A DNA stretch of 64,000 nucleotides, from IMG/VR virus record IMGVR_UViG_3300025715_000361, positions 11,939 to 75,938 of that record. One strand, 5' to 3'. Shown here piece after piece: positions 1-64,000 of this stretch. The position numbers and the translations under genes are program-made. The stretch comes from a virus (taxonomy: Duplodnaviria > Caudoviricetes). The notes under the pieces are model-generated. The model saw only the letters and a program-made list of their open reading frames with translations. It was not told where the DNA came from and ran no database searches. The number at the start of each line of letters is the position of its first letter. Position 1 is the first letter of the stretch.

Positions 1-1
1 T

Positions 2-505
2 TTTTCTGAAAAAGTCGCAGATTGGATGGGTCGTTATGCAGAGTTAGCCCGTCAATATGGTCTGTCACTTCTTCAGGAAGAAGATACCGGCCTAACTTTT
101 GCTCAAGTATCAGGCGATGTTCAAATATTGAGCCGTCCAATTTGGCAAAAGGATGTTCAGCAGTCACGCTCACATACCCGTCTAAATCAATCCTGCGTCC
201 TGAAACAAACTGGTGATTCAATTCGCCGCCCCTTGCGCCCACCGGAAGCCTGTCAAGGTTGTGCCGTTTCGCAACCTTCCGCACATATCGGGCGGTTACG
301 CCGACAATATTGGCAACGTCTTTTGAACTACGTTTCCCGTCATATAATAAAATTATCAAACTTGTATTCTCATTCATTTGCTTCCCCCTTAACCGATAGG
401 CCCATAGTATCAATAGAAAGGTTAAGTGTCAAGGAAGAATATTGGGATATGCAGGTTTTGGATACGAATAATTATGTGACTGCGGACGGTGCGATACACC
501 ACAAT
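2..505 (+). other. Intein (C-terminal part) inserted in terminase Walker A
   Basis: YWDMQVLDTNNYVTADGAIHHN followed by Ser (506-508): intein blocks F/G with terminal His-Asn and Ser+1. Confidence 0.88.
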
Positions 506-1831
506 TCGGGCAAATCTTCTGCTTGCGTTATGGAGATCATCAGACGGGCAAGTTTGCAGGAGCCGGGGCCGGACGGAATCCGAAGGTCGAGATGGGCGGT
601 TGTTCGAAACTCATACGGGCAGTTGAAGGACACAACGATACGGACGTTCCACGATTGGTTCCCGCCGAAGCTTTTTGGAGAGTACCGTGTCACAGACCAT
701 ATGTTCATCATCACAAGGTTGCCGGGAATCCATCTTGAAATCCTTTTCAGGGCACTTGACAGGCCGGATCAGGTGTCAAATCTCCTCTCTCTCGAAGTAA
801 CATCCGCTTGGTTTAACGAATCAAGGGAAATTCCCAGAACAATCATAGAAGCCATGGACGCACGTATCGGTAGGTTCCCATCGAAAAGGGACGGTGGGCC
901 GACTTGGTACGGGATGATTATGGACACAAACCCGCCTGACGAAGATTCATACCTTTATAAGATGTTCGAAAAAGTCAAGCCGGACGGCTGGAAGATGTTC
1001 AAACAGCCGTCCGGCCTTTCCGCAAGAGCAGAGAACACGAAGCATTTGCCGAAAGGATACTATTCGAATCTCGCCAAGGGCAAGGACGAGATGTACAAGA
1101 GAATCTATATCCACGGGCAATACGGTTTTCTGGTTACTGGAAAGCCGGTGTTTCAGTCGTTTGTGGATAATGTACACGTGGCACCGAATATCATTGAGCC
1201 GATAAAAGGGCTTGATGTCATTCTGGGATTCGATTTCGGGTTGCAACCGGCATGTGCCATCGGGCAGATTGATCCGATGGGCAAACTGGTAATTCTTGAC
1301 GAACTGGTTTCAGATGGAATGGGGTTAAGGCAGTTTTGCGAGAGTCAATTGATACCGCTTTTGCGTAGGAAGTATTTTGGCATGAGCGTAATGGGGTATG
1401 GCGATCCATCCGGAGCATCAAGGGCACCGACAGATGAATCAACTTGCTTTGAAGTGCTTCATTCGAGGGAGGTCGGTCTTTCAGGGGTAATTCCCGCACC
1501 GACAAACGCCATAATGCCCCGTGTGTCTGCGGTAGAGACGTTTTTAAACAAGATGTGGCAGGGAGAGCCAGCGTTTTTGCTATCTCCAAACTGTCATTTT
1601 TTGCGTAAGGCATTGAATGGTGCGTATCATTACGAGAAGGAGCCGAAGTCGCAGGGAGAGGAATACAAGGCGATGCCTGTGAAAAACTTCTATTCCCATG
1701 TGTCTGATGCCTTGCAGATGCTTTGCATGTATCTTTCGGAGAAGGAATCACAGGACAGGCGGTGGAAATCGTTTCAGGCAACGATGAAGAGGCGGGAATA
1801 CAGGCCAGCAAGCTATGAGGCCGGTTATTAG
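2..1831 (+). CDS. terL: Terminase large subunit with intein (5' partial)
   Basis: Frame is open from base 2; SGKSSACVMEI Walker A remnant, WAVVRNSY, WFNESRE Walker B, GFDFGLQPA RNase H-like nuclease motif, SHVSDALQ; directly upstream of portal. Confidence 0.93.
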   Translation, partial: FSEKVADWMGRYAELARQYGLSLLQEEDTGLTFAQVSGDVQILSRPIWQKDVQQSRSHTRLNQSCVLKQTGDSIRRPLRPPEACQGCAVSQPSAHIGRLRRQYWQRLLNYVSRHIIKLSNLYSHSFASPLTDRPIVSIERLSVKEEYWDMQVLDTNNYVTADGAIHHNSGKSSACVMEIIRRASLQEPGPDGIRRSRWAVVRNSYGQLKDTTIRTFHDWFPPKLFGEYRVTDHMFIITRLPGIHLEILFRALDRPDQVSNLLSLEVTSAWFNESREIPRTIIEAMDARIGRFPSKRDGGPTWYGMIMDTNPPDEDSYLYKMFEKVKPDGWKMFKQPSGLSARAENTKHLPKGYYSNLAKGKDEMYKRIYIHGQYGFLVTGKPVFQSFVDNVHVAPNIIEPIKGLDVILGFDFGLQPACAIGQIDPMGKLVILDELVSDGMGLRQFCESQLIPLLRRKYFGMSVMGYGDPSGASRAPTDESTCFEVLHSREVGLSGVIPAPTNAIMPRVSAVETFLNKMWQGEPAFLLSPNCHFLRKALNGAYHYEKEPKSQGEEYKAMPVKNFYSHVSDALQMLCMYLSEKESQDRRWKSFQATMKRREYRPASYEAGY

Positions 1832-1842
1832 GGGAGAGAGCA

Positions 1843-4140
1843 ATGGACGAAATCAGGGCGGCATTTGAGAAGAAGGAACGCAATTCGAGTGTGATGGGGG
1901 AATTCGGGTTGCGGATGAAGGGTCTTTTCAACACGGCAAAGACATACAGAAGGGCAAAGGAACTGGAGTGGACGGAAAGTTTGCGGCAGTATAAGGGGCT
2001 TTACGATCCGACAGTAAAAATAGAGGCAAACAACTCGAAGGTTTATCCGAAAATAACAAGATCGAAAGTGAACATTGCTCTTTCCCGTCTCCATGAAATG
2101 CTTTTTCCCGAAAACGACAAGAACTGGGCCATTGAACCCACTCCCGAACCGAGAATTTCAAAGGAAACCGTAAAGGCAATCGCCCTGACGATGATTACAA
2201 AGGACGAGACGGGGAATCCGGTCATCCCTTCTGCGGAAGATTTGCGTCTCCAGATCAAAAGGTTTTGCGATGAAACGTGCAAGGCAATGACAGGCGAGAT
2301 AGAAGATCAGTTGATCGAAATGAACTATTCCGAGGAAACGAAGAAGGTTTTGCGGTCTGGGCTGATGTACGGGACGGGCGTTATGAAAGGCCCGATGATT
2401 ATGGATCGGATGAAGCGGAGGTGGCATCCTGTCGGGGGAAACGAGTACGAGGAGAAGGTGACATCGGACGAGGTTCCATTTTTTGAATTCGTGCGTATTT
2501 GGGATTGGTATCCAGACATGACCGTAACCGATCTCGACAAGATGAGCGGTTCGTTTCAACGTCACCTGATGACGAAGCATGATTTGCGTTCCCTGTTAAA
2601 GAGGGGCGACTTTTACAATGACATCCTCGAAGAGTACATAAAGGCACATCCGAATGGAGATTATGTGCCTGAAAACTGGGAAGTCGATCTTCAGGTGATT
2701 GAGATCGAAGCTTCAAAACAGACAGGGTATGTAAGAGCCGGATCAACGACAGATGTAAACACCGGATCGACATTCAGACAGCCGGGGGCAAAATATGAGG
2801 TGTTGGAGTATTGGGGTTACGTGGACGGTAACGATCTTGCCGCTTGCGGTGTGAACATAGAGGATGAAACGCTTGAGTATGGGGCAAATTTGTGGATTTT
2901 GGGTGGGAAAATCATCAAGGCAGTCCTCTATGACGGTGCTTTGGACAAATACAAGGTGTTTTACTACGAAAAAGATGAAACAAGCCTGTTTGGCGAGGGG
3001 CTTTGCCGGATCATGAGGCATTCGCAGATTGCGATAAGTGCCGGTGCAAGGATGGTTTTGGACAATGCCGCTTGCGTTTCAGGGCCGCAAGTGGAAGTGA
3101 ACTGGAATCTGATGACACCGGACACGGATTTGAACTCATTTTACCCAAGAAAGATATGGTATCGGGAAGGAAGGGGCATCGATGCCCAGTATCCGGCGAT
3201 CAGGAGCATTGAATTCGATTCGCACATACCGGAATTATTGTCGATTATCGACAAATTCAGGGAATTTGGTGACGAGGAAACCACTTTGCCGACATGGATG
3301 ATCGGTCAGATGGTGAACAACGAGACGGCACAGGCGACATCGGGCCGTATGGCTACCATTACGATCTCAATCAAGGATGTTGTGAAGAATTTCGATGCTT
3401 TTACGGAAAAAATCATCCGTGATCTGTATACGTGGAACATGGAATTCAATAAGAGGGCAGATATAAAGGGTGATTACAACGTGAAACCGAGGGGGGTTTC
3501 TTCTCTTGTGATGAAAGAGATAAGGATGAACCTTCTGAATCAGCTTCAAGCGTCCATGCAACCGGAAGATTGGGACTACATCCCCAGAGATCAGTTTTTG
3601 AAGGAAAAAATAAAGACTTTCGATCTTGCAATTACGATGCGGACGGAAGAGGAAGCTCAAAAAGTGCGTGAGGAACGTGAAAACAGCCGTATGCAACAGC
3701 TTGTGTACGCCCAGCTTGAGGCCGAAGTGCAGTACAAAAAAGCCCAGACGATGGCACAGCTTACAAAAGCGAAAGACAAGAACGTGGAAGCGATAAAACG
3801 GGCCGGAGAAGAGCCGGAGGGCGGCGAAGCGGTAAATGAGGAGCTTCAGAATGCTGAAGTGAGGGCAAAAACGGCAGAAAGCATCAAAAAGGAACAGGAA
3901 ATTGGTCTTGCACAGCAAAAACACGATCAGGAAATGAGGCAGAGGGAGCAAGAGCATTCGATACGCATGGCCGACCAGAAACTTGCGGCACTTCAAGCGG
4001 AAAGAAAGGCGAAAGCGGAGCTTGAAATGGAAAAGCAGAGGGTCGATCAGGAAATGAAAATGAAAAAAGAGATGCACGATGTAAAAAAGAAGGTTGCGGC
4101 GAAACCAAAACCACAGAAACCACAAAAAACCACAAAATGA
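1843..4140 (+). CDS. Portal protein
   Basis: 765 aa after terL; podoviral portal-like core (KITRSKV, GTGVMKG, FGEGL) and long C-terminal coiled coil. Confidence 0.88.
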   Translation: MDEIRAAFEKKERNSSVMGEFGLRMKGLFNTAKTYRRAKELEWTESLRQYKGLYDPTVKIEANNSKVYPKITRSKVNIALSRLHEMLFPENDKNWAIEPTPEPRISKETVKAIALTMITKDETGNPVIPSAEDLRLQIKRFCDETCKAMTGEIEDQLIEMNYSEETKKVLRSGLMYGTGVMKGPMIMDRMKRRWHPVGGNEYEEKVTSDEVPFFEFVRIWDWYPDMTVTDLDKMSGSFQRHLMTKHDLRSLLKRGDFYNDILEEYIKAHPNGDYVPENWEVDLQVIEIEASKQTGYVRAGSTTDVNTGSTFRQPGAKYEVLEYWGYVDGNDLAACGVNIEDETLEYGANLWILGGKIIKAVLYDGALDKYKVFYYEKDETSLFGEGLCRIMRHSQIAISAGARMVLDNAACVSGPQVEVNWNLMTPDTDLNSFYPRKIWYREGRGIDAQYPAIRSIEFDSHIPELLSIIDKFREFGDEETTLPTWMIGQMVNNETAQATSGRMATITISIKDVVKNFDAFTEKIIRDLYTWNMEFNKRADIKGDYNVKPRGVSSLVMKEIRMNLLNQLQASMQPEDWDYIPRDQFLKEKIKTFDLAITMRTEEEAQKVREERENSRMQQLVYAQLEAEVQYKKAQTMAQLTKAKDKNVEAIKRAGEEPEGGEAVNEELQNAEVRAKTAESIKKEQEIGLAQQKHDQEMRQREQEHSIRMADQKLAALQAERKAKAELEMEKQRVDQEMKMKKEMHDVKKKVAAKPKPQKPQKTTK

Positions 4141-4148
4141 GGGATTAG

Positions 4149-4382
4149 ATGGACAAAACACAAGCTATTTTGCTCGGTCAATTGTATGAGGTGCGTTTTT
4201 CAGAGCCTATAAAGATCGTGCGGAGGCTTATGGAGATGCGTCTTGCGGATTTGAGGGAATACAACGACACGGCAGGGCCGCCACAGATTTCTCTTAATCA
4301 GGGGGGTATAAGCGAGATAAAATTGTTTTTATCATGGTTAGATAAGGGGCTTCCTTCTTTCAAGAAAGAGCTTGAAAAGTAG
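4149..4382 (+). CDS. Hypothetical protein
   Basis: 77 aa, GAGG RBS, in head operon. Confidence 0.7.
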   Translation: MDKTQAILLGQLYEVRFSEPIKIVRRLMEMRLADLREYNDTAGPPQISLNQGGISEIKLFLSWLDKGLPSFKKELEK

Positions 4383-4390
4383 GAGGGACT

Positions 4391-4546
4391 ATGATAAGCC
4401 GTGAACGAGAGTCACAAAGCGTTCAATCGATTGCCAACGGGTGTTTTGGAACTGCAACGCACGTGGTAATACGAAAAGAAGAGATTATCGATATTTTAAG
4501 AGCCATTGACGGTGTAAAAAGAAAACTGCAAATGGTTCTGAAGTAA
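4391..4546 (+). CDS. Small hypothetical protein (51 aa, not in ORF track)
   Basis: AGGAGG RBS then ATG: MISRERESQ...KLQMVLK*. Confidence 0.6.
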   Translation: MISRERESQSVQSIANGCFGTATHVVIRKEEIIDILRAIDGVKRKLQMVLK

Positions 4547-4579
4547 CATACGCTTAAAGCCCAAGACTCTTACGGGAAC

Positions 4580-4619
4580 AAAAGCCACCATGGTGTAACA
4601 GCCATAGGTGGCTTTTTTA
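4580..4619 (+). terminator. Rho-independent terminator
   Basis: AAAAGCCACC-ATGG/CCAT-A-GGTGGCTTTT stem followed by T run. Confidence 0.7.
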
Positions 4620-4636
4620 TTTTAAGGAGGGAAGTT

Positions 4637-5584
4637 ATGCCGAAGGCCAATGAGAGGGAATTGGAAGATTCTAATGCGGAGTTTGATGAGGTATTTGACG
4701 AAGCAGTAGGGGAGAAGGACGAAGAAAAAGAAAAAAATGACGATTCCCTGAACGAAGAAGAGGGAAAGGATAAAGAAGCCGAAGCCGCTCGCCTTGCGGA
4801 GGAAGAAGCGGCACGGTTAAAAGCAGAGGAAGAAGCAAAAGCAAAGAAGGGCGAGGAAGAGACATACGAACAGCGGTGGAAAACCCTTCAGGGAATATAC
4901 CGGCACGAAAAAGAGGAGTGGGAGAACCAAAGGAATAAACTGGTAGCGGATTTGGAGGCATCCAAAAAGCCGCCAGAGGAAAAAGAGAAGAAGCCGTCTA
5001 TTCCGGCCGCACTTTATGACAGCCTTAGTCCGGAGGAAAAGGCCGAGTTTGAAGAGTACGATTCGGAATTTGACGTTATTTCGAAAATGGAGGGCAAAAA
5101 GCGGAATCTTGAATTCAACAAGCTGAGGAAAGAATTCGAAGAGAGGTTGACGGAGATTGTTTCACAGCTTGCGGAAGCGAAAGAGACCGGGAAGGTTGCC
5201 ACCCAGAAAGCAGAGTCCCTTGAGGACTTGCGGTTGGAGGAGGAACATTTCAATAAAATCCGTGAGAAGCATAGTGATTTCGAGAAATTCAGGGACGATG
5301 GCTCCATTGAAAAGTGGATCAAGTCCAAACCGAAATACATGCAGGGAAAGCTGACTGAGGTTTATGAAAGCGGCAGCACGGATGAGGTGATTGAGTTTCT
5401 CGATGATTTTAAAAAAGAAAATGGAGTTGATGCAGAACGTGTTCCTGATCCAAACAGGAAAAAGATGGAGAAGAAGGACGCAATGCGTTCCGTGACATCA
5501 AGAAGAGGTTCTGTGAACCCCTCCATTGCACCGGCAGAGGATTATGAGTCTGCCTACGAGGAAGCAATCAGTAAGGGAGGTTAA
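4637..5584 (+). CDS. Capsid scaffolding protein
   Basis: Very acidic coiled-coil protein immediately before capsid gene; EQRWKTLQG motif; AAGGAGG RBS. Confidence 0.75.
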   Translation: MPKANERELEDSNAEFDEVFDEAVGEKDEEKEKNDDSLNEEEGKDKEAEAARLAEEEAARLKAEEEAKAKKGEEETYEQRWKTLQGIYRHEKEEWENQRNKLVADLEASKKPPEEKEKKPSIPAALYDSLSPEEKAEFEEYDSEFDVISKMEGKKRNLEFNKLRKEFEERLTEIVSQLAEAKETGKVATQKAESLEDLRLEEEHFNKIREKHSDFEKFRDDGSIEKWIKSKPKYMQGKLTEVYESGSTDEVIEFLDDFKKENGVDAERVPDPNRKKMEKKDAMRSVTSRRGSVNPSIAPAEDYESAYEEAISKGG

Positions 5585-5586
5585 AC

Positions 5587-6576
5587 ATGGCAATGACTGT
5601 TTACGGGGATATCACCCCCAGAACTGCGGCATATGTGGTGGTCGAACTTCTCAAAAGGGCAATGCCTTATCTTTGCCTTGAGAAATTCGGTCAGAGCAAA
5701 TCACTTCCGGCGAACAAAACGCAGTCCATGAAATTCAGGCGGTACAATTCGCTCGGGCTTCGGACTACGCCCCTCACGGAAGGTGTCACCCCGGCATCCG
5801 AAAAGCTGACCGCAACGGACATCACGGCAACGCTGTATCAGTACGGCGGCCTTGTCGAGATTACCGATGTGATTCAGGACACTCACGAAGATCCGGTTCT
5901 TCAGGAAGCGGTGGCGGTTTCCGGCGAACAGGCGGCAAAGACCGTGGAAACGCTTCGTTACAACATCCTGAAAGCCTGCACGAACGTGTTTTATGCGAAT
6001 TCGGTTGCGGGAAGGACATCGGTTGTTGCAACAATCTCAAGAGCGGATCAGCGAAAAATCGTTCGTGCTTTGGAACGACAGGAAGCACAGCACATCACCA
6101 GTATCGTTAAATCCACCCCCAATTTCAATACCGAGTCCATCCTTCCGGCGTTTGTCGGAGTGACCCATGTGGACATGACTTCTGATATCAGGAGTCTTGC
6201 CGGTTTCACATCGGTTGCGGATTACGGCAGTGTGAAGGGATGGGAAACGGAGATCGGTTCCTGTGAGGATGTGCGGTATCTGAAATCCACGATTTTCTCA
6301 CCGTATGATGACGGCGGTTCGGCAACGACTACCGGGAAGCTGACGGCAACTGGTGCCGGATGTGACGTTTATCCGGTGATGATTTTCGGCAAGGATGCTT
6401 ATGGCCTGATCGCACTGAAAGGGAAATACGCAATCACGCCGATCGTTATTAACCCTGTTCCGTCCAAGTCCGATCCTCTCGGCCAGAGGGGTTCCGTGTC
6501 TTGGAAAACGATGCAGACTACGGTCATCCTGAACGATGCGTGGATGGCTGTGTACGAGTGTGCTTGTACGGATTGA
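5587..6576 (+). CDS. Major capsid protein, N4-gp56-like family
   Basis: YGDITPRTAAY, LEKFGQ, KFRRY, QYGGLVEITD, DPLGQRGSVSWK motifs. Confidence 0.92.
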   Translation: MAMTVYGDITPRTAAYVVVELLKRAMPYLCLEKFGQSKSLPANKTQSMKFRRYNSLGLRTTPLTEGVTPASEKLTATDITATLYQYGGLVEITDVIQDTHEDPVLQEAVAVSGEQAAKTVETLRYNILKACTNVFYANSVAGRTSVVATISRADQRKIVRALERQEAQHITSIVKSTPNFNTESILPAFVGVTHVDMTSDIRSLAGFTSVADYGSVKGWETEIGSCEDVRYLKSTIFSPYDDGGSATTTGKLTATGAGCDVYPVMIFGKDAYGLIALKGKYAITPIVINPVPSKSDPLGQRGSVSWKTMQTTVILNDAWMAVYECACTD

Positions 6577-6682
6577 TGGGTATAGTTGGCCCAAAGTAAC
6601 ACGTGCGTATTGCTCATTCAAGCCGGTACGCCAGTTGACGCTAAAAGTCTTGAACAACGCAACTACATTGGAGGATTAAAAC

Positions 6683-7264
6683 ATGGCTTACAGAAAATTC
6701 GATGACCCGCCTCTCAGCAGGGACAATGCACCGAGGAAGATTTATCCCGCAATGCCGTGGGAGACGTTCAGACGGGCAATTCAGTCCATCACGAACCGTG
6801 TCGTAAGCGGCACGAATGGCACGATGGGTGGAACTGCCGGAATCGGTGCCGCATGGCTTGGAACCGGAAGCACTGCCGGTCTTAAGCTGAATACGGCACT
6901 CGCCCTGTGCATCAATGGGCAGTATGGAACTGCAAGTGCACAGGACAACCTTTTCCTTCCGACCGGTACGCAGAGCAAATCCACCTACGTGAAGTATCTG
7001 GTGGCGGCGAAGTTTGGAACGAATGCAACGATCTTTGCCGGTAACGAAGGGACGGATTCCACGCATGCTTACCTTCCCGATTGCCCAGATGGATATGTGG
7101 CGGTTGGGTATATGGAGTATGTGACGGGAACTGCCGGTGCGTTCATCCGCTTCGGCGGCGGTACGGCAGGCGGTGCGAACGTTGTTTCCGGCAATGCTGC
7201 GGCAACTTGCGGAACGGTTTCTGGGTACACCCAGCTTCTGCACATGCCGTTTAACGAAGTCTAA
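6683..7264 (+). CDS. Gly/Thr-rich virion protein (decoration/fibre candidate)
   Basis: Follows capsid gene; GGAGG RBS; GTNGT and GTAG motifs. Confidence 0.6.
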   Translation: MAYRKFDDPPLSRDNAPRKIYPAMPWETFRRAIQSITNRVVSGTNGTMGGTAGIGAAWLGTGSTAGLKLNTALALCINGQYGTASAQDNLFLPTGTQSKSTYVKYLVAAKFGTNATIFAGNEGTDSTHAYLPDCPDGYVAVGYMEYVTGTAGAFIRFGGGTAGGANVVSGNAAATCGTVSGYTQLLHMPFNEV

Positions 7265-7270
7265 ACAACT

Positions 7271-7302
7271 GGAGGGGGGAGGAGCGTATTCCTCTCTCCT
7301 CC
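7271..7302 (+). terminator. GC-rich hairpin, possible terminator or processing site
   Basis: GGAGGGGGGAGGA/TCCTCTCTCCTCC 13-bp stem with 2 G-U pairs; no clear U tract. Confidence 0.45.
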
Positions 7303-7324
7303 ATTAACATGAGGGAGAAACTAT

Positions 7325-7681
7325 ATGGGCAGAGTAAAAACAGATCAGGAAAAAAACCCTGATAAATACTTTAACAGTCCGCAGGGTCACATTCGTGACA
7401 GGATCATTATCAGCGATTCGGCAGACATTCCGAGAGAAGGGATTTTCATCTCACTTAACGGTTTTGCTTTCCTTGCGAAACCGGGGGTGGAGATCGATTT
7501 GCCGAGGCCGGTAAGGCTGATGCTGGATACGAGGATCAAGACCGAAGTGGTACAGGTCGATGGCAAGGATCACGTGCGTCACATTAAAAGGTTCGCATAC
7601 CAGATCGTTGCGTTGGATGTTGACAGTTTGGAGAAAGAAGCAGAGGTCGAATCGGCACAGCTTGAGGAGGCTGTTCAATGA
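7325..7681 (+). CDS. Hypothetical head-module protein
   Basis: 118 aa, GAGG RBS, ATGA overlap with next gene. Confidence 0.7.
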   Translation: MGRVKTDQEKNPDKYFNSPQGHIRDRIIISDSADIPREGIFISLNGFAFLAKPGVEIDLPRPVRLMLDTRIKTEVVQVDGKDHVRHIKRFAYQIVALDVDSLEKEAEVESAQLEEAVQ

Positions 7682-8430
7682 TCGGAAGGGAGTTGATTGC
7701 CCATCTCCGTGAAAGTATGCTTGATGATACCCAGTTGCCGTATCTGTGGCCTGATTCAGAGTTGTTGCGGTTTCTGAATTATGCGGAAGTACAGGCTTGC
7801 AGAAGGGCACATTTGATCATCGATGCGGAAACGACAAACGATAACGGGACAGCCGCAACTGCCGGGACGCTTGGACAACAACCATTATGCCGTGTATCCG
7901 TGGTTGCGAATCAAGCTACTTATATTTTAAGCCCGAAGATTTTGCAGATCAAGCGGTGCCAGTTGATGTCCATGCTGTACCCGTTGGAAGGGCCGTTGCA
8001 TTATCCGCATCTTGACGAGCAAATGTCCGGTTGGTTTGGAACGTATGGGTCAAGCGGAACGGTAGGGACTGCGGGTACTGGAGGCGTTCCTTATGCCTTC
8101 ATGAATGAACCGGGGAATACATTGACGTTTGTTTTAGCTCCCGGTGCATCGGATACGGCATTCTTGATCGTGTCGAGATTGCCGTTGACACAGTTTACAT
8201 TGCAAACTTCTCCGGAAGTGCCGGAGAAGTATCATATCGATTTGTGCGATTGGGCGGCACACCTTGCTTTAATGAAACCGGATTCTGATACGATAAACAT
8301 GAATCTGGCGAAGGTGTACGAGGATCGATTCACGGCAAAATTCGGGCCGTTACCGGACGCATACAGCGACAGGATGAGGAAGGTTCTTGTCCAGAAAACG
8401 AGAATGCGTCCAAGGGAGTTCGGTAGTTAG
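7678..8430 (+). CDS. Head-tail adaptor/connector-like protein
   Basis: LWPDSELLRFLNYAEVQACRR N-terminus and PEVPEKYHIDLCDWAAHLA C-terminus resemble podoviral adaptors; contains GTAGT insertions. Confidence 0.6.
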   Translation: MIGRELIAHLRESMLDDTQLPYLWPDSELLRFLNYAEVQACRRAHLIIDAETTNDNGTAATAGTLGQQPLCRVSVVANQATYILSPKILQIKRCQLMSMLYPLEGPLHYPHLDEQMSGWFGTYGSSGTVGTAGTGGVPYAFMNEPGNTLTFVLAPGASDTAFLIVSRLPLTQFTLQTSPEVPEKYHIDLCDWAAHLALMKPDSDTINMNLAKVYEDRFTAKFGPLPDAYSDRMRKVLVQKTRMRPREFGS

Positions 8431-8439
8431 GAGGTTAAA

Positions 8440-8646
8440 ATGGCGATTAAAAAAGGATCAAAGGAAAGTCCGCAGATTTTTGTCGTTACGGACAATCCCA
8501 ACAAGCTTGGAACTACCCCGCTTAAAATCGGAGACATCGCAATCAATACGGGCCTTATGACGCTGTATTTTTGCAAGTCAACGGCAAAGGGAACTCCGGC
8601 TTCTGGGTGCGTTATCGATAGTTGGGGTACTGCGGGTACTGCGTAA
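8440..8646 (+). CDS. Small virion protein ending in GTAGTA
   Basis: 68 aa, AGGAGG RBS. Confidence 0.7.
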   Translation: MAIKKGSKESPQIFVVTDNPNKLGTTPLKIGDIAINTGLMTLYFCKSTAKGTPASGCVIDSWGTAGTA

Positions 8647-8654
8647 TCCATAGG

Positions 8655-8684
8655 CGGGGGGAGCGGAACGACTTGCTCCCCCCG
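8655..8684 (+). other. Perfect 10-bp GC hairpin
   Basis: CGGGGGGAGC / GCTCCCCCCG, intergenic, no U tract. Confidence 0.5.
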
Positions 8685-8701
8685 ATTGAAAGGACGAAGC
8701 C

Positions 8702-9067
8702 ATGGAACGAAGCATCAAGACTATCAGTTTGTTTAAATCCCAGACGGTTGTTGCCGGAAGCTCCGGAATCTCCGATCCAATTGATCTCCGTGATATTTCG
8801 AAGAACGGAGATTTTTCCGTTTATTACAAGATCGACAAAGCCGGTGGAGTGGCAACTTGCGGTTCTGCAAAACTGTCGTTTACCGGGAGTCCTGTATATG
8901 ACGGAACATACATCAGCCCGACAAATGGGACATTCGGGACGGTAGGCGATGGAGGCGGTAATGATATTGTAGAGATAACGCCGCCCGTTATGCCGTTCAT
9001 GAAAATCAACATTGCTATCGGTACCAGTGGCACGGCATTGGTGACTGCTTCTCTCCATGTCAGATAA
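8702..9067 (+). CDS. Virion protein, hypothetical
   Basis: 121 aa, beta-rich, contains GTSGTA. Confidence 0.7.
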   Translation: MERSIKTISLFKSQTVVAGSSGISDPIDLRDISKNGDFSVYYKIDKAGGVATCGSAKLSFTGSPVYDGTYISPTNGTFGTVGDGGGNDIVEITPPVMPFMKINIAIGTSGTALVTASLHVR

Positions 9068-9078
9068 GGGGGTGCGTA

Positions 9079-9456
9079 ATGGCGAATATACGCAAACTGG
9101 TTCTGACAAGGGGCGACTCCAAGACTTACACTCTTACCTTTAAAGATGCGAATGGAAACCCTTATTGCCTGAAGAACTGGGTGGTTTTCTTCACAATGAA
9201 AACCAATTGGGAGCTTCCTGACGCACAAGCCTCACTCCAGAAAACCGTAACAACATTTGCCGACACAACCGGAGGAACAAGCGGGGTGGCGTACATTACG
9301 TTGCTTCCATCGGATACGTCCGCTCTTGATCCCGGCGAATATGATTTTGATATTGCGGTTTGCACGAACCAAAATGCCGTTTACACGGTAATGAAGGGTA
9401 AAGTCGATCTTGAGTATGACGTAACGAATTCAACTGGTACTGCCGGGACTGCGTGA
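9079..9456 (+). CDS. BppU N-terminal-like (Ig-like) tail protein ending in GTAGTA
   Basis: LTRGDSKTYTLTFKDANGNPY...GEYDFDI pattern. Confidence 0.6.
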   Translation: MANIRKLVLTRGDSKTYTLTFKDANGNPYCLKNWVVFFTMKTNWELPDAQASLQKTVTTFADTTGGTSGVAYITLLPSDTSALDPGEYDFDIAVCTNQNAVYTVMKGKVDLEYDVTNSTGTAGTA

Positions 9457-10499
9457 TGGCTGATGAAATAGAAGTCATTTTAGTAACTGCGGAAGCAATT
9501 TCCGTACAAGTTACCGATGAAAAAGAGATAAATTTAAGGACTGAGGGTAGCCTTGTTTCCAACTCTGGTTCACACGGCACTTCAGGGACATCTGGCACTT
9601 CATCTGACGGTTCGCACGGGACTTCCGGCTCTTCTGGGACTTCTGGGACTTCTGGCACAGGGGAGTCCGGCACTTCTGGCACAAGTGGTACCTCTGGCAC
9701 TTCAGGTGATGGCACTTCCGGCTCTTCCGGGACAAGCGGTACTTCAAGTGACGGGACATCAGGCACCTCCGGCACATCTGGAACTTCAGGAACCGGGACG
9801 AGCGGCACTTCAGGGACTTCAGGTACAAGTGCGGAAGGGAGTTCTGGGACTTCCGGCACCTCTGGTACAAGTGGTACTGGTGAATCTGGAAGCAGTGGAA
9901 CATCGGGCACAAGCGGAACGGGGGAAGCTGGTAGCTCCGGCACATCAGGGACAAGCGGCACTTCAGGGGAGGGGAGTAGCGGGACAAGTGGGACATCCGG
10001 CGAGGACGGCTCATCTGGGACTTCAGGGACAAGCGGTAGCTCTGGCACAAGCGGAACCGGTGAGTCTGGGAGTAGCGGTAGCTCTGGGACTTCAGGTTCA
10101 AGTGGTGCGGGATCGTCTGGAACGAGTGGGACATCTGGTTCAACTGGGCTTACGGCAGTTGGGATTACATTTTTTGGTGCGGGAACGTCTATTTCTGCCG
10201 GGGTGCATGGATATGTAGCAATGCCTTTTAGTGCAACAATAAATTCTTGGTATATGGTGGCCGGTTCTGCGGGGACAATGGTTGTCGATGTTTGGAAAAA
10301 AGCCGGAAGCGTACCGACTGTTGCAGATACAATTGCAGGGAGTGAAAAACCAACTTTGACAGGGACTAATGTCGCAAGCGATACGAATTTGACGACATGG
10401 ACAGATGTAGCGGTAACTGCGGGAGACATCATTGGATTTAATGTTGATTCCTGTGTGGGAATAAACATGGCAACGCTTTCAATAGGGCTGAGTTTGTAA
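9456..10499 (+). CDS. Tail fibre-like protein with Gly-Thr-Ser repeat stalk
   Basis: ATG overlaps previous TGA; about 195 aa of (G-T/S-S)n followed by a beta-rich C-terminal domain. Confidence 0.8.
   Translation: MADEIEVILVTAEAISVQVTDEKEINLRTEGSLVSNSGSHGTSGTSGTSSDGSHGTSGSSGTSGTSGTGESGTSGTSGTSGTSGDGTSGSSGTSGTSSDGTSGTSGTSGTSGTGTSGTSGTSGTSAEGSSGTSGTSGTSGTGESGSSGTSGTSGTGEAGSSGTSGTSGTSGEGSSGTSGTSGEDGSSGTSGTSGSSGTSGTGESGSSGSSGTSGSSGAGSSGTSGTSGSTGLTAVGITFFGAGTSISAGVHGYVAMPFSATINSWYMVAGSAGTMVVDVWKKAGSVPTVADTIAGSEKPTLTGTNVASDTNLTTWTDVAVTAGDIIGFNVDSCVGINMATLSIGLSL
9564..10148 (+). repeat. Coding low-complexity GTS/GSS tandem repeat
   Basis: Gly every third residue; codons vary widely, so the repeat is conserved at protein level. 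Confidence 0.95.
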
Positions 10500-10500
10500 A

Positions 10501-11733
10501 ATGGCTTACAGAGGATTCTCATTTAAGCATGGCGGTACAGTTGCCTCAATGTGGCTTTGCATCCAAGGGTTCATGCAGAGCATTGGTTGGGAGCTGTACG
10601 ATGACATTGCATCAAATATAAAAGTTTACAGATCAAACGGGGAATCTGGAAACGAGCATTATGGATACGTTTATATGCAACAGGAAGCCACTTATATTGC
10701 GTATCGCTTTTTCCAGTATTGGGATTTATCCGCTCATGTAGGATACAGAGAACAGGTGATGGGCGGTACCACAAGTCAAAGGTTGGGCACTTTTGATAAT
10801 ACGATGGAATGTTTGCTCTGCGGAGACAAGGACATTGTTGCAATCATATATCCGGCAGAATCGAATACCGCAAATTCGTCCATTTGGTTTGGACATATCC
10901 CGAATAGGTTCGATAGGGTTACGTATGCGGATGGGACAGCAGGGACATCGGCAACGATATCGGTTGCATCAACCTCTGGGCTGTATGAAGGAAAGCAGAT
11001 ACAGATACTTGGTGCCGGGACAGAGGGATGTGAGAACCTTGACATAATAGAGATGGTCGATGCTTCTACCGTAATTGTAAGGAAGATGTCGAAGGACTAT
11101 GGGACAGGTGCGGTTATAGGTGTTCCGGCATCAACATTTGGATGTGCGAACCCATATGTGGCGGTAGAAAGATGGTATCCGACAACACATATATCAGATT
11201 TGGGAACTGCTGTTCAGTCGCAATATTACAGTATTTATCCATTAATGGCTCCTGCTGTGGCAACGGTTCAGCATCATTTTTCGAAAAAAGGGGCACCGGG
11301 GCCGTTATATTTTGTTTCTGATTCAGCCGGTACAACTGGTTGTATGGTTGGGTTTTTGTTAAAATACTTTCTATATGCTCGGAATGTGTCACAAACTTGG
11401 GACGCTTGCATCTATAACACTTCAGGAGAATATGGCACTTCCGCAACCGCATCCACATCAAGCGCAAACACATTGATTGAAACAGGCAGAACGTGGTCTG
11501 CGGATCAACACCTAAATAGAATGGTGCTTATTACAGCGGGAACAAACATTGGTCAATGTGCAAAAATAACGGGAAACGATGCAACGTCACTGTCAATAGA
11601 TGGAACATGGGGGACAACATTTGGAACATCAAGGTACCAAATCTGCGATCAATTGTTTAGAGCACAAAGATATTCTTTGTATAATTATTTGCAGTTGCGA
11701 GTAACTGACACTACTGCACCGGTTCTTACATAG
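10501..11733 (+). CDS. Tail fibre/receptor-binding candidate, paralog 1
   Basis: Shares N-terminus (IGWE.YD, VYRSNGESG.E.YGY, YQYW) and C-terminal DTT.P with next gene. Confidence 0.6.
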   Translation: MAYRGFSFKHGGTVASMWLCIQGFMQSIGWELYDDIASNIKVYRSNGESGNEHYGYVYMQQEATYIAYRFFQYWDLSAHVGYREQVMGGTTSQRLGTFDNTMECLLCGDKDIVAIIYPAESNTANSSIWFGHIPNRFDRVTYADGTAGTSATISVASTSGLYEGKQIQILGAGTEGCENLDIIEMVDASTVIVRKMSKDYGTGAVIGVPASTFGCANPYVAVERWYPTTHISDLGTAVQSQYYSIYPLMAPAVATVQHHFSKKGAPGPLYFVSDSAGTTGCMVGFLLKYFLYARNVSQTWDACIYNTSGEYGTSATASTSSANTLIETGRTWSADQHLNRMVLITAGTNIGQCAKITGNDATSLSIDGTWGTTFGTSRYQICDQLFRAQRYSLYNYLQLRVTDTTAPVLT

Positions 11734-11741
11734 GGGGAGAT

Positions 11742-13010
11742 ATGTCGTATAAAGCATATGAATTCAGGGCCGCAGACAGAGCGGCTTTCTGGGCCGCAAT
11801 TCAGCCTTTCATGGGTGAGATTGGGTGGGAGGAATACGATGTAATTGATGCTGATACGATAGTATATCGCTCAAATGGCGAGTCTGGGAAAGAGCCATAT
11901 GGTTACATTCATATCGATGCAGGGACATCCACATATATAGAATTTACGGCGTATCAGTATTGGAATTTGGCAACTCATACGGGAACAAGAAAGATGTGGG
12001 CATATAACACCCAAACGAATTCGAGAATTATTGGGTTTGGAGATTCCTATCCCGGGTTCATCCTTGCCGGAGACAAGGATTTGGTGTTTATGCTTTCAAA
12101 TGCGGAATCCTATTCACAACAAATTACAAGTTATGGTGTTCTTTTTGGGCATTTGCCAATACGGTTTGACACAAGATTGACAAACGCCGAAGGCACGGCC
12201 GGAACAGCGGGAACGATAACAGTCGAGTCGTCTGTTGGGTTTGGAGTTGGAAAATACGTGCAGATAGTCGGAGGAACAACCGGATGTGATTTACTGCAAA
12301 TTACTGAAATTGTCGATACAAATACGATAAAAGTTGCGTCTTTAGCAAGAAACTACGGTACGGGGGCGGTGCTTGGTTCTCCCGGTTCGACATTTGGGAT
12401 TATTGGTATTGGTCCCACAGTAGCTCAACGGTGGTTTCAAACATCATTTTATGGAGACTCAGGCACAACTGTCGGAAGCAGTTATTTAGCAGTGGGAAAT
12501 ATTGCAAACCCAACCGTGTATACAAACATGATGCACTTCACAAAGAAGTTCCATTTTGCTCCATTTGTGGTTGCAACTGATTCTGCTTCAAGCCCCGGAA
12601 TAATACTTGGATGTTATGGGACAAACTTTATGTATGGGAATTACAATTATGGGTATGAATTTTATGTAGAAAATAATGATGGGAGTGCTCCTGAAGTGGG
12701 AAGGACAACTGAGGGTGGCACAAACACTTTAAAGGATTCAAGGAAGTCGTGGACAGTAAACGAACATGTAGGTAAATTTGTTACAATTATGTCGGGTACG
12801 TACGCATACAAAGGCGGGACATATGGGATGTCAAAGAAAATTGCATCAAACACGGCAGATACTCTAACATTAGTTTCTGATTGGAATGTAGTTCCGGATG
12901 GAACAACAATTTATGCGATACATGATATTTTGTGGAGGGCTACGCCAACATATACGATTGGCCAAAACTATTCTTTAATTAGGATAACTGACACGACTGT
13001 TCCATCATAG
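11742..13010 (+). CDS. Tail fibre/receptor-binding candidate, paralog 2
   Basis: Paralog of 10501-11733; contains GTAGTAGT. Confidence 0.6.
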   Translation: MSYKAYEFRAADRAAFWAAIQPFMGEIGWEEYDVIDADTIVYRSNGESGKEPYGYIHIDAGTSTYIEFTAYQYWNLATHTGTRKMWAYNTQTNSRIIGFGDSYPGFILAGDKDLVFMLSNAESYSQQITSYGVLFGHLPIRFDTRLTNAEGTAGTAGTITVESSVGFGVGKYVQIVGGTTGCDLLQITEIVDTNTIKVASLARNYGTGAVLGSPGSTFGIIGIGPTVAQRWFQTSFYGDSGTTVGSSYLAVGNIANPTVYTNMMHFTKKFHFAPFVVATDSASSPGIILGCYGTNFMYGNYNYGYEFYVENNDGSAPEVGRTTEGGTNTLKDSRKSWTVNEHVGKFVTIMSGTYAYKGGTYGMSKKIASNTADTLTLVSDWNVVPDGTTIYAIHDILWRATPTYTIGQNYSLIRITDTTVPS

Positions 13011-13018
13011 AGGGAATA

Positions 13019-13267
13019 ATGGCGTTTAACTATTACGATGTGGAAGGGATAGAGAGTGGATTGTGTTCAACTGCGTTTGCGGAAGTGTTGCGTTTGGTGG
13101 CTTATAAAACTTTTATTGGATTCGCTACACCGGCTATACCGCCAACAGTGACAAGGATATCGCAAGCGTTGAATTGGAATTTGGGTGGAGGTGCGACAAC
13201 GGCAGGGACTTCTGGCACAGGTGGCACAACCATCGTTGTCGGTGGATCATATACATGGATAGGGTGA
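13019..13267 (+). CDS. Small Gly/Thr-rich virion protein
   Basis: 82 aa; TTAGTSGTGGTT. Confidence 0.6.
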   Translation: MAFNYYDVEGIESGLCSTAFAEVLRLVAYKTFIGFATPAIPPTVTRISQALNWNLGGGATTAGTSGTGGTTIVVGGSYTWIG

Positions 13268-13271
13268 TGAA

Positions 13272-13688
13272 ATGTTTGTTCAGATAGCACAGGCCGCACA
13301 GCAAGCGGCACAGGAAATAAAAGAACCCATTATAACGTGGAACCTTTTTGTAACTGGTTTTGGGATGCCACTCGGATTGTATATTTTGGGCCATTACATC
13401 AAACTGAAAATTGAAGCAAAATCCAAGGTGGATTCAGAGCTTGAAATTGAAAAAAAGAAGTCCTTGGAAACGTGGCAAGCCAACATGGAAAAGACGATCC
13501 TTCAATGGCAAGAGGGCGCAAAAGAAAGAACTGCGGGAATATGTAAAAAGCTTGATGAAATAAAAGATGAGGTGCACGCAAAGCAGGGAATAAGGGCTTG
13601 TGAAAAGAAACATGATGACATCGACAAAAAACACGATACTCTTGAAAAGAAGTTAAACCATATCGAAGAAAAGGTGTTTTACGCATGA
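13272..13688 (+). CDS. Holin-like membrane protein
   Basis: One N-terminal hydrophobic helix plus coiled coil; ATGA overlap with endolysin. Confidence 0.5.
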   Translation: MFVQIAQAAQQAAQEIKEPIITWNLFVTGFGMPLGLYILGHYIKLKIEAKSKVDSELEIEKKKSLETWQANMEKTILQWQEGAKERTAGICKKLDEIKDEVHAKQGIRACEKKHDDIDKKHDTLEKKLNHIEEKVFYA

Positions 13689-14053
13689 CGGAATTGCTTG
13701 AAAAACGACTGAGATTCACTCGCCATTTAACGGATTTAATAGTACACTTCAACCAGAAACCGGGGGTTGATGTGGCTTACGGGAGAGATTTTGATGAACA
13801 ATACGAACGAACAAAAGACGGGAAGCCCCTCCGTCACATGCGGGGCAGCCTTCATTATTTGGGCCTTGCCAATGATGTCGCTTTATATTTGCACGGAAAA
13901 TACCAAGAGAATACTGAGGCTTATGCTGAAATGGGAGCGTACTGGAAAAGCCTTGATGTCGATAACCGCTGGGGAGGAGAATTTCGGGACAAAAAAGGAA
14001 ACCCTGCTCCAGACGGATGCCACTTCAGTATCGAGTATCAAGGACGCAAATGA
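13685..14053 (+). CDS. Endolysin, peptidase M15 family
   Basis: SLHYLGLANDV, RWGGEF and DGCHFS zinc-peptidase motifs. Confidence 0.85.
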   Translation: MTELLEKRLRFTRHLTDLIVHFNQKPGVDVAYGRDFDEQYERTKDGKPLRHMRGSLHYLGLANDVALYLHGKYQENTEAYAEMGAYWKSLDVDNRWGGEFRDKKGNPAPDGCHFSIEYQGRK

Positions 14054-14646
14054 GAAGTCCTGAAATTGTCTTGGACAAGCGTTGGATGCCCGTTTTTTAT
14101 GTGATCGCTATGACTGTTAAAGACTTGGATATTAGAAGGATGATTATTAAGACGATTTCCGTCTATGTGATGGCATCTCTCTCCGTCTTTAAGCGGGCGT
14201 CCAATGGTAGCTTCGGCAATGATAATATGTTCAAATACATATCCCTTTTTGTCGGCCCTTGGATGATTATAAAGAAGAACCTTTTTGTATCCTTTTTTAA
14301 TAATGTACGGTTTCTGGACATATTTTCCGTAACAAGAGGAAGAACAGAATCTTGGCTTCTTACGATTGGTGCGATGATAAGCATAAAAAAGCTCTCCGCA
14401 ATATTCACATCTATTTTGCAATGGCTTGGGATTATGAGGCTTTTCGCCACGAATTATATGCCGATAATGCTTGCGACAGTATCCTCTACCGAAGTGAGTG
14501 TCTCCACATATAGAGCAGGTCTTTCTTGCTGGGGTAGATTTGCGTTGTTCATTAAAATTTTTCCCTGTTTGCCATTTCCCGTAACAGGTGGCAGAACAAA
14601 ATCTCTTGTTGATTGTTTTGGAACCACACACTTCACAAGTATTCAT
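14038..14646 (-). CDS. Free-standing HNH homing endonuclease with Cys-rich N-terminal repeats
   Basis: AAGGAGG RBS before ATG 14646; CxxC...FCS repeats; EHIIIAE...RCHHIDGNRLNNHPSNIQ. Confidence 0.85.
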   Translation of the reverse strand: MNTCEVCGSKTINKRFCSATCYGKWQTGKNFNEQRKSTPARKTCSICGDTHFGRGYCRKHYRHIIRGEKPHNPKPLQNRCEYCGELFYAYHRTNRKKPRFCSSSCYGKYVQKPYIIKKGYKKVLLYNHPRADKKGYVFEHIIIAEATIGRPLKDGERCHHIDGNRLNNHPSNIQVFNSHSDHIKNGHPTLVQDNFRTSHLRP

Positions 14647-14667
14647 AATAACCTCCTTTATGGAGTG

Positions 14668-14696
14668 AATATAATCATTTAATTTGAAGTTGTCAA
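14668..14696 (-). promoter_or_regulatory. Sigma70-type promoter for the HNH gene
   Basis: TTGACA-N17-TATATT on the minus strand. Confidence 0.7.
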
Positions 14697-14744
14697 TATG
14701 AAAGTCGATGGCAATCATTTTTCAATCACTTATGGAGGGAAATC

Positions 14745-14897
14745 ATGAGGATGGAGCAAGTAAGAAGGGAAAGGTGCGAAGCAATGTTTGAGGCGAGGAT
14801 GTGCGATCATTGCTTTGTAAAAGCAGATTATTGCAAGGTTGGAACAATTGAGCGTAGGAAAGAGGAACGCAGAAAACGGGAACGGAGGGGTGAATGA
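14745..14897 (+). CDS. Small Cys/Arg-rich protein (50 aa, not in ORF track)
   Basis: GGAGG RBS; ATGA overlap with next gene. Confidence 0.5.
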   Translation: MRMEQVRRERCEAMFEARMCDHCFVKADYCKVGTIERRKEERRKRERRGE

Positions 14898-15181
14898 AGA
14901 TTCTGGTTTGCGTTCTTTTTGTGGTGTTCTGCGTTGCGGGGTGCTGTATCGACAAATTTGGAAGAGTGTGGGTAGGGAAATGCTATGAGGGAAAGGAGAT
15001 TGACATGAACCCATCGGAAATTAAAAATGACAAAGATATGATTAAATATCTTCAGCAACAAAACGATATTTTAACAAAGGACAAGGAAAAGCTTACGGCA
15101 CTATTGGAAAAAAGAGACGTAGGGGAAGGACACCTTTTAGGAAAGAAGAAATGGGTTGAGCCCGTATGGTGGCAATTATGA
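14894..15181 (+). CDS. Lipoprotein, spanin-like candidate
   Basis: Signal peptide with VAG|C lipobox; coiled coil; lysis region. Confidence 0.55.
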   Translation: MKILVCVLFVVFCVAGCCIDKFGRVWVGKCYEGKEIDMNPSEIKNDKDMIKYLQQQNDILTKDKEKLTALLEKRDVGEGHLLGKKKWVEPVWWQL

Positions 15182-15302
15182 AATGGTACGATGTTTTGTT
15201 GGTTTTGGCAATGCTTTGCATGGTGTTGGGATTGGTGATGGTTGGATTGGGGTTGTTCTCAAACCACACCTATCATCCATTTTATTAGGAGGATATGCGG
15301 AC

Positions 15303-15875
15303 ATGATGAAACGACTACTGACCATCGGATGCGTAACGCTGCTCCTTGCGACGCTGATTGGGTGCGGTCCCTCGGCGTTGCAGATTCAGGCCGAGATTGC
15401 GTACTACGAAGCGATCGCCTCTATTCAGAAGAACCAGGCCGCTAAACCATTGGTAAGGATTGTGCCAAGTGATCCAACCAAGGCAATGATGATGGACAAC
15501 GTAGGGGCAATCGAAGTCTATCAGCAGGTGGCGGACAAGAGCATCGTCCAGTACCAGCAACGGGACTATTCCGAACCCGCCTGGCGTTTTCTCACGGCGG
15601 CAACGGGCATCATTGCACCGTGGGTAGGGGTAGGAGTGCTGGCCCATGAGTTCGGGCAGATGAATAACGGCACGACCTACAACTATCACAACGAGGTAGG
15701 GGCAGGGGCAACGGGGCAGTTCCGGGTAGTCGGCAATACAAGCGCAACAGGAGGGCCAGCGACGGGGATCAGCGACGCGACAAGCGTCCCCACAGTTGTC
15801 AACCCGGTCATCATGGAACCGAGCGTGCATATTGTGCCGCAGCCGGAGCCTATCATAGTACAACCAACCAAATAA
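15303..15875 (+). CDS. Lipoprotein
   Basis: AGGAGG RBS; MMKRLLTIGCVTLLLATLIG|C lipobox; Pro/Val-rich tail (ORF track start at 15156 is probably too early). Confidence 0.7.
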   Translation: MMKRLLTIGCVTLLLATLIGCGPSALQIQAEIAYYEAIASIQKNQAAKPLVRIVPSDPTKAMMMDNVGAIEVYQQVADKSIVQYQQRDYSEPAWRFLTAATGIIAPWVGVGVLAHEFGQMNNGTTYNYHNEVGAGATGQFRVVGNTSATGGPATGISDATSVPTVVNPVIMEPSVHIVPQPEPIIVQPTK

Positions 15876-15885
15876 GGAGGATAAC

Positions 15886-16074
15886 ATGGTAGCGTATATC
15901 ATCGACAGACTTAAGGAAGCATCGACTTGGCGTGGCATCATCGCATTTCTAACGGCGGCGGGCTTGTCCATCAGCCCCGAGTTGGGAGAGAAGATTATCG
16001 CCGTCGGCCTTGCCATCATCGGCGTCATCGGGATGGTGTTCAAGGACGGCAAGGGTGGAGCGGAGGTGAAGTGA
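15886..16074 (+). CDS. Small two-TM holin-like protein
   Basis: LKEASTWRGI...two hydrophobic helices; AAGGAGG RBS. Confidence 0.7.
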   Translation: MVAYIIDRLKEASTWRGIIAFLTAAGLSISPELGEKIIAVGLAIIGVIGMVFKDGKGGAEVK

Positions 16075-16220
16075 TGGCAACATTCTTCAAACTGCTGTTT
16101 AGTCTGCTTGGGTCGAACAGTGTTTACAAGCTCATTGACAAGGCGTTGGACAACTACCACGCTCTCACACCAGAGCAAATCGCGGCTCTGAAAAAGAGGT
16201 TCGATGACATCCCCGAGTGA
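16074..16220 (+). CDS. Small protein (48 aa)
   Basis: TGATG overlap; NYHALTPEQIAALKKRF resembles next ORF. Confidence 0.55.
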   Translation: MATFFKLLFSLLGSNSVYKLIDKALDNYHALTPEQIAALKKRFDDIPE

Positions 16221-16230
16221 TTATAAGACC

Positions 16231-16377
16231 ATGAACCCATTGATTGCAAGGATTCTGCTGACAGTTGCGATTAAGATGAAGCATTACGAGAACCTTACAG
16301 AAGATCAGAAAAAGGCTTTTCAGGAAGCCGTAAACAAACTGCCCGTAAGCGAACTGCAGACGGGAATGGAGCCATAG
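16231..16377 (+). CDS. Small protein (48 aa), possible paralog of previous ORF
   Basis: HYENLTEDQKKAFQEAV. Confidence 0.5.
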   Translation: MNPLIARILLTVAIKMKHYENLTEDQKKAFQEAVNKLPVSELQTGMEP

Positions 16378-16386
16378 GAGGATGGT

Positions 16387-16692
16387 ATGAAAAAGATTAT
16401 CGTAGTGATTTTGGTATTGTTGGCAAGTACAGTTTTTGCCGCTGATCCATACATTGTAACAGACCCTCAAGAGGGAGTTATCGGATATACTCTTGGCGGG
16501 TTGACGGATCAGACGGTTGCGGCACAGCAAGATGGATCGTTGCTTTATAACGTGCGGAGTGCTCCGATAGGAACAACCGAAGTAACAATTGCGGCTTGTA
16601 ATTTATGGGGGGATTGCGGTGCCTCCGTCCCTTTCGTTTTAAAACGGATCGTACCGGGGCCGCCTGTTGGGACACGATTCGAGGTCAGATAG
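16387..16692 (+). CDS. Secreted small protein
   Basis: MKKIIVVILVLLASTVFA signal peptide; beta-rich mature part. Confidence 0.7.
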   Translation: MKKIIVVILVLLASTVFAADPYIVTDPQEGVIGYTLGGLTDQTVAAQQDGSLLYNVRSAPIGTTEVTIAACNLWGDCGASVPFVLKRIVPGPPVGTRFEVR

Positions 16693-16693
16693 T

Positions 16694-17161
16694 ATGCGTA
16701 GAGTATTTCACATACTTGCCATTGTGATGATAGCGGCACAGGCATACGCATTGGATTGCAGTCACAAGCCCCCATGCCCTCCCGGCACAACGGCACAAGA
16801 GTCGGTTTCTTGCGATGCCTGTTGTCCTACTGGTTCATTCATTACCAGTGCAGAAGATAAGTTTTGTTGCCCAGAGGGTTATATCCCATCTCCAGATAAC
16901 ACAAACTGCATTCCAAAAGGGGCGTTCCTCAAGTCTGATGGAACGTGTTATGTCATGAATGAGACAGATGCCTGTTGTCTGGCGGGATGGCACACCGTAA
17001 ATCAGTATGAATGCTGTCCAGATGGTTTCACACTTGCTACTGATAATGAATTTTGCTGTACGCAAAGAGCGGACGGGAAATGTTGTGCTCCGAATTTCAG
17101 GTTGAATGTACTGACTGGACGTTGCATTCCCCCGAAGCCAACGGGGGTGATGTTAAGGTGA
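16694..17161 (+). CDS. Secreted cysteine-rich protein (18 Cys)
   Basis: Signal peptide (AYA); repeated CC motifs, three of them CCPxG. Confidence 0.7.
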   Translation: MRRVFHILAIVMIAAQAYALDCSHKPPCPPGTTAQESVSCDACCPTGSFITSAEDKFCCPEGYIPSPDNTNCIPKGAFLKSDGTCYVMNETDACCLAGWHTVNQYECCPDGFTLATDNEFCCTQRADGKCCAPNFRLNVLTGRCIPPKPTGVMLR

Positions 17162-17391
17162 AGTCGTTAGAGGAAAGAAGGAAATCGGATAGGGAAAGAC
17201 AGGCAAAGTGCCGAAACAAGAAACTGGAGAAAGAGTTTTACGCAGAATTTTCCAAACTCAAAACCATGAAGGAGGGGGCAGAATGGATGAGGATGAGGAG
17301 AATAAACCAGTGGAAACCGCCGTTAAAAGATATGGAAGCAATATGGAGGGAATTGCATGGTGACTGTGAAAGTCGGCAAGGCTGTGAGTGA
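17158..17391 (+). CDS. Basic hypothetical protein
   Basis: GTGA overlap with previous gene; 77 aa. Confidence 0.55.
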   Translation: MKSLEERRKSDRERQAKCRNKKLEKEFYAEFSKLKTMKEGAEWMRMRRINQWKPPLKDMEAIWRELHGDCESRQGCE

Positions 17392-17926
17392 AGACATTAT
17401 CACGATAAAGGAAGTCCACAACATTCCACAGGAGAAGTTACCGGCAATATGTTTTTGCAACGGGTTTACTTCTCTTTTTGGGATGCTGATTTCGTTGCGG
17501 ACAAACGAGTATTATAACCATTTCATGATGCTTACAAGCCCTCATGAATTCGCAAGCCAATGGTGGTGGTACAAGAAATTCCCGGTGGAGCATTTTTCTA
17601 AACACGCCATTAAAATCGTTTGGAACGAAAATTGGACGGATGTCCAGAGGAAGGTGATACTCCAATCGGTTGAAAACCGCATGAAAGAAGGGCCGTGGAA
17701 AACGAGGTATGACATCCTTGGGGTTATCGGACAGGCTATCGGGGTTCCAAGTCTCCAGAACAAGAAACTGGATTACTGCTCCGAAACAATCAAGCATATT
17801 GCTTTGGTTGATCCTGAATGTGCGAAGTTTTTGGATAGTGAACCGCACCCGAGGCCGGAAGAAATTAACGATTGGGTAAAAACGCAATCAGGATACAGAA
17901 CCTTGGCAAGAGTGGTACCAGAATAG
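17357..17926 (+). CDS. Permuted papain-like amidase (YiiX/YebB-like NlpC/P60)
   Basis: His (YNHF) precedes RYDILGVIG...LDYCSE catalytic Cys motif. Confidence 0.65.
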   Translation: MVTVKVGKAVSEDIITIKEVHNIPQEKLPAICFCNGFTSLFGMLISLRTNEYYNHFMMLTSPHEFASQWWWYKKFPVEHFSKHAIKIVWNENWTDVQRKVILQSVENRMKEGPWKTRYDILGVIGQAIGVPSLQNKKLDYCSETIKHIALVDPECAKFLDSEPHPRPEEINDWVKTQSGYRTLARVVPE

Positions 17927-17931
17927 GTTAT

Positions 17932-18031
17932 GCTTCGGGGGATAGGCTTATAACCGAAAGCCGGACTCCCTCACCGGCCCTCCCCCGAAGCCACTTACAA
18001 GAGGGATACCCTACGAGGGATAGGAGGATTC
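17932..18031 (+). promoter_or_regulatory. Structured RNA leader of the glycosyltransferase gene
   Basis: Perfect 11-bp stem GCTTCGGGGGA/TCCCCCGAAGC enclosing inner stems; loop TCCCTC complementary to GAGGGA copies beside the RBS. Confidence 0.45.
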
Positions 18032-20914
18032 ATGTTTAAAGAGATTAAGGTAGTAGCGACATTTAACGAAAGAACTGGGTACGGGATTCACGGTTCGAGG
18101 TTTTTCCCGAAACTGTTGGATCGTCTTGGAAAGTTTAAGGACGGAGAGGGTGTTGCTACCGTATCCCTCCTTGATGTGGTATCTGCCTCCCATGTCACGG
18201 CAGTTCACCCGTCTCCGTCCATCCTTTACAACGTCTGGGAGTCAACGGAATATCCAATGGCTTTCATGGAGAAGCTGAAAAATTACGATCAGCTTTGGGT
18301 TCCTTCTGAATGGCAGAGGTCTTGTTCAATTGCACAGGGAATACCGGAAGAGTTTGTAAAGGTAGTGCCGGAAGGCGTTGATCCAGATGTTTACAAGCCA
18401 GTAGATGTTGAAATCGGGGAAATATTTACATTTGTTCATGTGGGGCAATGGCAACCGAGAAAATCCACTTTGGAAGTCATACAGTCTTTTTTGAAAGCGT
18501 TTCCAGACAACGACAGCGTGCGGTTGGAATTGTCTGTGGATACGTTGTTTCCATCGGATCAGTACAAATCCACTGAAGAAAGGTTGGAAGCCTGTGGCAT
18601 CAAAGACAAAAGAATCATCGTTGTGCATTTCGAGGAAAGAGAGGACTATATCAGGAGGTTACAGAGGGCGGGGTGCTTTGTTAGCTGTTCACGTTCCGAG
18701 GGATGGGGTTTGCCGATCATCGAGGCAATGGCGTGTGGAGTACCGACAATCGTGGCAGATTTTGGAGGTTCAACCGAGTACGCTTTTGATGCGATTAAAG
18801 TACGTGTGCCTAAACTGATTAAGCCCTATGGGATTTACGGAAACTGGGATGTGCCGGGGTACTGGGGAGAGCCTGATTTCGATCATCTGGTGGAGCAAAT
18901 GAGGGCTGTTTACAGCGATTATTACGGTTACAAGAAAAGAGCCCTTGAATCATCTGAACGGATAAGGCGGGACTTCTCATGGGACAAGGCCGCAGACAAG
19001 GCTATGGTGATTCTTGAAAGTCTGTCACAGCGGTACAAGCCACAGGAATACAAGATCGAAAACAAGAAAGAAGGAGTTTTCGTGGTGGATTGCTGGCCCA
19101 GTTCAAAAGAAAAGATGCAAACGCTTGTTGAAACGGTTGAGCAAATCCATAGTTACGGGTTTCCGGTGATTATAACTTCTCATTATGCCCTGCCGGATGA
19201 GGTGATTAAAAAGGCAGAATACTACATTTATGACCGTGAAGATATCATGTCTGGTGATGACAAACCCTATTATTGGAGAATCAGACCGGACGGAACAAGG
19301 GAAACAAAACGAGCCAATGTCGAATATCAGGGTGTCGCCGCAATAAACAACTTCCGGAATGCCATCGATTTCTGCCGAGGAAGGTTCGAGTGGGTATACC
19401 AGATGGGGGCAGACATTGAGGTCGATATGGAAACGTGGTTATCCCTTGTTTCGTCCTCTGATAAAGACTTGGTTTGCATCCCGTATGAAGGAGTTAAAAA
19501 CGGCGTTGGCGGCGGTATCATGGCCGGTAAAACGGAACTATATGACAAGCTGATACCAAGGCTGAAATCATGGAAGCAGTATGCAGACCTGTACCCGAAT
19601 GAGAAGTTTGTTGCGGAACGATGGCTTTACCGTTACTTCACCGATACAATGCCGGATTTCGATAACATTGTCGATTGGGTGAATATTGAGACAACAAACA
19701 GGTGGGATAACGTGGACAGAACGGTTTGGAAAGACGATGACTTTATCTGCCATTTCGTAGAAGGGCCGTTCCTTCAGATTGTCGGGGGAAGTGTAAACGA
19801 ATACGATGTGGAGTGGTCAACTCCAACCAATCCGCTTTTGTACACGTTGAAGCAGAAAGCGGGAATGTGGAGCCGTCCGAATATAAAATATTATCAGCCG
19901 TGGACTGTCAAGGCGAAGCTGAACGGGGAAGTCAAATTTGAGCATTCCTTTGATCCCAGAGGGAAAAGGGTTCTTGTGTGCATGGGGTCAAAGGCTTTGG
20001 GTGACACTTTGGCGTGGATGCCCTATGTAGAAGAATTCCGTAAAAAGTGGGATTGCCACTTGATCTGTTCGAGTTGGTGGATTGACATTCTGGATTACCC
20101 TGAAATTGAATACGTGAAGCCGGGTTCTGGGGTGGAAAACATTTACGCAAGTTTCAATGTGGGGTGTTTTGACAATCAGTTGGAATTGAATGTCGAAAAC
20201 TGGAGAACAACGATACTCCAGAAAGTGTCTGCGGACATCCTTGGGATCGATTACACGCCGATAAAGGCAAAGCTGAAATTTACTCCGCACCGTGAAGGGA
20301 ACGGGAAACCCAAAAAGCCATACGTTTGCTTTTCGGAATACTCGACCATGCAGAACAAATTCTGGAACCGTGATGGGGCGTGGCAGAATATTATCGATTA
20401 CCTTGTTGATCTTGGATACGATTGCATTTCTATAAGCCCTGAAGGTACTTTGCTTAAAAACGTGGTTCAACATAACGGACAGCCAATTGAGCATACAATT
20501 GCAGATATTGCCGGATGTGAATTTTATCTTGGCTTGAACCATGGCCCCGCATGGATTGCTTATTCGCTTGGTGTCCCTGCGGTGATGATTACGGGAGTGA
20601 GTGAACCGTGGAACGATTTCCCGAATCCGTACAGGGTTTCGAGCGATGTGTGCAGACCGGGGTGTTTCAACGATCCGTCCCTTCCAATCAATCGGGGTTG
20701 GGAATGGTGTCCACGAAACAAGAATTACGAGTGTACGAGAGCGATAACAGAAGGAATGGTAATTGAAGCAATAAATCGGTTGAGAAAGGATTACGGGTAT
20801 GCCTGCGAAATCCAAAAAACAGCGGAGATTGATGGCGATGGCAGAACACCATCCGGAAATGATCTCGGAGAAGAACAGTGGGGTGCTGTCAATGTCAAAA
20901 GACCAGTTGCATGA
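18032..20914 (+). CDS. Multi-domain glycosyltransferase: GT4 + unknown domain + AAH/TibC-like O-heptosyltransferase
   Basis: VWESTEYP, EGWGLPIIEAMACG (GT4 E-x7-E); ALGDTLAWMPYVEEF; C-terminal CRPGCFND...WCPR...ECTRAIT four-Cys motif. Confidence 0.85.
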   Translation: MFKEIKVVATFNERTGYGIHGSRFFPKLLDRLGKFKDGEGVATVSLLDVVSASHVTAVHPSPSILYNVWESTEYPMAFMEKLKNYDQLWVPSEWQRSCSIAQGIPEEFVKVVPEGVDPDVYKPVDVEIGEIFTFVHVGQWQPRKSTLEVIQSFLKAFPDNDSVRLELSVDTLFPSDQYKSTEERLEACGIKDKRIIVVHFEEREDYIRRLQRAGCFVSCSRSEGWGLPIIEAMACGVPTIVADFGGSTEYAFDAIKVRVPKLIKPYGIYGNWDVPGYWGEPDFDHLVEQMRAVYSDYYGYKKRALESSERIRRDFSWDKAADKAMVILESLSQRYKPQEYKIENKKEGVFVVDCWPSSKEKMQTLVETVEQIHSYGFPVIITSHYALPDEVIKKAEYYIYDREDIMSGDDKPYYWRIRPDGTRETKRANVEYQGVAAINNFRNAIDFCRGRFEWVYQMGADIEVDMETWLSLVSSSDKDLVCIPYEGVKNGVGGGIMAGKTELYDKLIPRLKSWKQYADLYPNEKFVAERWLYRYFTDTMPDFDNIVDWVNIETTNRWDNVDRTVWKDDDFICHFVEGPFLQIVGGSVNEYDVEWSTPTNPLLYTLKQKAGMWSRPNIKYYQPWTVKAKLNGEVKFEHSFDPRGKRVLVCMGSKALGDTLAWMPYVEEFRKKWDCHLICSSWWIDILDYPEIEYVKPGSGVENIYASFNVGCFDNQLELNVENWRTTILQKVSADILGIDYTPIKAKLKFTPHREGNGKPKKPYVCFSEYSTMQNKFWNRDGAWQNIIDYLVDLGYDCISISPEGTLLKNVVQHNGQPIEHTIADIAGCEFYLGLNHGPAWIAYSLGVPAVMITGVSEPWNDFPNPYRVSSDVCRPGCFNDPSLPINRGWEWCPRNKNYECTRAITEGMVIEAINRLRKDYGYACEIQKTAEIDGDGRTPSGNDLGEEQWGAVNVKRPVA

Positions 20915-20990
20915 CTTTGCGGCAACATCGGAAAAAAATCTGCCTAACCGCAAGCGGAAGGGATACGGGTTGGGGAAGAAGAGAAAATAA
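20799..20990 (+). CDS. Small basic protein, DUF3008-like
   Basis: MPAKSKKQRRLM...MSKDQLHDFAATSEKNLP; overlaps 3' end of GT gene. Confidence 0.65.
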   Translation: MPAKSKKQRRLMAMAEHHPEMISEKNSGVLSMSKDQLHDFAATSEKNLPNRKRKGYGLGKKRK

Positions 20991-21003
20991 GGAGGATTGA
21001 AAA

Positions 21004-21174
21004 ATGGCAAAGGGATTTGGGCTTGGAAAACCGGAAGTGGAAACGGAAACCATGGGGCCGTTGACGAAGCTTTATTTGCAGGCAAAAGTCGCAAAAGAGG
21101 TTGAAGAGAGGAAAAAAGCAGAACCACCGCCTGCTCCTCCTCCTCCTGAAGAAAAGAAGGTAAAGCCTTATTAA
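21004..21174 (+). CDS. Small Pro-rich protein (56 aa, not in ORF track)
   Basis: AAGGAGG RBS; MAKGFGLGK...PPPAPPPPEEKK. Confidence 0.6.
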   Translation: MAKGFGLGKPEVETETMGPLTKLYLQAKVAKEVEERKKAEPPPAPPPPEEKKVKPY

Positions 21175-21186
21175 TAGGTAGGGAAA

Positions 21187-22116
21187 ATGCAAGGGCAATT
21201 CGAGCAAAGTTTGGATCGGTTTTCCGGTCTTGACAATGTACGGGACAAGCACAGGCTGATTCCGCAACCGATTTACCATAAAGGGATATATCTTGTTCCG
21301 TTATGGCAAGCGGACAATGTTGAGATCGATGATACTCACCAGTTGAAATCGAGGTCTGGATATACAAGGGTTGCGTCTGGATCACAGATACACTCCATGT
21401 GGTCGAACAATGAGGTCTGCTTATATGTGGATGGGACTTCGTTGATGCAACTGAATTCAAGCTATTCGTCAATTACTTTGAGAACCGGCCTGACACCGAA
21501 TGCGAGAATGTCATATGCGGACTTCAACGACAAAATCTACTACTCGAATGAATTCGAGATCGGGTTTGTAAGGAATTCAACGAACAACGGTGTTGTTGAT
21601 CCGAGTATGGCGTTCAAGAAAGACATCCCTGCCGGTCAGTTGCTTGCTGTTTACAATTCAAGTTTGTTCGTGGCAAGGGACGATACGTTGTATATCTCTG
21701 ATCCGCTGTGCGATTATTACGATATCAGGAAGGGATACCGCAGATTCAATAACCGGATAACGATGGTGAGGCCGGTTAGCGATGGAATCTACATTTCCGA
21801 TGATCGCATATGGTTCATGTCCGGCCCGTCAAACGAAGATTTTGAATTGTCGGAAGCGTATCCTTCTCAAGCATTGCCGAATACTGATGTGAATGTTGCC
21901 GGACAGTATGTCAGCGAAGAGGGAATGCAGGGCGTGGTTGCCATATGGACATCAAGGGATGGCATCTGCTTGGGTGATAGCAAGGGGAAGGTCATAAGCC
22001 TTACTGAATCAAGGTATGATTATGGCACAGCCGGTACTGCGGGAATAAGGAGGAGAGGGGCGGCGTATATCAGGGAGATAAACAATCAGAGACACTACAT
22101 CAATTCAATGTATTAG
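21187..22116 (+). CDS. Tail nozzle/head-closure-like virion protein
   Basis: Beta-rich 309 aa; ADNVEID...LKSRSGY start typical of podoviral stabilisation proteins; contains GTAGTAG. Confidence 0.5.
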   Translation: MQGQFEQSLDRFSGLDNVRDKHRLIPQPIYHKGIYLVPLWQADNVEIDDTHQLKSRSGYTRVASGSQIHSMWSNNEVCLYVDGTSLMQLNSSYSSITLRTGLTPNARMSYADFNDKIYYSNEFEIGFVRNSTNNGVVDPSMAFKKDIPAGQLLAVYNSSLFVARDDTLYISDPLCDYYDIRKGYRRFNNRITMVRPVSDGIYISDDRIWFMSGPSNEDFELSEAYPSQALPNTDVNVAGQYVSEEGMQGVVAIWTSRDGICLGDSKGKVISLTESRYDYGTAGTAGIRRRGAAYIREINNQRHYINSMY

Positions 22117-22128
22117 GAGGACGGGAAA

Positions 22129-22581
22129 ATGGCATTCAGACTTTCGACAGGGTTAAGGACGGGGCTTCTTGGGACTTGGGGTTTTAAGGAGCTTATGGAC
22201 AACGGGTGGCTGGATATTTACACCGGAGCACAGCCGACACATCCGGATTACGTGGAAACCGGCACGAAACTGGTACGGATCAGTTCCACGTGCGGAGCCG
22301 GAGTTGATGACGGTTGCAAGTTTGGGACAGCCGGTACGGGGGTTCTTCCAATCGGCGGGGTTGCGTGGCAGGGTGTTGTGCTTGCGGACGGAGTTGCCGG
22401 ATGGGCAAGATACTATGCTTCTTCAGGAACGGGCGGCCAAACCGGAACAAGCGGTACGGCGATCAGATTTGACTTGTCTGTTGGAGTATCCGGTGCTGAC
22501 CTGAACCTTTCACATACGAGCCTGACAACGGGTGCTACGCTCACAATTACTGCGGCAAACGTGACTCAGCCGGAAGAATAA
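22129..22581 (+). CDS. Virion structural protein, paralog 1
   Basis: MAFRLSTGLR, IYTGAQP, AGWARY, RFDLSVG. Confidence 0.7.
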   Translation: MAFRLSTGLRTGLLGTWGFKELMDNGWLDIYTGAQPTHPDYVETGTKLVRISSTCGAGVDDGCKFGTAGTGVLPIGGVAWQGVVLADGVAGWARYYASSGTGGQTGTSGTAIRFDLSVGVSGADLNLSHTSLTTGATLTITAANVTQPEE

Positions 22582-22593
22582 CGGAGGTGCGTC

Positions 22594-23037
22594 ATGGCTT
22601 TTAGAATGAGCACAAGCCTGAAGGACTATCTTTGCACGGCAGGGATAGTTACAAATTTTGCCGGTACAACGGGAACTGGTGGAACTGCGGTACTGTATAT
22701 CTATACGAACACGCAACCGGCAAGTGCGGACGAAGGTGATTGCGGAACCCTTTCCGGTACGTTCGGGACGATACTTGCGGTGATTGAAGGAATAGGGTGG
22801 GGCACTGCTCTAACCGGAACGTGTGCTTTTGCAACTGCGGGAGGGTATTCGTCAACGTCGAGAACTGCCGGGACAGCGGGATGGGCAAGGCTTGAGTGCA
22901 TAAATGACAATGGTACTTGCCGTATCGATGGAAATGTAGGGACTGGGTTAGGAAATGTCTGGACAATCAATCAGGCGATTTTTGCAACAAACGGGGAAAC
23001 AGTCACTTTGACATCCGCAGATGTTTACATGGGGTAA
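22594..23037 (+). CDS. Virion structural protein, paralog 2
   Basis: MAFRMSTSLK, IYTNTQP, AGWARL, RIDGNVG. Confidence 0.7.
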   Translation: MAFRMSTSLKDYLCTAGIVTNFAGTTGTGGTAVLYIYTNTQPASADEGDCGTLSGTFGTILAVIEGIGWGTALTGTCAFATAGGYSSTSRTAGTAGWARLECINDNGTCRIDGNVGTGLGNVWTINQAIFATNGETVTLTSADVYMG

Positions 23038-23040
23038 ACC

Positions 23041-23916
23041 ATGAATGTAGAAATCGTTATTATTTCAAAAATGATAGGGAACCTTGTCTCTGGAAGTCCG
23101 ACAGGTGGTGGAGGAGGATACTCATACTCACAGCAAGGTGGTCAAGGGGTTTCCATGTCAAATATGGCATGGTTTCTCAAAAACGACAAAGGTTTCACGT
23201 ACTGATTTGGTGGTCATTCTCCATCAGGTGGTGGAGGAGGATACTCTGGGTGGAATCCGGGTGTTGGGGCAATTGTTAGCGGATTGAGGTGGAAAGCCAT
23301 CTATGGGCAGTATCTTGTCCAAGGGGCATCTAATATTAAGACATTGCTGAAATTTGACAATGGTACGGGTGGATCATCCAATGTCGATATTGTTGATGAA
23401 GCGGGAAGAACTTGGACAAGGGAAGGCGGAGACAACACGGCTTATGTAAGCACAACTCAAGCAAAATACGGAGTATCGTCTTTGTATACTCCAAATGAGA
23501 AATATATCTCGGCTGAGTATTCCACAGATTTCTATTTTGCTGATGGAGACTTCTGCATAGAAACGTGGGTTTACCATGTTGATACAAGCAAATGTTTTGT
23601 TTTTCAATGGGGCGATACGTCATCATATGGTTACAGGCTACAAACTCGCCCATATCATACGATAGGGATAAGATTTGAAGTCGTATGGAATGATGGTGGA
23701 GATTCGCTGTGGGTGACTTACGATGATAGTGTGATTCAGGCAATTACCCACGGAGCATGGCATCACGTTGCTGTATCAAGATATGGTGGAACGATCACAT
23801 TGTATTTGGATGGCATTGCGGTGGCATCTGAAACTGCGGTAACAATGCCTGATGCGATATCTTGTAGTCAGCCCGATGATTGGAAATTTTATGTGACAAA
23901 ACGGGAGGTTTTTTAA
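23041..23916 (+). pseudogene. N-terminal part of LamG/ConA-like tail gene with internal in-frame TGA (23203-23205)
   Basis: ATG 23041 is in frame with ORF 23284-23916; GDFCIETWVY and WHHVAVSRYGGTITLYLDG LamG motifs; ends at TAA 23914-23916. Confidence 0.6.
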
Positions 23917-25767
23917 GTGGCGTACTTACGATATGTAGATGAATTCTGCATAACAAAGGGCGATTCCGTTTACACCGGAAATTTCACTCCTTCTGAAAAA
24001 ACATATTCTGGTGGTGGGACATCTGGTTTCACTACTGCAAAACAAACAGGAAATCAAAACTCAGGATTGCTGGTTAGCCAATCAGATGTCATGGACATCA
24101 GCAAGGGTGATTTTACCATTGAGGTTCATTACTATGTAAATTCGATTTATCAAATGTGGGGTGGTGAGCCAGACCTTCGGTACAACATCATTGGGCAGTT
24201 TGAAGATTCAATGGTGGATTCTGCTTCAGACTTATCGAAAAATTGGTGGGCACTTGAATACATAACTCATGATGACATGACAGCGGAAATCAGATTCCGT
24301 ATATGGGATGATAGTAGCAATTCCTATATTGCGGATGTTTATTATCCGTTGAGCATGGATTGGGCAAGCTCATACACAAATTTCGAGAAAAATAATACCG
24401 ATCCCGATCCGATACACATTGCAGTTGTTAGAAGCGGGAATGAAGTCCGACTTTTTGTGAATGGAGATTATGTTGCTACAAGCATAGGATCAATATCCGA
24501 TTGGGATACAATCACTTCAGAATTTCAAATAAATGGACAGCAAGCTTATTATGCTGAGGATTATCCTTATAGTGTAACAAGCATCTCAGAATTGCGTGTT
24601 TTGAATTACGCTTTGTATTGGGATGAATTTGCCCCTCCGGAAACTTTTACGCAGTTGTCTGGCATTTTTGTTATGCCGAGAATGTTTGGCGTTTTGTTTA
24701 TTGGCGATCCCGGTGACATGACGGGGACGTTCTCATTTTTACCAAGGTTTAATGCTTCGTTATATTATGTTGGTGATGCCGGATCAGAAAATTATCCGCA
24801 TCGTATGGATATTGTAAAACCTGAACTCGACATTGAGATAACAGGTCTGGTAGAGATATTCGGTCAGACAAGTGACGGACCGCTGGAAAAAGCTCCGTTG
24901 CAAATAGACGCAACCGGAATTGTTGGAATTGCCGGTTCTTGGTTTATTACGCTTCCAAATCGTGAGGCACTTTTAACAGGACGCATAAATGAGATTGGTG
25001 CGTTTTATGTGTCGCTTCCTTCCAGAGTACCGGAATGGGACGGCATCTATAATCCGACAGGAACGATAGATGTCATTCTTTCAAAGGAAATAGATTGGGC
25101 AGGGATCATTTCCGAAATAGGCACAATCAATCTTTACCTTCCGAATCCTCGCATTTCAACGGAGGATTTATACGGAGCGGCGGTAGGCACTTCCGGAATC
25201 ACAAAACCGGCTTTGCGTGCGTTATTTACGGGGTTAAGCTCAATCAGTGGAACAATGGGCGTTAGCATTCCCATGCTCCAATTGATTCTGGAATTTTCCC
25301 CGACTTCCTATATAAACCTTGTTTTAAACATTCGTGCATTCGGTCTTACGCAGTATTCTAATTATGGATTCAATTCGATGTGTCGGTTCAATAACAAACA
25401 TTTCGGTGCAAATGGCACAGCGATATACGATCTGGATGAAGGCGATACAGATGACGGCACTTTCATCAAGTGGAATTTCAGGTCTGGATATATCGATCTT
25501 GAACAAAAGCAGAAAAAGAAGCTCAAACAGGTCTGGATGTCGTACAAATCCAATGGAGATTTGATGATTACGGTAGTGCTTCCAGACGGTACGGAATACG
25601 AGTACGAGTTGGATGAAGTGTATGAGGATGAAACGGGGCTGAGGCTGAAATTTGGCAAAGGAATCAGAAGCAAGTATGTTGCGATAGATGTGCGGAACAC
25701 GGATGGAAGCGACATAACACTTGATGCGATGAAAATCATGATGGACAAGGCTGGAGCGGCACGGTGA
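23917..25767 (+). CDS. Tail protein: end of LamG-1, LamG-2 and C-terminal virion domain
   Basis: Same frame as 23041; begins YVDEFCITKG..YTGNFTP (tail of a LamG domain); HIAVVRSGNEVRLFVNG; GGGAGG RBS 8 nt before GTG. Confidence 0.8.
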   Translation: MAYLRYVDEFCITKGDSVYTGNFTPSEKTYSGGGTSGFTTAKQTGNQNSGLLVSQSDVMDISKGDFTIEVHYYVNSIYQMWGGEPDLRYNIIGQFEDSMVDSASDLSKNWWALEYITHDDMTAEIRFRIWDDSSNSYIADVYYPLSMDWASSYTNFEKNNTDPDPIHIAVVRSGNEVRLFVNGDYVATSIGSISDWDTITSEFQINGQQAYYAEDYPYSVTSISELRVLNYALYWDEFAPPETFTQLSGIFVMPRMFGVLFIGDPGDMTGTFSFLPRFNASLYYVGDAGSENYPHRMDIVKPELDIEITGLVEIFGQTSDGPLEKAPLQIDATGIVGIAGSWFITLPNREALLTGRINEIGAFYVSLPSRVPEWDGIYNPTGTIDVILSKEIDWAGIISEIGTINLYLPNPRISTEDLYGAAVGTSGITKPALRALFTGLSSISGTMGVSIPMLQLILEFSPTSYINLVLNIRAFGLTQYSNYGFNSMCRFNNKHFGANGTAIYDLDEGDTDDGTFIKWNFRSGYIDLEQKQKKKLKQVWMSYKSNGDLMITVVLPDGTEYEYELDEVYEDETGLRLKFGKGIRSKYVAIDVRNTDGSDITLDAMKIMMDKAGAAR

Positions 25768-27113
25768 CAGTACCGACAAGATATAAATGCTTCAGAGGGC
25801 CGGATAGTGCCGTTCCATTACTGGATGTTGTTGGAAATCTTTGTGTAAAAGCAAACGACTTACCAAGTCCGTCAAGAATTTGGGCTGAAACAAACAGAGG
25901 GACGGTAGAAGTTTTGAAAACGGACAAGTTCGATTATGTATATACAAAATGGAAGAAAAGTATGGCGGCGTTTTTTTTCTGGAATCCATGGACAAAGCTG
26001 ACAGATATTTTCACTTCAAATTTGGATTATATTCAATCTTGGGGAATTGATTCCGAAGATGGGTACGTTGAAGTTAGCATAGGTGAGGAAGGGGTTTACC
26101 TGTACGTTGTAAAGGAGCATCCGTATCTTTACGCAAAATATAAGTTTTCATGGTCTGGACAGTATATATCGGGGCTTATTTACCCTTCAGGAGTACATGA
26201 AATCGCGTTTAGCGAATCTCCGGCATATAACATCTTGTGGATATGGTCTCCGGTGTGGGATACTGACAACGGGATATTTAAACATCTTGCCGATCCACAA
26301 AAGCACGATGGCAGTCATCTTCAGGTGTTTTACTTGTATGAAAACTTGGTTTATACTGGGAAGTATCTCGCTTTGGATTGCAATGATACGCACTGGGAGC
26401 ACATCATGGCAATGGAAATACGTGACAACCAAATTCATGCACTCCATTGGGAATGCGATATTGTTGAAGCAGAGGAGCTTGGGTATATTTATCCTCTTGA
26501 CCCTATAACTTTTGAAAAGGTTGGGTATCCACGTTATTTGTATGACCACAGGACGGTAAAAACATCCATCATCAAATACGATATGAATTTTACTGAAATT
26601 GAACGGGTTACATATGACGATAACACAGATTTCGAGTGGACTGGAGGCACTCCTTGGCCTTTAAGCTTAGAAATGAAAAAGTATCAATTCGTAGAGATTG
26701 AAAGATTTTATAACGAAGATACATGGCTAAAGTTTGGACATTTTTATGGCATTCCTGTTTTTTTGCATTACGATGAATATTCAAATCGGTATATTATTGA
26801 TTATGATATGCCGCAATATTTCAGGTCTTGTCCGGTAGATTTTGCTTCAGATGAAGATGATTTAATCCTGCCATTGCAAGCCGCCATTGATGATCCACAG
26901 CATTGTTATCAATTTGACGGTTTAGGATGCAGGGAGGGGCATTTCTGGTATTGGCTGGGCCATTATTTCCCTGTTGGAATACCTGACACAAGGGGTGAAA
27001 TATACAAAATAGACCCAAGTGGAAAAAGTGAAGCGGTATTGCATGAGTATTTAACCCCATTTGAAGGATATTACGATAGAGGCACAATAACAGACGATAA
27101 GAATGTTAAGTAG
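25764..27113 (+). CDS. Hypothetical aromatic-rich virion-associated protein
   Basis: 449 aa, GTGA overlap, AT-rich. Confidence 0.7.
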   Translation: MTVPTRYKCFRGPDSAVPLLDVVGNLCVKANDLPSPSRIWAETNRGTVEVLKTDKFDYVYTKWKKSMAAFFFWNPWTKLTDIFTSNLDYIQSWGIDSEDGYVEVSIGEEGVYLYVVKEHPYLYAKYKFSWSGQYISGLIYPSGVHEIAFSESPAYNILWIWSPVWDTDNGIFKHLADPQKHDGSHLQVFYLYENLVYTGKYLALDCNDTHWEHIMAMEIRDNQIHALHWECDIVEAEELGYIYPLDPITFEKVGYPRYLYDHRTVKTSIIKYDMNFTEIERVTYDDNTDFEWTGGTPWPLSLEMKKYQFVEIERFYNEDTWLKFGHFYGIPVFLHYDEYSNRYIIDYDMPQYFRSCPVDFASDEDDLILPLQAAIDDPQHCYQFDGLGCREGHFWYWLGHYFPVGIPDTRGEIYKIDPSGKSEAVLHEYLTPFEGYYDRGTITDDKNVK

Positions 27114-27122
27114 GAGGCTGTC

Positions 27123-28781
27123 ATGGCAGGATCAGCATTACAGGAAGTAGGAAACAACATGACACAGATAAGTAGTTTGATAAAGCAAACCATGGCGGCG
27201 GCTACTAGTGCCGTAACATCATTGGGATCGTTGCCGTGGGGTTATGTAACTGGAGTTTACCAAAGTCCTGTTGGAACCATAGATTTTAAAACCCCAGAGC
27301 TTCCGCCAATGCCGGAAGCTCCGGGTTTTACCTTGTTACCGGGGCCATATTCTCAGAACAATCCTTCACCACCAACAGCCCCCGGTGGTAGCCCCCCCAA
27401 AATACCGAATATTGGGAGTATCGGCATTCCAACGGACCCAACGGAGAATCCCGCATCTTTTTCGCCACCGTCAAAACCCACAAGGCGTTCTGTTGTATTC
27501 CCATCGCTTCCGGTGATTGATTGGGGTTCTTTTACAGCAACTAAACCTGACCCAATTGTAATTACCCCAATACATCATTCCTTTTTGCTTGATGATATTT
27601 CTTCTGAAGATGAACTTGTTCCGATCATCCGAAACAGGCTTAAAAATAATATACTTTATGGCGGTACAGGTCTTACTGCCGCAGTTGAGGAGGCGATTTG
27701 GAAACGTGATCTGGAACGCAACGAATTACAGTTGCAAGACAGTATCGATAAGGCGACACAAGCATGGGCAAAGAAAGGATTTGTTTTACCGGATGGTATG
27801 CTTGCGGATACGTTGTCTGTTCTTCAAAAAGAGTACATGGATAAACTTCTTGATAGAAGCCGTGAAATATCGATCAAACAGGCAGAGTTGGAACAAACGA
27901 ACATATTCAAGAGCATGGAGATAGGGATCAATCTTATCGCAACCTTGTTTGAGCAATTGTATAAATATGAAGAGCTTTACTTGCGATGTCAGGAAGATTA
28001 CGCAAAGTTTTCCAATGAATATATTGAGCTTCAAATCAAAGCACACAATGACATGGTTGAAACCTATAAGGCAGAGGTTCAGATATATGAAATCTTGTTA
28101 AAGGCACAGATGGCAAAAGTGGAACTTTATAAAGCACAGATCGAAGGAGCGATTGCGGTAATCACATTAAATGAAGCAGAAACCAAAATGTATATGGCAG
28201 AAATAGAAGCAGAGGTTAAACGGTACACTGGAATACTTGAAGGCAATAAAATTCGTGCCGATGTGTTCTCTGCAAAATGTCAAGGTGCGATGGCAAAAGC
28301 AAAAATTGAGGAAGTCAAGATTCAGGCGTATGCGGAACAAGTTAAAGGGTACGTTGCAACATATGAAGCATATGCTGCAAGAGTAAAAGGATATGAAGCG
28401 GAGATGCTTGCGGAAAAAGCAAAAATGGAAGCTAATGCTGAACATTGTAGAGGACAGGCAAATCTCATAAATGCCTTATCAGCTTATTATAATGCTGGCG
28501 TTTCTGCATGGAAAGCATCTGGAGATCATGCCATTGCATTAGCTTCAATGGTTAAAGATGCGAGTGCTTCACAGATTCATGCCGCTATTGAACAAAATAA
28601 GTCGTATGTAGCGGCGTCAGAGGTTGTTTCGAGAAGTATGCAGGGAGCAACTGCGGGATTGATACAACGTGGTGTGGCTATTGCGAATGCCACAAGTTCC
28701 ATGGCGGCGGGTGCAATGGCGGCACTTCATACTGCGGCATCTATTTCTTACGGAGAAACAATGAGTCTGAAAGAGGCATAA
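27123..28781 (+). CDS. Internal virion/ejection protein candidate
   Basis: Pro-rich N-terminal region then long Ala-rich coiled coil; AGGAGG RBS. Confidence 0.55.
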   Translation: MAGSALQEVGNNMTQISSLIKQTMAAATSAVTSLGSLPWGYVTGVYQSPVGTIDFKTPELPPMPEAPGFTLLPGPYSQNNPSPPTAPGGSPPKIPNIGSIGIPTDPTENPASFSPPSKPTRRSVVFPSLPVIDWGSFTATKPDPIVITPIHHSFLLDDISSEDELVPIIRNRLKNNILYGGTGLTAAVEEAIWKRDLERNELQLQDSIDKATQAWAKKGFVLPDGMLADTLSVLQKEYMDKLLDRSREISIKQAELEQTNIFKSMEIGINLIATLFEQLYKYEELYLRCQEDYAKFSNEYIELQIKAHNDMVETYKAEVQIYEILLKAQMAKVELYKAQIEGAIAVITLNEAETKMYMAEIEAEVKRYTGILEGNKIRADVFSAKCQGAMAKAKIEEVKIQAYAEQVKGYVATYEAYAARVKGYEAEMLAEKAKMEANAEHCRGQANLINALSAYYNAGVSAWKASGDHAIALASMVKDASASQIHAAIEQNKSYVAASEVVSRSMQGATAGLIQRGVAIANATSSMAAGAMAALHTAASISYGETMSLKEA

Positions 28782-28792
28782 GGGGGTGGATA

Positions 28793-29806
28793 ATGGGAGC
28801 ATATGAGGATTTTCAGAAAGAACAAAAAGAATTGGCATCCGAAACTGTTGCAGGAAGGGATGACAAGGCAAGATATGAGTTTTTCAATACGGAAACAAAT
28901 GCTCCAAAGCCGGGAGAAGATATTAGGGCTGTAACAGCAAGGGCTGAAGCCGATGAAAGGGCACGGTTTGGTGTAGGCACTCCAATGGGATCAACTGGAA
29001 TACCGGCACCGGGAGTTCCTACCCCTGAAGCGAATTGGACGGCGGCAGATAGAAAAGTTGTTAGCGATACGAATAAATTTATTGCTGATGCAAGAAACAG
29101 GGTAAGCCCTGATACCGCAAAATCAGCGGATGAGCTTACTAAAAAAGTACAGTCCATGCCTGATTTTGCTCCTAAATCAGAAGGATGGGAGTCAAAATAT
29201 GGAATGTTCAGCAAGACATCGAAAGATGCAGAGGGAAATACAAAAATTTTAGGGCAGGGGATAGGGAACGTGGGCGGCGATCTGAATTCGAAAATAGATT
29301 CCCTTGTGGATTCGCTCATGAACGATCCCAGAAATCTACAAACACAGGACATGGGCGGTGGTGTCATAAAAACAGGTGGATTGAAAGAGAGCGTCTTAAA
29401 CAACATTGTTAGTTTGCGGAATGCCCAATTGGGTTTGAAGGGACATGAGATAACTGCGGAGGCGAGTTTGGACGCAAACAAGGCGAATCGTGAATTTACG
29501 CAAGCATATCGTGCTGAAAACATGGCACAAAGAAAAGATATTGCTGATGAAAATAGGCGTGTCAGGATGGATAACGAATTCGATAACCTGATGAAAACTT
29601 ACGGAGAGGATAACATGGACAAAGGGCTGTTCATTCTTTCACAGAGGTCTGGGTACATTCCTGAAAAATATAGAGATAGGGCTAATGCGATGAATAAGGA
29701 TTACACTATAAAATGGAATGCCTACGCACAAGACATGGCAAAGCAGGGAAAAGCTCCTAACCGTGAATTTTTTGAGCAAGATTACATGATGAGGACTTTC
29801 AAGTAA
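28793..29806 (+). CDS. Internal virion protein candidate
   Basis: 337 aa, charged, between coiled-coil gene and giant gene. Confidence 0.55.
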   Translation: MGAYEDFQKEQKELASETVAGRDDKARYEFFNTETNAPKPGEDIRAVTARAEADERARFGVGTPMGSTGIPAPGVPTPEANWTAADRKVVSDTNKFIADARNRVSPDTAKSADELTKKVQSMPDFAPKSEGWESKYGMFSKTSKDAEGNTKILGQGIGNVGGDLNSKIDSLVDSLMNDPRNLQTQDMGGGVIKTGGLKESVLNNIVSLRNAQLGLKGHEITAEASLDANKANREFTQAYRAENMAQRKDIADENRRVRMDNEFDNLMKTYGEDNMDKGLFILSQRSGYIPEKYRDRANAMNKDYTIKWNAYAQDMAKQGKAPNREFFEQDYMMRTFK

Positions 29807-29816
29807 GGAGTAAGGG

Positions 29817-32800
29817 ATGGATCAAAATAACCTTCCTATGGATGACGGTTCTGGGGTTAGAGGATTCTGGGACAGGATAGAAGGCAAAAAGAGCTTCGGT
29901 CTGTTCGGAAAAAAAGAACCGGAAAATATGCCTGTTCCTCTTTCTGCCGAAAAAGTGGAACCACAACCGCCTTCTCCTGTTTCGCAAGCGGAACTTCCAA
30001 TGGATGATGGAGCAGGGGTGCGTAATTTCTGGGCACAGCAAGAAAAGCCGAAAAGCTTCGGTTTAGGCGTTACGTCAAAAGAAATGCCGTCCAACATTGG
30101 ACGGCGTGTTTTTGCTGATCCTTTGGTTGGTTTGACAAGGGGTGCGTTGGTTGGGATTCCAGAAGCCGCAACCGGACTATTGGATGTTGCCACTTTAGGG
30201 CAAGTAGGGTTTGGAAAAGCATACGAGAAAGCGACAACTGCCCTTGGACTTGGGGATTTCAAGTCGCAGAACGAATACTTTAATAAGTTGCTTTCTGATG
30301 AAACAAGAGAAGCCCAGAGGAAGGTAAGCGAAGCAAAAGGATTCATTGACACCACGTTTACCGCATTAACGAATCCATCCGCAATCGTACAGACTGTTGC
30401 TCAATCCATGCCGCCGATGATTGCCGGTGCAAGGCTTGGCGGGGCGATTGCCGGATTGACAAAATGGGCACCTGAGCTTATTGGAAAGGCGGCTGAAACT
30501 GAAGCGTTGGCGGCAAAAACCGCAGGGGTAAAAGAGGGAATCCGACAGGCGTTACTTGGAAACCCGAAGGAAGCGGCGAAATTCTTCGAGGAAGGGGCAA
30601 AGAGAGCAAAGGATATACTTTCTCAAGGTGAAAAAGACATACTGAAAAGGTGGGCCACTATCGGCGGTATTGCTGAAGGTGCCGTGACAGCGGGCCAGAA
30701 CCTATCGCAAGTGAGAGGGGAAGCACCTGAAGGAGAAGTAACCGCAACACAGGCTTTAACGATGGGGTTTTCCGGTGCGTTAACTGGATTGATCGGTGTC
30801 GCTGGCGGTAGGCTTGCGGCACGAATGGGCATCACTGATTTCGATACATTAGCGGCGGCGGGCAGAAAAGGTTTTGTTGCTGATAAGGAACTTGGAATAT
30901 TCAAGCGTCTGATCGGTGGTGCGATTCAGGAAGGTATTTTCGAAGAGCTTCCGCAGTCCATTCAGGAGCAGATGGCCCAGAACATCGCACAGGGTAAACC
31001 GATCTCAGAGGGAGCTCTTGAAGCCGGTGCGATGGGTATGCTTGCCGGTTTTGCCCAGAGTATGGGAGTTAATGTTGCTCAAAAAACATGGGAAAAAGCA
31101 CGTGCGAAATCCGATCCCACTACCCAGAAACTTGATGAAGATATAAAGAAACTGAACCTTGATTTCGGCGGCATCATGGATGTGCCGGAAGCATTGGAGA
31201 CAAAAGATTATAAATCGACATTTGGAATCACTCCAAAGGGTTTTACCCCCACGGAAATTCCTCCTACTACGCCCCCTCCCTCTACCCCTCCCCCGGCCGG
31301 TGGAGGCGGTGGTGAGAATCTGGGCGGGGTTGGCATGGCCCCTACTGCTCCTTCTGGAGCACCGAGGACGGTAGATGAGGTGTTTAAGAGGTTGGCTGAG
31401 GGAAGAGAGGGCGTTCCCCCGCTTCTTACTGAAAGAACTGGGCAGTTACAGCAGGGTGAGGTTGAGGGTAAACCGCAAGTTAAAAAGGCTGTTCCCGGTG
31501 AAGGATTGGGTGTTGGAAGGAAGAATGTAACGCCGGAGGAATATGCCGGTGGATTAACCCCAATTGAAAAGAAAAGATTTGAGACAAGAAAGGAAGAAGC
31601 GGCAAAAAGACTTGCCAATCCAAAACGAGGAACAAAGGAAAAAGCCGCAAAGGATGTTGCTGAAAGCGGGTATGAATACAACCCCGCTGTAATGGTTGAT
31701 GGAAAAATTTACACTTACGGAGCAAAACCTACACCGGCAGAAACGAAGAAAGGTTTGCACGGCCCTATCATGGACAATATCCCCGGTGTTCGAGGGGCAA
31801 AAGATGTGCAGACGGGATATGTCGATAAAAATGGTAATTTTCTGCCAAGACTTCCAGAAAAACCAGTAGAATCACCAGTAAAGGAAGCACCGGCAAAGGC
31901 AGAAGCTCCGGTTGAACCGGCAAAGGTAGAAAATGCCGTAAATCTGAGAGATAACGATGTTATTGATTCAGTTGTAACAGTTTTAAAGAGCAAGCAATTC
32001 CGTTTCGGTGCAGAGGAAGCAAAGGCAAGGGTAAAGACCGTGATCGGGCAGATCGGAAACGATCAGGTTACAATGGACACTCTTTTGAAGTCCTCAATTG
32101 CCGGAAAATACGTAAAGCCAACAACGAAAGCAACAATTCCTCCGGTTACTTCTCCTGTCGTATCTGCTGAAGAAGCGACAAAGAGAAGGCAAGAATTTGA
32201 AAAATCCATAGAGAAACCAGTCTCTTCAGAACCGAAAGCAATTGAAGCTCCAGTAACTCCGGTAACTCCGGTTAAACCGAATCTTGAAGCGGCATCAAAG
32301 GTTCTGCGTGAACAAACGCAAAGCAAGAAAGATTTTAATACCAAACTGGAAAGTGCCGCACCGGGAACCACGTTCACAATTGCCGAAGGGAAACACGCTG
32401 GAACATGGACGAAACTGAAGAAGGTATGGAAACATGAAAAGGGAATGACTGTTTCCAAAGATTACGGAAAACTGTTCGGGAACCGTGATGAAATAGAGAA
32501 AACGCTTACATTGCCGCAAGCGAAAGCTCCGACAGCCGGAAAAATGAAAGGGCCGCAAAACCTTGTGAGCTACATACAGTCCCTTGGTCATTTAAAAGCA
32601 ACCGGAGACCTTGCAAGCAAAATGGGTAGTCAGCGGTTTGTAAAAGGAAAGGGATGGGTGACTACCGGGAAGATGACCGTAAAGGAACAAGCAGACCTTG
32701 GTAAAGTTGTAAGGATTGAGGGGAAGCTTAATCTCGATGAGTTTGTTCAGGATTTGCATGAAACATTCCCGAATCCGAAAGGTGGGCAGTGGACGGCAGA

Positions 32801-35800
32801 TGATCTGGTAGAAGCATTGATTTCAGGACAGGCAAGGAACATCAAACCGGCTGAAATCGGGTACGAGGATGAAGCAGAAAAAGCTGAAACAATATGGGCA
32901 GAAGAGCAAGCCGCAATCGAAGCTGATAAGCCCCCGATTTTAAAAGTGGCATTACCGAAAAACGAATCAGAATTTTTGAGATTAGTGCTTGCACATGAGT
33001 TGCCCGGTACAAAATCTGAAGCGGGTGGAAAAGAATATACTCATGACGGAGATTATTGGAACGTAAATGGTAAATACATAAGTAGGAATGATCTGTTTGA
33101 TTATTTAGAAAAAAATAATTTACTGCAAGAATTTTTAGAAAACTTCGAAGTTGCGGAATTAGAAGTTCCTGTGCCGTACTTTGAGTCTCATTATATTGAT
33201 GAAGATCGGCACCCGCCAACAGATATGGACATGCAAAATGCTCTGAGCGCATTGCCTGATGGCTCTATTGTTACAGTGTTTAGAGACCCCGGGATTACGA
33301 GAATTCCGATAACATGGTGGGAATATAAAAAGATAGATGCGATGTGGCATCTCAATAGAATAGATGGTGCTGAAATTGACGATAAAAATGAAATAGCAGA
33401 AAAATATAACATTGAGAAGATAATTAAAAGTGAGGATTTAAATGCGTGGGCAGTAGAGTTTGGAGGATATTTAAGTTTCGATACTAAATCAAAGCAAACA
33501 TTGTTGGAATTAGCCGCTACAAATAAAGACATAATGAATTTAATGCGGATTCCAAGGAAACCGGATTGGCAAGATGAAGAAGCAAAAAGTTTTAAAGCAG
33601 TATCCTTCAATCCTGAAGAAATTGAAAAGCAAAAAGAAATAGCATCGGTTGTAGAGGAAGCCGTAAAAGATGCTCCGCAAGCGATTGTTGATATTGAGAA
33701 ACAAGGGAGAGATGTACTTGATAAAAAGGCAGAACTTGAAAAAGAAGATAAACAAATAATTGAAAACTCAAAAGAAGAAGGGCTTGGAGGTCTTGAGAAA
33801 AGTGCGAAGTTATTTGTTCAGGGTGACAAGGTTGTCGTTTCTGGACAAAGAGGAACGGTTGTCTCCGTAAACGGGCCATTGGTTAGAGTGCATTTTAGTC
33901 ATATGCCTGCAAAGGGTTTTACCGATTGCCCTGCATCAATCGTGTTTCATGATGACGGTGCGGCAGAGTATTTTGCGGCAGTTGAAGGTGAACTGGAAAA
34001 AGAAAAGAAAAGGAGAGGAAGGAAGAAAAAGGAAGAAGATATAACAGAAGATAGCAGTGGATATAACATGAAACTTGAATCAGATAATACAAAACTTATT
34101 CTGATATTGGGCAGACAGCAATATGGTTCAAGTCTTGGCAAGGTATTGCTGAAAGAAATGCTTCAAAATAGTTTCGATACAATCAAGGAAGCTGTTTATA
34201 AAGGAGTGTACAAAGCCGGAAATTTAACAATAAGAATAGATGATATGGAGCGTACTGTTGAATTTATAGATGACGGCATGGGAATGTCGGCAAAAACATT
34301 ACGTGAAGCATTTTTTACAATTGGCGGTTCGCAAAAGGATGTTCCTCCGGAATTGGCAAGCGGTGGCTTGGGGCTTGCAAAGATGGCTCTATTCACTTCT
34401 GCTGAAAAAATAAGAGTCGAAACTACGCAAGCAGGAGAAACAGAAAAAAGAGTATGTGAAGTAACGGCAATCGAACTCATAAAGAGTGGTGACAAGGATG
34501 GAAAACCATTCAAAGTAGAAAAACAAACTTCTGAGAAAAGCGAACACGGAACTTCAGTAAAATTGTGGATTCCGGAGAGCTTTATGATCGATGGCAAGTA
34601 TGTATATATAAGTTTTCCCTCTTATGATTCAGGTGTGTGGAATAGTAGCATTATGACGAGGCCATTGCTTGGCCCGATAAATGTTAATGTAGAGCATTAT
34701 GATGTTTTGGCTGGAAAATATGAAAAGATCGCATTAGATATTGGTGAAAAAACAGATAACACAGCATTCCCTCCATTTCGTTATAAAGTAAATTGTCCGG
34801 ATTGGGGTTGGATGGATGTATATTACGGTGAAGAACGTAAATCCAATCCGGTTCACCAAGTTCTATCTTCTGGGATTTATCAATTTCACCATGCTTTTAC
34901 AGATTCAAATAACAATATGATCCCTTATGATATAACAATTAACGTGTTTTCAAAGGTAAAGACAGACCATAATTATTATCCATTTAACAATACCCGAGAA
35001 AGCTGGAGGTCATCGATTAGTGCGGATATTGAAGGTTTAACTGCATACTTATTGAGAATTGCAAGAGGGAACGAAGCTGAGGAATTGCTTGAAAATTTTA
35101 AAGATGTTGTGAGCCTTCCGATGTTTGATTGGGAAGCATTGCTGACAAAAACTGGCGATGAATTTGAAAAGGCAATGTCTGAATACAGGGAACAGACACG
35201 CAAATCTCTCGGATTGAAACAGAATGAAATATCCGAAAAAGACAAAACAGAAGCAAAAAAGAAAATTGAACAGTCTAATTATAAGGAAATAGAAATAACC
35301 AAAAATGGTGTAGATGCGGTAGAATCAGGAACTCCTCCGGTTCCGACATCCGTGGCACCGCCTCAACCGCTGCCGCCTGTTCCCCCGCCGCCGCCAAAAA
35401 AGAAAAATATCATGACACCACAAGGTGTTAAGGATGCGATTAAAAACGAAACGCACAAAGCTAAAAACATCGACATCGAAGGAGAAATTAAAGACCCAAA
35501 ACAATTCCTTATTGACATCGGAGCAACTACAAAAGCCCCTATTTTTCATTCCAATTTAAACAAGGATTTCACGACCATTGCCACAAAAGGCAATGCTTTG
35601 GATTTCTTTTCGAAACTGGGTTCTATTGTTGTGGAAATGAAACGTGATTTATCAAACAGCAATATTGCGGGTTTTGGAAAAGAATTAGAAGAAGAGTGGT
35701 ATGCCGGTGTATCATTGGACAAGGAGTATGGAGGATTATGGTTAGTTGTTCCATACAAGGTAATTTATCTGAATCCTCTTTACACATTGGGGAGGGAACC

Positions 35801-38800
35801 GCAAACTTTTAGTGGGCTTGCTGAATATTTATATAAGGCGGCAATCCATGAATTTGCACACATGACCGCAAGCGGTCATGGAGAATGGCATAATCAAGTG
35901 CAGATGATGCTTGAGATACACATGGCAGATTCAGGGCTGAAGGATTATTATATCAACGCATTCAGGCAAGTATCGGCAGAATACTTTGAATTATGGAGGG
36001 AATTGAGCAATGAATTTGACAAATCGACAACGCAAAATGTTGGAAGAGGCCTTAAAGAGCATGAAGGAAAGCGGCTTGCAAGGGGAAGTGCTTTATCAAG
36101 AACTAATAATCTTGCATCAGAATCTAGCCGAGCTTTATCGGAGAGACACTCAATTGAACCCCCCTACCCCGGCGATCAAAGATTGCGAGAGGATCGTGGA
36201 ATTTCTGACACAGGCCGGTACGCTGCAAGAGGCAGAAAAGAAGCTGAAGGAAAAGTTGGATTAAAGGAAATACAGGGAATATTCGGAAAGAATGTTGAAG
36301 TCCTTCAGCATGGAAACAAGTTTTTTCTGAAAACAAAAAGCGGTCATTTCCTGTCCGTCAACAATGTATCGGAAATAAAGCCGGATGAAGTATTGTTTGA
36401 ATTTACATATGGAAGGAAATTCGATCCGGAAAAAGAGCAGATTGTAGGTGACTACGACAATGGAACCATCAGGGTGGTTATGGGCAAATCAGGAAAGTGG
36501 ACGCTTGCCCACGAATCGATCCACTGGATGGAAGATGTTGGGATTATCTCGAAACAGGATGTCGCAATCCTGAAAGCCCATATCAAGAAGCTTGTTGCAG
36601 AAGGTAAATACAAGCCCGAATCCAAAAAAGATATCGGTGGTCAGGAGGATCGTGCAAACTTTATTGCGGATCAGCTTACCGCTCCAACAAGCAAGGGATT
36701 TGTCGGCAGGGTTATCGATAAGATCAGATCGTTTATCGATGGGATCAGATCGTTTCTGGGCATGAAGCCCACTGCCGGAGGGATTATCAGGTCGATCAAA
36801 AGTGGAAAAGTTTATGAAGGAACAGAGACAAAGCCGGAGGTTTTTTCTGGTGCCGGATATTCAGCAAGGGATACCAAAACGGATGTTGAAGAAAAAGGTG
36901 ATGTTCAGGAAACCTTGCCGGGGCTTTCGTATGAAGAGAATTTCCAGTTGACACCGGAAGGAGAAGCTTACAGAGGGCCGGTACAGCCGAAGAAAAAAGA
37001 ACCGGAGCAGGGAAGGTTGTTTGCGGCAAGAAAGAAACCGCAGAACTTGAAAGACAGAATCAATCTTTATAATGAAAAATTACAGAAAGATTTCAAAGCC
37101 CTTAACGAGATCATAAAGAATCCCCGTCCGGTTGGCAATTCAAGAGCGGAGATTGACAGGTATCTCGGTGAAATTCAGATAACAGAACATTCTTTAACAG
37201 CACTGGCAAAGGAAATTTCGAAAGAACTTCCGAAAGAGCGGCAACACGCCATTTCCAGATGGATGAGGGCCGGTGGAGATATGTCGTTACTGCGGGAGTG
37301 GGCAAAGAAATATCCCGGCGACAAGTCCTACAAGGATGCCCTTACCCTCACAAAGAACGAAAAGGAATGGGCAGACTTCTTCGTGAAACAGATTGAGAAC
37401 GATGCAAACCTTGCATTGCGGTCTGGTTTGTCGAGATCGTTTGCGATCAATTACATGAAGGATGCCATATTTTCCGATGTGGCAAAGCAGAAGATTTATG
37501 CCACGGTTGAATCACCATTGATGCAAACCGATCCCGAAAAAGCAATGAAGTACATTCTGAAGGAACTCGGGAAAGCCCCAAAGAGCATTGGAGCATCCTT
37601 CATTGCTTCCAGAAGGGCTCTTCATGATTCCATGTCCCTGAAAGCCATGCTGACAAGGCTTTCAAAAACAAAGGAAGAGGATGGAAGGTACACGCTCATT
37701 ATCGGCGGTGCTGGAAAACCCTTGAAAAAGGAAGATCAGGAACGGCTTAAAAAGGTAGATGAAAAGTTTCTGGCAAAAGAGAACATCAGGGAAATGAACC
37801 GTAGCACAAGGGACTACCGGATGTTTGAACATCCCAGTATGTTCGGTCACATCTATTACGACCTTGATGAAAACGAAAAGCAGACATTCTATGCCGGAGA
37901 TTTCAGGGTGCATCCGGCGGCATATTCGAAAATCAACGCCTTGCTCGGAAAGTCCCTGATCCGGTCATGGAAAATCCCTAAATGGATTCCTTTCATTGGT
38001 GGAATGAAGCCGGGGAAGATGGCGTTAAAGGCGGGTGCGTGGATCAAAGGGACGATGCTCGGAATGTCACCGTTCCACCTTACCCATACCGGATCGCACG
38101 CAATCTTCCATGATGTGAATCCGTTCAACTTGAAAGAGATAGACTTCGAAAAGCGGCCTCTCCTTCGGGAAGGTGTGAACCATGGGCTCTTGCTGATTGA
38201 TCGTCATGCCATGGATGTTTTCAGGGAAGGGCTTGCGGCAGGCGGTTTGTGGAATTCCCTGCCGACAAAAGCCGGTAGGTGGGTAGGTGAAACGCATGAG
38301 CAATTCACGAAATTCACCTTCGAAAACATGATTCCAAGGATGAAAGCGGATGTTTTTGAAAAGACAGTCGCACACATGGAGAAGAAGTTTGCAAAGGAAC
38401 TTGCGTCTGGTCAGATGACAAGGGACCAGATGCTTTACATTGCGGCGGCTACGTCAAACAATGCTTTCGGTGGTCAGAACTATCGATCCATGGGCCGCAA
38501 CCCAACTCTGGTCGATGCCATGCGGCTCATATTGCTTGCTCCGGACTTCCTTGAGTCCCGTCTGAAGTTTTTCGGACAGGCTTTGACAAGGTATGGAACT
38601 GAATCAAGGACTGCCCTTATCAAGTCGGCAATTTATATGTCCGTACTTGCACAAATAGCAAACGTCCTTATCGGTGACGATAAGCGGATGCACTGGGAGA
38701 AGCCGTTCACGGTGATTGCCGGTGGTCGTGAATGGACACCAAGAAGTGTTGCCGGTGACATGATTCATTTGGTTACGGATTGGAGAAACTTTGCTTACAA

Positions 38801-39446
38801 CCGGCTTAACCCGCTGTTTGGAAAACCGGGAGCGGAAATTGTTACCGGAAGAGATCGTCTGGGCCGGAAGATGGAGCCGGAGGAGATTGTGCAAAGTGCA
38901 TTCAAGGGCTGGATTCCAATTCCGTTGCAGGGTGCTGTTCGTGAGCCGGGAACGGAATTACTGGATTCTTTGCGGAACACGATGTTTCAAGCCGTAGGTC
39001 TTTCCAACTATCCGTACCGAAGCCAGTTTGACAGAGAGGTACAGGAAGCGTTCCAGAAGAGAATTGTTATCTCCGCACCACCGGAGGATCGCAAGCGGTT
39101 GGCCCTTGTTCGGAAATTTGGCAACGAGATGAAACGGCTGAGGGAAGAAAATAAGCCCATTACGGATGTTTACATGAAGATGCACAAAGCCGTACAGAAC
39201 AAGGAAATGTTCAAGGAAGATATCAAGCTTGCTTACCAGAGAGCAAAGCAGAACACGACCATGGTCGAGTTGAAATCCCTTCAGGCCGAGGATTTGGCAA
39301 AGTTGTGGGGCTATGCCACACCGGAAGAAAGGCAAATGTACAATAGGATTAAAAAGACAAAGTTTAAGAACCTTCGTGAAAACCATCCAGAAAGATATTC
39401 AAAATTGAGAGAGAAATATCCGGAGGTTTTTCAGACTTCTTTCTAA
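29817..39446 (+). CDS. Giant polyvalent ejection protein (3,209 aa) with GHKL ATPase and two HExxH motifs
   Basis: KEMLQNSFD, DDGMGMS, GGLGLAK (GHKL boxes, about 34150-34385); HEFAH 35847; HESIH 36510; hydrophobic Gly/Ala-rich N-terminal region. Confidence 0.8.
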   Translation: MDQNNLPMDDGSGVRGFWDRIEGKKSFGLFGKKEPENMPVPLSAEKVEPQPPSPVSQAELPMDDGAGVRNFWAQQEKPKSFGLGVTSKEMPSNIGRRVFADPLVGLTRGALVGIPEAATGLLDVATLGQVGFGKAYEKATTALGLGDFKSQNEYFNKLLSDETREAQRKVSEAKGFIDTTFTALTNPSAIVQTVAQSMPPMIAGARLGGAIAGLTKWAPELIGKAAETEALAAKTAGVKEGIRQALLGNPKEAAKFFEEGAKRAKDILSQGEKDILKRWATIGGIAEGAVTAGQNLSQVRGEAPEGEVTATQALTMGFSGALTGLIGVAGGRLAARMGITDFDTLAAAGRKGFVADKELGIFKRLIGGAIQEGIFEELPQSIQEQMAQNIAQGKPISEGALEAGAMGMLAGFAQSMGVNVAQKTWEKARAKSDPTTQKLDEDIKKLNLDFGGIMDVPEALETKDYKSTFGITPKGFTPTEIPPTTPPPSTPPPAGGGGGENLGGVGMAPTAPSGAPRTVDEVFKRLAEGREGVPPLLTERTGQLQQGEVEGKPQVKKAVPGEGLGVGRKNVTPEEYAGGLTPIEKKRFETRKEEAAKRLANPKRGTKEKAAKDVAESGYEYNPAVMVDGKIYTYGAKPTPAETKKGLHGPIMDNIPGVRGAKDVQTGYVDKNGNFLPRLPEKPVESPVKEAPAKAEAPVEPAKVENAVNLRDNDVIDSVVTVLKSKQFRFGAEEAKARVKTVIGQIGNDQVTMDTLLKSSIAGKYVKPTTKATIPPVTSPVVSAEEATKRRQEFEKSIEKPVSSEPKAIEAPVTPVTPVKPNLEAASKVLREQTQSKKDFNTKLESAAPGTTFTIAEGKHAGTWTKLKKVWKHEKGMTVSKDYGKLFGNRDEIEKTLTLPQAKAPTAGKMKGPQNLVSYIQSLGHLKATGDLASKMGSQRFVKGKGWVTTGKMTVKEQADLGKVVRIEGKLNLDEFVQDLHETFPNPKGGQWTADDLVEALISGQARNIKPAEIGYEDEAEKAETIWAEEQAAIEADKPPILKVALPKNESEFLRLVLAHELPGTKSEAGGKEYTHDGDYWNVNGKYISRNDLFDYLEKNNLLQEFLENFEVAELEVPVPYFESHYIDEDRHPPTDMDMQNALSALPDGSIVTVFRDPGITRIPITWWEYKKIDAMWHLNRIDGAEIDDKNEIAEKYNIEKIIKSEDLNAWAVEFGGYLSFDTKSKQTLLELAATNKDIMNLMRIPRKPDWQDEEAKSFKAVSFNPEEIEKQKEIASVVEEAVKDAPQAIVDIEKQGRDVLDKKAELEKEDKQIIENSKEEGLGGLEKSAKLFVQGDKVVVSGQRGTVVSVNGPLVRVHFSHMPAKGFTDCPASIVFHDDGAAEYFAAVEGELEKEKKRRGRKKKEEDITEDSSGYNMKLESDNTKLILILGRQQYGSSLGKVLLKEMLQNSFDTIKEAVYKGVYKAGNLTIRIDDMERTVEFIDDGMGMSAKTLREAFFTIGGSQKDVPPELASGGLGLAKMALFTSAEKIRVETTQAGETEKRVCEVTAIELIKSGDKDGKPFKVEKQTSEKSEHGTSVKLWIPESFMIDGKYVYISFPSYDSGVWNSSIMTRPLLGPINVNVEHYDVLAGKYEKIALDIGEKTDNTAFPPFRYKVNCPDWGWMDVYYGEERKSNPVHQVLSSGIYQFHHAFTDSNNNMIPYDITINVFSKVKTDHNYYPFNNTRESWRSSISADIEGLTAYLLRIARGNEAEELLENFKDVVSLPMFDWEALLTKTGDEFEKAMSEYREQTRKSLGLKQNEISEKDKTEAKKKIEQSNYKEIEITKNGVDAVESGTPPVPTSVAPPQPLPPVPPPPPKKKNIMTPQGVKDAIKNETHKAKNIDIEGEIKDPKQFLIDIGATTKAPIFHSNLNKDFTTIATKGNALDFFSKLGSIVVEMKRDLSNSNIAGFGKELEEEWYAGVSLDKEYGGLWLVVPYKVIYLNPLYTLGREPQTFSGLAEYLYKAAIHEFAHMTASGHGEWHNQVQMMLEIHMADSGLKDYYINAFRQVSAEYFELWRELSNEFDKSTTQNVGRGLKEHEGKRLARGSALSRTNNLASESSRALSERHSIEPPYPGDQRLREDRGISDTGRYAARGRKEAEGKVGLKEIQGIFGKNVEVLQHGNKFFLKTKSGHFLSVNNVSEIKPDEVLFEFTYGRKFDPEKEQIVGDYDNGTIRVVMGKSGKWTLAHESIHWMEDVGIISKQDVAILKAHIKKLVAEGKYKPESKKDIGGQEDRANFIADQLTAPTSKGFVGRVIDKIRSFIDGIRSFLGMKPTAGGIIRSIKSGKVYEGTETKPEVFSGAGYSARDTKTDVEEKGDVQETLPGLSYEENFQLTPEGEAYRGPVQPKKKEPEQGRLFAARKKPQNLKDRINLYNEKLQKDFKALNEIIKNPRPVGNSRAEIDRYLGEIQITEHSLTALAKEISKELPKERQHAISRWMRAGGDMSLLREWAKKYPGDKSYKDALTLTKNEKEWADFFVKQIENDANLALRSGLSRSFAINYMKDAIFSDVAKQKIYATVESPLMQTDPEKAMKYILKELGKAPKSIGASFIASRRALHDSMSLKAMLTRLSKTKEEDGRYTLIIGGAGKPLKKEDQERLKKVDEKFLAKENIREMNRSTRDYRMFEHPSMFGHIYYDLDENEKQTFYAGDFRVHPAAYSKINALLGKSLIRSWKIPKWIPFIGGMKPGKMALKAGAWIKGTMLGMSPFHLTHTGSHAIFHDVNPFNLKEIDFEKRPLLREGVNHGLLLIDRHAMDVFREGLAAGGLWNSLPTKAGRWVGETHEQFTKFTFENMIPRMKADVFEKTVAHMEKKFAKELASGQMTRDQMLYIAAATSNNAFGGQNYRSMGRNPTLVDAMRLILLAPDFLESRLKFFGQALTRYGTESRTALIKSAIYMSVLAQIANVLIGDDKRMHWEKPFTVIAGGREWTPRSVAGDMIHLVTDWRNFAYNRLNPLFGKPGAEIVTGRDRLGRKMEPEEIVQSAFKGWIPIPLQGAVREPGTELLDSLRNTMFQAVGLSNYPYRSQFDREVQEAFQKRIVISAPPEDRKRLALVRKFGNEMKRLREENKPITDVYMKMHKAVQNKEMFKEDIKLAYQRAKQNTTMVELKSLQAEDLAKLWGYATPEERQMYNRIKKTKFKNLRENHPERYSKLREKYPEVFQTSF

Positions 39447-40702
39447 AAGATACTTGGGTATAAGAGTTTATCGCCTTTTGATCTCATGATTGTGTGCGTG
39501 AGGTTTGGGAAATTTTCCAGAGTGAGTTGTTCTGGCTTTGGAAGGTACCCGACATCCACGCATAGGGCGAAGATTTTCTGGAGGCAATAAAGCTGTTCCT
39601 TGTGTTCATCGTCGAATTCAAGGACGGAATTCTCAAAGAAGGAGTCGCTTATTTCAGAGTAATCACCTTTGTACCATCCTTCTTTGATGCAAAGATCGCC
39701 AAGCTCCGTGCCGGGATATGGTTGGAAGATCGAACACCAAGCATATTCCGGCCTTGCTTTTATGTTCACTTCCAGAGTGTTCAAATCCTCTTCGATTGTG
39801 GATGTGGGTAGGCCGAGTATGTTTTGAATCATAAGCTTAATTCCCCATTTGCGTAACATCTTTGCGGCATCTATGGCTTCCTGATTTGAAGTTTTTCCCC
39901 TCTTTATAAGCTTCCGCAAGCGTTCACTGCCAGTTTCGAGTGCGATTCTTATGCTTCTGCAATTGGCATCGACAAGCAAGACTACTCTTTCCTCTGTGAC
40001 TTGTGCCGGCCGCATATGGCAATGGAACGGTATGTTCACGGAAGCTTGATACATTCTCGAAAACTTCCTTAACCACGGCAAATCAGTACCGAAACAGGAA
40101 TCCTGAAAATACGCCCATTCAGGTTGAACATACGCAACTTCCCTCACGACATCTTCTGGTTCACGAAGCCGGATACGTGGATGGTCTGGAAACATCTTTG
40201 CCCAACGATCATTGTAGCAGTATGCACAGTTGTAATTACATCCTCTTGAAGCAATGAAGTCCCTCATGTACGGAAGCAGAAAATTTTTGGGATGGAAATC
40301 TGTCCTGTCGGGCCATGGGTATGAGTTGATATCCGTTGTGAAATCGTTGCCAGTATACCTTGCCATGAACGATTCTCCATCTCCACGGTGCAGGATGTTT
40401 GCCCAGACGACATCTTCTGGGAAGAAAGTCGGGTGCGGCCCTCCGGCAATTGTTTCAGGCCGAACACTGCCATCAATGTCATAGATTCTCATTAATTTTT
40501 CATTTAGTGATTTGAATAATGCCTGATCTCCGGTCATGATGGAATATCCTATTGTATCCGGTTTCCACATTTTAGTCATTTTAAAAGCTTCATCAACGGA
40601 TACAATCTTGCAAAGATGCTTGTTCTTTTTTATAATGGAGGAAAGGTACATGACACCAAGGTTTTCCATTTTTTTCGACTTTATTACGAGAAGGATTTTC
40701 AT
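39443..40702 (-). CDS. Cobalamin-binding radical SAM protein (class B methylase-like)
   Basis: PDTIGYS, IAGGPHPTF, GDGE B12-domain motifs; SRGCNYNCAYC. Confidence 0.88.
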   Translation of the reverse strand: MKILLVIKSKKMENLGVMYLSSIIKKNKHLCKIVSVDEAFKMTKMWKPDTIGYSIMTGDQALFKSLNEKLMRIYDIDGSVRPETIAGGPHPTFFPEDVVWANILHRGDGESFMARYTGNDFTTDINSYPWPDRTDFHPKNFLLPYMRDFIASRGCNYNCAYCYNDRWAKMFPDHPRIRLREPEDVVREVAYVQPEWAYFQDSCFGTDLPWLRKFSRMYQASVNIPFHCHMRPAQVTEERVVLLVDANCRSIRIALETGSERLRKLIKRGKTSNQEAIDAAKMLRKWGIKLMIQNILGLPTSTIEEDLNTLEVNIKARPEYAWCSIFQPYPGTELGDLCIKEGWYKGDYSEISDSFFENSVLEFDDEHKEQLYCLQKIFALCVDVGYLPKPEQLTLENFPNLTHTIMRSKGDKLLYPSIF

Positions 40703-41019
40703 TGGATTCCTTTCATACGGGTGTAGGGTTTAGGGAGATAAAGACGGATTTTGGGGCATCCAGACATGAGGTACTTAAAATCATCATGGATGTTGCGAAA
40801 GAAGGGATAGAAAATAGTGGTGTATCTTGCAGGGAGCTTGCCAAGGTAATTGGCGTACATGAAATAAGGATATCCGAAGTCCGTCACGGTCGCAATATCA
40901 GCAAAAAATTGATTCGGTTGTTAATTGGATATGGGTATCTGGATGTGAATGAGATTCTCAGAAGGACGAAGCCATCTCACATCAGAATCTTGAAGAACCT
41001 TTTACCATCATGGGCGTGA
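40702..41019 (+). CDS. XRE-family HTH protein (true start probably 40786)
   Basis: SGVSCRELAKVIGVHEIRISEVRHGR. Confidence 0.55.
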   Translation: MDSFHTGVGFREIKTDFGASRHEVLKIIMDVAKEGIENSGVSCRELAKVIGVHEIRISEVRHGRNISKKLIRLLIGYGYLDVNEILRRTKPSHIRILKNLLPSWA

Positions 41020-41033
41020 TGTGTCAATCCAAT

Positions 41034-41222
41034 TCACAGAACATCAAATCGTTTCTTCCATGCGATACCACGTCCTTTTCTCCATTTGGATGCTTGTCGG
41101 GCAAGGGAGCTATGCGTACCGGATGGCTTGCCTTTGTGAGAAGGTTTCGCAAACGGAAGTCCTACCTTTGAGCAGATCATTTTAAACATTTCATCTTTTT
41201 CTGAAAATTCTTTATTTGTCAT
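41034..41222 (-). CDS. Small basic phage protein
   Basis: MTNKEF start with ATGA overlap; RQASKWRKGRG. Confidence 0.6.
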   Translation of the reverse strand: MTNKEFSEKDEMFKMICSKVGLPFAKPSHKGKPSGTHSSLARQASKWRKGRGIAWKKRFDVL

Positions 41223-41599
41223 GTTACCTCCGGTAGTTTCCCGATTTTTAAACCCCACATTGTATCCAACTCAAACATATGTGCTTCACAGTAAATCTCT
41301 CCCAGATGGTTTATTCTTGCATCAGAAACCCATGCAAACGGCACCATGTCTTTGATTACAAAGATGCCGGGGTAGAATTCTAATGTTGTGATATGCACCC
41401 CGAGAATTTCTTTCTGGGTTGTCAAATCGTCTGTGTTTACATTCATGCCAAGGTATTTCAAAATGTTGTCGAGCATTGCAAAAACCATTTCATTGGCCCT
41501 TGTGCATACTTCATCTTTCAGCATGGCCTTTTTGTTCATGCGGTGCTGGAGTTCATCTTCAGATATTTCGAACCATTTAGTTACCTTTTTATTCTTCAC
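41219..41599 (-). CDS. Hypothetical protein
   Basis: 126 aa in tightly packed operon. Confidence 0.65.
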   Translation of the reverse strand: MKNKKVTKWFEISEDELQHRMNKKAMLKDEVCTRANEMVFAMLDNILKYLGMNVNTDDLTTQKEILGVHITTLEFYPGIFVIKDMVPFAWVSDARINHLGEIYCEAHMFELDTMWGLKIGKLPEVT

Positions 41600-41810
41600 C
41601 GGCGTTCTCCTTGTATCTAATTGCTATTGCAATAGAATTTAATGCTTCTGCTATTCTTTCTGAACCGTTTTTTATTTCTAAAGACAGTACCTCCAATGCT
41701 CCCATTCGGGTAGATGCGTTACTCAATCCCAAGTGCTGTGCTCCAGAAAAAATTGCATCAGAAAGGCCGTTCACCGCATCAATAATTCTTTTAACTTTGT
41801 GTTCTTCCAT
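41589..41810 (-). CDS. Hypothetical protein
   Basis: 73 aa, GGAGG RBS. Confidence 0.65.
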   Translation of the reverse strand: MEEHKVKRIIDAVNGLSDAIFSGAQHLGLSNASTRMGALEVLSLEIKNGSERIAEALNSIAIAIRYKENAGEE

Positions 41811-42625
41811 TATTGAAATACCTCCGTTGCGTATATTTCTTGTTTCCAGAATTCAATCGTATCTTTTATGCCGGAATGAATATCGTATTTCGGTGTGTAT
41901 CCCAAAGAACGCAATGGGCGTATGTCCGCAGTAATGTATTCTGGAAACGGATGCGTACCGTATTCCAGTAAATCAGACCTTCCCAAATCTTTGCCAATGA
42001 TCTCTGTTACTCTCCTCAAAGACCTGATTTCTCCCTGCCCGACATCATACACCCCGCTTTGATCGGACTCCATGATTGCCACCATTGCCCTTGCAATATC
42101 TTCCACATGGATGAAATCGATCATCTGTTCTGGATGGTTAATGGTTATTTTGCGATCCATCAGGAGATGGATAATCGTTGACGAGATTATTTTTTCCGGA
42201 CGTTCATATGGCCCATATGGGTAAAATATCGTTGCCCACCCGATACCGATTCCCATGATATTGCAGTATTCCCACATGACTTCTCGAAGTGACTTTTTGC
42301 ACCGTCCATACAGGGTATTTGTCCCTTCAGCACACGTACCGGCTACCACTATCTTTTCACCGCCGTATTTATAGAATTCCCGCATCAAGTGAATGGATCG
42401 GTCAAACCATTCCGTATTGTTAGGATTCTCCCAGTAAGTGGGCGGTTTCACATCCCATGCCGCATGGACAAGGTATTTAGGTTCATATTGCGAGAAGATT
42501 TCGGATGCAAGGTGGTGCGAGTAGTACCATTTTTTCCACTTGAACACCTTGTATCCTTTTTCTTCTAGAATCTTTACGCAGAACCTTCCGATCCATCCGT
42601 CTCCCCCAGTGATAATTACATTCAT
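41810..42625 (-). CDS. NAD-dependent epimerase/dehydratase (extended SDR)
   Basis: ITGGDGWIG, LVHAAW, YGRCK (YxxxK), YGPYE, DFIHVEDIARA. Confidence 0.88.
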   Translation of the reverse strand: MNVIITGGDGWIGRFCVKILEEKGYKVFKWKKWYYSHHLASEIFSQYEPKYLVHAAWDVKPPTYWENPNNTEWFDRSIHLMREFYKYGGEKIVVAGTCAEGTNTLYGRCKKSLREVMWEYCNIMGIGIGWATIFYPYGPYERPEKIISSTIIHLLMDRKITINHPEQMIDFIHVEDIARAMVAIMESDQSGVYDVGQGEIRSLRRVTEIIGKDLGRSDLLEYGTHPFPEYITADIRPLRSLGYTPKYDIHSGIKDTIEFWKQEIYATEVFQ

Positions 42626-42816
42626 GACTTTTCCCTTTCCAGTTTGACTCTTTTCTGTATAAGCCACATTGCAAGGTAGTTTATGGCATCAAGAATTTCT
42701 TCATCTACTTCTGCGAGTAATTTTCTTTTTTCACTTAATGGATCAAATTCTCCATGTTCCTCTACGCCCTTTTGGAATTTAATCAGTGCTTCTTTGAATA
42801 TATCTTCAAGTTTCAT
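42622..42816 (-). CDS. Small hypothetical protein
   Basis: ATGA overlaps at both ends; DEEILDAINYLA. Confidence 0.6.
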   Translation of the reverse strand: MKLEDIFKEALIKFQKGVEEHGEFDPLSEKRKLLAEVDEEILDAINYLAMWLIQKRVKLEREKS

Positions 42817-43565
42817 ATGATTCTCCTTAACCATCCATCCGGTGCGGCTGTGATTAAAGCTCTTGTTTCCACAGATTTATCCGGTTTGAAGTTCTTATTC
42901 TGTTTTAGAAATGCTTGTACGGCTGTCCATGGATTGTTCCCCGGTCCCCACGGACGATCGGAAGGCTTCTCCTTCATGAATAGCTCTATGGCAGTATCAA
43001 ATACAACAATGTAACTTCCAATTGAAACAAGCGGAGCATACAAATTCAGTTCTTTAAGAACGTGGTCGTATGTATGATTTGAATCAAGGGCTACCATGAC
43101 AGTTGGGTTGTTGACATGCTTTTGCCTTTTGAAGTTATTGATACTTTCTGCTACTTCAGATGCAACTGTTGCGGATGCACTGTCTCCTTGCACTAAAACA
43201 AGGTTTTCGCTTGCGGAATGTGACCTCATCCGTTCCCAGTTTTTCACCTTCATTTCGATGTCTATCGAGATGACCTTCCATGGGTGTCGCAAATGTTGCA
43301 TTACGGATGAATAGAATATTGCTGTACCACCGAATGCCATTCCTGTTTCAATTAGTATATGCGGTTTAACATCGAAGATAACTTCTTGCATTACCATCAT
43401 GTCGGTAGGGTACTGTATGATTGGGATTCCCATCCATGTGAAGTTTTTCACATAGTTTATATTGATCAACTCTTTTGTGAAAATATTTGTAGCAGACGCT
43501 AAATATTTACTATTGATGTTTTTTAATACCTGATTGTCCCTGTCCTTTTTGTATTTTGAAATCAT
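42813..43565 (-). CDS. CmcI-family (rhamnosyl O-methyltransferase-like) methyltransferase
   Basis: TWMGIPIIQYPTDM, IETGMAFGGT, LDSNHTYDHVLKEL, GSYIVVFDT, PWGPGNNP. Confidence 0.88.
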   Translation of the reverse strand: MISKYKKDRDNQVLKNINSKYLASATNIFTKELININYVKNFTWMGIPIIQYPTDMMVMQEVIFDVKPHILIETGMAFGGTAIFYSSVMQHLRHPWKVISIDIEMKVKNWERMRSHSASENLVLVQGDSASATVASEVAESINNFKRQKHVNNPTVMVALDSNHTYDHVLKELNLYAPLVSIGSYIVVFDTAIELFMKEKPSDRPWGPGNNPWTAVQAFLKQNKNFKPDKSVETRALITAAPDGWLRRII

Positions 43566-43678
43566 TTATCCCTCCGAATATGGTGAATACAATGGCGAAC
43601 ACAACATAAAAAATAATTATTCCGATAAATGCCAGTAAGTAAACTGGTATAAAAAGTATCTGCAACAACACAGATGGG

Positions 43679-45106
43679 TTAAGGATTAGAGAGTCGTTTC
43701 TTACATTCCTGAATGTAGTGTTTTGCCCATACATGGCCATGATATCTCCTTAATACTTCCTCAAAACATTTTTGAGCCACTTTGTAATCTCCTATACGCA
43801 TTCTCCTGTTATGATGGAAATTGATTTCAATGTTTTCCAGATACACCTCCTCTTCTATTTTTTTAGGATCGCCATTTGCGGTGATGATATACGCCTTGTC
43901 AACGATGTCAGATATTTCCTGTTTCTTTATCCAACCGTTATAAAGGCAATCATCATACAGCTTGCTTCCACGTACCGGAGTTGCCATGTTCAATCCGGCC
44001 CAATCCAGATCGATATCCTTGATGAATTTGTACGTTTCCTGACGGTGTTCAGAAGTTTCCCCCGGCATCCCCATGACAAAAAACCCATGAATGAAAAAGT
44101 CATAGTTCCGCAAGATTTCAATTGCCGGTTTTACCATTTCAAGCTTGAGTGGCTTTTGGATAAGCTTGTTAAGTACGTATTCGCTTCCGCTTTCGATTGC
44201 AAGATAGGTGGTGTCAAGCCCTGCCCTTTTCATAAGACAAGCCAGTTCATCATCGATAAAAGCAACGGAAAGACCGTTTGGACATTCAATCCGCAAGTTA
44301 AACTGTGCAAGTTCCTTGAATAAGGATTTTGCTCTTCCCCTGTTAATCAAAAGCTGATCGTCATAGATGGTAAGGACATCCATCCCGTATTTTTCAACAA
44401 GATGTCCGATGTGATTGATAATAGAATTTACAGATGCAAACCGCATTTTCTGCCCATGAATTTTGGAGTTACTGCAAAACGTGCATTTGAATGGGCATCC
44501 TCTTCCGGTTGAAACAAAAAACTGTTTGTGTTTTGTCGGCGTTCCAAACGGAGAAAATGCTTCCTTCATGTCATAAGCATTCACGTTTACAAAATTGTAA
44601 TCGATATTGATTACATCATCAAGGTTTTGAACAAATGAAGATACAGGAATTCCGCTTTTGTTTCTGGTAATCCATGAAGGGTCTGTTATAAAGGTTGTTT
44701 CTTGTGTGAGGATTCTTCTTAACGGAATTTCCCCTTCAGCAAAGCAGATGGCATCAAGATAAGGTTGTTCCATAAGAATTTCCGAATATGAATAACAGGC
44801 GGCGGCACCACCAAGAATCGTGGTTGCTCCGTGGCAGTGGGATACGTAGAGCAAGTCCTTAAGGTATTTGTAGGAATTATCGAACATCATGCTGAATCCG
44901 ACAATATCCGGCCTGAATTCTCGCAGGGTATGTAGAAAGTCATGTTCGGATTGCCTGTTCATATCGAATATTCGAATATCAGCACAATCTTTGTTGTAGG
45001 TTGCAATGCTTAACAGCCCGTAAGGGAACGCATGGAAAGAACGTATTTTAGGGCCGTCCGCAGTTGGCTTAACAACATATGGAAGATCGACAAGCAGAAC
45101 CTTCAT
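43679..45106 (-). CDS. Cobalamin-binding radical SAM protein 2
   Basis: PYGLLSIA, RPDIVGFS, ILGG, AEGE; TGRGCPFKCTFC. Confidence 0.88.
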   Translation of the reverse strand: MKVLLVDLPYVVKPTADGPKIRSFHAFPYGLLSIATYNKDCADIRIFDMNRQSEHDFLHTLREFRPDIVGFSMMFDNSYKYLKDLLYVSHCHGATTILGGAAACYSYSEILMEQPYLDAICFAEGEIPLRRILTQETTFITDPSWITRNKSGIPVSSFVQNLDDVINIDYNFVNVNAYDMKEAFSPFGTPTKHKQFFVSTGRGCPFKCTFCSNSKIHGQKMRFASVNSIINHIGHLVEKYGMDVLTIYDDQLLINRGRAKSLFKELAQFNLRIECPNGLSVAFIDDELACLMKRAGLDTTYLAIESGSEYVLNKLIQKPLKLEMVKPAIEILRNYDFFIHGFFVMGMPGETSEHRQETYKFIKDIDLDWAGLNMATPVRGSKLYDDCLYNGWIKKQEISDIVDKAYIITANGDPKKIEEEVYLENIEINFHHNRRMRIGDYKVAQKCFEEVLRRYHGHVWAKHYIQECKKRLSNP

Positions 45107-46104
45107 TTATGTGCCCTCTTCTTTTGTTTCATTAATTTGGAAAAAACATCTTCCCATTGATTAATCATATTAAGATGATCGTATCTTATAAACGATTCTA
45201 CTCTGGCTTTATAACCCATATTTCTTCGGATATCTGGATAGTCACGCAAGATTTTTATGAATCGAACATAATCCTCAATCGTATTTGCGACAAATCCATT
45301 TACACCGTTTCTGACAATATATGATTCGCATTCGTTATTCATGACAACGGGAACGCAATGAGAACGCATTGCTTCCCCAAGGACTTGCTCACAAGTTCCG
45401 TAATGATCTTTCGAAAGTGGATACCCGAATACCGAGAAACTTTTATAGTGCTTTGCAAGCTCGTTATCGTCTGTTATATTTTCTATAAGTCGAACATTCA
45501 TAAAGCTATTCATTATTCGTGTTTCTTCAATACCGATGAAAACGAATTCTACGTCTGGAAGCATGGCAACTGATGCAAGATAATTTTGGCTGATCTTTTT
45601 TTGTGATCCGACATACCCAACACGGAAGATATTATCTGATGACCCATACCAGTATGCCGAATCAAATAATTCCATGTTCCGCACACTCCAAATATAGTCT
45701 TTTAGATGTTGGCATGGAGCCGTACCGATGAATAAATCAGGATAATTCAAAGCCCAATTCGGGATTTCATAATTTTTATGACACCAAAAGATTAGTCTGC
45801 ATGGAGGCGTATCTACAAGCTTCAAGAGATTATTAACCAATTGGTTATCCCACCAATGAATTAGAACAATGTCGTAATCATCCCAATCATAAACAATCGG
45901 ATCAGTATATGGAATTTGTTTTATAGAAAGTGAATTCAACGATATTTCTTCCTTGACACGATTATTTAAGTAATCAAGGCAAAAAACCGTGTGATTGTTA
46001 AACGTGTCTGCTTTTATCCAATCAATGATAACATTCCCAACGCCGCCTCCAAAATGTGGCGTTATATGAAGTATTTTTTTCTTTTGAGCAGAAGTTGCCC
46101 TCAT
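45103..46104 (-). CDS. Glycosyltransferase, GT4/GT-B-like
   Basis: ILHITPHFGGGV; YGTCEQVLGEAMRSHCVPVV. Confidence 0.75.
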   Translation of the reverse strand: MRATSAQKKKILHITPHFGGGVGNVIIDWIKADTFNNHTVFCLDYLNNRVKEEISLNSLSIKQIPYTDPIVYDWDDYDIVLIHWWDNQLVNNLLKLVDTPPCRLIFWCHKNYEIPNWALNYPDLFIGTAPCQHLKDYIWSVRNMELFDSAYWYGSSDNIFRVGYVGSQKKISQNYLASVAMLPDVEFVFIGIEETRIMNSFMNVRLIENITDDNELAKHYKSFSVFGYPLSKDHYGTCEQVLGEAMRSHCVPVVMNNECESYIVRNGVNGFVANTIEDYVRFIKILRDYPDIRRNMGYKARVESFIRYDHLNMINQWEDVFSKLMKQKKRAHK

Positions 46105-46358
46105 TTGTTCTCCCCCTTTTTCTTCTCAAGAGTGCTTATCTGTTGTGTCACATATTCCATGATTACATGCCCAGATATTCCATCCCAGTTGCTTCTTTTC
46201 GTCATTGTCTCTTTATATTTTTTTAGCAGTTCAAGCCTTGTGTGGGTGGAGTGGTGTTTCATGTTCAGGCCCATCGTTTTTAGATAGTTTATTTCATCCT
46301 TGGTTGACCATAAGTAATGATTGTGAGATTTTTTTGTCATCACTTGTCTCCTGTGCAT
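46101..46358 (-). CDS. Hypothetical protein
   Basis: Short ORF overlapping next gene by ATGA. Confidence 0.55.
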   Translation of the reverse strand: MHRRQVMTKKSHNHYLWSTKDEINYLKTMGLNMKHHSTHTRLELLKKYKETMTKRSNWDGISGHVIMEYVTQQISTLEKKKGENK

Positions 46359-46361
46359 TGT

Positions 46362-47132
46362 TTATAAGAAAGGTGTTGCTTGTGCCATGTATTTGTCGAT
46401 GTTCCCGAAAATATGGCATTCATTTGGGATGGCATAAAAATAAGCCGCTTGTGCCATGTATGCGTAGCATCTGAAATAAAACTGATAATTATCAAGTTCT
46501 GCCATTAAATAATTTTGTATTCCTGCAAGACCGTCATTGCTGTGATAACACGCAACGCTGATTTTTGGGCGAAGTTCTTTTATCCTTTGCATATTTACGT
46601 GTAGACTTGGAAGCTCCATTCCTTCTGAATGGAAGTCCCATATTCTTCCGTTGTAAAAATACTGAATTTTTTTTCTTCTAAAAACGTCCTCCAATGTGGA
46701 AGGTTTCTTTTTATGGTGGAACAATGTATCATTCGATATTACTTCCTCGTAATCCATCAGATTCGTTCTCTCGTTTCTGAAATCAAGAAAGGAAAGGTAT
46801 TGTCGCCGAGATTCACCAAGCAATTTCCCTTTTACGCCAGATACGTGTAAATTGTATCCATCCCATTCCCATCCATTTCTCAAGTCTAAATATCTGTATC
46901 GATATGTTACCCACATCCAACACGGGTATATTCTGGAATATCCCCTTTCTGACAGAAACTTTGCAGACCGTGAATAAGGTTGTGTTGCTATGCAAACCAA
47001 GCCGATGTCCTTTGGGTTTGCACTACGCATATTCTCTGAATTGCAAATGATTGATTCATACCCCACCATTTGGTTGATTTCATGAATCAATTTTCCAAGA
47101 TCACCATCTCCGTAACATACAATCATTGCCAT
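46362..47132 (-). CDS. FkbM-like methyltransferase, apparently internally deleted
   Basis: SEGMEL...RPKISVACYH...YQFYFR..YFYAIP C-terminus; no SAM-binding DxGA motif seen. Confidence 0.55.
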   Translation of the reverse strand: MAMIVCYGDGDLGKLIHEINQMVGYESIICNSENMRSANPKDIGLVCIATQPYSRSAKFLSERGYSRIYPCWMWVTYRYRYLDLRNGWEWDGYNLHVSGVKGKLLGESRRQYLSFLDFRNERTNLMDYEEVISNDTLFHHKKKPSTLEDVFRRKKIQYFYNGRIWDFHSEGMELPSLHVNMQRIKELRPKISVACYHSNDGLAGIQNYLMAELDNYQFYFRCYAYMAQAAYFYAIPNECHIFGNIDKYMAQATPFL

Positions 47133-47446
47133 TGCTCCATGACGGCTTCCCTTATGTTTTGCGGGTGCATTTCAAGCCATTCACATATCTGGTCGAAGTG
47201 GTCATGCTCTGTCATGATGAACCTTCTCGCCTGATCACGTTCCCTTGACAGGATAACCCGTTCCCACCTTTTGTTGTCCTCGTTTTTGTACCGCTTAAGC
47301 GTTGCGTCAATATCCATCTTTGAAATTTCTATTGCTACGAACAACACTTCTCTCCATAAATCTCTTTCTCCGGAAATTTCACATATTCTTTCTTTCGGGT
47401 CATAACTTGCGAATGTATGTTTTTTGTCTTGTTCGCAAATTTTCAT
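47123..47446 (-). CDS. Hypothetical phage protein
   Basis: ERDLWREVLFVA; FDQICEWL. Confidence 0.6.
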   Translation of the reverse strand: MKICEQDKKHTFASYDPKERICEISGERDLWREVLFVAIEISKMDIDATLKRYKNEDNKRWERVILSRERDQARRFIMTEHDHFDQICEWLEMHPQNIREAVMEQWQ

Positions 47447-48402
47447 TTAGCCTCCATGCTTTCTATTTTCGAAAGTAACTCGTCTGAAAAGGAATCAATG
47501 TCATCTGGGCTACCATGTGTAAGTTGACCACAATTTCCACAGAATGGATGAAATCTCCTGCGGTGCATAAGCATCATTTTTTGAAAGTGCATATGGTTTT
47601 TGCCATTCCATATGTCTGCGATATTCTGTGATTGAATGTTCCCGAGTATCAGCCTTCTTTGCCAATCCAGAAAGCAAAGGCTTACCGATCCATCAGAGTT
47701 GATTGCTATGGAATAAAAAACATATGGGCAGACAGTTACACTTGTAAGGGAGTTGCCATATATCCCATACTCAACTGATTCACGGAGAACGCTAAAATTA
47801 GGCCAACATGGTGCAAGATGTTCGACTGACATGGATGTGGCAATCTTGTCAAAATCTTCGTAGAATTTATCAATCCTTCCACATGGAAGCCCTTCATCTA
47901 TTATTTTCACATGGATTTCCATTTTTTCGGAAAACACAAACAACTCCCCAACCAGATCGACATATTTCTGGTCATATGATTGAGGCACGGAAATGAATAT
48001 TTTGGTCAATCCGCATTGGGCAATGTTCCGTACGTGTTCACCAGTGAACACCTTCCCGTTTGTAGTTGTGTCGATATGGTTGAAGCATCCTGCATCTGCG
48101 GCATACTTTACCATTTCATAGAAGTGTGGGTTTAAAAGAGGTTCACCGTCTTTATACATCCTCAATGTTTTGATCTTCCCCATCTGTTTCAGTTGATCGA
48201 CAGATTTTTTGAAAGTGGTCATGCTCATGAATTGAGGATAGCGGTATTTTCTTACCATTGATCGGTTTCCTGTCGGGCAATGTTTGCATTCCGAATTACA
48301 AATATCCGAAGGATCAAGAAACACAAGGTAAGGCACGTTTAAAGGAATTACGGTTTCAAGTCTGGTTCTGTCGGAACCTATTCGTGGTGAGATTATTGCC
48401 AT
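47443..48402 (-). CDS. Radical SAM/SPASM protein
   Basis: CNSECKHC; CPYVFYSIAINSDGSVSLC...LGNI...CGNC. Confidence 0.88.
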   Translation of the reverse strand: MAIISPRIGSDRTRLETVIPLNVPYLVFLDPSDICNSECKHCPTGNRSMVRKYRYPQFMSMTTFKKSVDQLKQMGKIKTLRMYKDGEPLLNPHFYEMVKYAADAGCFNHIDTTTNGKVFTGEHVRNIAQCGLTKIFISVPQSYDQKYVDLVGELFVFSEKMEIHVKIIDEGLPCGRIDKFYEDFDKIATSMSVEHLAPCWPNFSVLRESVEYGIYGNSLTSVTVCPYVFYSIAINSDGSVSLCFLDWQRRLILGNIQSQNIADIWNGKNHMHFQKMMLMHRRRFHPFCGNCGQLTHGSPDDIDSFSDELLSKIESMEAK

Positions 48403-48473
48403 TGATACTCCTTTTTAATCGGGGGATTTCTCCCCCGATCAGGGTAAATTGCTTCACAAAGGTATGCTACAAA

Positions 48474-48824
48474 CTAACAGGGTTTAGGTTTCTTTACTTT
48501 GCCCATCGCTTCACCCCCTTTCAATATATCTGGAGTCACAAATACACCGCCTTCAGGCATCGCATTCATTTGATTGAATGAGATCAACTCATCGAGTTTC
48601 TTCTGAAGCGGCTCAATGATATGTTCATCACGTATCTTTTCTCTTTCTTTAAATTTCCTTATTTCCAAATCCTTTTTTACAATGATTTCCATGAGCCTCA
48701 ACACCCATTCTTTCCGCATAATGGTATTTGGGGCGAGTACCATCTCTTTTACCATCACAATGAATTCTTGGTCATTCATGTGTTCACCCTCTACATTCAT
48801 GTGTTCACCCTCTATACATGCCAC
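48474..48824 (-). CDS. Hypothetical protein with duplicated start region
   Basis: MNVEGEH repeated; coiled coil. Confidence 0.55.
   Translation of the reverse strand: MACIEGEHMNVEGEHMNDQEFIVMVKEMVLAPNTIMRKEWVLRLMEIIVKKDLEIRKFKEREKIRDEHIIEPLQKKLDELISFNQMNAMPEGGVFVTPDILKGGEAMGKVKKPKPC
48773..48814. repeat. Exact 21-bp tandem duplication covering an RBS and ATG
   Basis: CATTCATGTGTTCACCCTCTA x2. Confidence 0.95.
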
Positions 48825-48831
48825 ACCGGTT

Positions 48832-48879
48832 CAATCTAAAGTCAATCTAACGCCAATCTAAATTTGCGATCTTAGATTG
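48832..48879. repeat. CAATCTAA cluster at the ATPase 3' end
   Basis: Direct copies at 48832, 48843, 48854; inverted TTAGATTG at 48872. Confidence 0.85.
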
Positions 48880-50040
48880 AGCACACATTTGGAAATCCAG
48901 GTCGGGGGTCAACTGGCCCAATCGAAGCAATTCTCCTGCCGTGTAAAGTCTGTCGCGAATAGCCGATCTTCCGGCATCGTCCAACGGCCCGATCTTGGTT
49001 TCACCATTCACGCTTGCCACGCCCAGAATGCAATTGTCACCGATTTCTTTGTCATCCAACAGATCAGGGCTATGGCTGGTAACGATCACCTGCGTATTCA
49101 CTGAGGCAATACGCAGGGCATCCCGGAGCACCCCCGCTGCGCCCGGATGCACTGCCACTTCCGGCTCCTCGATTCCGACAAGTGGAACTTTTTGGGAAAT
49201 GCCGTTTGCCGATTGGAAAAGGGCCGTCAACACGCCCAACGCCCTGAGTGTCCCGTCCGACATGTTTTCCGCCATGAACCGCCAGGGGTCTTTATTCCTG
49301 CCGACCAATTGCCGGAACTCCAAGGTCTCTTTTTTACCGACATGTTTCGCGGTCACATTTTGAACGCCGGGAACAACCTTCGAAAGAAATTCCTCGATTC
49401 GCTTTCGTGAAGGTTCATTTTCCTTGGCCATGAAACTGAGCACGCTTGCTAGATTTCCGCCGTCGCGTCGCAGGACTTCTCCGGTATCCGGCGGTTGCAA
49501 CTCGCGAATCTCGTCAGGATTCAGATTGTAGAATCCCATGTGCGAAAGCGCATCGTACAGCGGCCGAAAATCCGGCAATCCGGCAGCGGCAACGAGATAA
49601 AGACGATCCCTGGAAGCAGGAGGCATGGTCGACATGTGGGCACGAACAACATTTCCGGAAACAACCTTGAAAAACGATTCCCCGGATATTTTGCACTCTT
49701 CGTGTTGTACCTCAAATCCACCTTTCTCCTGGGCGCCGACGCGAAAAGCATAAACCCCCGTCGATCCATCAAAAAGGTAGAATTCAAGGCGAATTCCGAA
49801 GTGAGTGGGATGCCCGGCTGAACGGCGACGGACCTCGTTAATGCCCCCGCGCTCGCGCAAGGCATGATCGAGTGATGTGTTCAGGGACTCCGTTACCAGA
49901 CGCAAGGCATCAAGAAAATTGCTTTTCCCTGCACCGTTCGGTCCGACAAGAAAATTCAGAGGTCCAAGTTCGACGGAACATTTGGCGATGCTCTTATAGT
50001 TTGTCAATATAACTCGCTTCAGAAATATTGGATGAGTCAT
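48847..50040 (-). CDS. ABC/SMC-type AAA ATPase (AAA_21-like)
   Basis: GPNGAGKSN, MSDGT signature, IEEPE Walker B, VTSHS; GAGGAG RBS before MTHP; GC-richer than neighbours. Confidence 0.9.
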   Translation of the reverse strand: MTHPIFLKRVILTNYKSIAKCSVELGPLNFLVGPNGAGKSNFLDALRLVTESLNTSLDHALRERGGINEVRRRSAGHPTHFGIRLEFYLFDGSTGVYAFRVGAQEKGGFEVQHEECKISGESFFKVVSGNVVRAHMSTMPPASRDRLYLVAAAGLPDFRPLYDALSHMGFYNLNPDEIRELQPPDTGEVLRRDGGNLASVLSFMAKENEPSRKRIEEFLSKVVPGVQNVTAKHVGKKETLEFRQLVGRNKDPWRFMAENMSDGTLRALGVLTALFQSANGISQKVPLVGIEEPEVAVHPGAAGVLRDALRIASVNTQVIVTSHSPDLLDDKEIGDNCILGVASVNGETKIGPLDDAGRSAIRDRLYTAGELLRLGQLTPDLDFQMCAQSKIANLDWR

Positions 50041-50131
50041 AATTTTCTCCTCTTCAGGATTACACCCGCAACTCATAGCATTATGTAAAGTATTCATTTC
50101 ATGCTTCCTCTAAGTTTTTTTATCTTTCCAC
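49995..50131. repeat. About 130-bp direct repeat, copy 1
   Basis: Matches 59606-59735 apart from 1 substitution and 6-nt and 1-nt indels. Confidence 0.95.
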
Positions 50132-50149
50132 CACGAGCGATAAACTCTT

Positions 50150-50797
50150 TCACACCTTTCTGCTGAATGATCGCACTCCCGGCACACGCATTTCCAGTTT
50201 CTCATGCTCTGCCTTTTCACGAAGCCATGTCATGTTTGGCAGAATGGATTGAACGGAAACCTTACCTTCCGCAACTGCTTTTACAAGCTCCATCAGATCG
50301 GTTACTTCCGCACTCCAAATTTCCCTGAACCGTACCTTTGACTTTTCCCGTGGAATGATTACCGGAGCAACATTAATCGTTTGTGACAAGATAATTTCCG
50401 CTTCTTCCGGTGATGCTTCCATTGCATCTTGAAGGATTCTCTCTTCCTCTTTCTTTATCGCCTCTTCCCGCAATTTTCTTTCAAGTTCTATTCGCTTTCG
50501 CTCTTCTTCCATGTCATAAACAGCAATCATCTGCTTGATTGCCGTAGCTTGTTCTTTTGCGGGATCAAGGAAGGAAGCCCTCTTTGCACAAATGGCCTTC
50601 CAATGTTTGTAAGCTGAATTTGCCAGATCATCATACGCTTCTTTGATGTTTTTGCATTTTTCATTGAGAGAAAGATATACTTCCTCTGCAATACGCCTGT
50701 CCTCTTTGTTGTGGATAATGAGTGTTTTGGAGCTTTCAACGATCTCCATTGTGTTGTCCGTAAGGACTTTCAAAGAATCCAAATGGTCTGGCCTCAT
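50150..50797 (-). CDS. Conserved phage early coiled-coil protein
   Basis: 215 aa; ends MRVPGVRSF. Confidence 0.7.
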   Translation of the reverse strand: MRPDHLDSLKVLTDNTMEIVESSKTLIIHNKEDRRIAEEVYLSLNEKCKNIKEAYDDLANSAYKHWKAICAKRASFLDPAKEQATAIKQMIAVYDMEEERKRIELERKLREEAIKKEEERILQDAMEASPEEAEIILSQTINVAPVIIPREKSKVRFREIWSAEVTDLMELVKAVAEGKVSVQSILPNMTWLREKAEHEKLEMRVPGVRSFSRKV

Positions 50798-51339
50798 AAG
50801 TTATTCCTCTTCCAATGGTGGATAGCTACTGCGGATTTGAAAATGTACCGATCCATGCGGTCATTAAACTCTTTTAAACGGTATGCTCCACCGCTATTAA
50901 GTTGCAGTGCGAACCGTTTTAACGGCTTGTCATAAAGGATTTCATAAGCGGCAAGCTGTAAGCCTACGGCACGGTTTAGTTTTCCGGTTTTGATGTCGAG
51001 GACTGCCGGCGTTCCGTTCATCTTCCCGATCTGATCTGGGGTTCCGGCAAATTGAGAGCATCCAAACGGCTGTTCGATAATATCCGCTTCCCAGTAAAAT
51101 TGAGATTCGAAATTCTTCCATGCGTCCATGTATCCCGTAAGGGATTGGTGGATAGCCATGCAGTGGGCTTTCTGGCAATGATTCTTGATATGGAGATGCA
51201 CGGCACTCCCCCGCTGTCTCCCATCGTCCGTGAACCATCCGATGTCTATGAACCCTTCACTCACCAGAATCCTTGATACGCTCGGTACTTCCACGCCGTC
51301 ATAAATGTAAGTGTGTGTTTCTTGATCAAACTCAAGCAT
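50794..51339 (-). CDS. PD-(D/E)XK exonuclease-like protein
   Basis: HTYIYDGVEVPSVS, FAGTPD, LDIKTG, QLAAY. Confidence 0.8.
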   Translation of the reverse strand: MLEFDQETHTYIYDGVEVPSVSRILVSEGFIDIGWFTDDGRQRGSAVHLHIKNHCQKAHCMAIHQSLTGYMDAWKNFESQFYWEADIIEQPFGCSQFAGTPDQIGKMNGTPAVLDIKTGKLNRAVGLQLAAYEILYDKPLKRFALQLNSGGAYRLKEFNDRMDRYIFKSAVAIHHWKRNNL

Positions 51340-51793
51340 TCAACGCCCCCAATGTAATCTTCTTCCCGTCTTTCCGGTAAGATTCGCAGATTCCCCAAGT
51401 AACCGACAAGTCCTTGTACATAAGTTCTTTAAAATCCTTTTTCGTCATGCCGTGCTCAACAAGCCATTGTTTTGCGGATACGTTTCTTTCGTACAAATAT
51501 TTGTGGAAAATCTTCATATGGTCGGAAATCATGGTTCTTCCCTGAAGCGTTTCAGCAAACTGGTGACAGGACATTGACAATTGCGTTCCCCTGTCATTTG
51601 CCCATTTGCAAACAGGTATTCCGTTTCTCCAATCCCACCTTAACAAATATATCTTCCGTTTTGCCGCCCAATGGTGGCACTCTATTTCATAGTGGTTTAC
51701 GTCTGCCTCGCAGAAGAAACATTTGTTTCCATGCACCGCAAGCACTGTTTTTCTCCAAAGCACATTCAGATTGCTGTCGCTTGTTCCTCGCAT
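51332..51793 (-). CDS. NinG/HNH-like nuclease
   Basis: CFFC...ECHH...RWDWRNGIPVC; start overlaps previous stop (TGATG). Confidence 0.65.
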   Translation of the reverse strand: MRGTSDSNLNVLWRKTVLAVHGNKCFFCEADVNHYEIECHHWAAKRKIYLLRWDWRNGIPVCKWANDRGTQLSMSCHQFAETLQGRTMISDHMKIFHKYLYERNVSAKQWLVEHGMTKKDFKELMYKDLSVTWGICESYRKDGKKITLGALNA

Positions 51794-52020
51794 CAGTCTA
51801 TTATTGCCTCCCGCAAACTGCCTGTTTGACCAGACCTTCTCCAGAAAATGCACCCTTTTTCAAAGTCTTGGACTGTCCATTTGGTGCTACCGCTTGCGAT
51901 CTCATGGTAGATCATATCTAACCATTTTTCCGCTTTTCTGGTTTCTTCCGTTGGGTTCCAGACTCCACCCTCTATGATCTTGTTCCGTTCCCGTAAAAGG
52001 ATTTCGTCCAGTTCGATCAC
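51793..52020 (-). CDS. Hypothetical protein
   Basis: 75 aa, coupled to neighbours. Confidence 0.6.
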   Translation of the reverse strand: MIELDEILLRERNKIIEGGVWNPTEETRKAEKWLDMIYHEIASGSTKWTVQDFEKGCIFWRRSGQTGSLREAIID

Positions 52021-52853
52021 TTCTTTTTTCGCCTGTCTCGTGCCGCTTGATTTGCGAGAAATGCCAGAGGGATTCTTTCTTTTGATCCCCTGTTGTAAAG
52101 CTCCTCAAGCATATCTAAATACTGATCCATCGTAGCCTTTTTTTCGAAAAAACTCTTATACGTGGTAATCTTCTGTTTCAAGCGTGTCAAACTGAAACCT
52201 TCAGCAAGGCATACACGGCTGATTGCCCCCACAAGATGATAATTGGTTGCAAACTTAATCCCGTTTGCACCTAAATGTTTAATTACATCCCGCACAACTT
52301 CTGCATGGTTAGATTTTTTGTTTACCTTCCACTTCCCGTTTTGGAATGACCTGTCTGTTCCCCTGTCTTTTGCGACTAACCCGCTCAATAAGAGTGCGGA
52401 TTGTGATATTCCAATTCCGGTTTCGCTTACATAATCTCTCAACACTATGTAATCTTCTACCCCCTGCCTACAATAACAGCCAAGATAATCTTCTGCATTC
52501 CATGTGGGATGTCCCCCTTTTTGTAGATCGAATATTGTAAGACCATCGTTGGCAATGACGTATTTTGCCGGTATCCCTAACTTTCTTGCAATTTCAAGCC
52601 TGTGGTGTCCATTTTTAACGATAAGTTTCCCATCGATTTCGTCAACGTTCATTGGTTCGGCATCGCTCCAGCCTTTTTCCCGCATGATATGTTCAAGTTG
52701 TTTGGTTTTTATTTTGTCGAAATTAACGGTTCTGTTAATTGGGTTTAATACAAACATATCGTAGTCCATTGTCTCTTCTATTGTTTTTTTAACCATCATA
52801 TTCCCCTCCTTTTCCCTCGGTGTTTTAAACACATAAAAACCCATTTTATCCAT
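52017..52853 (-). CDS. ParB/Srx N-terminal domain protein
   Basis: NRTVN...EPMNV...VKNGHHRLEIARKLG. Confidence 0.8.
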   Translation of the reverse strand: MDKMGFYVFKTPREKEGNMMVKKTIEETMDYDMFVLNPINRTVNFDKIKTKQLEHIMREKGWSDAEPMNVDEIDGKLIVKNGHHRLEIARKLGIPAKYVIANDGLTIFDLQKGGHPTWNAEDYLGCYCRQGVEDYIVLRDYVSETGIGISQSALLLSGLVAKDRGTDRSFQNGKWKVNKKSNHAEVVRDVIKHLGANGIKFATNYHLVGAISRVCLAEGFSLTRLKQKITTYKSFFEKKATMDQYLDMLEELYNRGSKERIPLAFLANQAARDRRKKK

Positions 52854-53388
52854 CTTTTATAAACTTCCCGCACCGCACGCATTTAAGCCAGTTTTCCGTA
52901 TTGATATGATCGCAATTATCGGATGTTGGCTTCCCCTTGTGTGCCTTGATGTGGTTTTCCAAATCTTTAACAGTCAGTTCTTTTGCGGCGTGAAGCCATT
53001 CCAATGCGTTTTCCTCTTCTGCTCCTATCAACGGAGCAATCAAGGAAAGCTTCGAAAAGTCGATGGACTTGATAAGTTCGGCATGATTTCGAATCATGGG
53101 ACTGAAAGCATCCCAGATGTAAATCATCCTCTTTGCATTGGAAGTCTTGATCTTCAGTTCCTTTTCCACCCATTCGTAGAAGTTCCTCGCATCAGAACCG
53201 TCATCCTTCCAATCTTCAGCTACCTTTGCGGTAGAAAGAAAGTACCCTGTAATCATGTAGCTTTCTGTGCCCCGCAAGAAGTTTTCGATGATTGCAACAC
53301 GCCTACCAAAAGCATCGCATTTCCATTTTAACGCCTCTTCCAGAGTTACTGGCACCTTTGTGATCGAAACTTCATTTTTCATCATCAA
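52846..53388 (-). CDS. Hypothetical protein with C-terminal Cys/His cluster
   Basis: CDH...CVRC. Confidence 0.65.
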   Translation of the reverse strand: MMMKNEVSITKVPVTLEEALKWKCDAFGRRVAIIENFLRGTESYMITGYFLSTAKVAEDWKDDGSDARNFYEWVEKELKIKTSNAKRMIYIWDAFSPMIRNHAELIKSIDFSKLSLIAPLIGAEEENALEWLHAAKELTVKDLENHIKAHKGKPTSDNCDHINTENWLKCVRCGKFIKDG

Positions 53389-53599
53389 TCTCCTTATATT
53401 CTATTTCTGTTTTAATGGTAAAATTGTCTTGTTTTTCCCAATCGAACATCCTGAACACAATGCTCGGATCAACACCGTCACGATTTGCCAGAGCATGGCA
53501 CATCATCACCCATGCCTGTTTCTTGCTGTGAGCTTTTCGAAATAGCTCTACCGCACGTTTTGGGTACGAAAACAGTCCATAATAGAGTGAGAATGCCAT
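53372..53599 (-). CDS. Hypothetical protein
   Basis: 75 aa in operon. Confidence 0.6.
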   Translation of the reverse strand: MAFSLYYGLFSYPKRAVELFRKAHSKKQAWVMMCHALANRDGVDPSIVFRMFDWEKQDNFTIKTEIEYKEIDDEK

Positions 53600-53669
53600 A
53601 TACCTTTCAAACCCACCAAAACTGAAACAAAAAACCTAATGATTTCAATATGAATTTGCGCACACTTTT

Positions 53670-53936
53670 TCAAACTGGTACGTTGTTACGTCCTTGTGTG
53701 CATTTGTGCCATTTTTCCAGCACAAATTTAGGCATCTTTCCTTTGGAAATCCAACGTCTTACGCTATTTTCATACTCTCCAATCAGTCTTGCCGTCTTTC
53801 GAACCCCGAATTTAACCATGGCCCTTGTAGCGGCTTTCATGACTTCGCTTTCTGGAGTGTTCTCCTTTCCTATCAAAATCAGGTTTGCTTGTACGCAGTA
53901 TGCACAGACGGTAGTATCGTTACACTCGCTGCTCAC
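53670..53936 (-). CDS. Small HTH-like protein
   Basis: GVRKTARLIGEYENSVRRWISKGKMP. Confidence 0.6.
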   Translation of the reverse strand: MSSECNDTTVCAYCVQANLILIGKENTPESEVMKAATRAMVKFGVRKTARLIGEYENSVRRWISKGKMPKFVLEKWHKCTQGRNNVPV

Positions 53937-54056
53937 GGTGTTCTTTGTTCAGGTGACGCCGCAGGAGCGTTTCACCCGCTTCAAAATCACAGTACCGGCA
54001 TTTCATTTGCTTGGCCCCTCTTTGTTGAGAAAAGAAAAATACTTTAAAATCTTCAT

Positions 54057-55724
54057 TCATACTTTTATCCAATCTCCGTCCTTTCTGAAGTTGCATCCCG
54101 CCACAAGTTTGAACCGCAACCACCACCCATTCGGATTCTCATGAGTGGCCCATGTTTTTGCTTTAACGATTTTTAATTCATTGTTTCTGGTTATGGTAAG
54201 GTATAGTCTTGCCCTGTTTAGCGTACCCGCACCGCCGTATCCCCAATTCTTCTCCGGATGCTTCTGGATGGCAACAAATGCCACTCCGTCTTTCAAGACA
54301 TTTGCTATGTCCCGCAAACGTGATGGCATCTTATACGCCTCTCCCTCGCTTCCCTCGTCCAGATAGTCGATGATGTTCAGACCATTCGGATCGATCTTGT
54401 CTGGAAAAGCGTCCGTGCGAAACTGGAATTTCACATCGTCCCATGATTCCAGAGGCACATTGAAATTGTTTAGCCGTTTTCTCAATTCCACTCCATCTTG
54501 CATTTCAGAGGACATATAGTTTACTTTTCTGTCCACGCAGTTCATCAATGCCACGTTAAGCAAAAAGGCAGTTTTACCGGCGTTTGATTCACCGGCAACA
54601 ACGATTATATTTCCCTTATTAACTTCCGCTACTCTTTCTATCGAACACGGCATTTTGATATGGAATGGTGTCATGTCCACATTTTTATAGTTGATAAGCT
54701 CCTCATCTCTGTCAACTATGTGATATTGCCCCCAATGTTTCCCTGTCTTTGTAATAAGACCTTCCTTGGCAAGTCTTGAAATTGCCTTCCTTACAGCATC
54801 CTTATCGTTCTTTGTCACAACTGTCACAGCTTGTACCACGTCTGTCACACTTATGTCGCCCTTTGTCACAAGTATGAAATCCCTCACTTCTGCCATGATG
54901 TTACGGTTACGATCTCCGGCCCTCTTCATTGCGGAAGAAATCTTCACGTTCACATCTTCTTGAGGATACGGTGGATTGCACCCTCTCGCAACTAACTGCA
55001 TGGTTTTTTTGATGAAATCAGGATTACACTGGTTGGATTTTACGAGGACATGGGCAAGATGAAACAAATCTTCGTCCCTTCTTCCCAGTTCAAAAAATCT
55101 GTGACCATCTGTGACATCTGTGACATTGTGTGACGATTGTGACGCATTTTCTTGAAAATTTTCGGCAATTGTGACATCACGTGTATATAGTACTTTATTA
55201 TTTATATTTATTATTGCTTTATAAAAACCGGAAGGAAACTGTGCGAGGCCGATTTCATCAAGCCCAAGTCCTTCAACCCATTGATATTTCTTGCCATTTC
55301 CGTTTACGCTTGGTGGTGCTACGATGAAATTTCCGTTACTGCGGAGGTCGATGCCGGGGAAAATGTCAGCTTTGCCGGACAAAGTGAGTCCTTCGGCCCT
55401 CATCCAGAGATGTGAACCGCCTCTTGGTGTTGTTACTGTTGGTGTGGAAAAAGTTTCTGGAAAGTATTCCAGTTCTATTGTGTTGTCGTATCCCTTTTTG
55501 TATCGGTCTAAATCAACAACATTAAGATTGCTGATGTCGCCGGTAACGATACCGATATTAGCGGTAGGCCACCGGCTCCACCATGCTTTTATTTCTTCTG
55601 CGGTTGATTTTCTGGTTTGATATTCCGTCCACTTGATAGCAGGGACTTTTTGACCGGACAATACAGGAATGACACAAAAACCCATTTCCGCATACTTCAA
55701 TGCGGATTTCAGAAGGTCTGCCAT
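54057..55724 (-). CDS. Bifunctional DNA primase/polymerase (Prim-Pol) fused to P-loop domain
   Basis: NIGIVTG, VVDLD, TPRGGSHLW, GIDLRSNGNFIVAPPS; AGESNAGKT Walker A; IIDYLD. Confidence 0.88.
   Translation of the reverse strand: MADLLKSALKYAEMGFCVIPVLSGQKVPAIKWTEYQTRKSTAEEIKAWWSRWPTANIGIVTGDISNLNVVDLDRYKKGYDNTIELEYFPETFSTPTVTTPRGGSHLWMRAEGLTLSGKADIFPGIDLRSNGNFIVAPPSVNGNGKKYQWVEGLGLDEIGLAQFPSGFYKAIININNKVLYTRDVTIAENFQENASQSSHNVTDVTDGHRFFELGRRDEDLFHLAHVLVKSNQCNPDFIKKTMQLVARGCNPPYPQEDVNVKISSAMKRAGDRNRNIMAEVRDFILVTKGDISVTDVVQAVTVVTKNDKDAVRKAISRLAKEGLITKTGKHWGQYHIVDRDEELINYKNVDMTPFHIKMPCSIERVAEVNKGNIIVVAGESNAGKTAFLLNVALMNCVDRKVNYMSSEMQDGVELRKRLNNFNVPLESWDDVKFQFRTDAFPDKIDPNGLNIIDYLDEGSEGEAYKMPSRLRDIANVLKDGVAFVAIQKHPEKNWGYGGAGTLNRARLYLTITRNNELKIVKAKTWATHENPNGWWLRFKLVAGCNFRKDGDWIKV
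54814..55230. promoter_or_regulatory. Putative replication origin inside the Prim-Pol gene
   Basis: 4x GTCACA (54814-54870), 6x TGTGAC (55100-55175), adjacent AT-rich tract (about 55184-55227). Confidence 0.6.
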
Positions 55725-55759
55725 TTCGTATCCTCAAAATTCGTCCAATGTTGGACGAA

Positions 55760-56299
55760 TTATTTCCAAGGTGGTTCATCTGAGCCAGACAGATGCGATG
55801 AACGATTTGGTTCTTCTTTGGAATCATGCTTTTCTTCCGGTTTGGGGAGGGGGACGTTAAGGAAAGCTTCGTACTGCGTTGCGATCTTCAGCGTGAACCG
55901 CATTGCGGTAGCAGAAGCATGATCCAACGCTTCTGCGATAGGCATACCTTCTGGGATTTTCACGTTACCCTTTAAGAAGGTAAGAATGGAACCGATCTGA
56001 TCTTTTGCGTATGACAGGGCAAACGCTTTCTTCTGGAGAAGGATTTCTTCCGGAGATTTCCTGTAACCGCCACCGGAGTAAGGTTTCCTTGCTCCTCCGA
56101 TGTAAGCTCTCCAGTTGCCACGCTCATCTTTCTGCGGAGTGAATTCGATTTCCTCTCCGGATTTCTTGCTTGCGAAAGTTTCTTGCCATGACGTGAAGGT
56201 TCTTTCGTCACCTTCAACCATGAAATCCCAAAACTTTTTACCGGACGATAGGGTTTTGGGTATGATCGCTACGATCTTTCCTTTTACCGTGTCTGCCAT
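55760..56299 (-). CDS. Putative single-stranded DNA-binding protein
   Basis: Aromatic beta-rich N-terminus, Gly-rich linker, acidic DEPPW tail; next to replication gene. Confidence 0.45.
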   Translation of the reverse strand: MADTVKGKIVAIIPKTLSSGKKFWDFMVEGDERTFTSWQETFASKKSGEEIEFTPQKDERGNWRAYIGGARKPYSGGGYRKSPEEILLQKKAFALSYAKDQIGSILTFLKGNVKIPEGMPIAEALDHASATAMRFTLKIATQYEAFLNVPLPKPEEKHDSKEEPNRSSHLSGSDEPPWK

Positions 56300-56519
56300 G
56301 ATTGTTCTCCTTGAAAATGTATTCTATCGGTTTATTAAAATAATCGGCAATCACCTGTTTTTGCACAGGATTGCCCTTTGTCTTGCAATTGATAAGCCTC
56401 GAAATCACGCATTTGCTCAAATTGACTTTTTCAGAAAATTCATTCTGTGTCAGACCAGAATTTCTGATAAGTCCACGAAGAATGGAGTTATACATATTGA
56501 TATCCTTGGGTATTTTCAC
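56238..56519 (-). CDS. Cro/XRE-family HTH regulator
   Basis: SGLTQNEFSEKVNLSKCVISRLIN. Confidence 0.8.
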   Translation of the reverse strand: MKIPKDINMYNSILRGLIRNSGLTQNEFSEKVNLSKCVISRLINCKTKGNPVQKQVIADYFNKPIEYIFKENNHGRHGKRKDRSDHTQNPIVR

Positions 56520-56541
56520 GGAGGACTCCGTGGATGGATAT

Positions 56542-56571
56542 TTTCTACCATTTCGGCACCATCCTTGTCAA
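56542..56571 (-). promoter_or_regulatory. Sigma70-type early promoter
   Basis: TTGACA-N18-TAGAAA with TGn extension and AT-rich upstream tract. Confidence 0.5.
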
Positions 56572-56780
56572 GAATTATTTGCAATTATTTTCATGTCCAT
56601 TCGGATGTTCGTTGCAAGATTCATTTGCACCCCCTTTGAACCGCATGACCATCCACCTTGTTCGGGTCAAACCGCATGACAATTGTTTGTTCGTCTGCGT
56701 TGTTGTTTGTGTAATGGTACAGGGTTACTAAATAACCTTCCTTGCCGATGGTTTTCTTGTCGTAGCAGACATCGTTCTTT

Positions 56781-57005
56781 CTATTCATTTAACTCTCCAA
56801 TCAAGAATATTTTCTTCCCCTCACGTTTAAACCACCACTTTCCATCCCAACCTTGATACATTGTATGGACACCGTGCTTTTTCATAAGCTTTTTTACGGA
56901 CTCGCTTACAACGCAATCCGGTACACGCTTATGGGTTACGTCACCCATTATCGCTTGCGGTATGGCGGCAAGGAACAGGAACAGGATTAACGATTTTGAA
57001 ACCAT
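56781..57005 (-). CDS. Small exported/membrane protein
   Basis: Hydrophobic N-terminus; MKKHG...WDG. Confidence 0.6.
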   Translation of the reverse strand: MVSKSLILFLFLAAIPQAIMGDVTHKRVPDCVVSESVKKLMKKHGVHTMYQGWDGKWWFKREGKKIFLIGELNE

Positions 57006-57148
57006 TTTTTCTGAACCTCATCCCATTCGTCTTTTTGTTTTGCAATCAACTTTTTTAGTTCGGTTAAAGATGAGCTTTCGTTTATGGCAATCCACAGTTC
57101 TGATCGGTGTTTAAGAACAAGATCGTAGCTTTTAGTTAAGAGGTTCAT
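56987..57148 (-). CDS. Small protein (53 aa, not in ORF track)
   Basis: GAGGGG RBS; MNLLTK...WDEVQKKWFQNR*. Confidence 0.5.
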   Translation of the reverse strand: MNLLTKSYDLVLKHRSELWIAINESSSLTELKKLIAKQKDEWDEVQKKWFQNR

Positions 57149-57175
57149 CTGTTTCCCCCTCGAATTTCAAATGGT

Positions 57176-57397
57176 TCAGTCCCCTTTCATGAATTTTTCC
57201 ATGGCATTCTTGATGCTCTGGAGTGCATCGTTTTCGGATTTCAACGCTTTCATGTGGTCATGAACCTTGCAGTATGCGGAAATAAGAGCGTCAACTGCAT
57301 TTGTGAGTTCGGACATGGAGTCAAATTCCGAATAAATGTGCATACTTTCCTTCCATTTGGAATAGTGACTGTTGCCGCCTTTTCCCAGATGTACCAC
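57176..57397 (-). CDS. Small coiled-coil protein (start uncertain)
   Basis: LKSENDALQSIKNAMEKF. Confidence 0.5.
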   Translation of the reverse strand: MVHLGKGGNSHYSKWKESMHIYSEFDSMSELTNAVDALISAYCKVHDHMKALKSENDALQSIKNAMEKFMKGD

Positions 57398-57626
57398 GCA
57401 CCCTGTTTGGATACAGTTCTTTGTAAGCGATAACAGCGGGAAGCTTTGTCTTTGATTTCAAAACCCTGAAACGTGAAGCGATCCCTGTCACGCTTCTATC
57501 TTCCCCGTACTTCTTATTAAAGGAATCGGTGTAGTCCTTCAACATCTGAACATTAACGTATTCGTGTTCAGATAAAATCTTGATAATCTCTGAATCCTGT
57601 TGCGGTGTGTACGGCTTCGATCCCAT
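57321..57626 (-). CDS. Hypothetical protein
   Basis: GGAGG RBS; YTPQQDSEII. Confidence 0.6.
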   Translation of the reverse strand: MGSKPYTPQQDSEIIKILSEHEYVNVQMLKDYTDSFNKKYGEDRSVTGIASRFRVLKSKTKLPAVIAYKELYPNRVRGTSGKRRQQSLFQMEGKYAHLFGI

Positions 57627-57638
57627 GTTTTTACCCTC

Positions 57639-58034
57639 CTAATGTTTGATGTTATTTCCTTGATGGATTATCTTTTTACCACGCTTAACGCATAGTTCAT
57701 CACCTGAAACCATGTCGTTCATAATCATTTCAAGCAATGTTGCCATTGCTTTAGAAAGATTGTCGAAACCTTTGGTATCAGAAAAAAACAGATTGCTGAG
57801 TTGCAGAATCATCCATGATATAGAACGAAGCAAAGGCAAGGATGTATGTACCTCAAGAGCAATGTTTGTTAAAAGAAGCACGAAATCAATGGTTATGCTT
57901 GCCGCATTGTATTCGTCAATTGTAATTTCATTTTTCTTGACCAGTTCCTCAATCTCATCACGCCTCTGGGTTGCCATCGCAACGATTTTTATTCTGTATT
58001 CGTCAGGTGTAAAAGATGCTTTTTCGACTTCCAT
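57639..58034 (-). CDS. Hypothetical protein
   Basis: GGGAGG RBS; 131 aa. Confidence 0.65.
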   Translation of the reverse strand: MEVEKASFTPDEYRIKIVAMATQRRDEIEELVKKNEITIDEYNAASITIDFVLLLTNIALEVHTSLPLLRSISWMILQLSNLFFSDTKGFDNLSKAMATLLEMIMNDMVSGDELCVKRGKKIIHQGNNIKH

Positions 58035-58087
58035 TGCTTCCTCCCTTCATACCATCCCAGTTTTTAAGCATTCCCTTTGTAACATTA

Positions 58088-58255
58088 TTAACCATCCCCC
58101 TCCTCCTTCTCATAAAATCCTATGTCAATCCTAAACCTTTCCCCGCATTTAGGGCATTTCCAATCATATTGTCCGGGTAGGATGACTGGCAATGGTGTAT
58201 ATGATTGCTCTCCGCAAGCCGGACAATAATGACGAGTTGCCAGATTTTTATCCAT
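58088..58255 (-). CDS. Zn-ribbon protein (55 aa, not in ORF track)
   Basis: CPACG...WKCPKCG; GGAGG RBS. Confidence 0.65.
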   Translation of the reverse strand: MDKNLATRHYCPACGEQSYTPLPVILPGQYDWKCPKCGERFRIDIGFYEKEEGDG

Positions 58256-58484
58256 CATCGTCCTCCACCACCCTCAGCATATCATCAAGGTCTTCCCTCG
58301 CACATCCCAGATAAGTACACGCCGCACCCCTACTGATGATGCCATTGTCGAGGCAGAGTGATACCAGTTCCTTGATAGCGGCAAGATGGTCGTCATACTT
58401 CACATACTCCCCAAGAAGTACATGGTCCGGTTCAGTCACCGCCGCTGCTTGGTTGCCGAAAATCTTCCACCGTTGAATCATCAC
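58248..58484 (-). CDS. Hypothetical protein
   Basis: AAGGAGG RBS; GEYVKYDDH. Confidence 0.6.
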   Translation of the reverse strand: MMIQRWKIFGNQAAAVTEPDHVLLGEYVKYDDHLAAIKELVSLCLDNGIISRGAACTYLGCAREDLDDMLRVVEDDDG

Positions 58485-58704
58485 CGTCCTCCTTTACAAA
58501 ATACTCTGGTGGCAATATAGCCATGAGTCCATCGAAGATTTTCCGCATATTATCGTTCTCCGCTTCTAACTGCTCAATCTCCCGATCCTTCTCCGCAATG
58601 AAGGTTCTGAGACGATCAATCTCCTCGATGACATTCAGGGCAGACGATTGTTTCGGTGTGCCATCCCAATCTTGATACATTGTTTGGATTCCATGCTTTT
58701 TCAT
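58432..58704 (-). CDS. Chimeric-looking coiled-coil ORF
   Basis: N-terminus is a diverged copy of part of 56781-57005. Confidence 0.4.
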   Translation of the reverse strand: MKKHGIQTMYQDWDGTPKQSSALNVIEEIDRLRTFIAEKDREIEQLEAENDNMRKIFDGLMAILPPEYFVKEDGDDSTVEDFRQPSSGGD

Positions 58705-58744
58705 GAGATTTTTTGCGGAATCGCTTACAACGAAATCATACGCT

Positions 58745-59065
58745 TCATTCCGTCAAAATCTTGTTGACATCATAAAACCTGATCGCAGCTTTTCTCATCT
58801 GCTGATAATCGTGATTTTTTGGATCATACTCCGGTCCAATCCATTCCTTTGGTGAGCGTGAAAGCGCAGCCTTCAGGCGATGAAAACTTTCTTTTACTAC
58901 TATTCCTGGTGGTGGATATGCCCGTGGTTTATGCACCACGTTCCTCAGATCACGATGGGCGAAACACATCAATGCCTCGAATGTCAGCATCGCATAATAA
59001 CACTCTTCATGACTCGGCATCTGACCGTCTTTTGCATCCTCAATAATTTCTTCAAGCGTTCTCAT
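58745..59065 (-). CDS. Hypothetical phage protein
   Basis: AAGGA RBS; 106 aa. Confidence 0.65.
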   Translation of the reverse strand: MRTLEEIIEDAKDGQMPSHEECYYAMLTFEALMCFAHRDLRNVVHKPRAYPPPGIVVKESFHRLKAALSRSPKEWIGPEYDPKNHDYQQMRKAAIRFYDVNKILTE

Positions 59066-59193
59066 AATTTATTCCTTCATTTGAGATATACTTTCACCTC
59101 CTGTAATCGCTTGCGGTATGGCGGCAAGGATCAACGATTTTGAAACCATTTTTTCTGAACCTCATCCCAACGGCCCGATCGCCGTGCTCGCAT

Positions 59194-59586
59194 TCAAGAC
59201 TCATGGCTTGCCTCCTTCCTTGCCCAAATCAGAAGATCAATCAAGGCGTCGGTGGGGTTGGCAGCGTTGAATAATACTTTCCATCTTAATCCTGACACAT
59301 CACATGTTGTGTATCCAGCCTGCATTCCTCCGTTGAAAATCTTTTCACACGTAAGGTCGTATTCATCAATGGTTTCCGGTAACTCCCTCCACACCTCGGC
59401 CATTGAGGGGGCGGGAAAGTTATCTCCGTAAAACTTTTCATTCCCTGATCGCAGTGAAAGAACCATGTCGAAGCTATGGCATCCTGGCCGATAAATCTTG
59501 TACCATCCCGCTTCCGTCTCCAGCACAATCCCCGCCTCTACCAGCCTCTTGCTGGCCTTCACGCTTGCGTAGTTATTTGGATTCAT
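59194..59586 (-). CDS. Hypothetical phage protein
   Basis: AAGGAGG RBS; ASKRLVEAGI, PAPSMAEVWRELP. Confidence 0.7.
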   Translation of the reverse strand: MNPNNYASVKASKRLVEAGIVLETEAGWYKIYRPGCHSFDMVLSLRSGNEKFYGDNFPAPSMAEVWRELPETIDEYDLTCEKIFNGGMQAGYTTCDVSGLRWKVLFNAANPTDALIDLLIWARKEASHES

Positions 59587-59605
59587 GGCTGGCCTCCTTC
59601 AGGGC

Positions 59606-59735
59606 TATAGTTTGTCAATATAACTCGCTTCAGAAATATTGGATGAGTCATAATTTTCTCCTCTTCAGGATTACACCTGCAACTCATAGCATTATGTAAA
59701 GTTTCATGCTTCTCTAAGTTTTTTTATCTTTCCAC
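59606..59735. repeat. About 130-bp direct repeat, copy 2, containing a truncated ATPase start
   Basis: Encodes MTHPIFLKRVILTNY then SPEGGQP* (ORF 59583-59651). Confidence 0.95.
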
Positions 59736-59907
59736 GACGCTGAATGTCAATAGAAAAAATACTGAAGTGGCTCGCCTAAAGGCGAGGGTTTCCGCTTCGC
59801 TCCTCCGGAGGACGAGACAATGAAGCGGACATCAAGACCACGGAATGGTACACGCACGTTGTAGCGGGTCATCTTCGGGATGCAACGGAAGGGATGTTCA
59901 GGCGCAT

Positions 59908-60098
59908 ATCCACAGGGAACGGAAAGAAATCGGATGGTTAGGCGGGGACATCCACAGGACGCCGGATGATTATTGAATGATTTCGCGGAGGATTGTTAAA
60001 CTCCGGAACCAAAGGCCCTGGGTTCGAGGCCCAGATCGCCTACCAAAATCAACAAGTTACGGGATAGGCAAAAAAGGCGGCATCCACAAACATCCACA
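59908..60098 (+). repeat. ATCCACA direct repeats, candidate integrase arm sites
   Basis: Copies at 59908, 59950, 60082, 60092, flanking the tRNA fragment. Confidence 0.6.
60001..60045 (+). tRNA. 3' half of tRNA-Arg(CCG): att-site core, not an intact tRNA
   Basis: CTCCGGA anticodon loop, ACCAA, AGGCC, T-arm CTGGG-TTCGAGG-CCCAG, ATCGCCT-A-CCA; 5' half absent; T-loop ends in non-canonical G. Confidence 0.7.
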
Positions 60099-60105
60099 AT
60101 TTGAT

Positions 60106-60152
60106 GCTCCGGAGTGACCTGTAAGGGAGGTCGAACCGGGCCACTCCGGAGC
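60106..60152. terminator. Inverted repeat downstream of phage B tail genes
   Basis: GCTCCGGAGTG/CACTCCGGAGC perfect 11-bp stem. Confidence 0.45.
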
Positions 60153-60170
60153 TGCCTGGAGGGGTCAGGC

Positions 60171-60542
60171 TTATAGGTCCGGGATCAACAGTTCGATCGT
60201 GATCTCCTCATAAAGCGGATATGTGGGATAGGACCGGAGTTCTTCGGCGTTCCAGATAAATGCTGTTTTGCTCGTTCCTCCGGGGTCCGTGTATGTGAAG
60301 CTGTGCGCTGCGCCGCCCACGTCGTCCAGGAAGCTGACCAGCGCAGCCATGTCTGTCGCATTCATGTGCCTCCAGGTCAACGTCTTGACATCCATGACCT
60401 GCCCCTTGTTGTAGCAGAACGTCTTGCCTCCGGCTGACTCAATGAATGGGTTCAGCCAGAAGCGGCGGTTCGCATAGCCCTCCTTCGGCGGGTCTGATGT
60501 GAAGGTCAGGACGGTTGCCCCGTGCGTGAACACCACGGCCAT
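60171..60542 (-). CDS. Minor/distal tail protein-like, paralog 1
   Basis: TLTWRHM...LVSF...GGAAHSFTYTD. Confidence 0.55.
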   Translation of the reverse strand: MAVVFTHGATVLTFTSDPPKEGYANRRFWLNPFIESAGGKTFCYNKGQVMDVKTLTWRHMNATDMAALVSFLDDVGGAAHSFTYTDPGGTSKTAFIWNAEELRSYPTYPLYEEITIELLIPDL

Positions 60543-60543
60543 G

Positions 60544-60924
60544 TCAGGCCACCTCGATGATTAATGTCGCCTCATTCTTGTTTGCCGCCAGCTTGCGGTA
60601 TGTCAGGTTGTCCGCGCTCAATATCCTGGAGGCCGTGTAGGATGCCGAGTCCGTGTCCGTGAAGGTGAACTTATAGACCCCTCCGGCCATGGCCGTCACG
60701 AAGGTAATCAGGTTCGCCAGGTCCGTGTCAGACAGCGAGTCCCAGAAAAGCTCCCGCGTGTCCAGCGTCCCGTGGGAGTAGACATAGACATCGCCGCCAT
60801 CGCTGATTGCCTTCGGCTGGTAACGCCTCTTGACGCGGTGGTAGCCGCTTGGAAAGGCTGGATTGATGCTTGGCGACCAGCTTCCGGACGGAGCGGCGAC
60901 TCTGGCGAATGTGATCAGGGCCAT
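60544..60924 (-). CDS. Minor/distal tail protein-like, paralog 2
   Basis: ELFWDSL...LITF...GGVYKFTFTD. Confidence 0.55.
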   Translation of the reverse strand: MALITFARVAAPSGSWSPSINPAFPSGYHRVKRRYQPKAISDGGDVYVYSHGTLDTRELFWDSLSDTDLANLITFVTAMAGGVYKFTFTDTDSASYTASRILSADNLTYRKLAANKNEATLIIEVA

Positions 60925-60927
60925 GCG

Positions 60928-61629
60928 TCATTCACCATACTGTCTGATCTCGGCCGGGATTTTCCACTTGTCCAGCTCCTGCATGATCTTTTCGATCTTC
61001 TCCGATTCCGGGACGTTGTAGAGGTGGAAAAAACCGCCAACTCCCTCGATGCCCATCTCTTTCTGAATCTGGAGGACACCCTTGAACTTCAGGCCGTATC
61101 GGGCGATGTTGCGGGAGGTGGCGTAATCGTCCACCAGGTGATCGCGCAGACAGCCGCCCCGCAGCTCCTCCACGATCGGAAAGATGTTCGCCATGGCCTC
61201 ATCCGGCCCGATGTCCAGAGGCTTCCAGAGATCGATGCACCAGTCCGAGGCGATGGCCAGCCAGTTTCCCCCGGCGATGTTCCGGCCGTCCCGCAGGAAA
61301 TACTTGTCATAGCGCCAGCGGACGTTTGCGAAGTCGCTGCCGTTGTGCGCCACCGTGTCCCTGGGCAGATAGGCCGTGAAGTCCGGCGTGTGCGGATGGA
61401 CCAGGGTATCGGCATCCATGAAGATGTTCCATTCGTTCCCGTGCCGCTGCGCCAGCTCATGGACCTGCATCTTCTCGTAGGTGATGGGCCATTCGGGGAA
61501 CTTCCGCTCCGTGATAACGTGGAAATCCGCTCCGATCTTGTTCGCGTAGTACCGGATCAGGGGCAGCGTCAGTTTCGTGATCCGTGGAGAGTAGCCGTTG
61601 ATCATGAGCGTATAGAGGGTCTTTTTCAT
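60928..61629 (-). CDS. GT-A fold glycosyltransferase-like protein
   Basis: YANKIGADF, YEKMQV, IFMDADTLV (DxD). Confidence 0.7.
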   Translation of the reverse strand: MKKTLYTLMINGYSPRITKLTLPLIRYYANKIGADFHVITERKFPEWPITYEKMQVHELAQRHGNEWNIFMDADTLVHPHTPDFTAYLPRDTVAHNGSDFANVRWRYDKYFLRDGRNIAGGNWLAIASDWCIDLWKPLDIGPDEAMANIFPIVEELRGGCLRDHLVDDYATSRNIARYGLKFKGVLQIQKEMGIEGVGGFFHLYNVPESEKIEKIMQELDKWKIPAEIRQYGE

Positions 61630-62075
61630 GTTAGCGTCCAGGGTTTATATTCCCGCGTTCCCGGCGTGGTGATACGCACGGCGACGTTGATATTATCCAT
61701 GCTGACCGTTGCATCGAACGTCCTTGGCAGCGAAAGCAGAGAGGCCAGCCGGTTTCTCTCGTCCCGCATCCGCTGCCATTTGGTCAGGTTGTTCAGACAG
61801 GTTCGGAACATACTTTTAAGCGGCATGTCCGAAGACGGCCCCCGCCCCAGCGTGAAATAGTACCGATAGAACTCCGTCCATTGCCGGTCGAGGATGCCGT
61901 ATCCTTTCCGCATTTCGGCATCCAGCTTCTTGATTGCAGCCGCGATCTGCTCGTTTTCCTGGCGGACCTTCGCTACAACCGCGTTCCGGATCACGGCATT
62001 GATCGAACCGGCAGATGCAAGTAGCATCCGGTTCTGCGGAATATTCATCCACTCGAAGCGGAGGCCTTCCATCAC
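61626..62075 (-). CDS. Hypothetical protein
   Basis: 149 aa, overlaps both neighbours. Confidence 0.6.
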   Translation of the reverse strand: MMEGLRFEWMNIPQNRMLLASAGSINAVIRNAVVAKVRQENEQIAAAIKKLDAEMRKGYGILDRQWTEFYRYYFTLGRGPSSDMPLKSMFRTCLNNLTKWQRMRDERNRLASLLSLPRTFDATVSMDNINVAVRITTPGTREYKPWTLT

Positions 62076-62233
62076 GCCTCTTGGATCACTTTCAGAGTGC
62101 CCTCGATTATCTCGCGGGCCTTCGCAACGGCGGCGTCCGCATCCATCTTCTCGTTGTAGATAGCCGCCACAATTTCATTCACGTCAGCGACGTGCTTCTG
62201 GAGGGTCTTGAATATCTTGATCGGGTTTGCCAT
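62072..62233 (-). CDS. Small protein (53 aa)
   Basis: AGGAG RBS before MANPIK. Confidence 0.6.
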   Translation of the reverse strand: MANPIKIFKTLQKHVADVNEIVAAIYNEKMDADAAVAKAREIIEGTLKVIQEA

Positions 62234-62243
62234 AACTTTTCTC

Positions 62244-63998
62244 CTAATACTCCCTGGCTTGCAGGGTAATCGTATCAATGCTATCCTTCGAGCCCGGCGA
62301 CAACGACACGTTCCGCACCTCGCAGACCAGCGATGATAGAGGCGTGATCGTGACCGCATCGGCAAACTCCAGCTCGGCATTGTCCAGGAACAGAGACATC
62401 TTCACAACCTTCTTGCGGTCCTTGTAGCGCGCCAGATAGAAATCCCGCACATCCGCCGCCATCGTCGCGCTCGTTACGAAGTCAAACTTGAACAGGTCCG
62501 GCCGGTCCTTCTGGCCGTAGGCGGAGATCGAAGTTGCGTCCGAAGTTGAGGAAATGGCACGGTAGGCGTCATCTCCGTCCAAACTCCAATCCTTGTTGTA
62601 ATAGAGATCAATGTAATTGATTACCTCGTCCAGGGGCGAACGGCGCAGGCGCGTCGTCGTCGTGTAGTCCGTGTTCATGCCGATCATGGCCTCCGTGATC
62701 GTCTTGTCCGAAGACAGGCTGTCGGTTCTGTACAGCAGATATGCCTTGCCGGCCGAAAAGCGGAACCAGCAGCGGCACTGCAGGGCCATGTAGGCCAGCC
62801 AGTCATTCAGTTTCCTGCGCTCGTTGATGACGACGCCGAACTTGTAGCTGTCCGCTGCGAAGGGCGTAGCCGCATCCGTGGAGAAGTCCGCCACCGGCCA
62901 TGATGCGTAGGTGTAGAGGAAATGCTTGAAGATATGGTCCGGCCGCTCGATCAGGGCGGAAGCCGACCCGGTAAACGTCCCGCTGCCGTCGTCCTGGTAG
63001 CCCTTGCCGGTGATAAGGATGTCGATCCCGACGGCCACATCCGCATAGGAGTCGCTGGAGATCGTCACCGTGCCGGTCTTATTGATGTTGCCCGTCCGGG
63101 TCACGGAGCCTGTGCGGTTTGCTCTTCCGGTTTTAGACAGGTTTGTGTTGATGGTCCGTGTCTGCCGGGCGATGATGTTGGTGATCTGCACCATAAAAAC
63201 AGACCCGTTGACCGTTCCGGATTTGCCGATACAGGTACCCGTACCACCTATCCATCCTGCACTGTTCCGGTTGATGTAAAGCGGAGAAGGGGCATACTGC
63301 GTCCATCCATTATTGGAGATGGTCCCAAGCGTCACGACATTCTGGATATTGGCGTTGACCGTCACAACGGCTGCGTTTGCCTGAGGCGTTGTGCAGTTGC
63401 CCATCCAGACGACCTCATAATATCTGTCGTCTCCAGACGGCGATAGCGATGGATAGGTAAACTTCCCGTCTGCGCCGGATTGATTCACATACCAGGGGCC
63501 GCTTGTTGCCGAATTAGACTCCGACTGATTAACGGCCGTATTGCTTGTATAGTTAATGTTGTCATTGATGGTGATTCCGTCGTTGACGTTAACATCTTCG
63601 ACGATTTCTATCGTGTCCAACAGGCCGACGGATACCGCCTTGGCGTAGGTGACATAGCCCGGCAGCGTGACGACGGCCTTGCCTGTATATCCGGCCAGCT
63701 CATGTCCTGTCTGGCCGGTGTAGGTCGTCGCCAATGAGGTTACGTCCACCGGGACGCCGTTGACCATCGTATAGACGGCATCGATCGTCTTGACGGGATG
63801 ATCGGCGAAAATGTAGACGCATACTGTCTGCTTCTCCAGGACCTGCGTTCCCGCCGAGTGCGCCGCCGGGTCTGTCGTTGAATAGCCCCGCGTGCAGCCG
63901 GTGAAGGAATTGCCGGAGACGGTCCCGATGACGATCTCCTCCTGGTCGATCATAATGTGATCGCCATTTGAAAAGCCAGATCCGTCCGTGACGGCGAT
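62244..63998 (-). CDS. Phage tail protein (5' partial)
   Basis: Frame open to window edge; IDQEEI...FTGCTRG..AAH repeat; CRCWFRFSAG; LEFADAV. Confidence 0.7.
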   Translation of the reverse strand: MAVTDGSGFSNGDHIMIDQEEIVIGTVSGNSFTGCTRGYSTTDPAAHSAGTQVLEKQTVCVYIFADHPVKTIDAVYTMVNGVPVDVTSLATTYTGQTGHELAGYTGKAVVTLPGYVTYAKAVSVGLLDTIEIVEDVNVNDGITINDNINYTSNTAVNQSESNSATSGPWYVNQSGADGKFTYPSLSPSGDDRYYEVVWMGNCTTPQANAAVVTVNANIQNVVTLGTISNNGWTQYAPSPLYINRNSAGWIGGTGTCIGKSGTVNGSVFMVQITNIIARQTRTINTNLSKTGRANRTGSVTRTGNINKTGTVTISSDSYADVAVGIDILITGKGYQDDGSGTFTGSASALIERPDHIFKHFLYTYASWPVADFSTDAATPFAADSYKFGVVINERRKLNDWLAYMALQCRCWFRFSAGKAYLLYRTDSLSSDKTITEAMIGMNTDYTTTTRLRRSPLDEVINYIDLYYNKDWSLDGDDAYRAISSTSDATSISAYGQKDRPDLFKFDFVTSATMAADVRDFYLARYKDRKKVVKMSLFLDNAELEFADAVTITPLSSLVCEVRNVSLSPGSKDSIDTITLQAREY

Positions 63999-64000
63999 GG

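Follow-up and report, generated by a model that had tools for sequence, protein, structure and literature searches.

In Bacillus, the Thr-containing Gly-X-Y repeats of the surface fibre in BclA-type collagen-like spore glycoproteins are O-glycosylated by dedicated transferases. Another group of protein O-glycosyltransferases is the bacterial autotransporter heptosyltransferase (BAHT) family, which includes TibC and AAH and is characterised by ADP-heptose as donor and a dodecameric ring. BAHT enzymes are cytoplasmic and act on Ser or Thr where the loop begins in strand-loop-strand elements, following a structural motif without a sequence consensus (PMC3835316). For TibC and AAH, modification was found on Ser but not on Thr (PMC4358343). 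In mycobacteriophages, virion subunits reportedly receive glycans at their C-termini from glycosyltransferases that the phages themselves encode (work of Freeman et al. 2023, summarised in PMC12619734).

The fusion enzyme and the sugar-tailoring genes

The DNA analysed here, a stretch of 64,000 nucleotides referred to as the window, encodes a large glycosyltransferase in its late structural block and a set of sugar-related genes in the other arm:

18032-20914, plus strand: 960-aa fusion enzyme with GT4 and TibC/Aah-type (BAHT) domains (Pfam, PDB and TIGR04414 matches)
39443-48402, minus strand: sugar-tailoring gene set (NCBIfam and Pfam matches)

The enzyme is composed of a GT4 domain (approximately residues 80-330), a middle region of 270 aa for which no family match was found, and a BAHT domain (residues 599-920). 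The C-terminal Rossmann domain of the GT4 part scored above the Pfam cut-offs, with 58.1 bits for PF00534 (Glycos_transf_1, cut-off 26.4) and 42.7 bits for PF13692 (cut-off 27). The BAHT domain matched TIGR04414 with an E-value of 7e-54 and 183 bits, which is under the curated equivalog cut-off of 200. The initial annotation had likened the enzyme to AAH/TibC as an analogy, but residues 599-920 are truly homologous to TibC (PDB 4RAP, E 1.6e-34 over residues 636-920).

Asp658 in the segment ALGDTLAW aligns with the catalytic base D110 of TibC and is Asp in 25 of 26 phage homologs. The sugar-binding residues Thr-226, Lys-230 and Trp-305 of TibC are present as Thr772, Lys776 and Trp841, and the four-Cys iron finger (Cys-339, 342, 358 and 370 in TibC) is found as Cys874, 878, 893 and 901, with a CX3C first pair. 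The equivalents of D110, T226, K230, W305 and the four cysteines were present in 22-26 of the 26 phage homologs. Arg-286 of TibC is replaced by Thr822 at a position that is variable across the phage homologs. The stereoselectivity position, occupied in TibC by Pro-300 and in AAH by Ser-294, is Asn in the phage enzyme and Ser, Gly or Asn in its phage homologs. Judged by these alignments, the 18032 product really is a relative of the protein O-glycosyltransferases, a true TibC homolog that retains the catalytic Asp, three sugar-binding residues and the four Cys.

The gene is located in the late structural block with lysis genes on one side and connector genes on the other. The GT4-BAHT fusion, often with additional methyltransferase domains, is conserved in distant phages. 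The phage genome has no autotransporter. The set at 39443-48402 includes two B12-binding-type radical SAM proteins, one radical SAM protein of the SPASM/twitch type, an SDR epimerase/dehydratase, a CmcI-like sugar O-methyltransferase and a second GT4. These genes could serve in the supply or decoration of a glycan, which would presumably tie them to the peptide motif described below.

Occurrence, conservation and placement of the GT[AS]GT motif

The genes carrying the peptide GT[AS]GT or variants thereof are the following:

6683-7264, plus strand: 193-aa Gly/Thr/Ala-rich protein, 3' of the capsid gene, with variant tags (GTNGT and three GTAG cores)
7678-8430, plus strand: head-to-tail adaptor of the SU10 adaptor family (PF24175, 56 bits), tag at 8065-8079 in a Gly/Thr-rich insertion
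8440-8646, plus strand: 68-aa protein with a GTAGTA-stop end, tag at 8626-8643
8702-9067, plus strand: 121-aa protein, GTSGT at 9020-9034 flanked by alternating hydrophobic residues
9079-9456, plus strand: 125-aa LtfC-like beta-sandwich protein (phrog_1084, E 1.4e-14; weak PF23926 match) with a GTAGTA-stop end, tag at 9436-9453
9453-10499, plus strand: collagen-like, proline-free fibre protein (Pfam Collagen, 42.4 bits; phrog_35197 and phrog_10330, virion structural protein)
10501-11733, plus strand: 410-aa structural-arm protein, paralog of the 11742 product, tag at 10933-10947
11742-13010, plus strand: 422-aa paralog of the 10501 product, GTAGTAGT at 12192-12215 in a predicted hairpin loop
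13019-13267, plus strand: 82-aa protein, GTSGTGGT at 13205-13228, tag retained in 3 of 3 homologs
21187-22116, plus strand: head-closure (Hc3-like) connector protein (phrog_8040, E 4e-32), GTAGTAG at 22024-22044
22129-22581, plus strand: 150-aa virion structural protein (phrog_3758, E 1e-20), tags at 22324-22338 and 22444-22458
22594-23037: paralog of the 22129 product with the variant tags GTTGT and TAGTAG

Outside the collagen-like gene, 11 copies of GT[AS]GT were counted in 9 proteins of the phage proteome, with starts at 8065, 8626, 9020, 9436, 10933, 12192, 12201, 13205, 22024, 22324 and 22444. A comparison with a shuffled background, as proposed in the initial annotation, gave an expectation of 0.14 ± 0.37 copies and a maximum of 2 (2000 shuffles per protein). 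In an unbiased k-mer count no other 5-mer of the proteome was spread as widely as GTAGT, which occurs in 7 proteins versus 2 for the next unrelated 5-mers. Seven of the tags are GTAGT and contain Thr but no Ser. The carrier proteins have a high Gly and Thr content, and the only detectable paralogs among them are the 10501 and 11742 products (38% identity).

The motif positions given in the initial annotation all hold, including the C-terminal GTAGTA-stop at 8626 and 9436, and its total of 10 proteins is correct if the collagen-like gene is counted (9 + 1). The start of that gene had been placed at 9456, whereas the ORF list has a GTG at 9453. The variants it mentioned were found as well (GTNGT in 6683; GTTGT and TAGTAG in 22594), and synonymous codons indeed vary from copy to copy. 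The motif had further been described as missing from the early-arm proteins and the giant protein; in agreement with this, no copies were detected in the minus-strand arm, in the 3209-aa protein or in the 11.9 kb of the genome beyond the window. The one additional match, at 61089-61460 (minus strand), falls in an ORF that overlaps the real gene at 60928-61629 (minus strand) out of frame.

The fibre protein has (Gly-Thr/Ser-Ser)n repeats and, after them, a globular domain at the C-terminus, and its gene harbors 26 overlapping copies of GT[AS]GT. It has a long uninterrupted Gly-X-Y run, of which the short tags, comprising two triplets each, fall short. The fibre protein is the likely primary acceptor.

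Strict conservation of the tag was found for only about half of the sites. In the 9079 family, encoded immediately upstream of the fibre gene in the window, GTAGT occurs inside the last 8 residues of 115 of the 120 homologs, and the conservation of the tag columns is 0.9-0.99 compared to a mean of 0.81. In the 10501/11742 family, where identity is 35-46%, GTAGT is invariant as well (G151-T155 in 11742; alignment A1). Homologs of the 8440 protein have a C-terminal GTAGT (five) or GTCGT (three), and clade homologs of the adaptor retain G-T-[A/C]-G-[S/T]. In the adaptor itself, four to six Gly-X-Y triplets stand in a row and the tag prolongs them. Conservation is weak in the 8702 family, in which 8 of 37 homologs retain the tag and the remainder have other Gly/Thr/Ser variants, and in the 22129 family, in which the tags are conserved in part only. 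The GTAGTAG of the 21187 protein is a private insertion of the phage under study, absent or gapped in all 14 homologs with less than 95% identity.

Two tags form C-terminal tails (8440 and 9079), and AF2 models of two proteins place three further tags in loops adjoining strands. Both tags of the 22129 protein are in predicted loops (mean pLDDT 82.5); its fold matches a phage 7-7-1 tail-fibre entry (9rkv_A, E 1.8e-6). The 11742 model, which is of low confidence with a mean pLDDT of just 53, has strands at 146-150 and 157-161 connected by a loop at 151-156. The predicted placement in loops or termini is as the initial annotation expected. The recurrence of one five-residue peptide in the loops and C-terminal tails of nine virion proteins with no other relationship makes it a probable portable tag for sugar acceptance, a candidate drawn from sequence.

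Phages with and without the enzyme

The enzyme was present in every near-complete close relative. The comparison of homologs from phages with and without the glycosyltransferase, suggested in the initial annotation, did not refute a link; it sets one clade against its outgroups. Two BAHT-bearing genomes contain 10 and 8 copies of GT[AS]GT, versus none in six BAHT-less relatives (ca. 240 kb). Among the homologs available for comparison, the adaptor insertions that carry the tag occur in BAHT-bearing phages only; the adaptors of the BAHT-less phages G016 and Rollin are without the insertions. All relatives with the glycosyltransferase belong to one clade, so the co-occurrence of tag and enzyme amounts to a single evolutionary contrast. 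For most tag-bearing genes no homolog whatever was found in the outgroups.

Among unrelated phages, a collagen-like ORF dominated by GTS/GSS was located within 10 kb of BAHT in 27 of 59 BAHT loci. Of 40 viral contigs with (GTS)n, 12 carried BAHT, versus 1 of 48 controls with (GPx)n (p = 4e-4); this lone positive control contig also has (GTS)n. The recurrent partner of the enzyme in distant BAHT phages is a long Gly-Thr/Ser-Ser collagen-like fibre, and dispersed tags were absent from their non-collagen ORFs within 10 kb. In the podophage clade, isolated tags of 5-6 residues occur in at least nine non-collagen virion proteins; this dispersed short tag is the new element.

Possible roles of the tag and comparison with known systems

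We propose, with a probability of roughly 0.5, that GT[AS]GT is a mini-copy of the fibre repeat that functions as an acceptor tag recruiting the glycosyltransferase encoded at 18032-20914. In its looser form, G-T-[A/S/C]-G-[T/S], the tag would be a short copy of the fibre's repeat unit. Late in infection, the BAHT domain would add a first sugar, presumably heptose drawn from the host ADP-heptose pool, to Thr or Ser of the tag wherever it is displayed in a strand-loop-strand element or a free C-terminal tail. The fused GT4 domain, and perhaps also the tailoring enzymes from the other arm, would extend or decorate this sugar. The long (Gly-Thr/Ser-Ser)n fibre would be the main and probably ancestral substrate, and in the podophage clade the tag would have spread to the adaptor, the connector protein, several small proteins encoded between the adaptor and the lysis genes and a tail-fibre-like protein, so that glycan would be present on several virion parts. 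Here we infer the action of the enzyme on the tag proteins, the residue modified, the sugar used and the benefit alike.

The acceptor-tag interpretation of the initial annotation stands in part. It agrees with the TibC-homologous enzyme, the absence of the motif in relatives without the glycosyltransferase and the placement in loops and termini, and is weakened by the strict conservation of only about half of the sites, the single-clade contrast, the Ser-less GTAGT and the long fibre, instead of dispersed tags, as the recurrent partner in distant BAHT phages. As TibC and AAH were seen to act on Ser rather than Thr, glycosylation of GTAGT presupposes a shift in acceptor preference, and since known BAHT enzymes recognize a structural motif without sequence consensus, a strict sequon would be out of the ordinary in this family. 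Further points against the proposal are the Thr in place of Arg-286, the TIGR04414 score under the cut-off, the low confidence of the 11742 model and the lack of outgroup homologs for most tag-bearing genes.

Alternatively, the tags may be structural or assembly elements by which the fibre, or else a common partner, is docked onto several virion proteins; they would then be Gly/Thr turns or Gly-X-Y pieces of two triplets, with only the long fibre being glycosylated by the enzyme. We consider this possible but rather doubtful. The tag equals exactly two collagen triplets and the adaptor copy continues a Gly-X-Y run. The C-terminal GTAGTA of the 9079 protein may be an example, as this protein resembles a fibre-attachment (LtfC-like) domain and its gene adjoins the fibre gene. 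The pairing of the enzyme with long fibres only in distant BAHT phages also suits docking, as does the preference of TibC for Ser (PMC4358343), which is present in the fibre but not in GTAGT. However, a docking role leaves the invariance of Thr at both X positions unexplained, and the tags are found as a private insertion in the connector protein and in loops of monomer size that belong to unrelated folds. Moreover, two triplets are too short for a stable collagen triple helix. Because docking, too, fits the absence of the tag in relatives that lack both BAHT and the fibre, the two roles are not told apart by the comparative data.

It is unlikely that the transferase targets non-virion substrates (for instance LPS, DNA or proteins of the host envelope, as in superinfection exclusion) and that its proximity to the tags reflects coincidental clade ancestry. 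The role usually assigned to glycosyltransferases of phages is to modify DNA or the O-antigen (PMC7029224, PMC10202952), the contrast between phages with and without the enzyme is one phylogenetic split, and the sugar-tailoring genes are in the other, early-type arm. Nevertheless, the enzyme family is one of protein O-glycosyltransferases and the active-site residues are retained apart from Arg-286, the flanking lysis and connector genes place it with late structural functions, and in unrelated phages BAHT shows a strong association with genes for (GTS)n fibres. Recognition of the tag by a different phage enzyme, such as a protease or any of the three radical SAM proteins (of which the SPASM/twitch one resembles peptide maturases in this domain), seems very improbable. 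Radical SAM-type enzymes do modify short peptide motifs in other systems, and the region 39443-48402 has genes of both the radical SAM/SPASM and the B12-radical SAM type, but their neighbors (a GT4, an SDR and a homolog of sugar O-methyltransferases) form a typical sugar-tailoring context, and no protease was identified in the block. That the motif excess is a functionless by-product of Gly/Thr/Ala-rich low-complexity loops in fibre-type proteins, as the Gly- and Thr-rich carriers and the drift of several sites through Gly/Thr/Ser variants might suggest, is largely refuted by the excess over composition-preserving shuffles, the zero copies in BAHT-less relatives of similar composition and the near-invariant C-terminal tag in the 120 homologs of the 9079 family.

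As with the mycobacteriophage virion subunits described in the summary cited above, two proteins of the phage under study have a conserved C-terminal tag. Compared with that account, the hosts and the enzyme family (BAHT plus GT4) are different, the tags are also internal and occur on many minor proteins rather than on capsid and tail tube, and glycosylation in the present system is a prediction from sequence. The fibre shares with BclA a Thr-containing Gly-X-Y repeat as the putative O-glycosylation site of a surface fibre, although the BclA repeat is GPT and the phage repeats are proline-free (GTS/GSS/GTA), the transferases are unrelated, and BclA is on a bacterial spore instead of a virus. 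The catalytic domain is homologous to those of the TibC-TibA and Aah-AIDA-I systems of E. coli (Asp base, Thr/Lys/Trp and four-Cys iron finger; TIGR04414; PDB 4RAP/4RB4; PMC4358343, PMC3835316). As in these systems, a cytoplasmic enzyme is predicted to carry out multiple O-glycosylation of Gly/Ser/Thr-rich, beta-rich surface proteins encoded nearby. In the two AF2 models, one of them of low confidence, candidate acceptor tags lie in loops bounded by strands. The phage enzyme differs from TibC by Thr instead of Arg-286, Asn instead of Pro-300 and CX3C instead of CX2C in the first Cys pair; GTAGT offers only Thr whereas TibC modifies Ser, and no consensus exists for Aah whereas the tag is defined by its sequence. 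Unlike TibC and Aah, the 18032 enzyme is encoded by a phage and joined to a middle region of 270 aa and a GT4 domain, and in place of an autotransporter its candidate acceptors are a collagen-like fibre and short virion tags.

Genome organization and distribution of the tag

The analyzed region (bases 11939-75938 of an uncultured virus record of 75,938 bp) is organized as follows.

Within 26-39446, plus strand: terminase, portal and capsid (5587-6576)
7678-8430, plus strand: SU10-type adaptor
Within 26-39446, plus strand: small structural genes, then the lysis block
18032-20914, plus strand: large transferase
Within 26-39446, plus strand: connector and fiber-like genes and a 3209-aa protein
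39443 onward, minus strand: replication genes and a sugar-tailoring set

Podophages of Pseudoalteromonas, Pseudomonas, Xanthomonas and Stenotrophomonas are the closest cultured relatives; they have a capsid identity of 37-45% and a similar giant protein. A megablast search of the region against GenBank phages gave no match. The terminase large subunit gene (26-1831, +) showed a weak Intein_splicing match and encodes 601 aa, compared to about 480-500 aa in relatives. An AAA/SMC-like ATPase is encoded at 48847-50097 (-), with defense-system ATPases (MADS3, AbiEii-type AAA_21 and the retron Eco8 effector) as the best family matches. At 60000-64000 the GC content is 0.56-0.58 vs 0.39-0.52 elsewhere. 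No Pfam match was obtained for the genes of this segment, and the 233-aa product of 60928-61629 (-) contains the sequence FMDADTLV, which resembles the DxD glycosyltransferase motif.

All coordinates at which the initial annotation had located the peptide GT[AS]GT, interpreted there as a candidate O-glycosylation sequon of virion proteins, were correct. Leaving out the gene for the collagen-like, proline-free (Gly-Thr/Ser-Ser)n fiber (9453-10499, +), we counted 11 copies in 9 proteins, which are named here by the start coordinates of their genes. Shuffling each protein 2000 times gave an expectation of 0.14 copies and never more than 2. When 5-mers were counted without a prior motif, GTAGT was the one common to the largest number of proteins (7), while the next unrelated 5-mers occurred in 2. 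Codon usage varies at every tag copy, as had been claimed, and a DNA-level repeat is thus ruled out. Paralogy is also ruled out as the source of the spread of the tag, the sole related pair of carriers being 10501 and 11742. The reported lack of copies in the minus-strand arm and in the giant protein was confirmed, and the 11.9 kb of the record outside the region contains none. An extra copy at 61089-61460 (-) was rejected since it lies in an out-of-frame ORF overlapping a better gene.

The transferase and its pairing with fiber repeats

The 960-aa transferase combines a GT4 domain (PF00534, 58 bits) with a region, residues 599-920, that is a clear homolog of TibC (PDB 4RAP, E 1.6e-34). The score with TIGR04414 was 183 bits, just below the cut-off of 200. 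In TibC, Asp-110 is the catalytic base, Thr-226, Lys-230, Arg-286 and Trp-305 bind the sugar, and Cys-339/342/358/370 form an iron finger (PMC4358343). In the alignment to 4RAP all these residues are matched in the phage enzyme except Arg-286, which is replaced by Thr. The Asp, Lys, Trp, Thr/Ser and four Cys positions are retained in 22-26 of 26 phage homologs. Sequence and active-site residues mark the catalytic domain as a relative of the BAHT enzymes (TibC/Aah-type heptosyltransferases), which are active in the cytoplasm and modify Ser/Thr where the loop of a strand-loop-strand begins (PMC3835316). In a relative (locus L004, 1175-5311) an intein with a LAGLIDADG domain splits the GT4 part of the GT4-BAHT enzyme (Pfam Intein_splicing, LAGLIDADG_3) and brings its length to 1379 aa.

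Scanning IMG/VR yielded 59 loci with a BAHT domain, and at 27 of these a collagen-like ORF was present within 10 kb, with mostly GTS and GSS triplets. The reverse comparison was made with viral contigs of 15 kb or longer: TIGR04414 scored above its cut-off in 13 of the 46 contigs with a (Gly-Thr-x)4 DNA pattern vs 1 of the 48 with (Gly-Pro-x)4. Because the (G-T-WSN)n DNA pattern also picks up (GTT)n, matches were re-classified by translation, after which 12 of 40 true (GTS)n contigs were TIGR04414-positive (p 4e-4). The sole positive (Gly-Pro-x)4 control also has (GTS)n repeats, and one complete negative of the test set is (GTT)n. The GT4-BAHT fusion occurs in distant phages as well, often with methyltransferase domains. 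On account of these counts in unrelated phages, in both directions, and of the recurring fusion, the pairing of the enzyme with Gly-Thr/Ser-Ser repeats is general. Dispersed tags were not found in non-collagen ORFs within 10 kb at the distant BAHT loci (34-41% identity; contigs of 20-250 kb).

In the GenBank collection the only cultured phage with a BAHT-like domain is Microcystis phage Mel-JY01 (PP395634.1, 7435-8454; 35% identity), where the gene is annotated as 'methyltransferase FkbM'. A scan of bacterial genomes for the BAHT domain gave two loci, one of them on a contig (JAHEYD010000005.1, 68,332 bp) binned in a 'Nitrosotalea sp.' MAG, with a BAHT domain 59% identical to that of the enzyme. 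Since this contig is as large as a whole phage genome of the clade, it is probably a mis-binned phage of the clade and not a sign of an archaeal host.

Conservation and placement of the tag

The transferase is present in all near-complete close relatives. For comparison we used six relatives without a BAHT domain: two fragmentary ones, BAHT-free over 18 kb after the capsid gene, and four cultured ones. Their sequences, about 240 kb in total, contain no GT[AS]GT, vs 10 copies in this genome and 8 in the BAHT-bearing relative G012. Good homologs in both groups were available for one carrier alone, the adaptor. In BAHT-bearing phages it has two Gly/Thr/Ala-rich insertions, one with the tag, and both are absent from G016 and Rollin, which belong to the BAHT-less relatives. 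The predicted co-occurrence of motif insertions with the transferase was thus observed in the adaptor and in the zero count of the six relatives, the contrast being that of a single clade with its outgroups, in which most carrier genes have no homolog. In the G012 adaptor (contig C1, about 15034-16167) some 110 aa, with additional SGTAGT and NGTAGN pieces, are inserted precisely at the loop that holds the tag, which suggests that this loop is exposed and tolerates insertions.

In 115 of 120 database homologs (64-98% identity) of the LtfC-like protein 9079, GTAGT falls inside the C-terminal eight residues; with the looser form GT[AS]G[TS] the count rises to 119. The tag columns are 0.9-0.99 conserved, compared to a protein mean of 0.81, and variable residues directly precede the tag. 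Besides the tag, this family shares another highly conserved Gly/Thr/Ser piece, T-[S/G]-G-T-S-G, at about residues 64-69. Distant enzyme-less homologs of 9079 were sought: a profile scan of viral contigs gave only clade members at 60-70% identity, and a large protein search gave only homologs of 64-98% identity among the matches listed. In the 10501/11742 family GTAGT is invariant at 35-46% identity. The tag is retained in all three 13019 homologs, and 8440 homologs have GTAGT (5 of 8) or GTCGT (the remainder). Adaptor homologs retain the looser form G-T-[A/C]-G-[S/T], the 8702 and 22129 families conserve the tag only weakly, and the connector 21187 carries it as a private insertion. From these differences between families, about half of the tag sites look strongly constrained and the others appear to be turning over.

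Two tags are bare C-terminal tails. The initial annotation expected tags in surface loops and termini, and in the predicted structures of 22129 and 11742 they map to loops next to strands. In the model of 22129 (mean pLDDT 82.5) a loop ahead of strand 72-75 holds one tag, and a disordered loop (97-112) flanked by two strands holds the other. The 11742 model was used for local secondary structure only because of its mean pLDDT of 53; it places the tag (151-156) between strands 146-150 and 157-161. The predicted fold of 22129 matched one chain in the tail-fiber entry of phage 7-7-1, in line with a virion role. Searching the PDB with the adaptor sequence returned no match. Downstream of the tag carriers, two consecutive proteins (23284-25767, +) have concanavalin A-like/Laminin_G_3 lectin domains and are possibly receptor-binding or glycan-binding parts.

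Interpretation and comparison with known systems

The most economical reading, to which we assign a probability of roughly 0.5, is that the long fiber would be the main substrate of the enzyme and that the podophage clade has equipped further virion proteins with copies of one or two fiber-repeat units, tags that the same enzyme could reach. We propose more tentatively that GTAGT(A), with 5-6 residues, may be a portable O-glycosylation tag for a soluble cytoplasmic BAHT-GT4 enzyme, read in loops and in a bare C-terminal tail, by which a podophage clade of Gram-negative hosts would decorate many virion parts with a tailored heptose-based glycan. The main internal difficulty for glycosylation is the acceptor chemistry: GTAGT offers Thr only, whereas Ser is the sole residue found modified by TibC (PMC4358343). 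Since the X position, which is Thr in the tag, is occupied by Ser or Thr in the fiber repeats, an acceptor in this position would fit both fiber and tag.

The chief rival, which we regard as unlikely, is that the short tags are fiber-related docking or structural elements that are not themselves glycosylated; because fiber, enzyme and tags travel together, the comparative data do not separate docking from glycosylation. Still less likely alternatives are that the target of the enzyme lies outside the virion or that another enzyme reads the tag. That the tag excess is a by-product of composition is largely excluded by the shuffled background, the zero count in BAHT-less relatives and the near-invariant C-terminus of 9079.

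To our knowledge, phage-encoded virion glycosylation has been reported for mycobacteriophages only, where it affects antibody recognition. If glycosylation by the BAHT enzyme is true, this would be a virion-wide system outside actinophages, and the BAHT enzyme would be Thr-directed and have a true sequence sequon. Phages of Gram-negative-type lineages would then have a second, unrelated system, showing that sugar-coating of phage particles is widespread, with a bearing on phage-host recognition, environmental stability and the immune visibility of therapeutic phages. The BAHT family would then reach from adhesin maturation to virus assembly, and a short tag read by one soluble enzyme in loops and C-termini would serve site-specific protein glycosylation in E. 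coli.

The BAHT family has an autotransporter and a Ser acceptor; here there is no autotransporter and most tags are without Ser. In mycobacteriophages, virion glycans are reported at C-termini (summarized in PMC12619734). Both that system and the collagen-like spore glycoproteins resemble the present one in function but differ in their enzymes. Our literature searches yielded no account of BAHT enzymes in phages or of glycosylated phage collagen-like fibers. The enzyme family and the idea of virion glycosylation are known; the proposed type of substrate and, possibly, a true sequence tag would be new.
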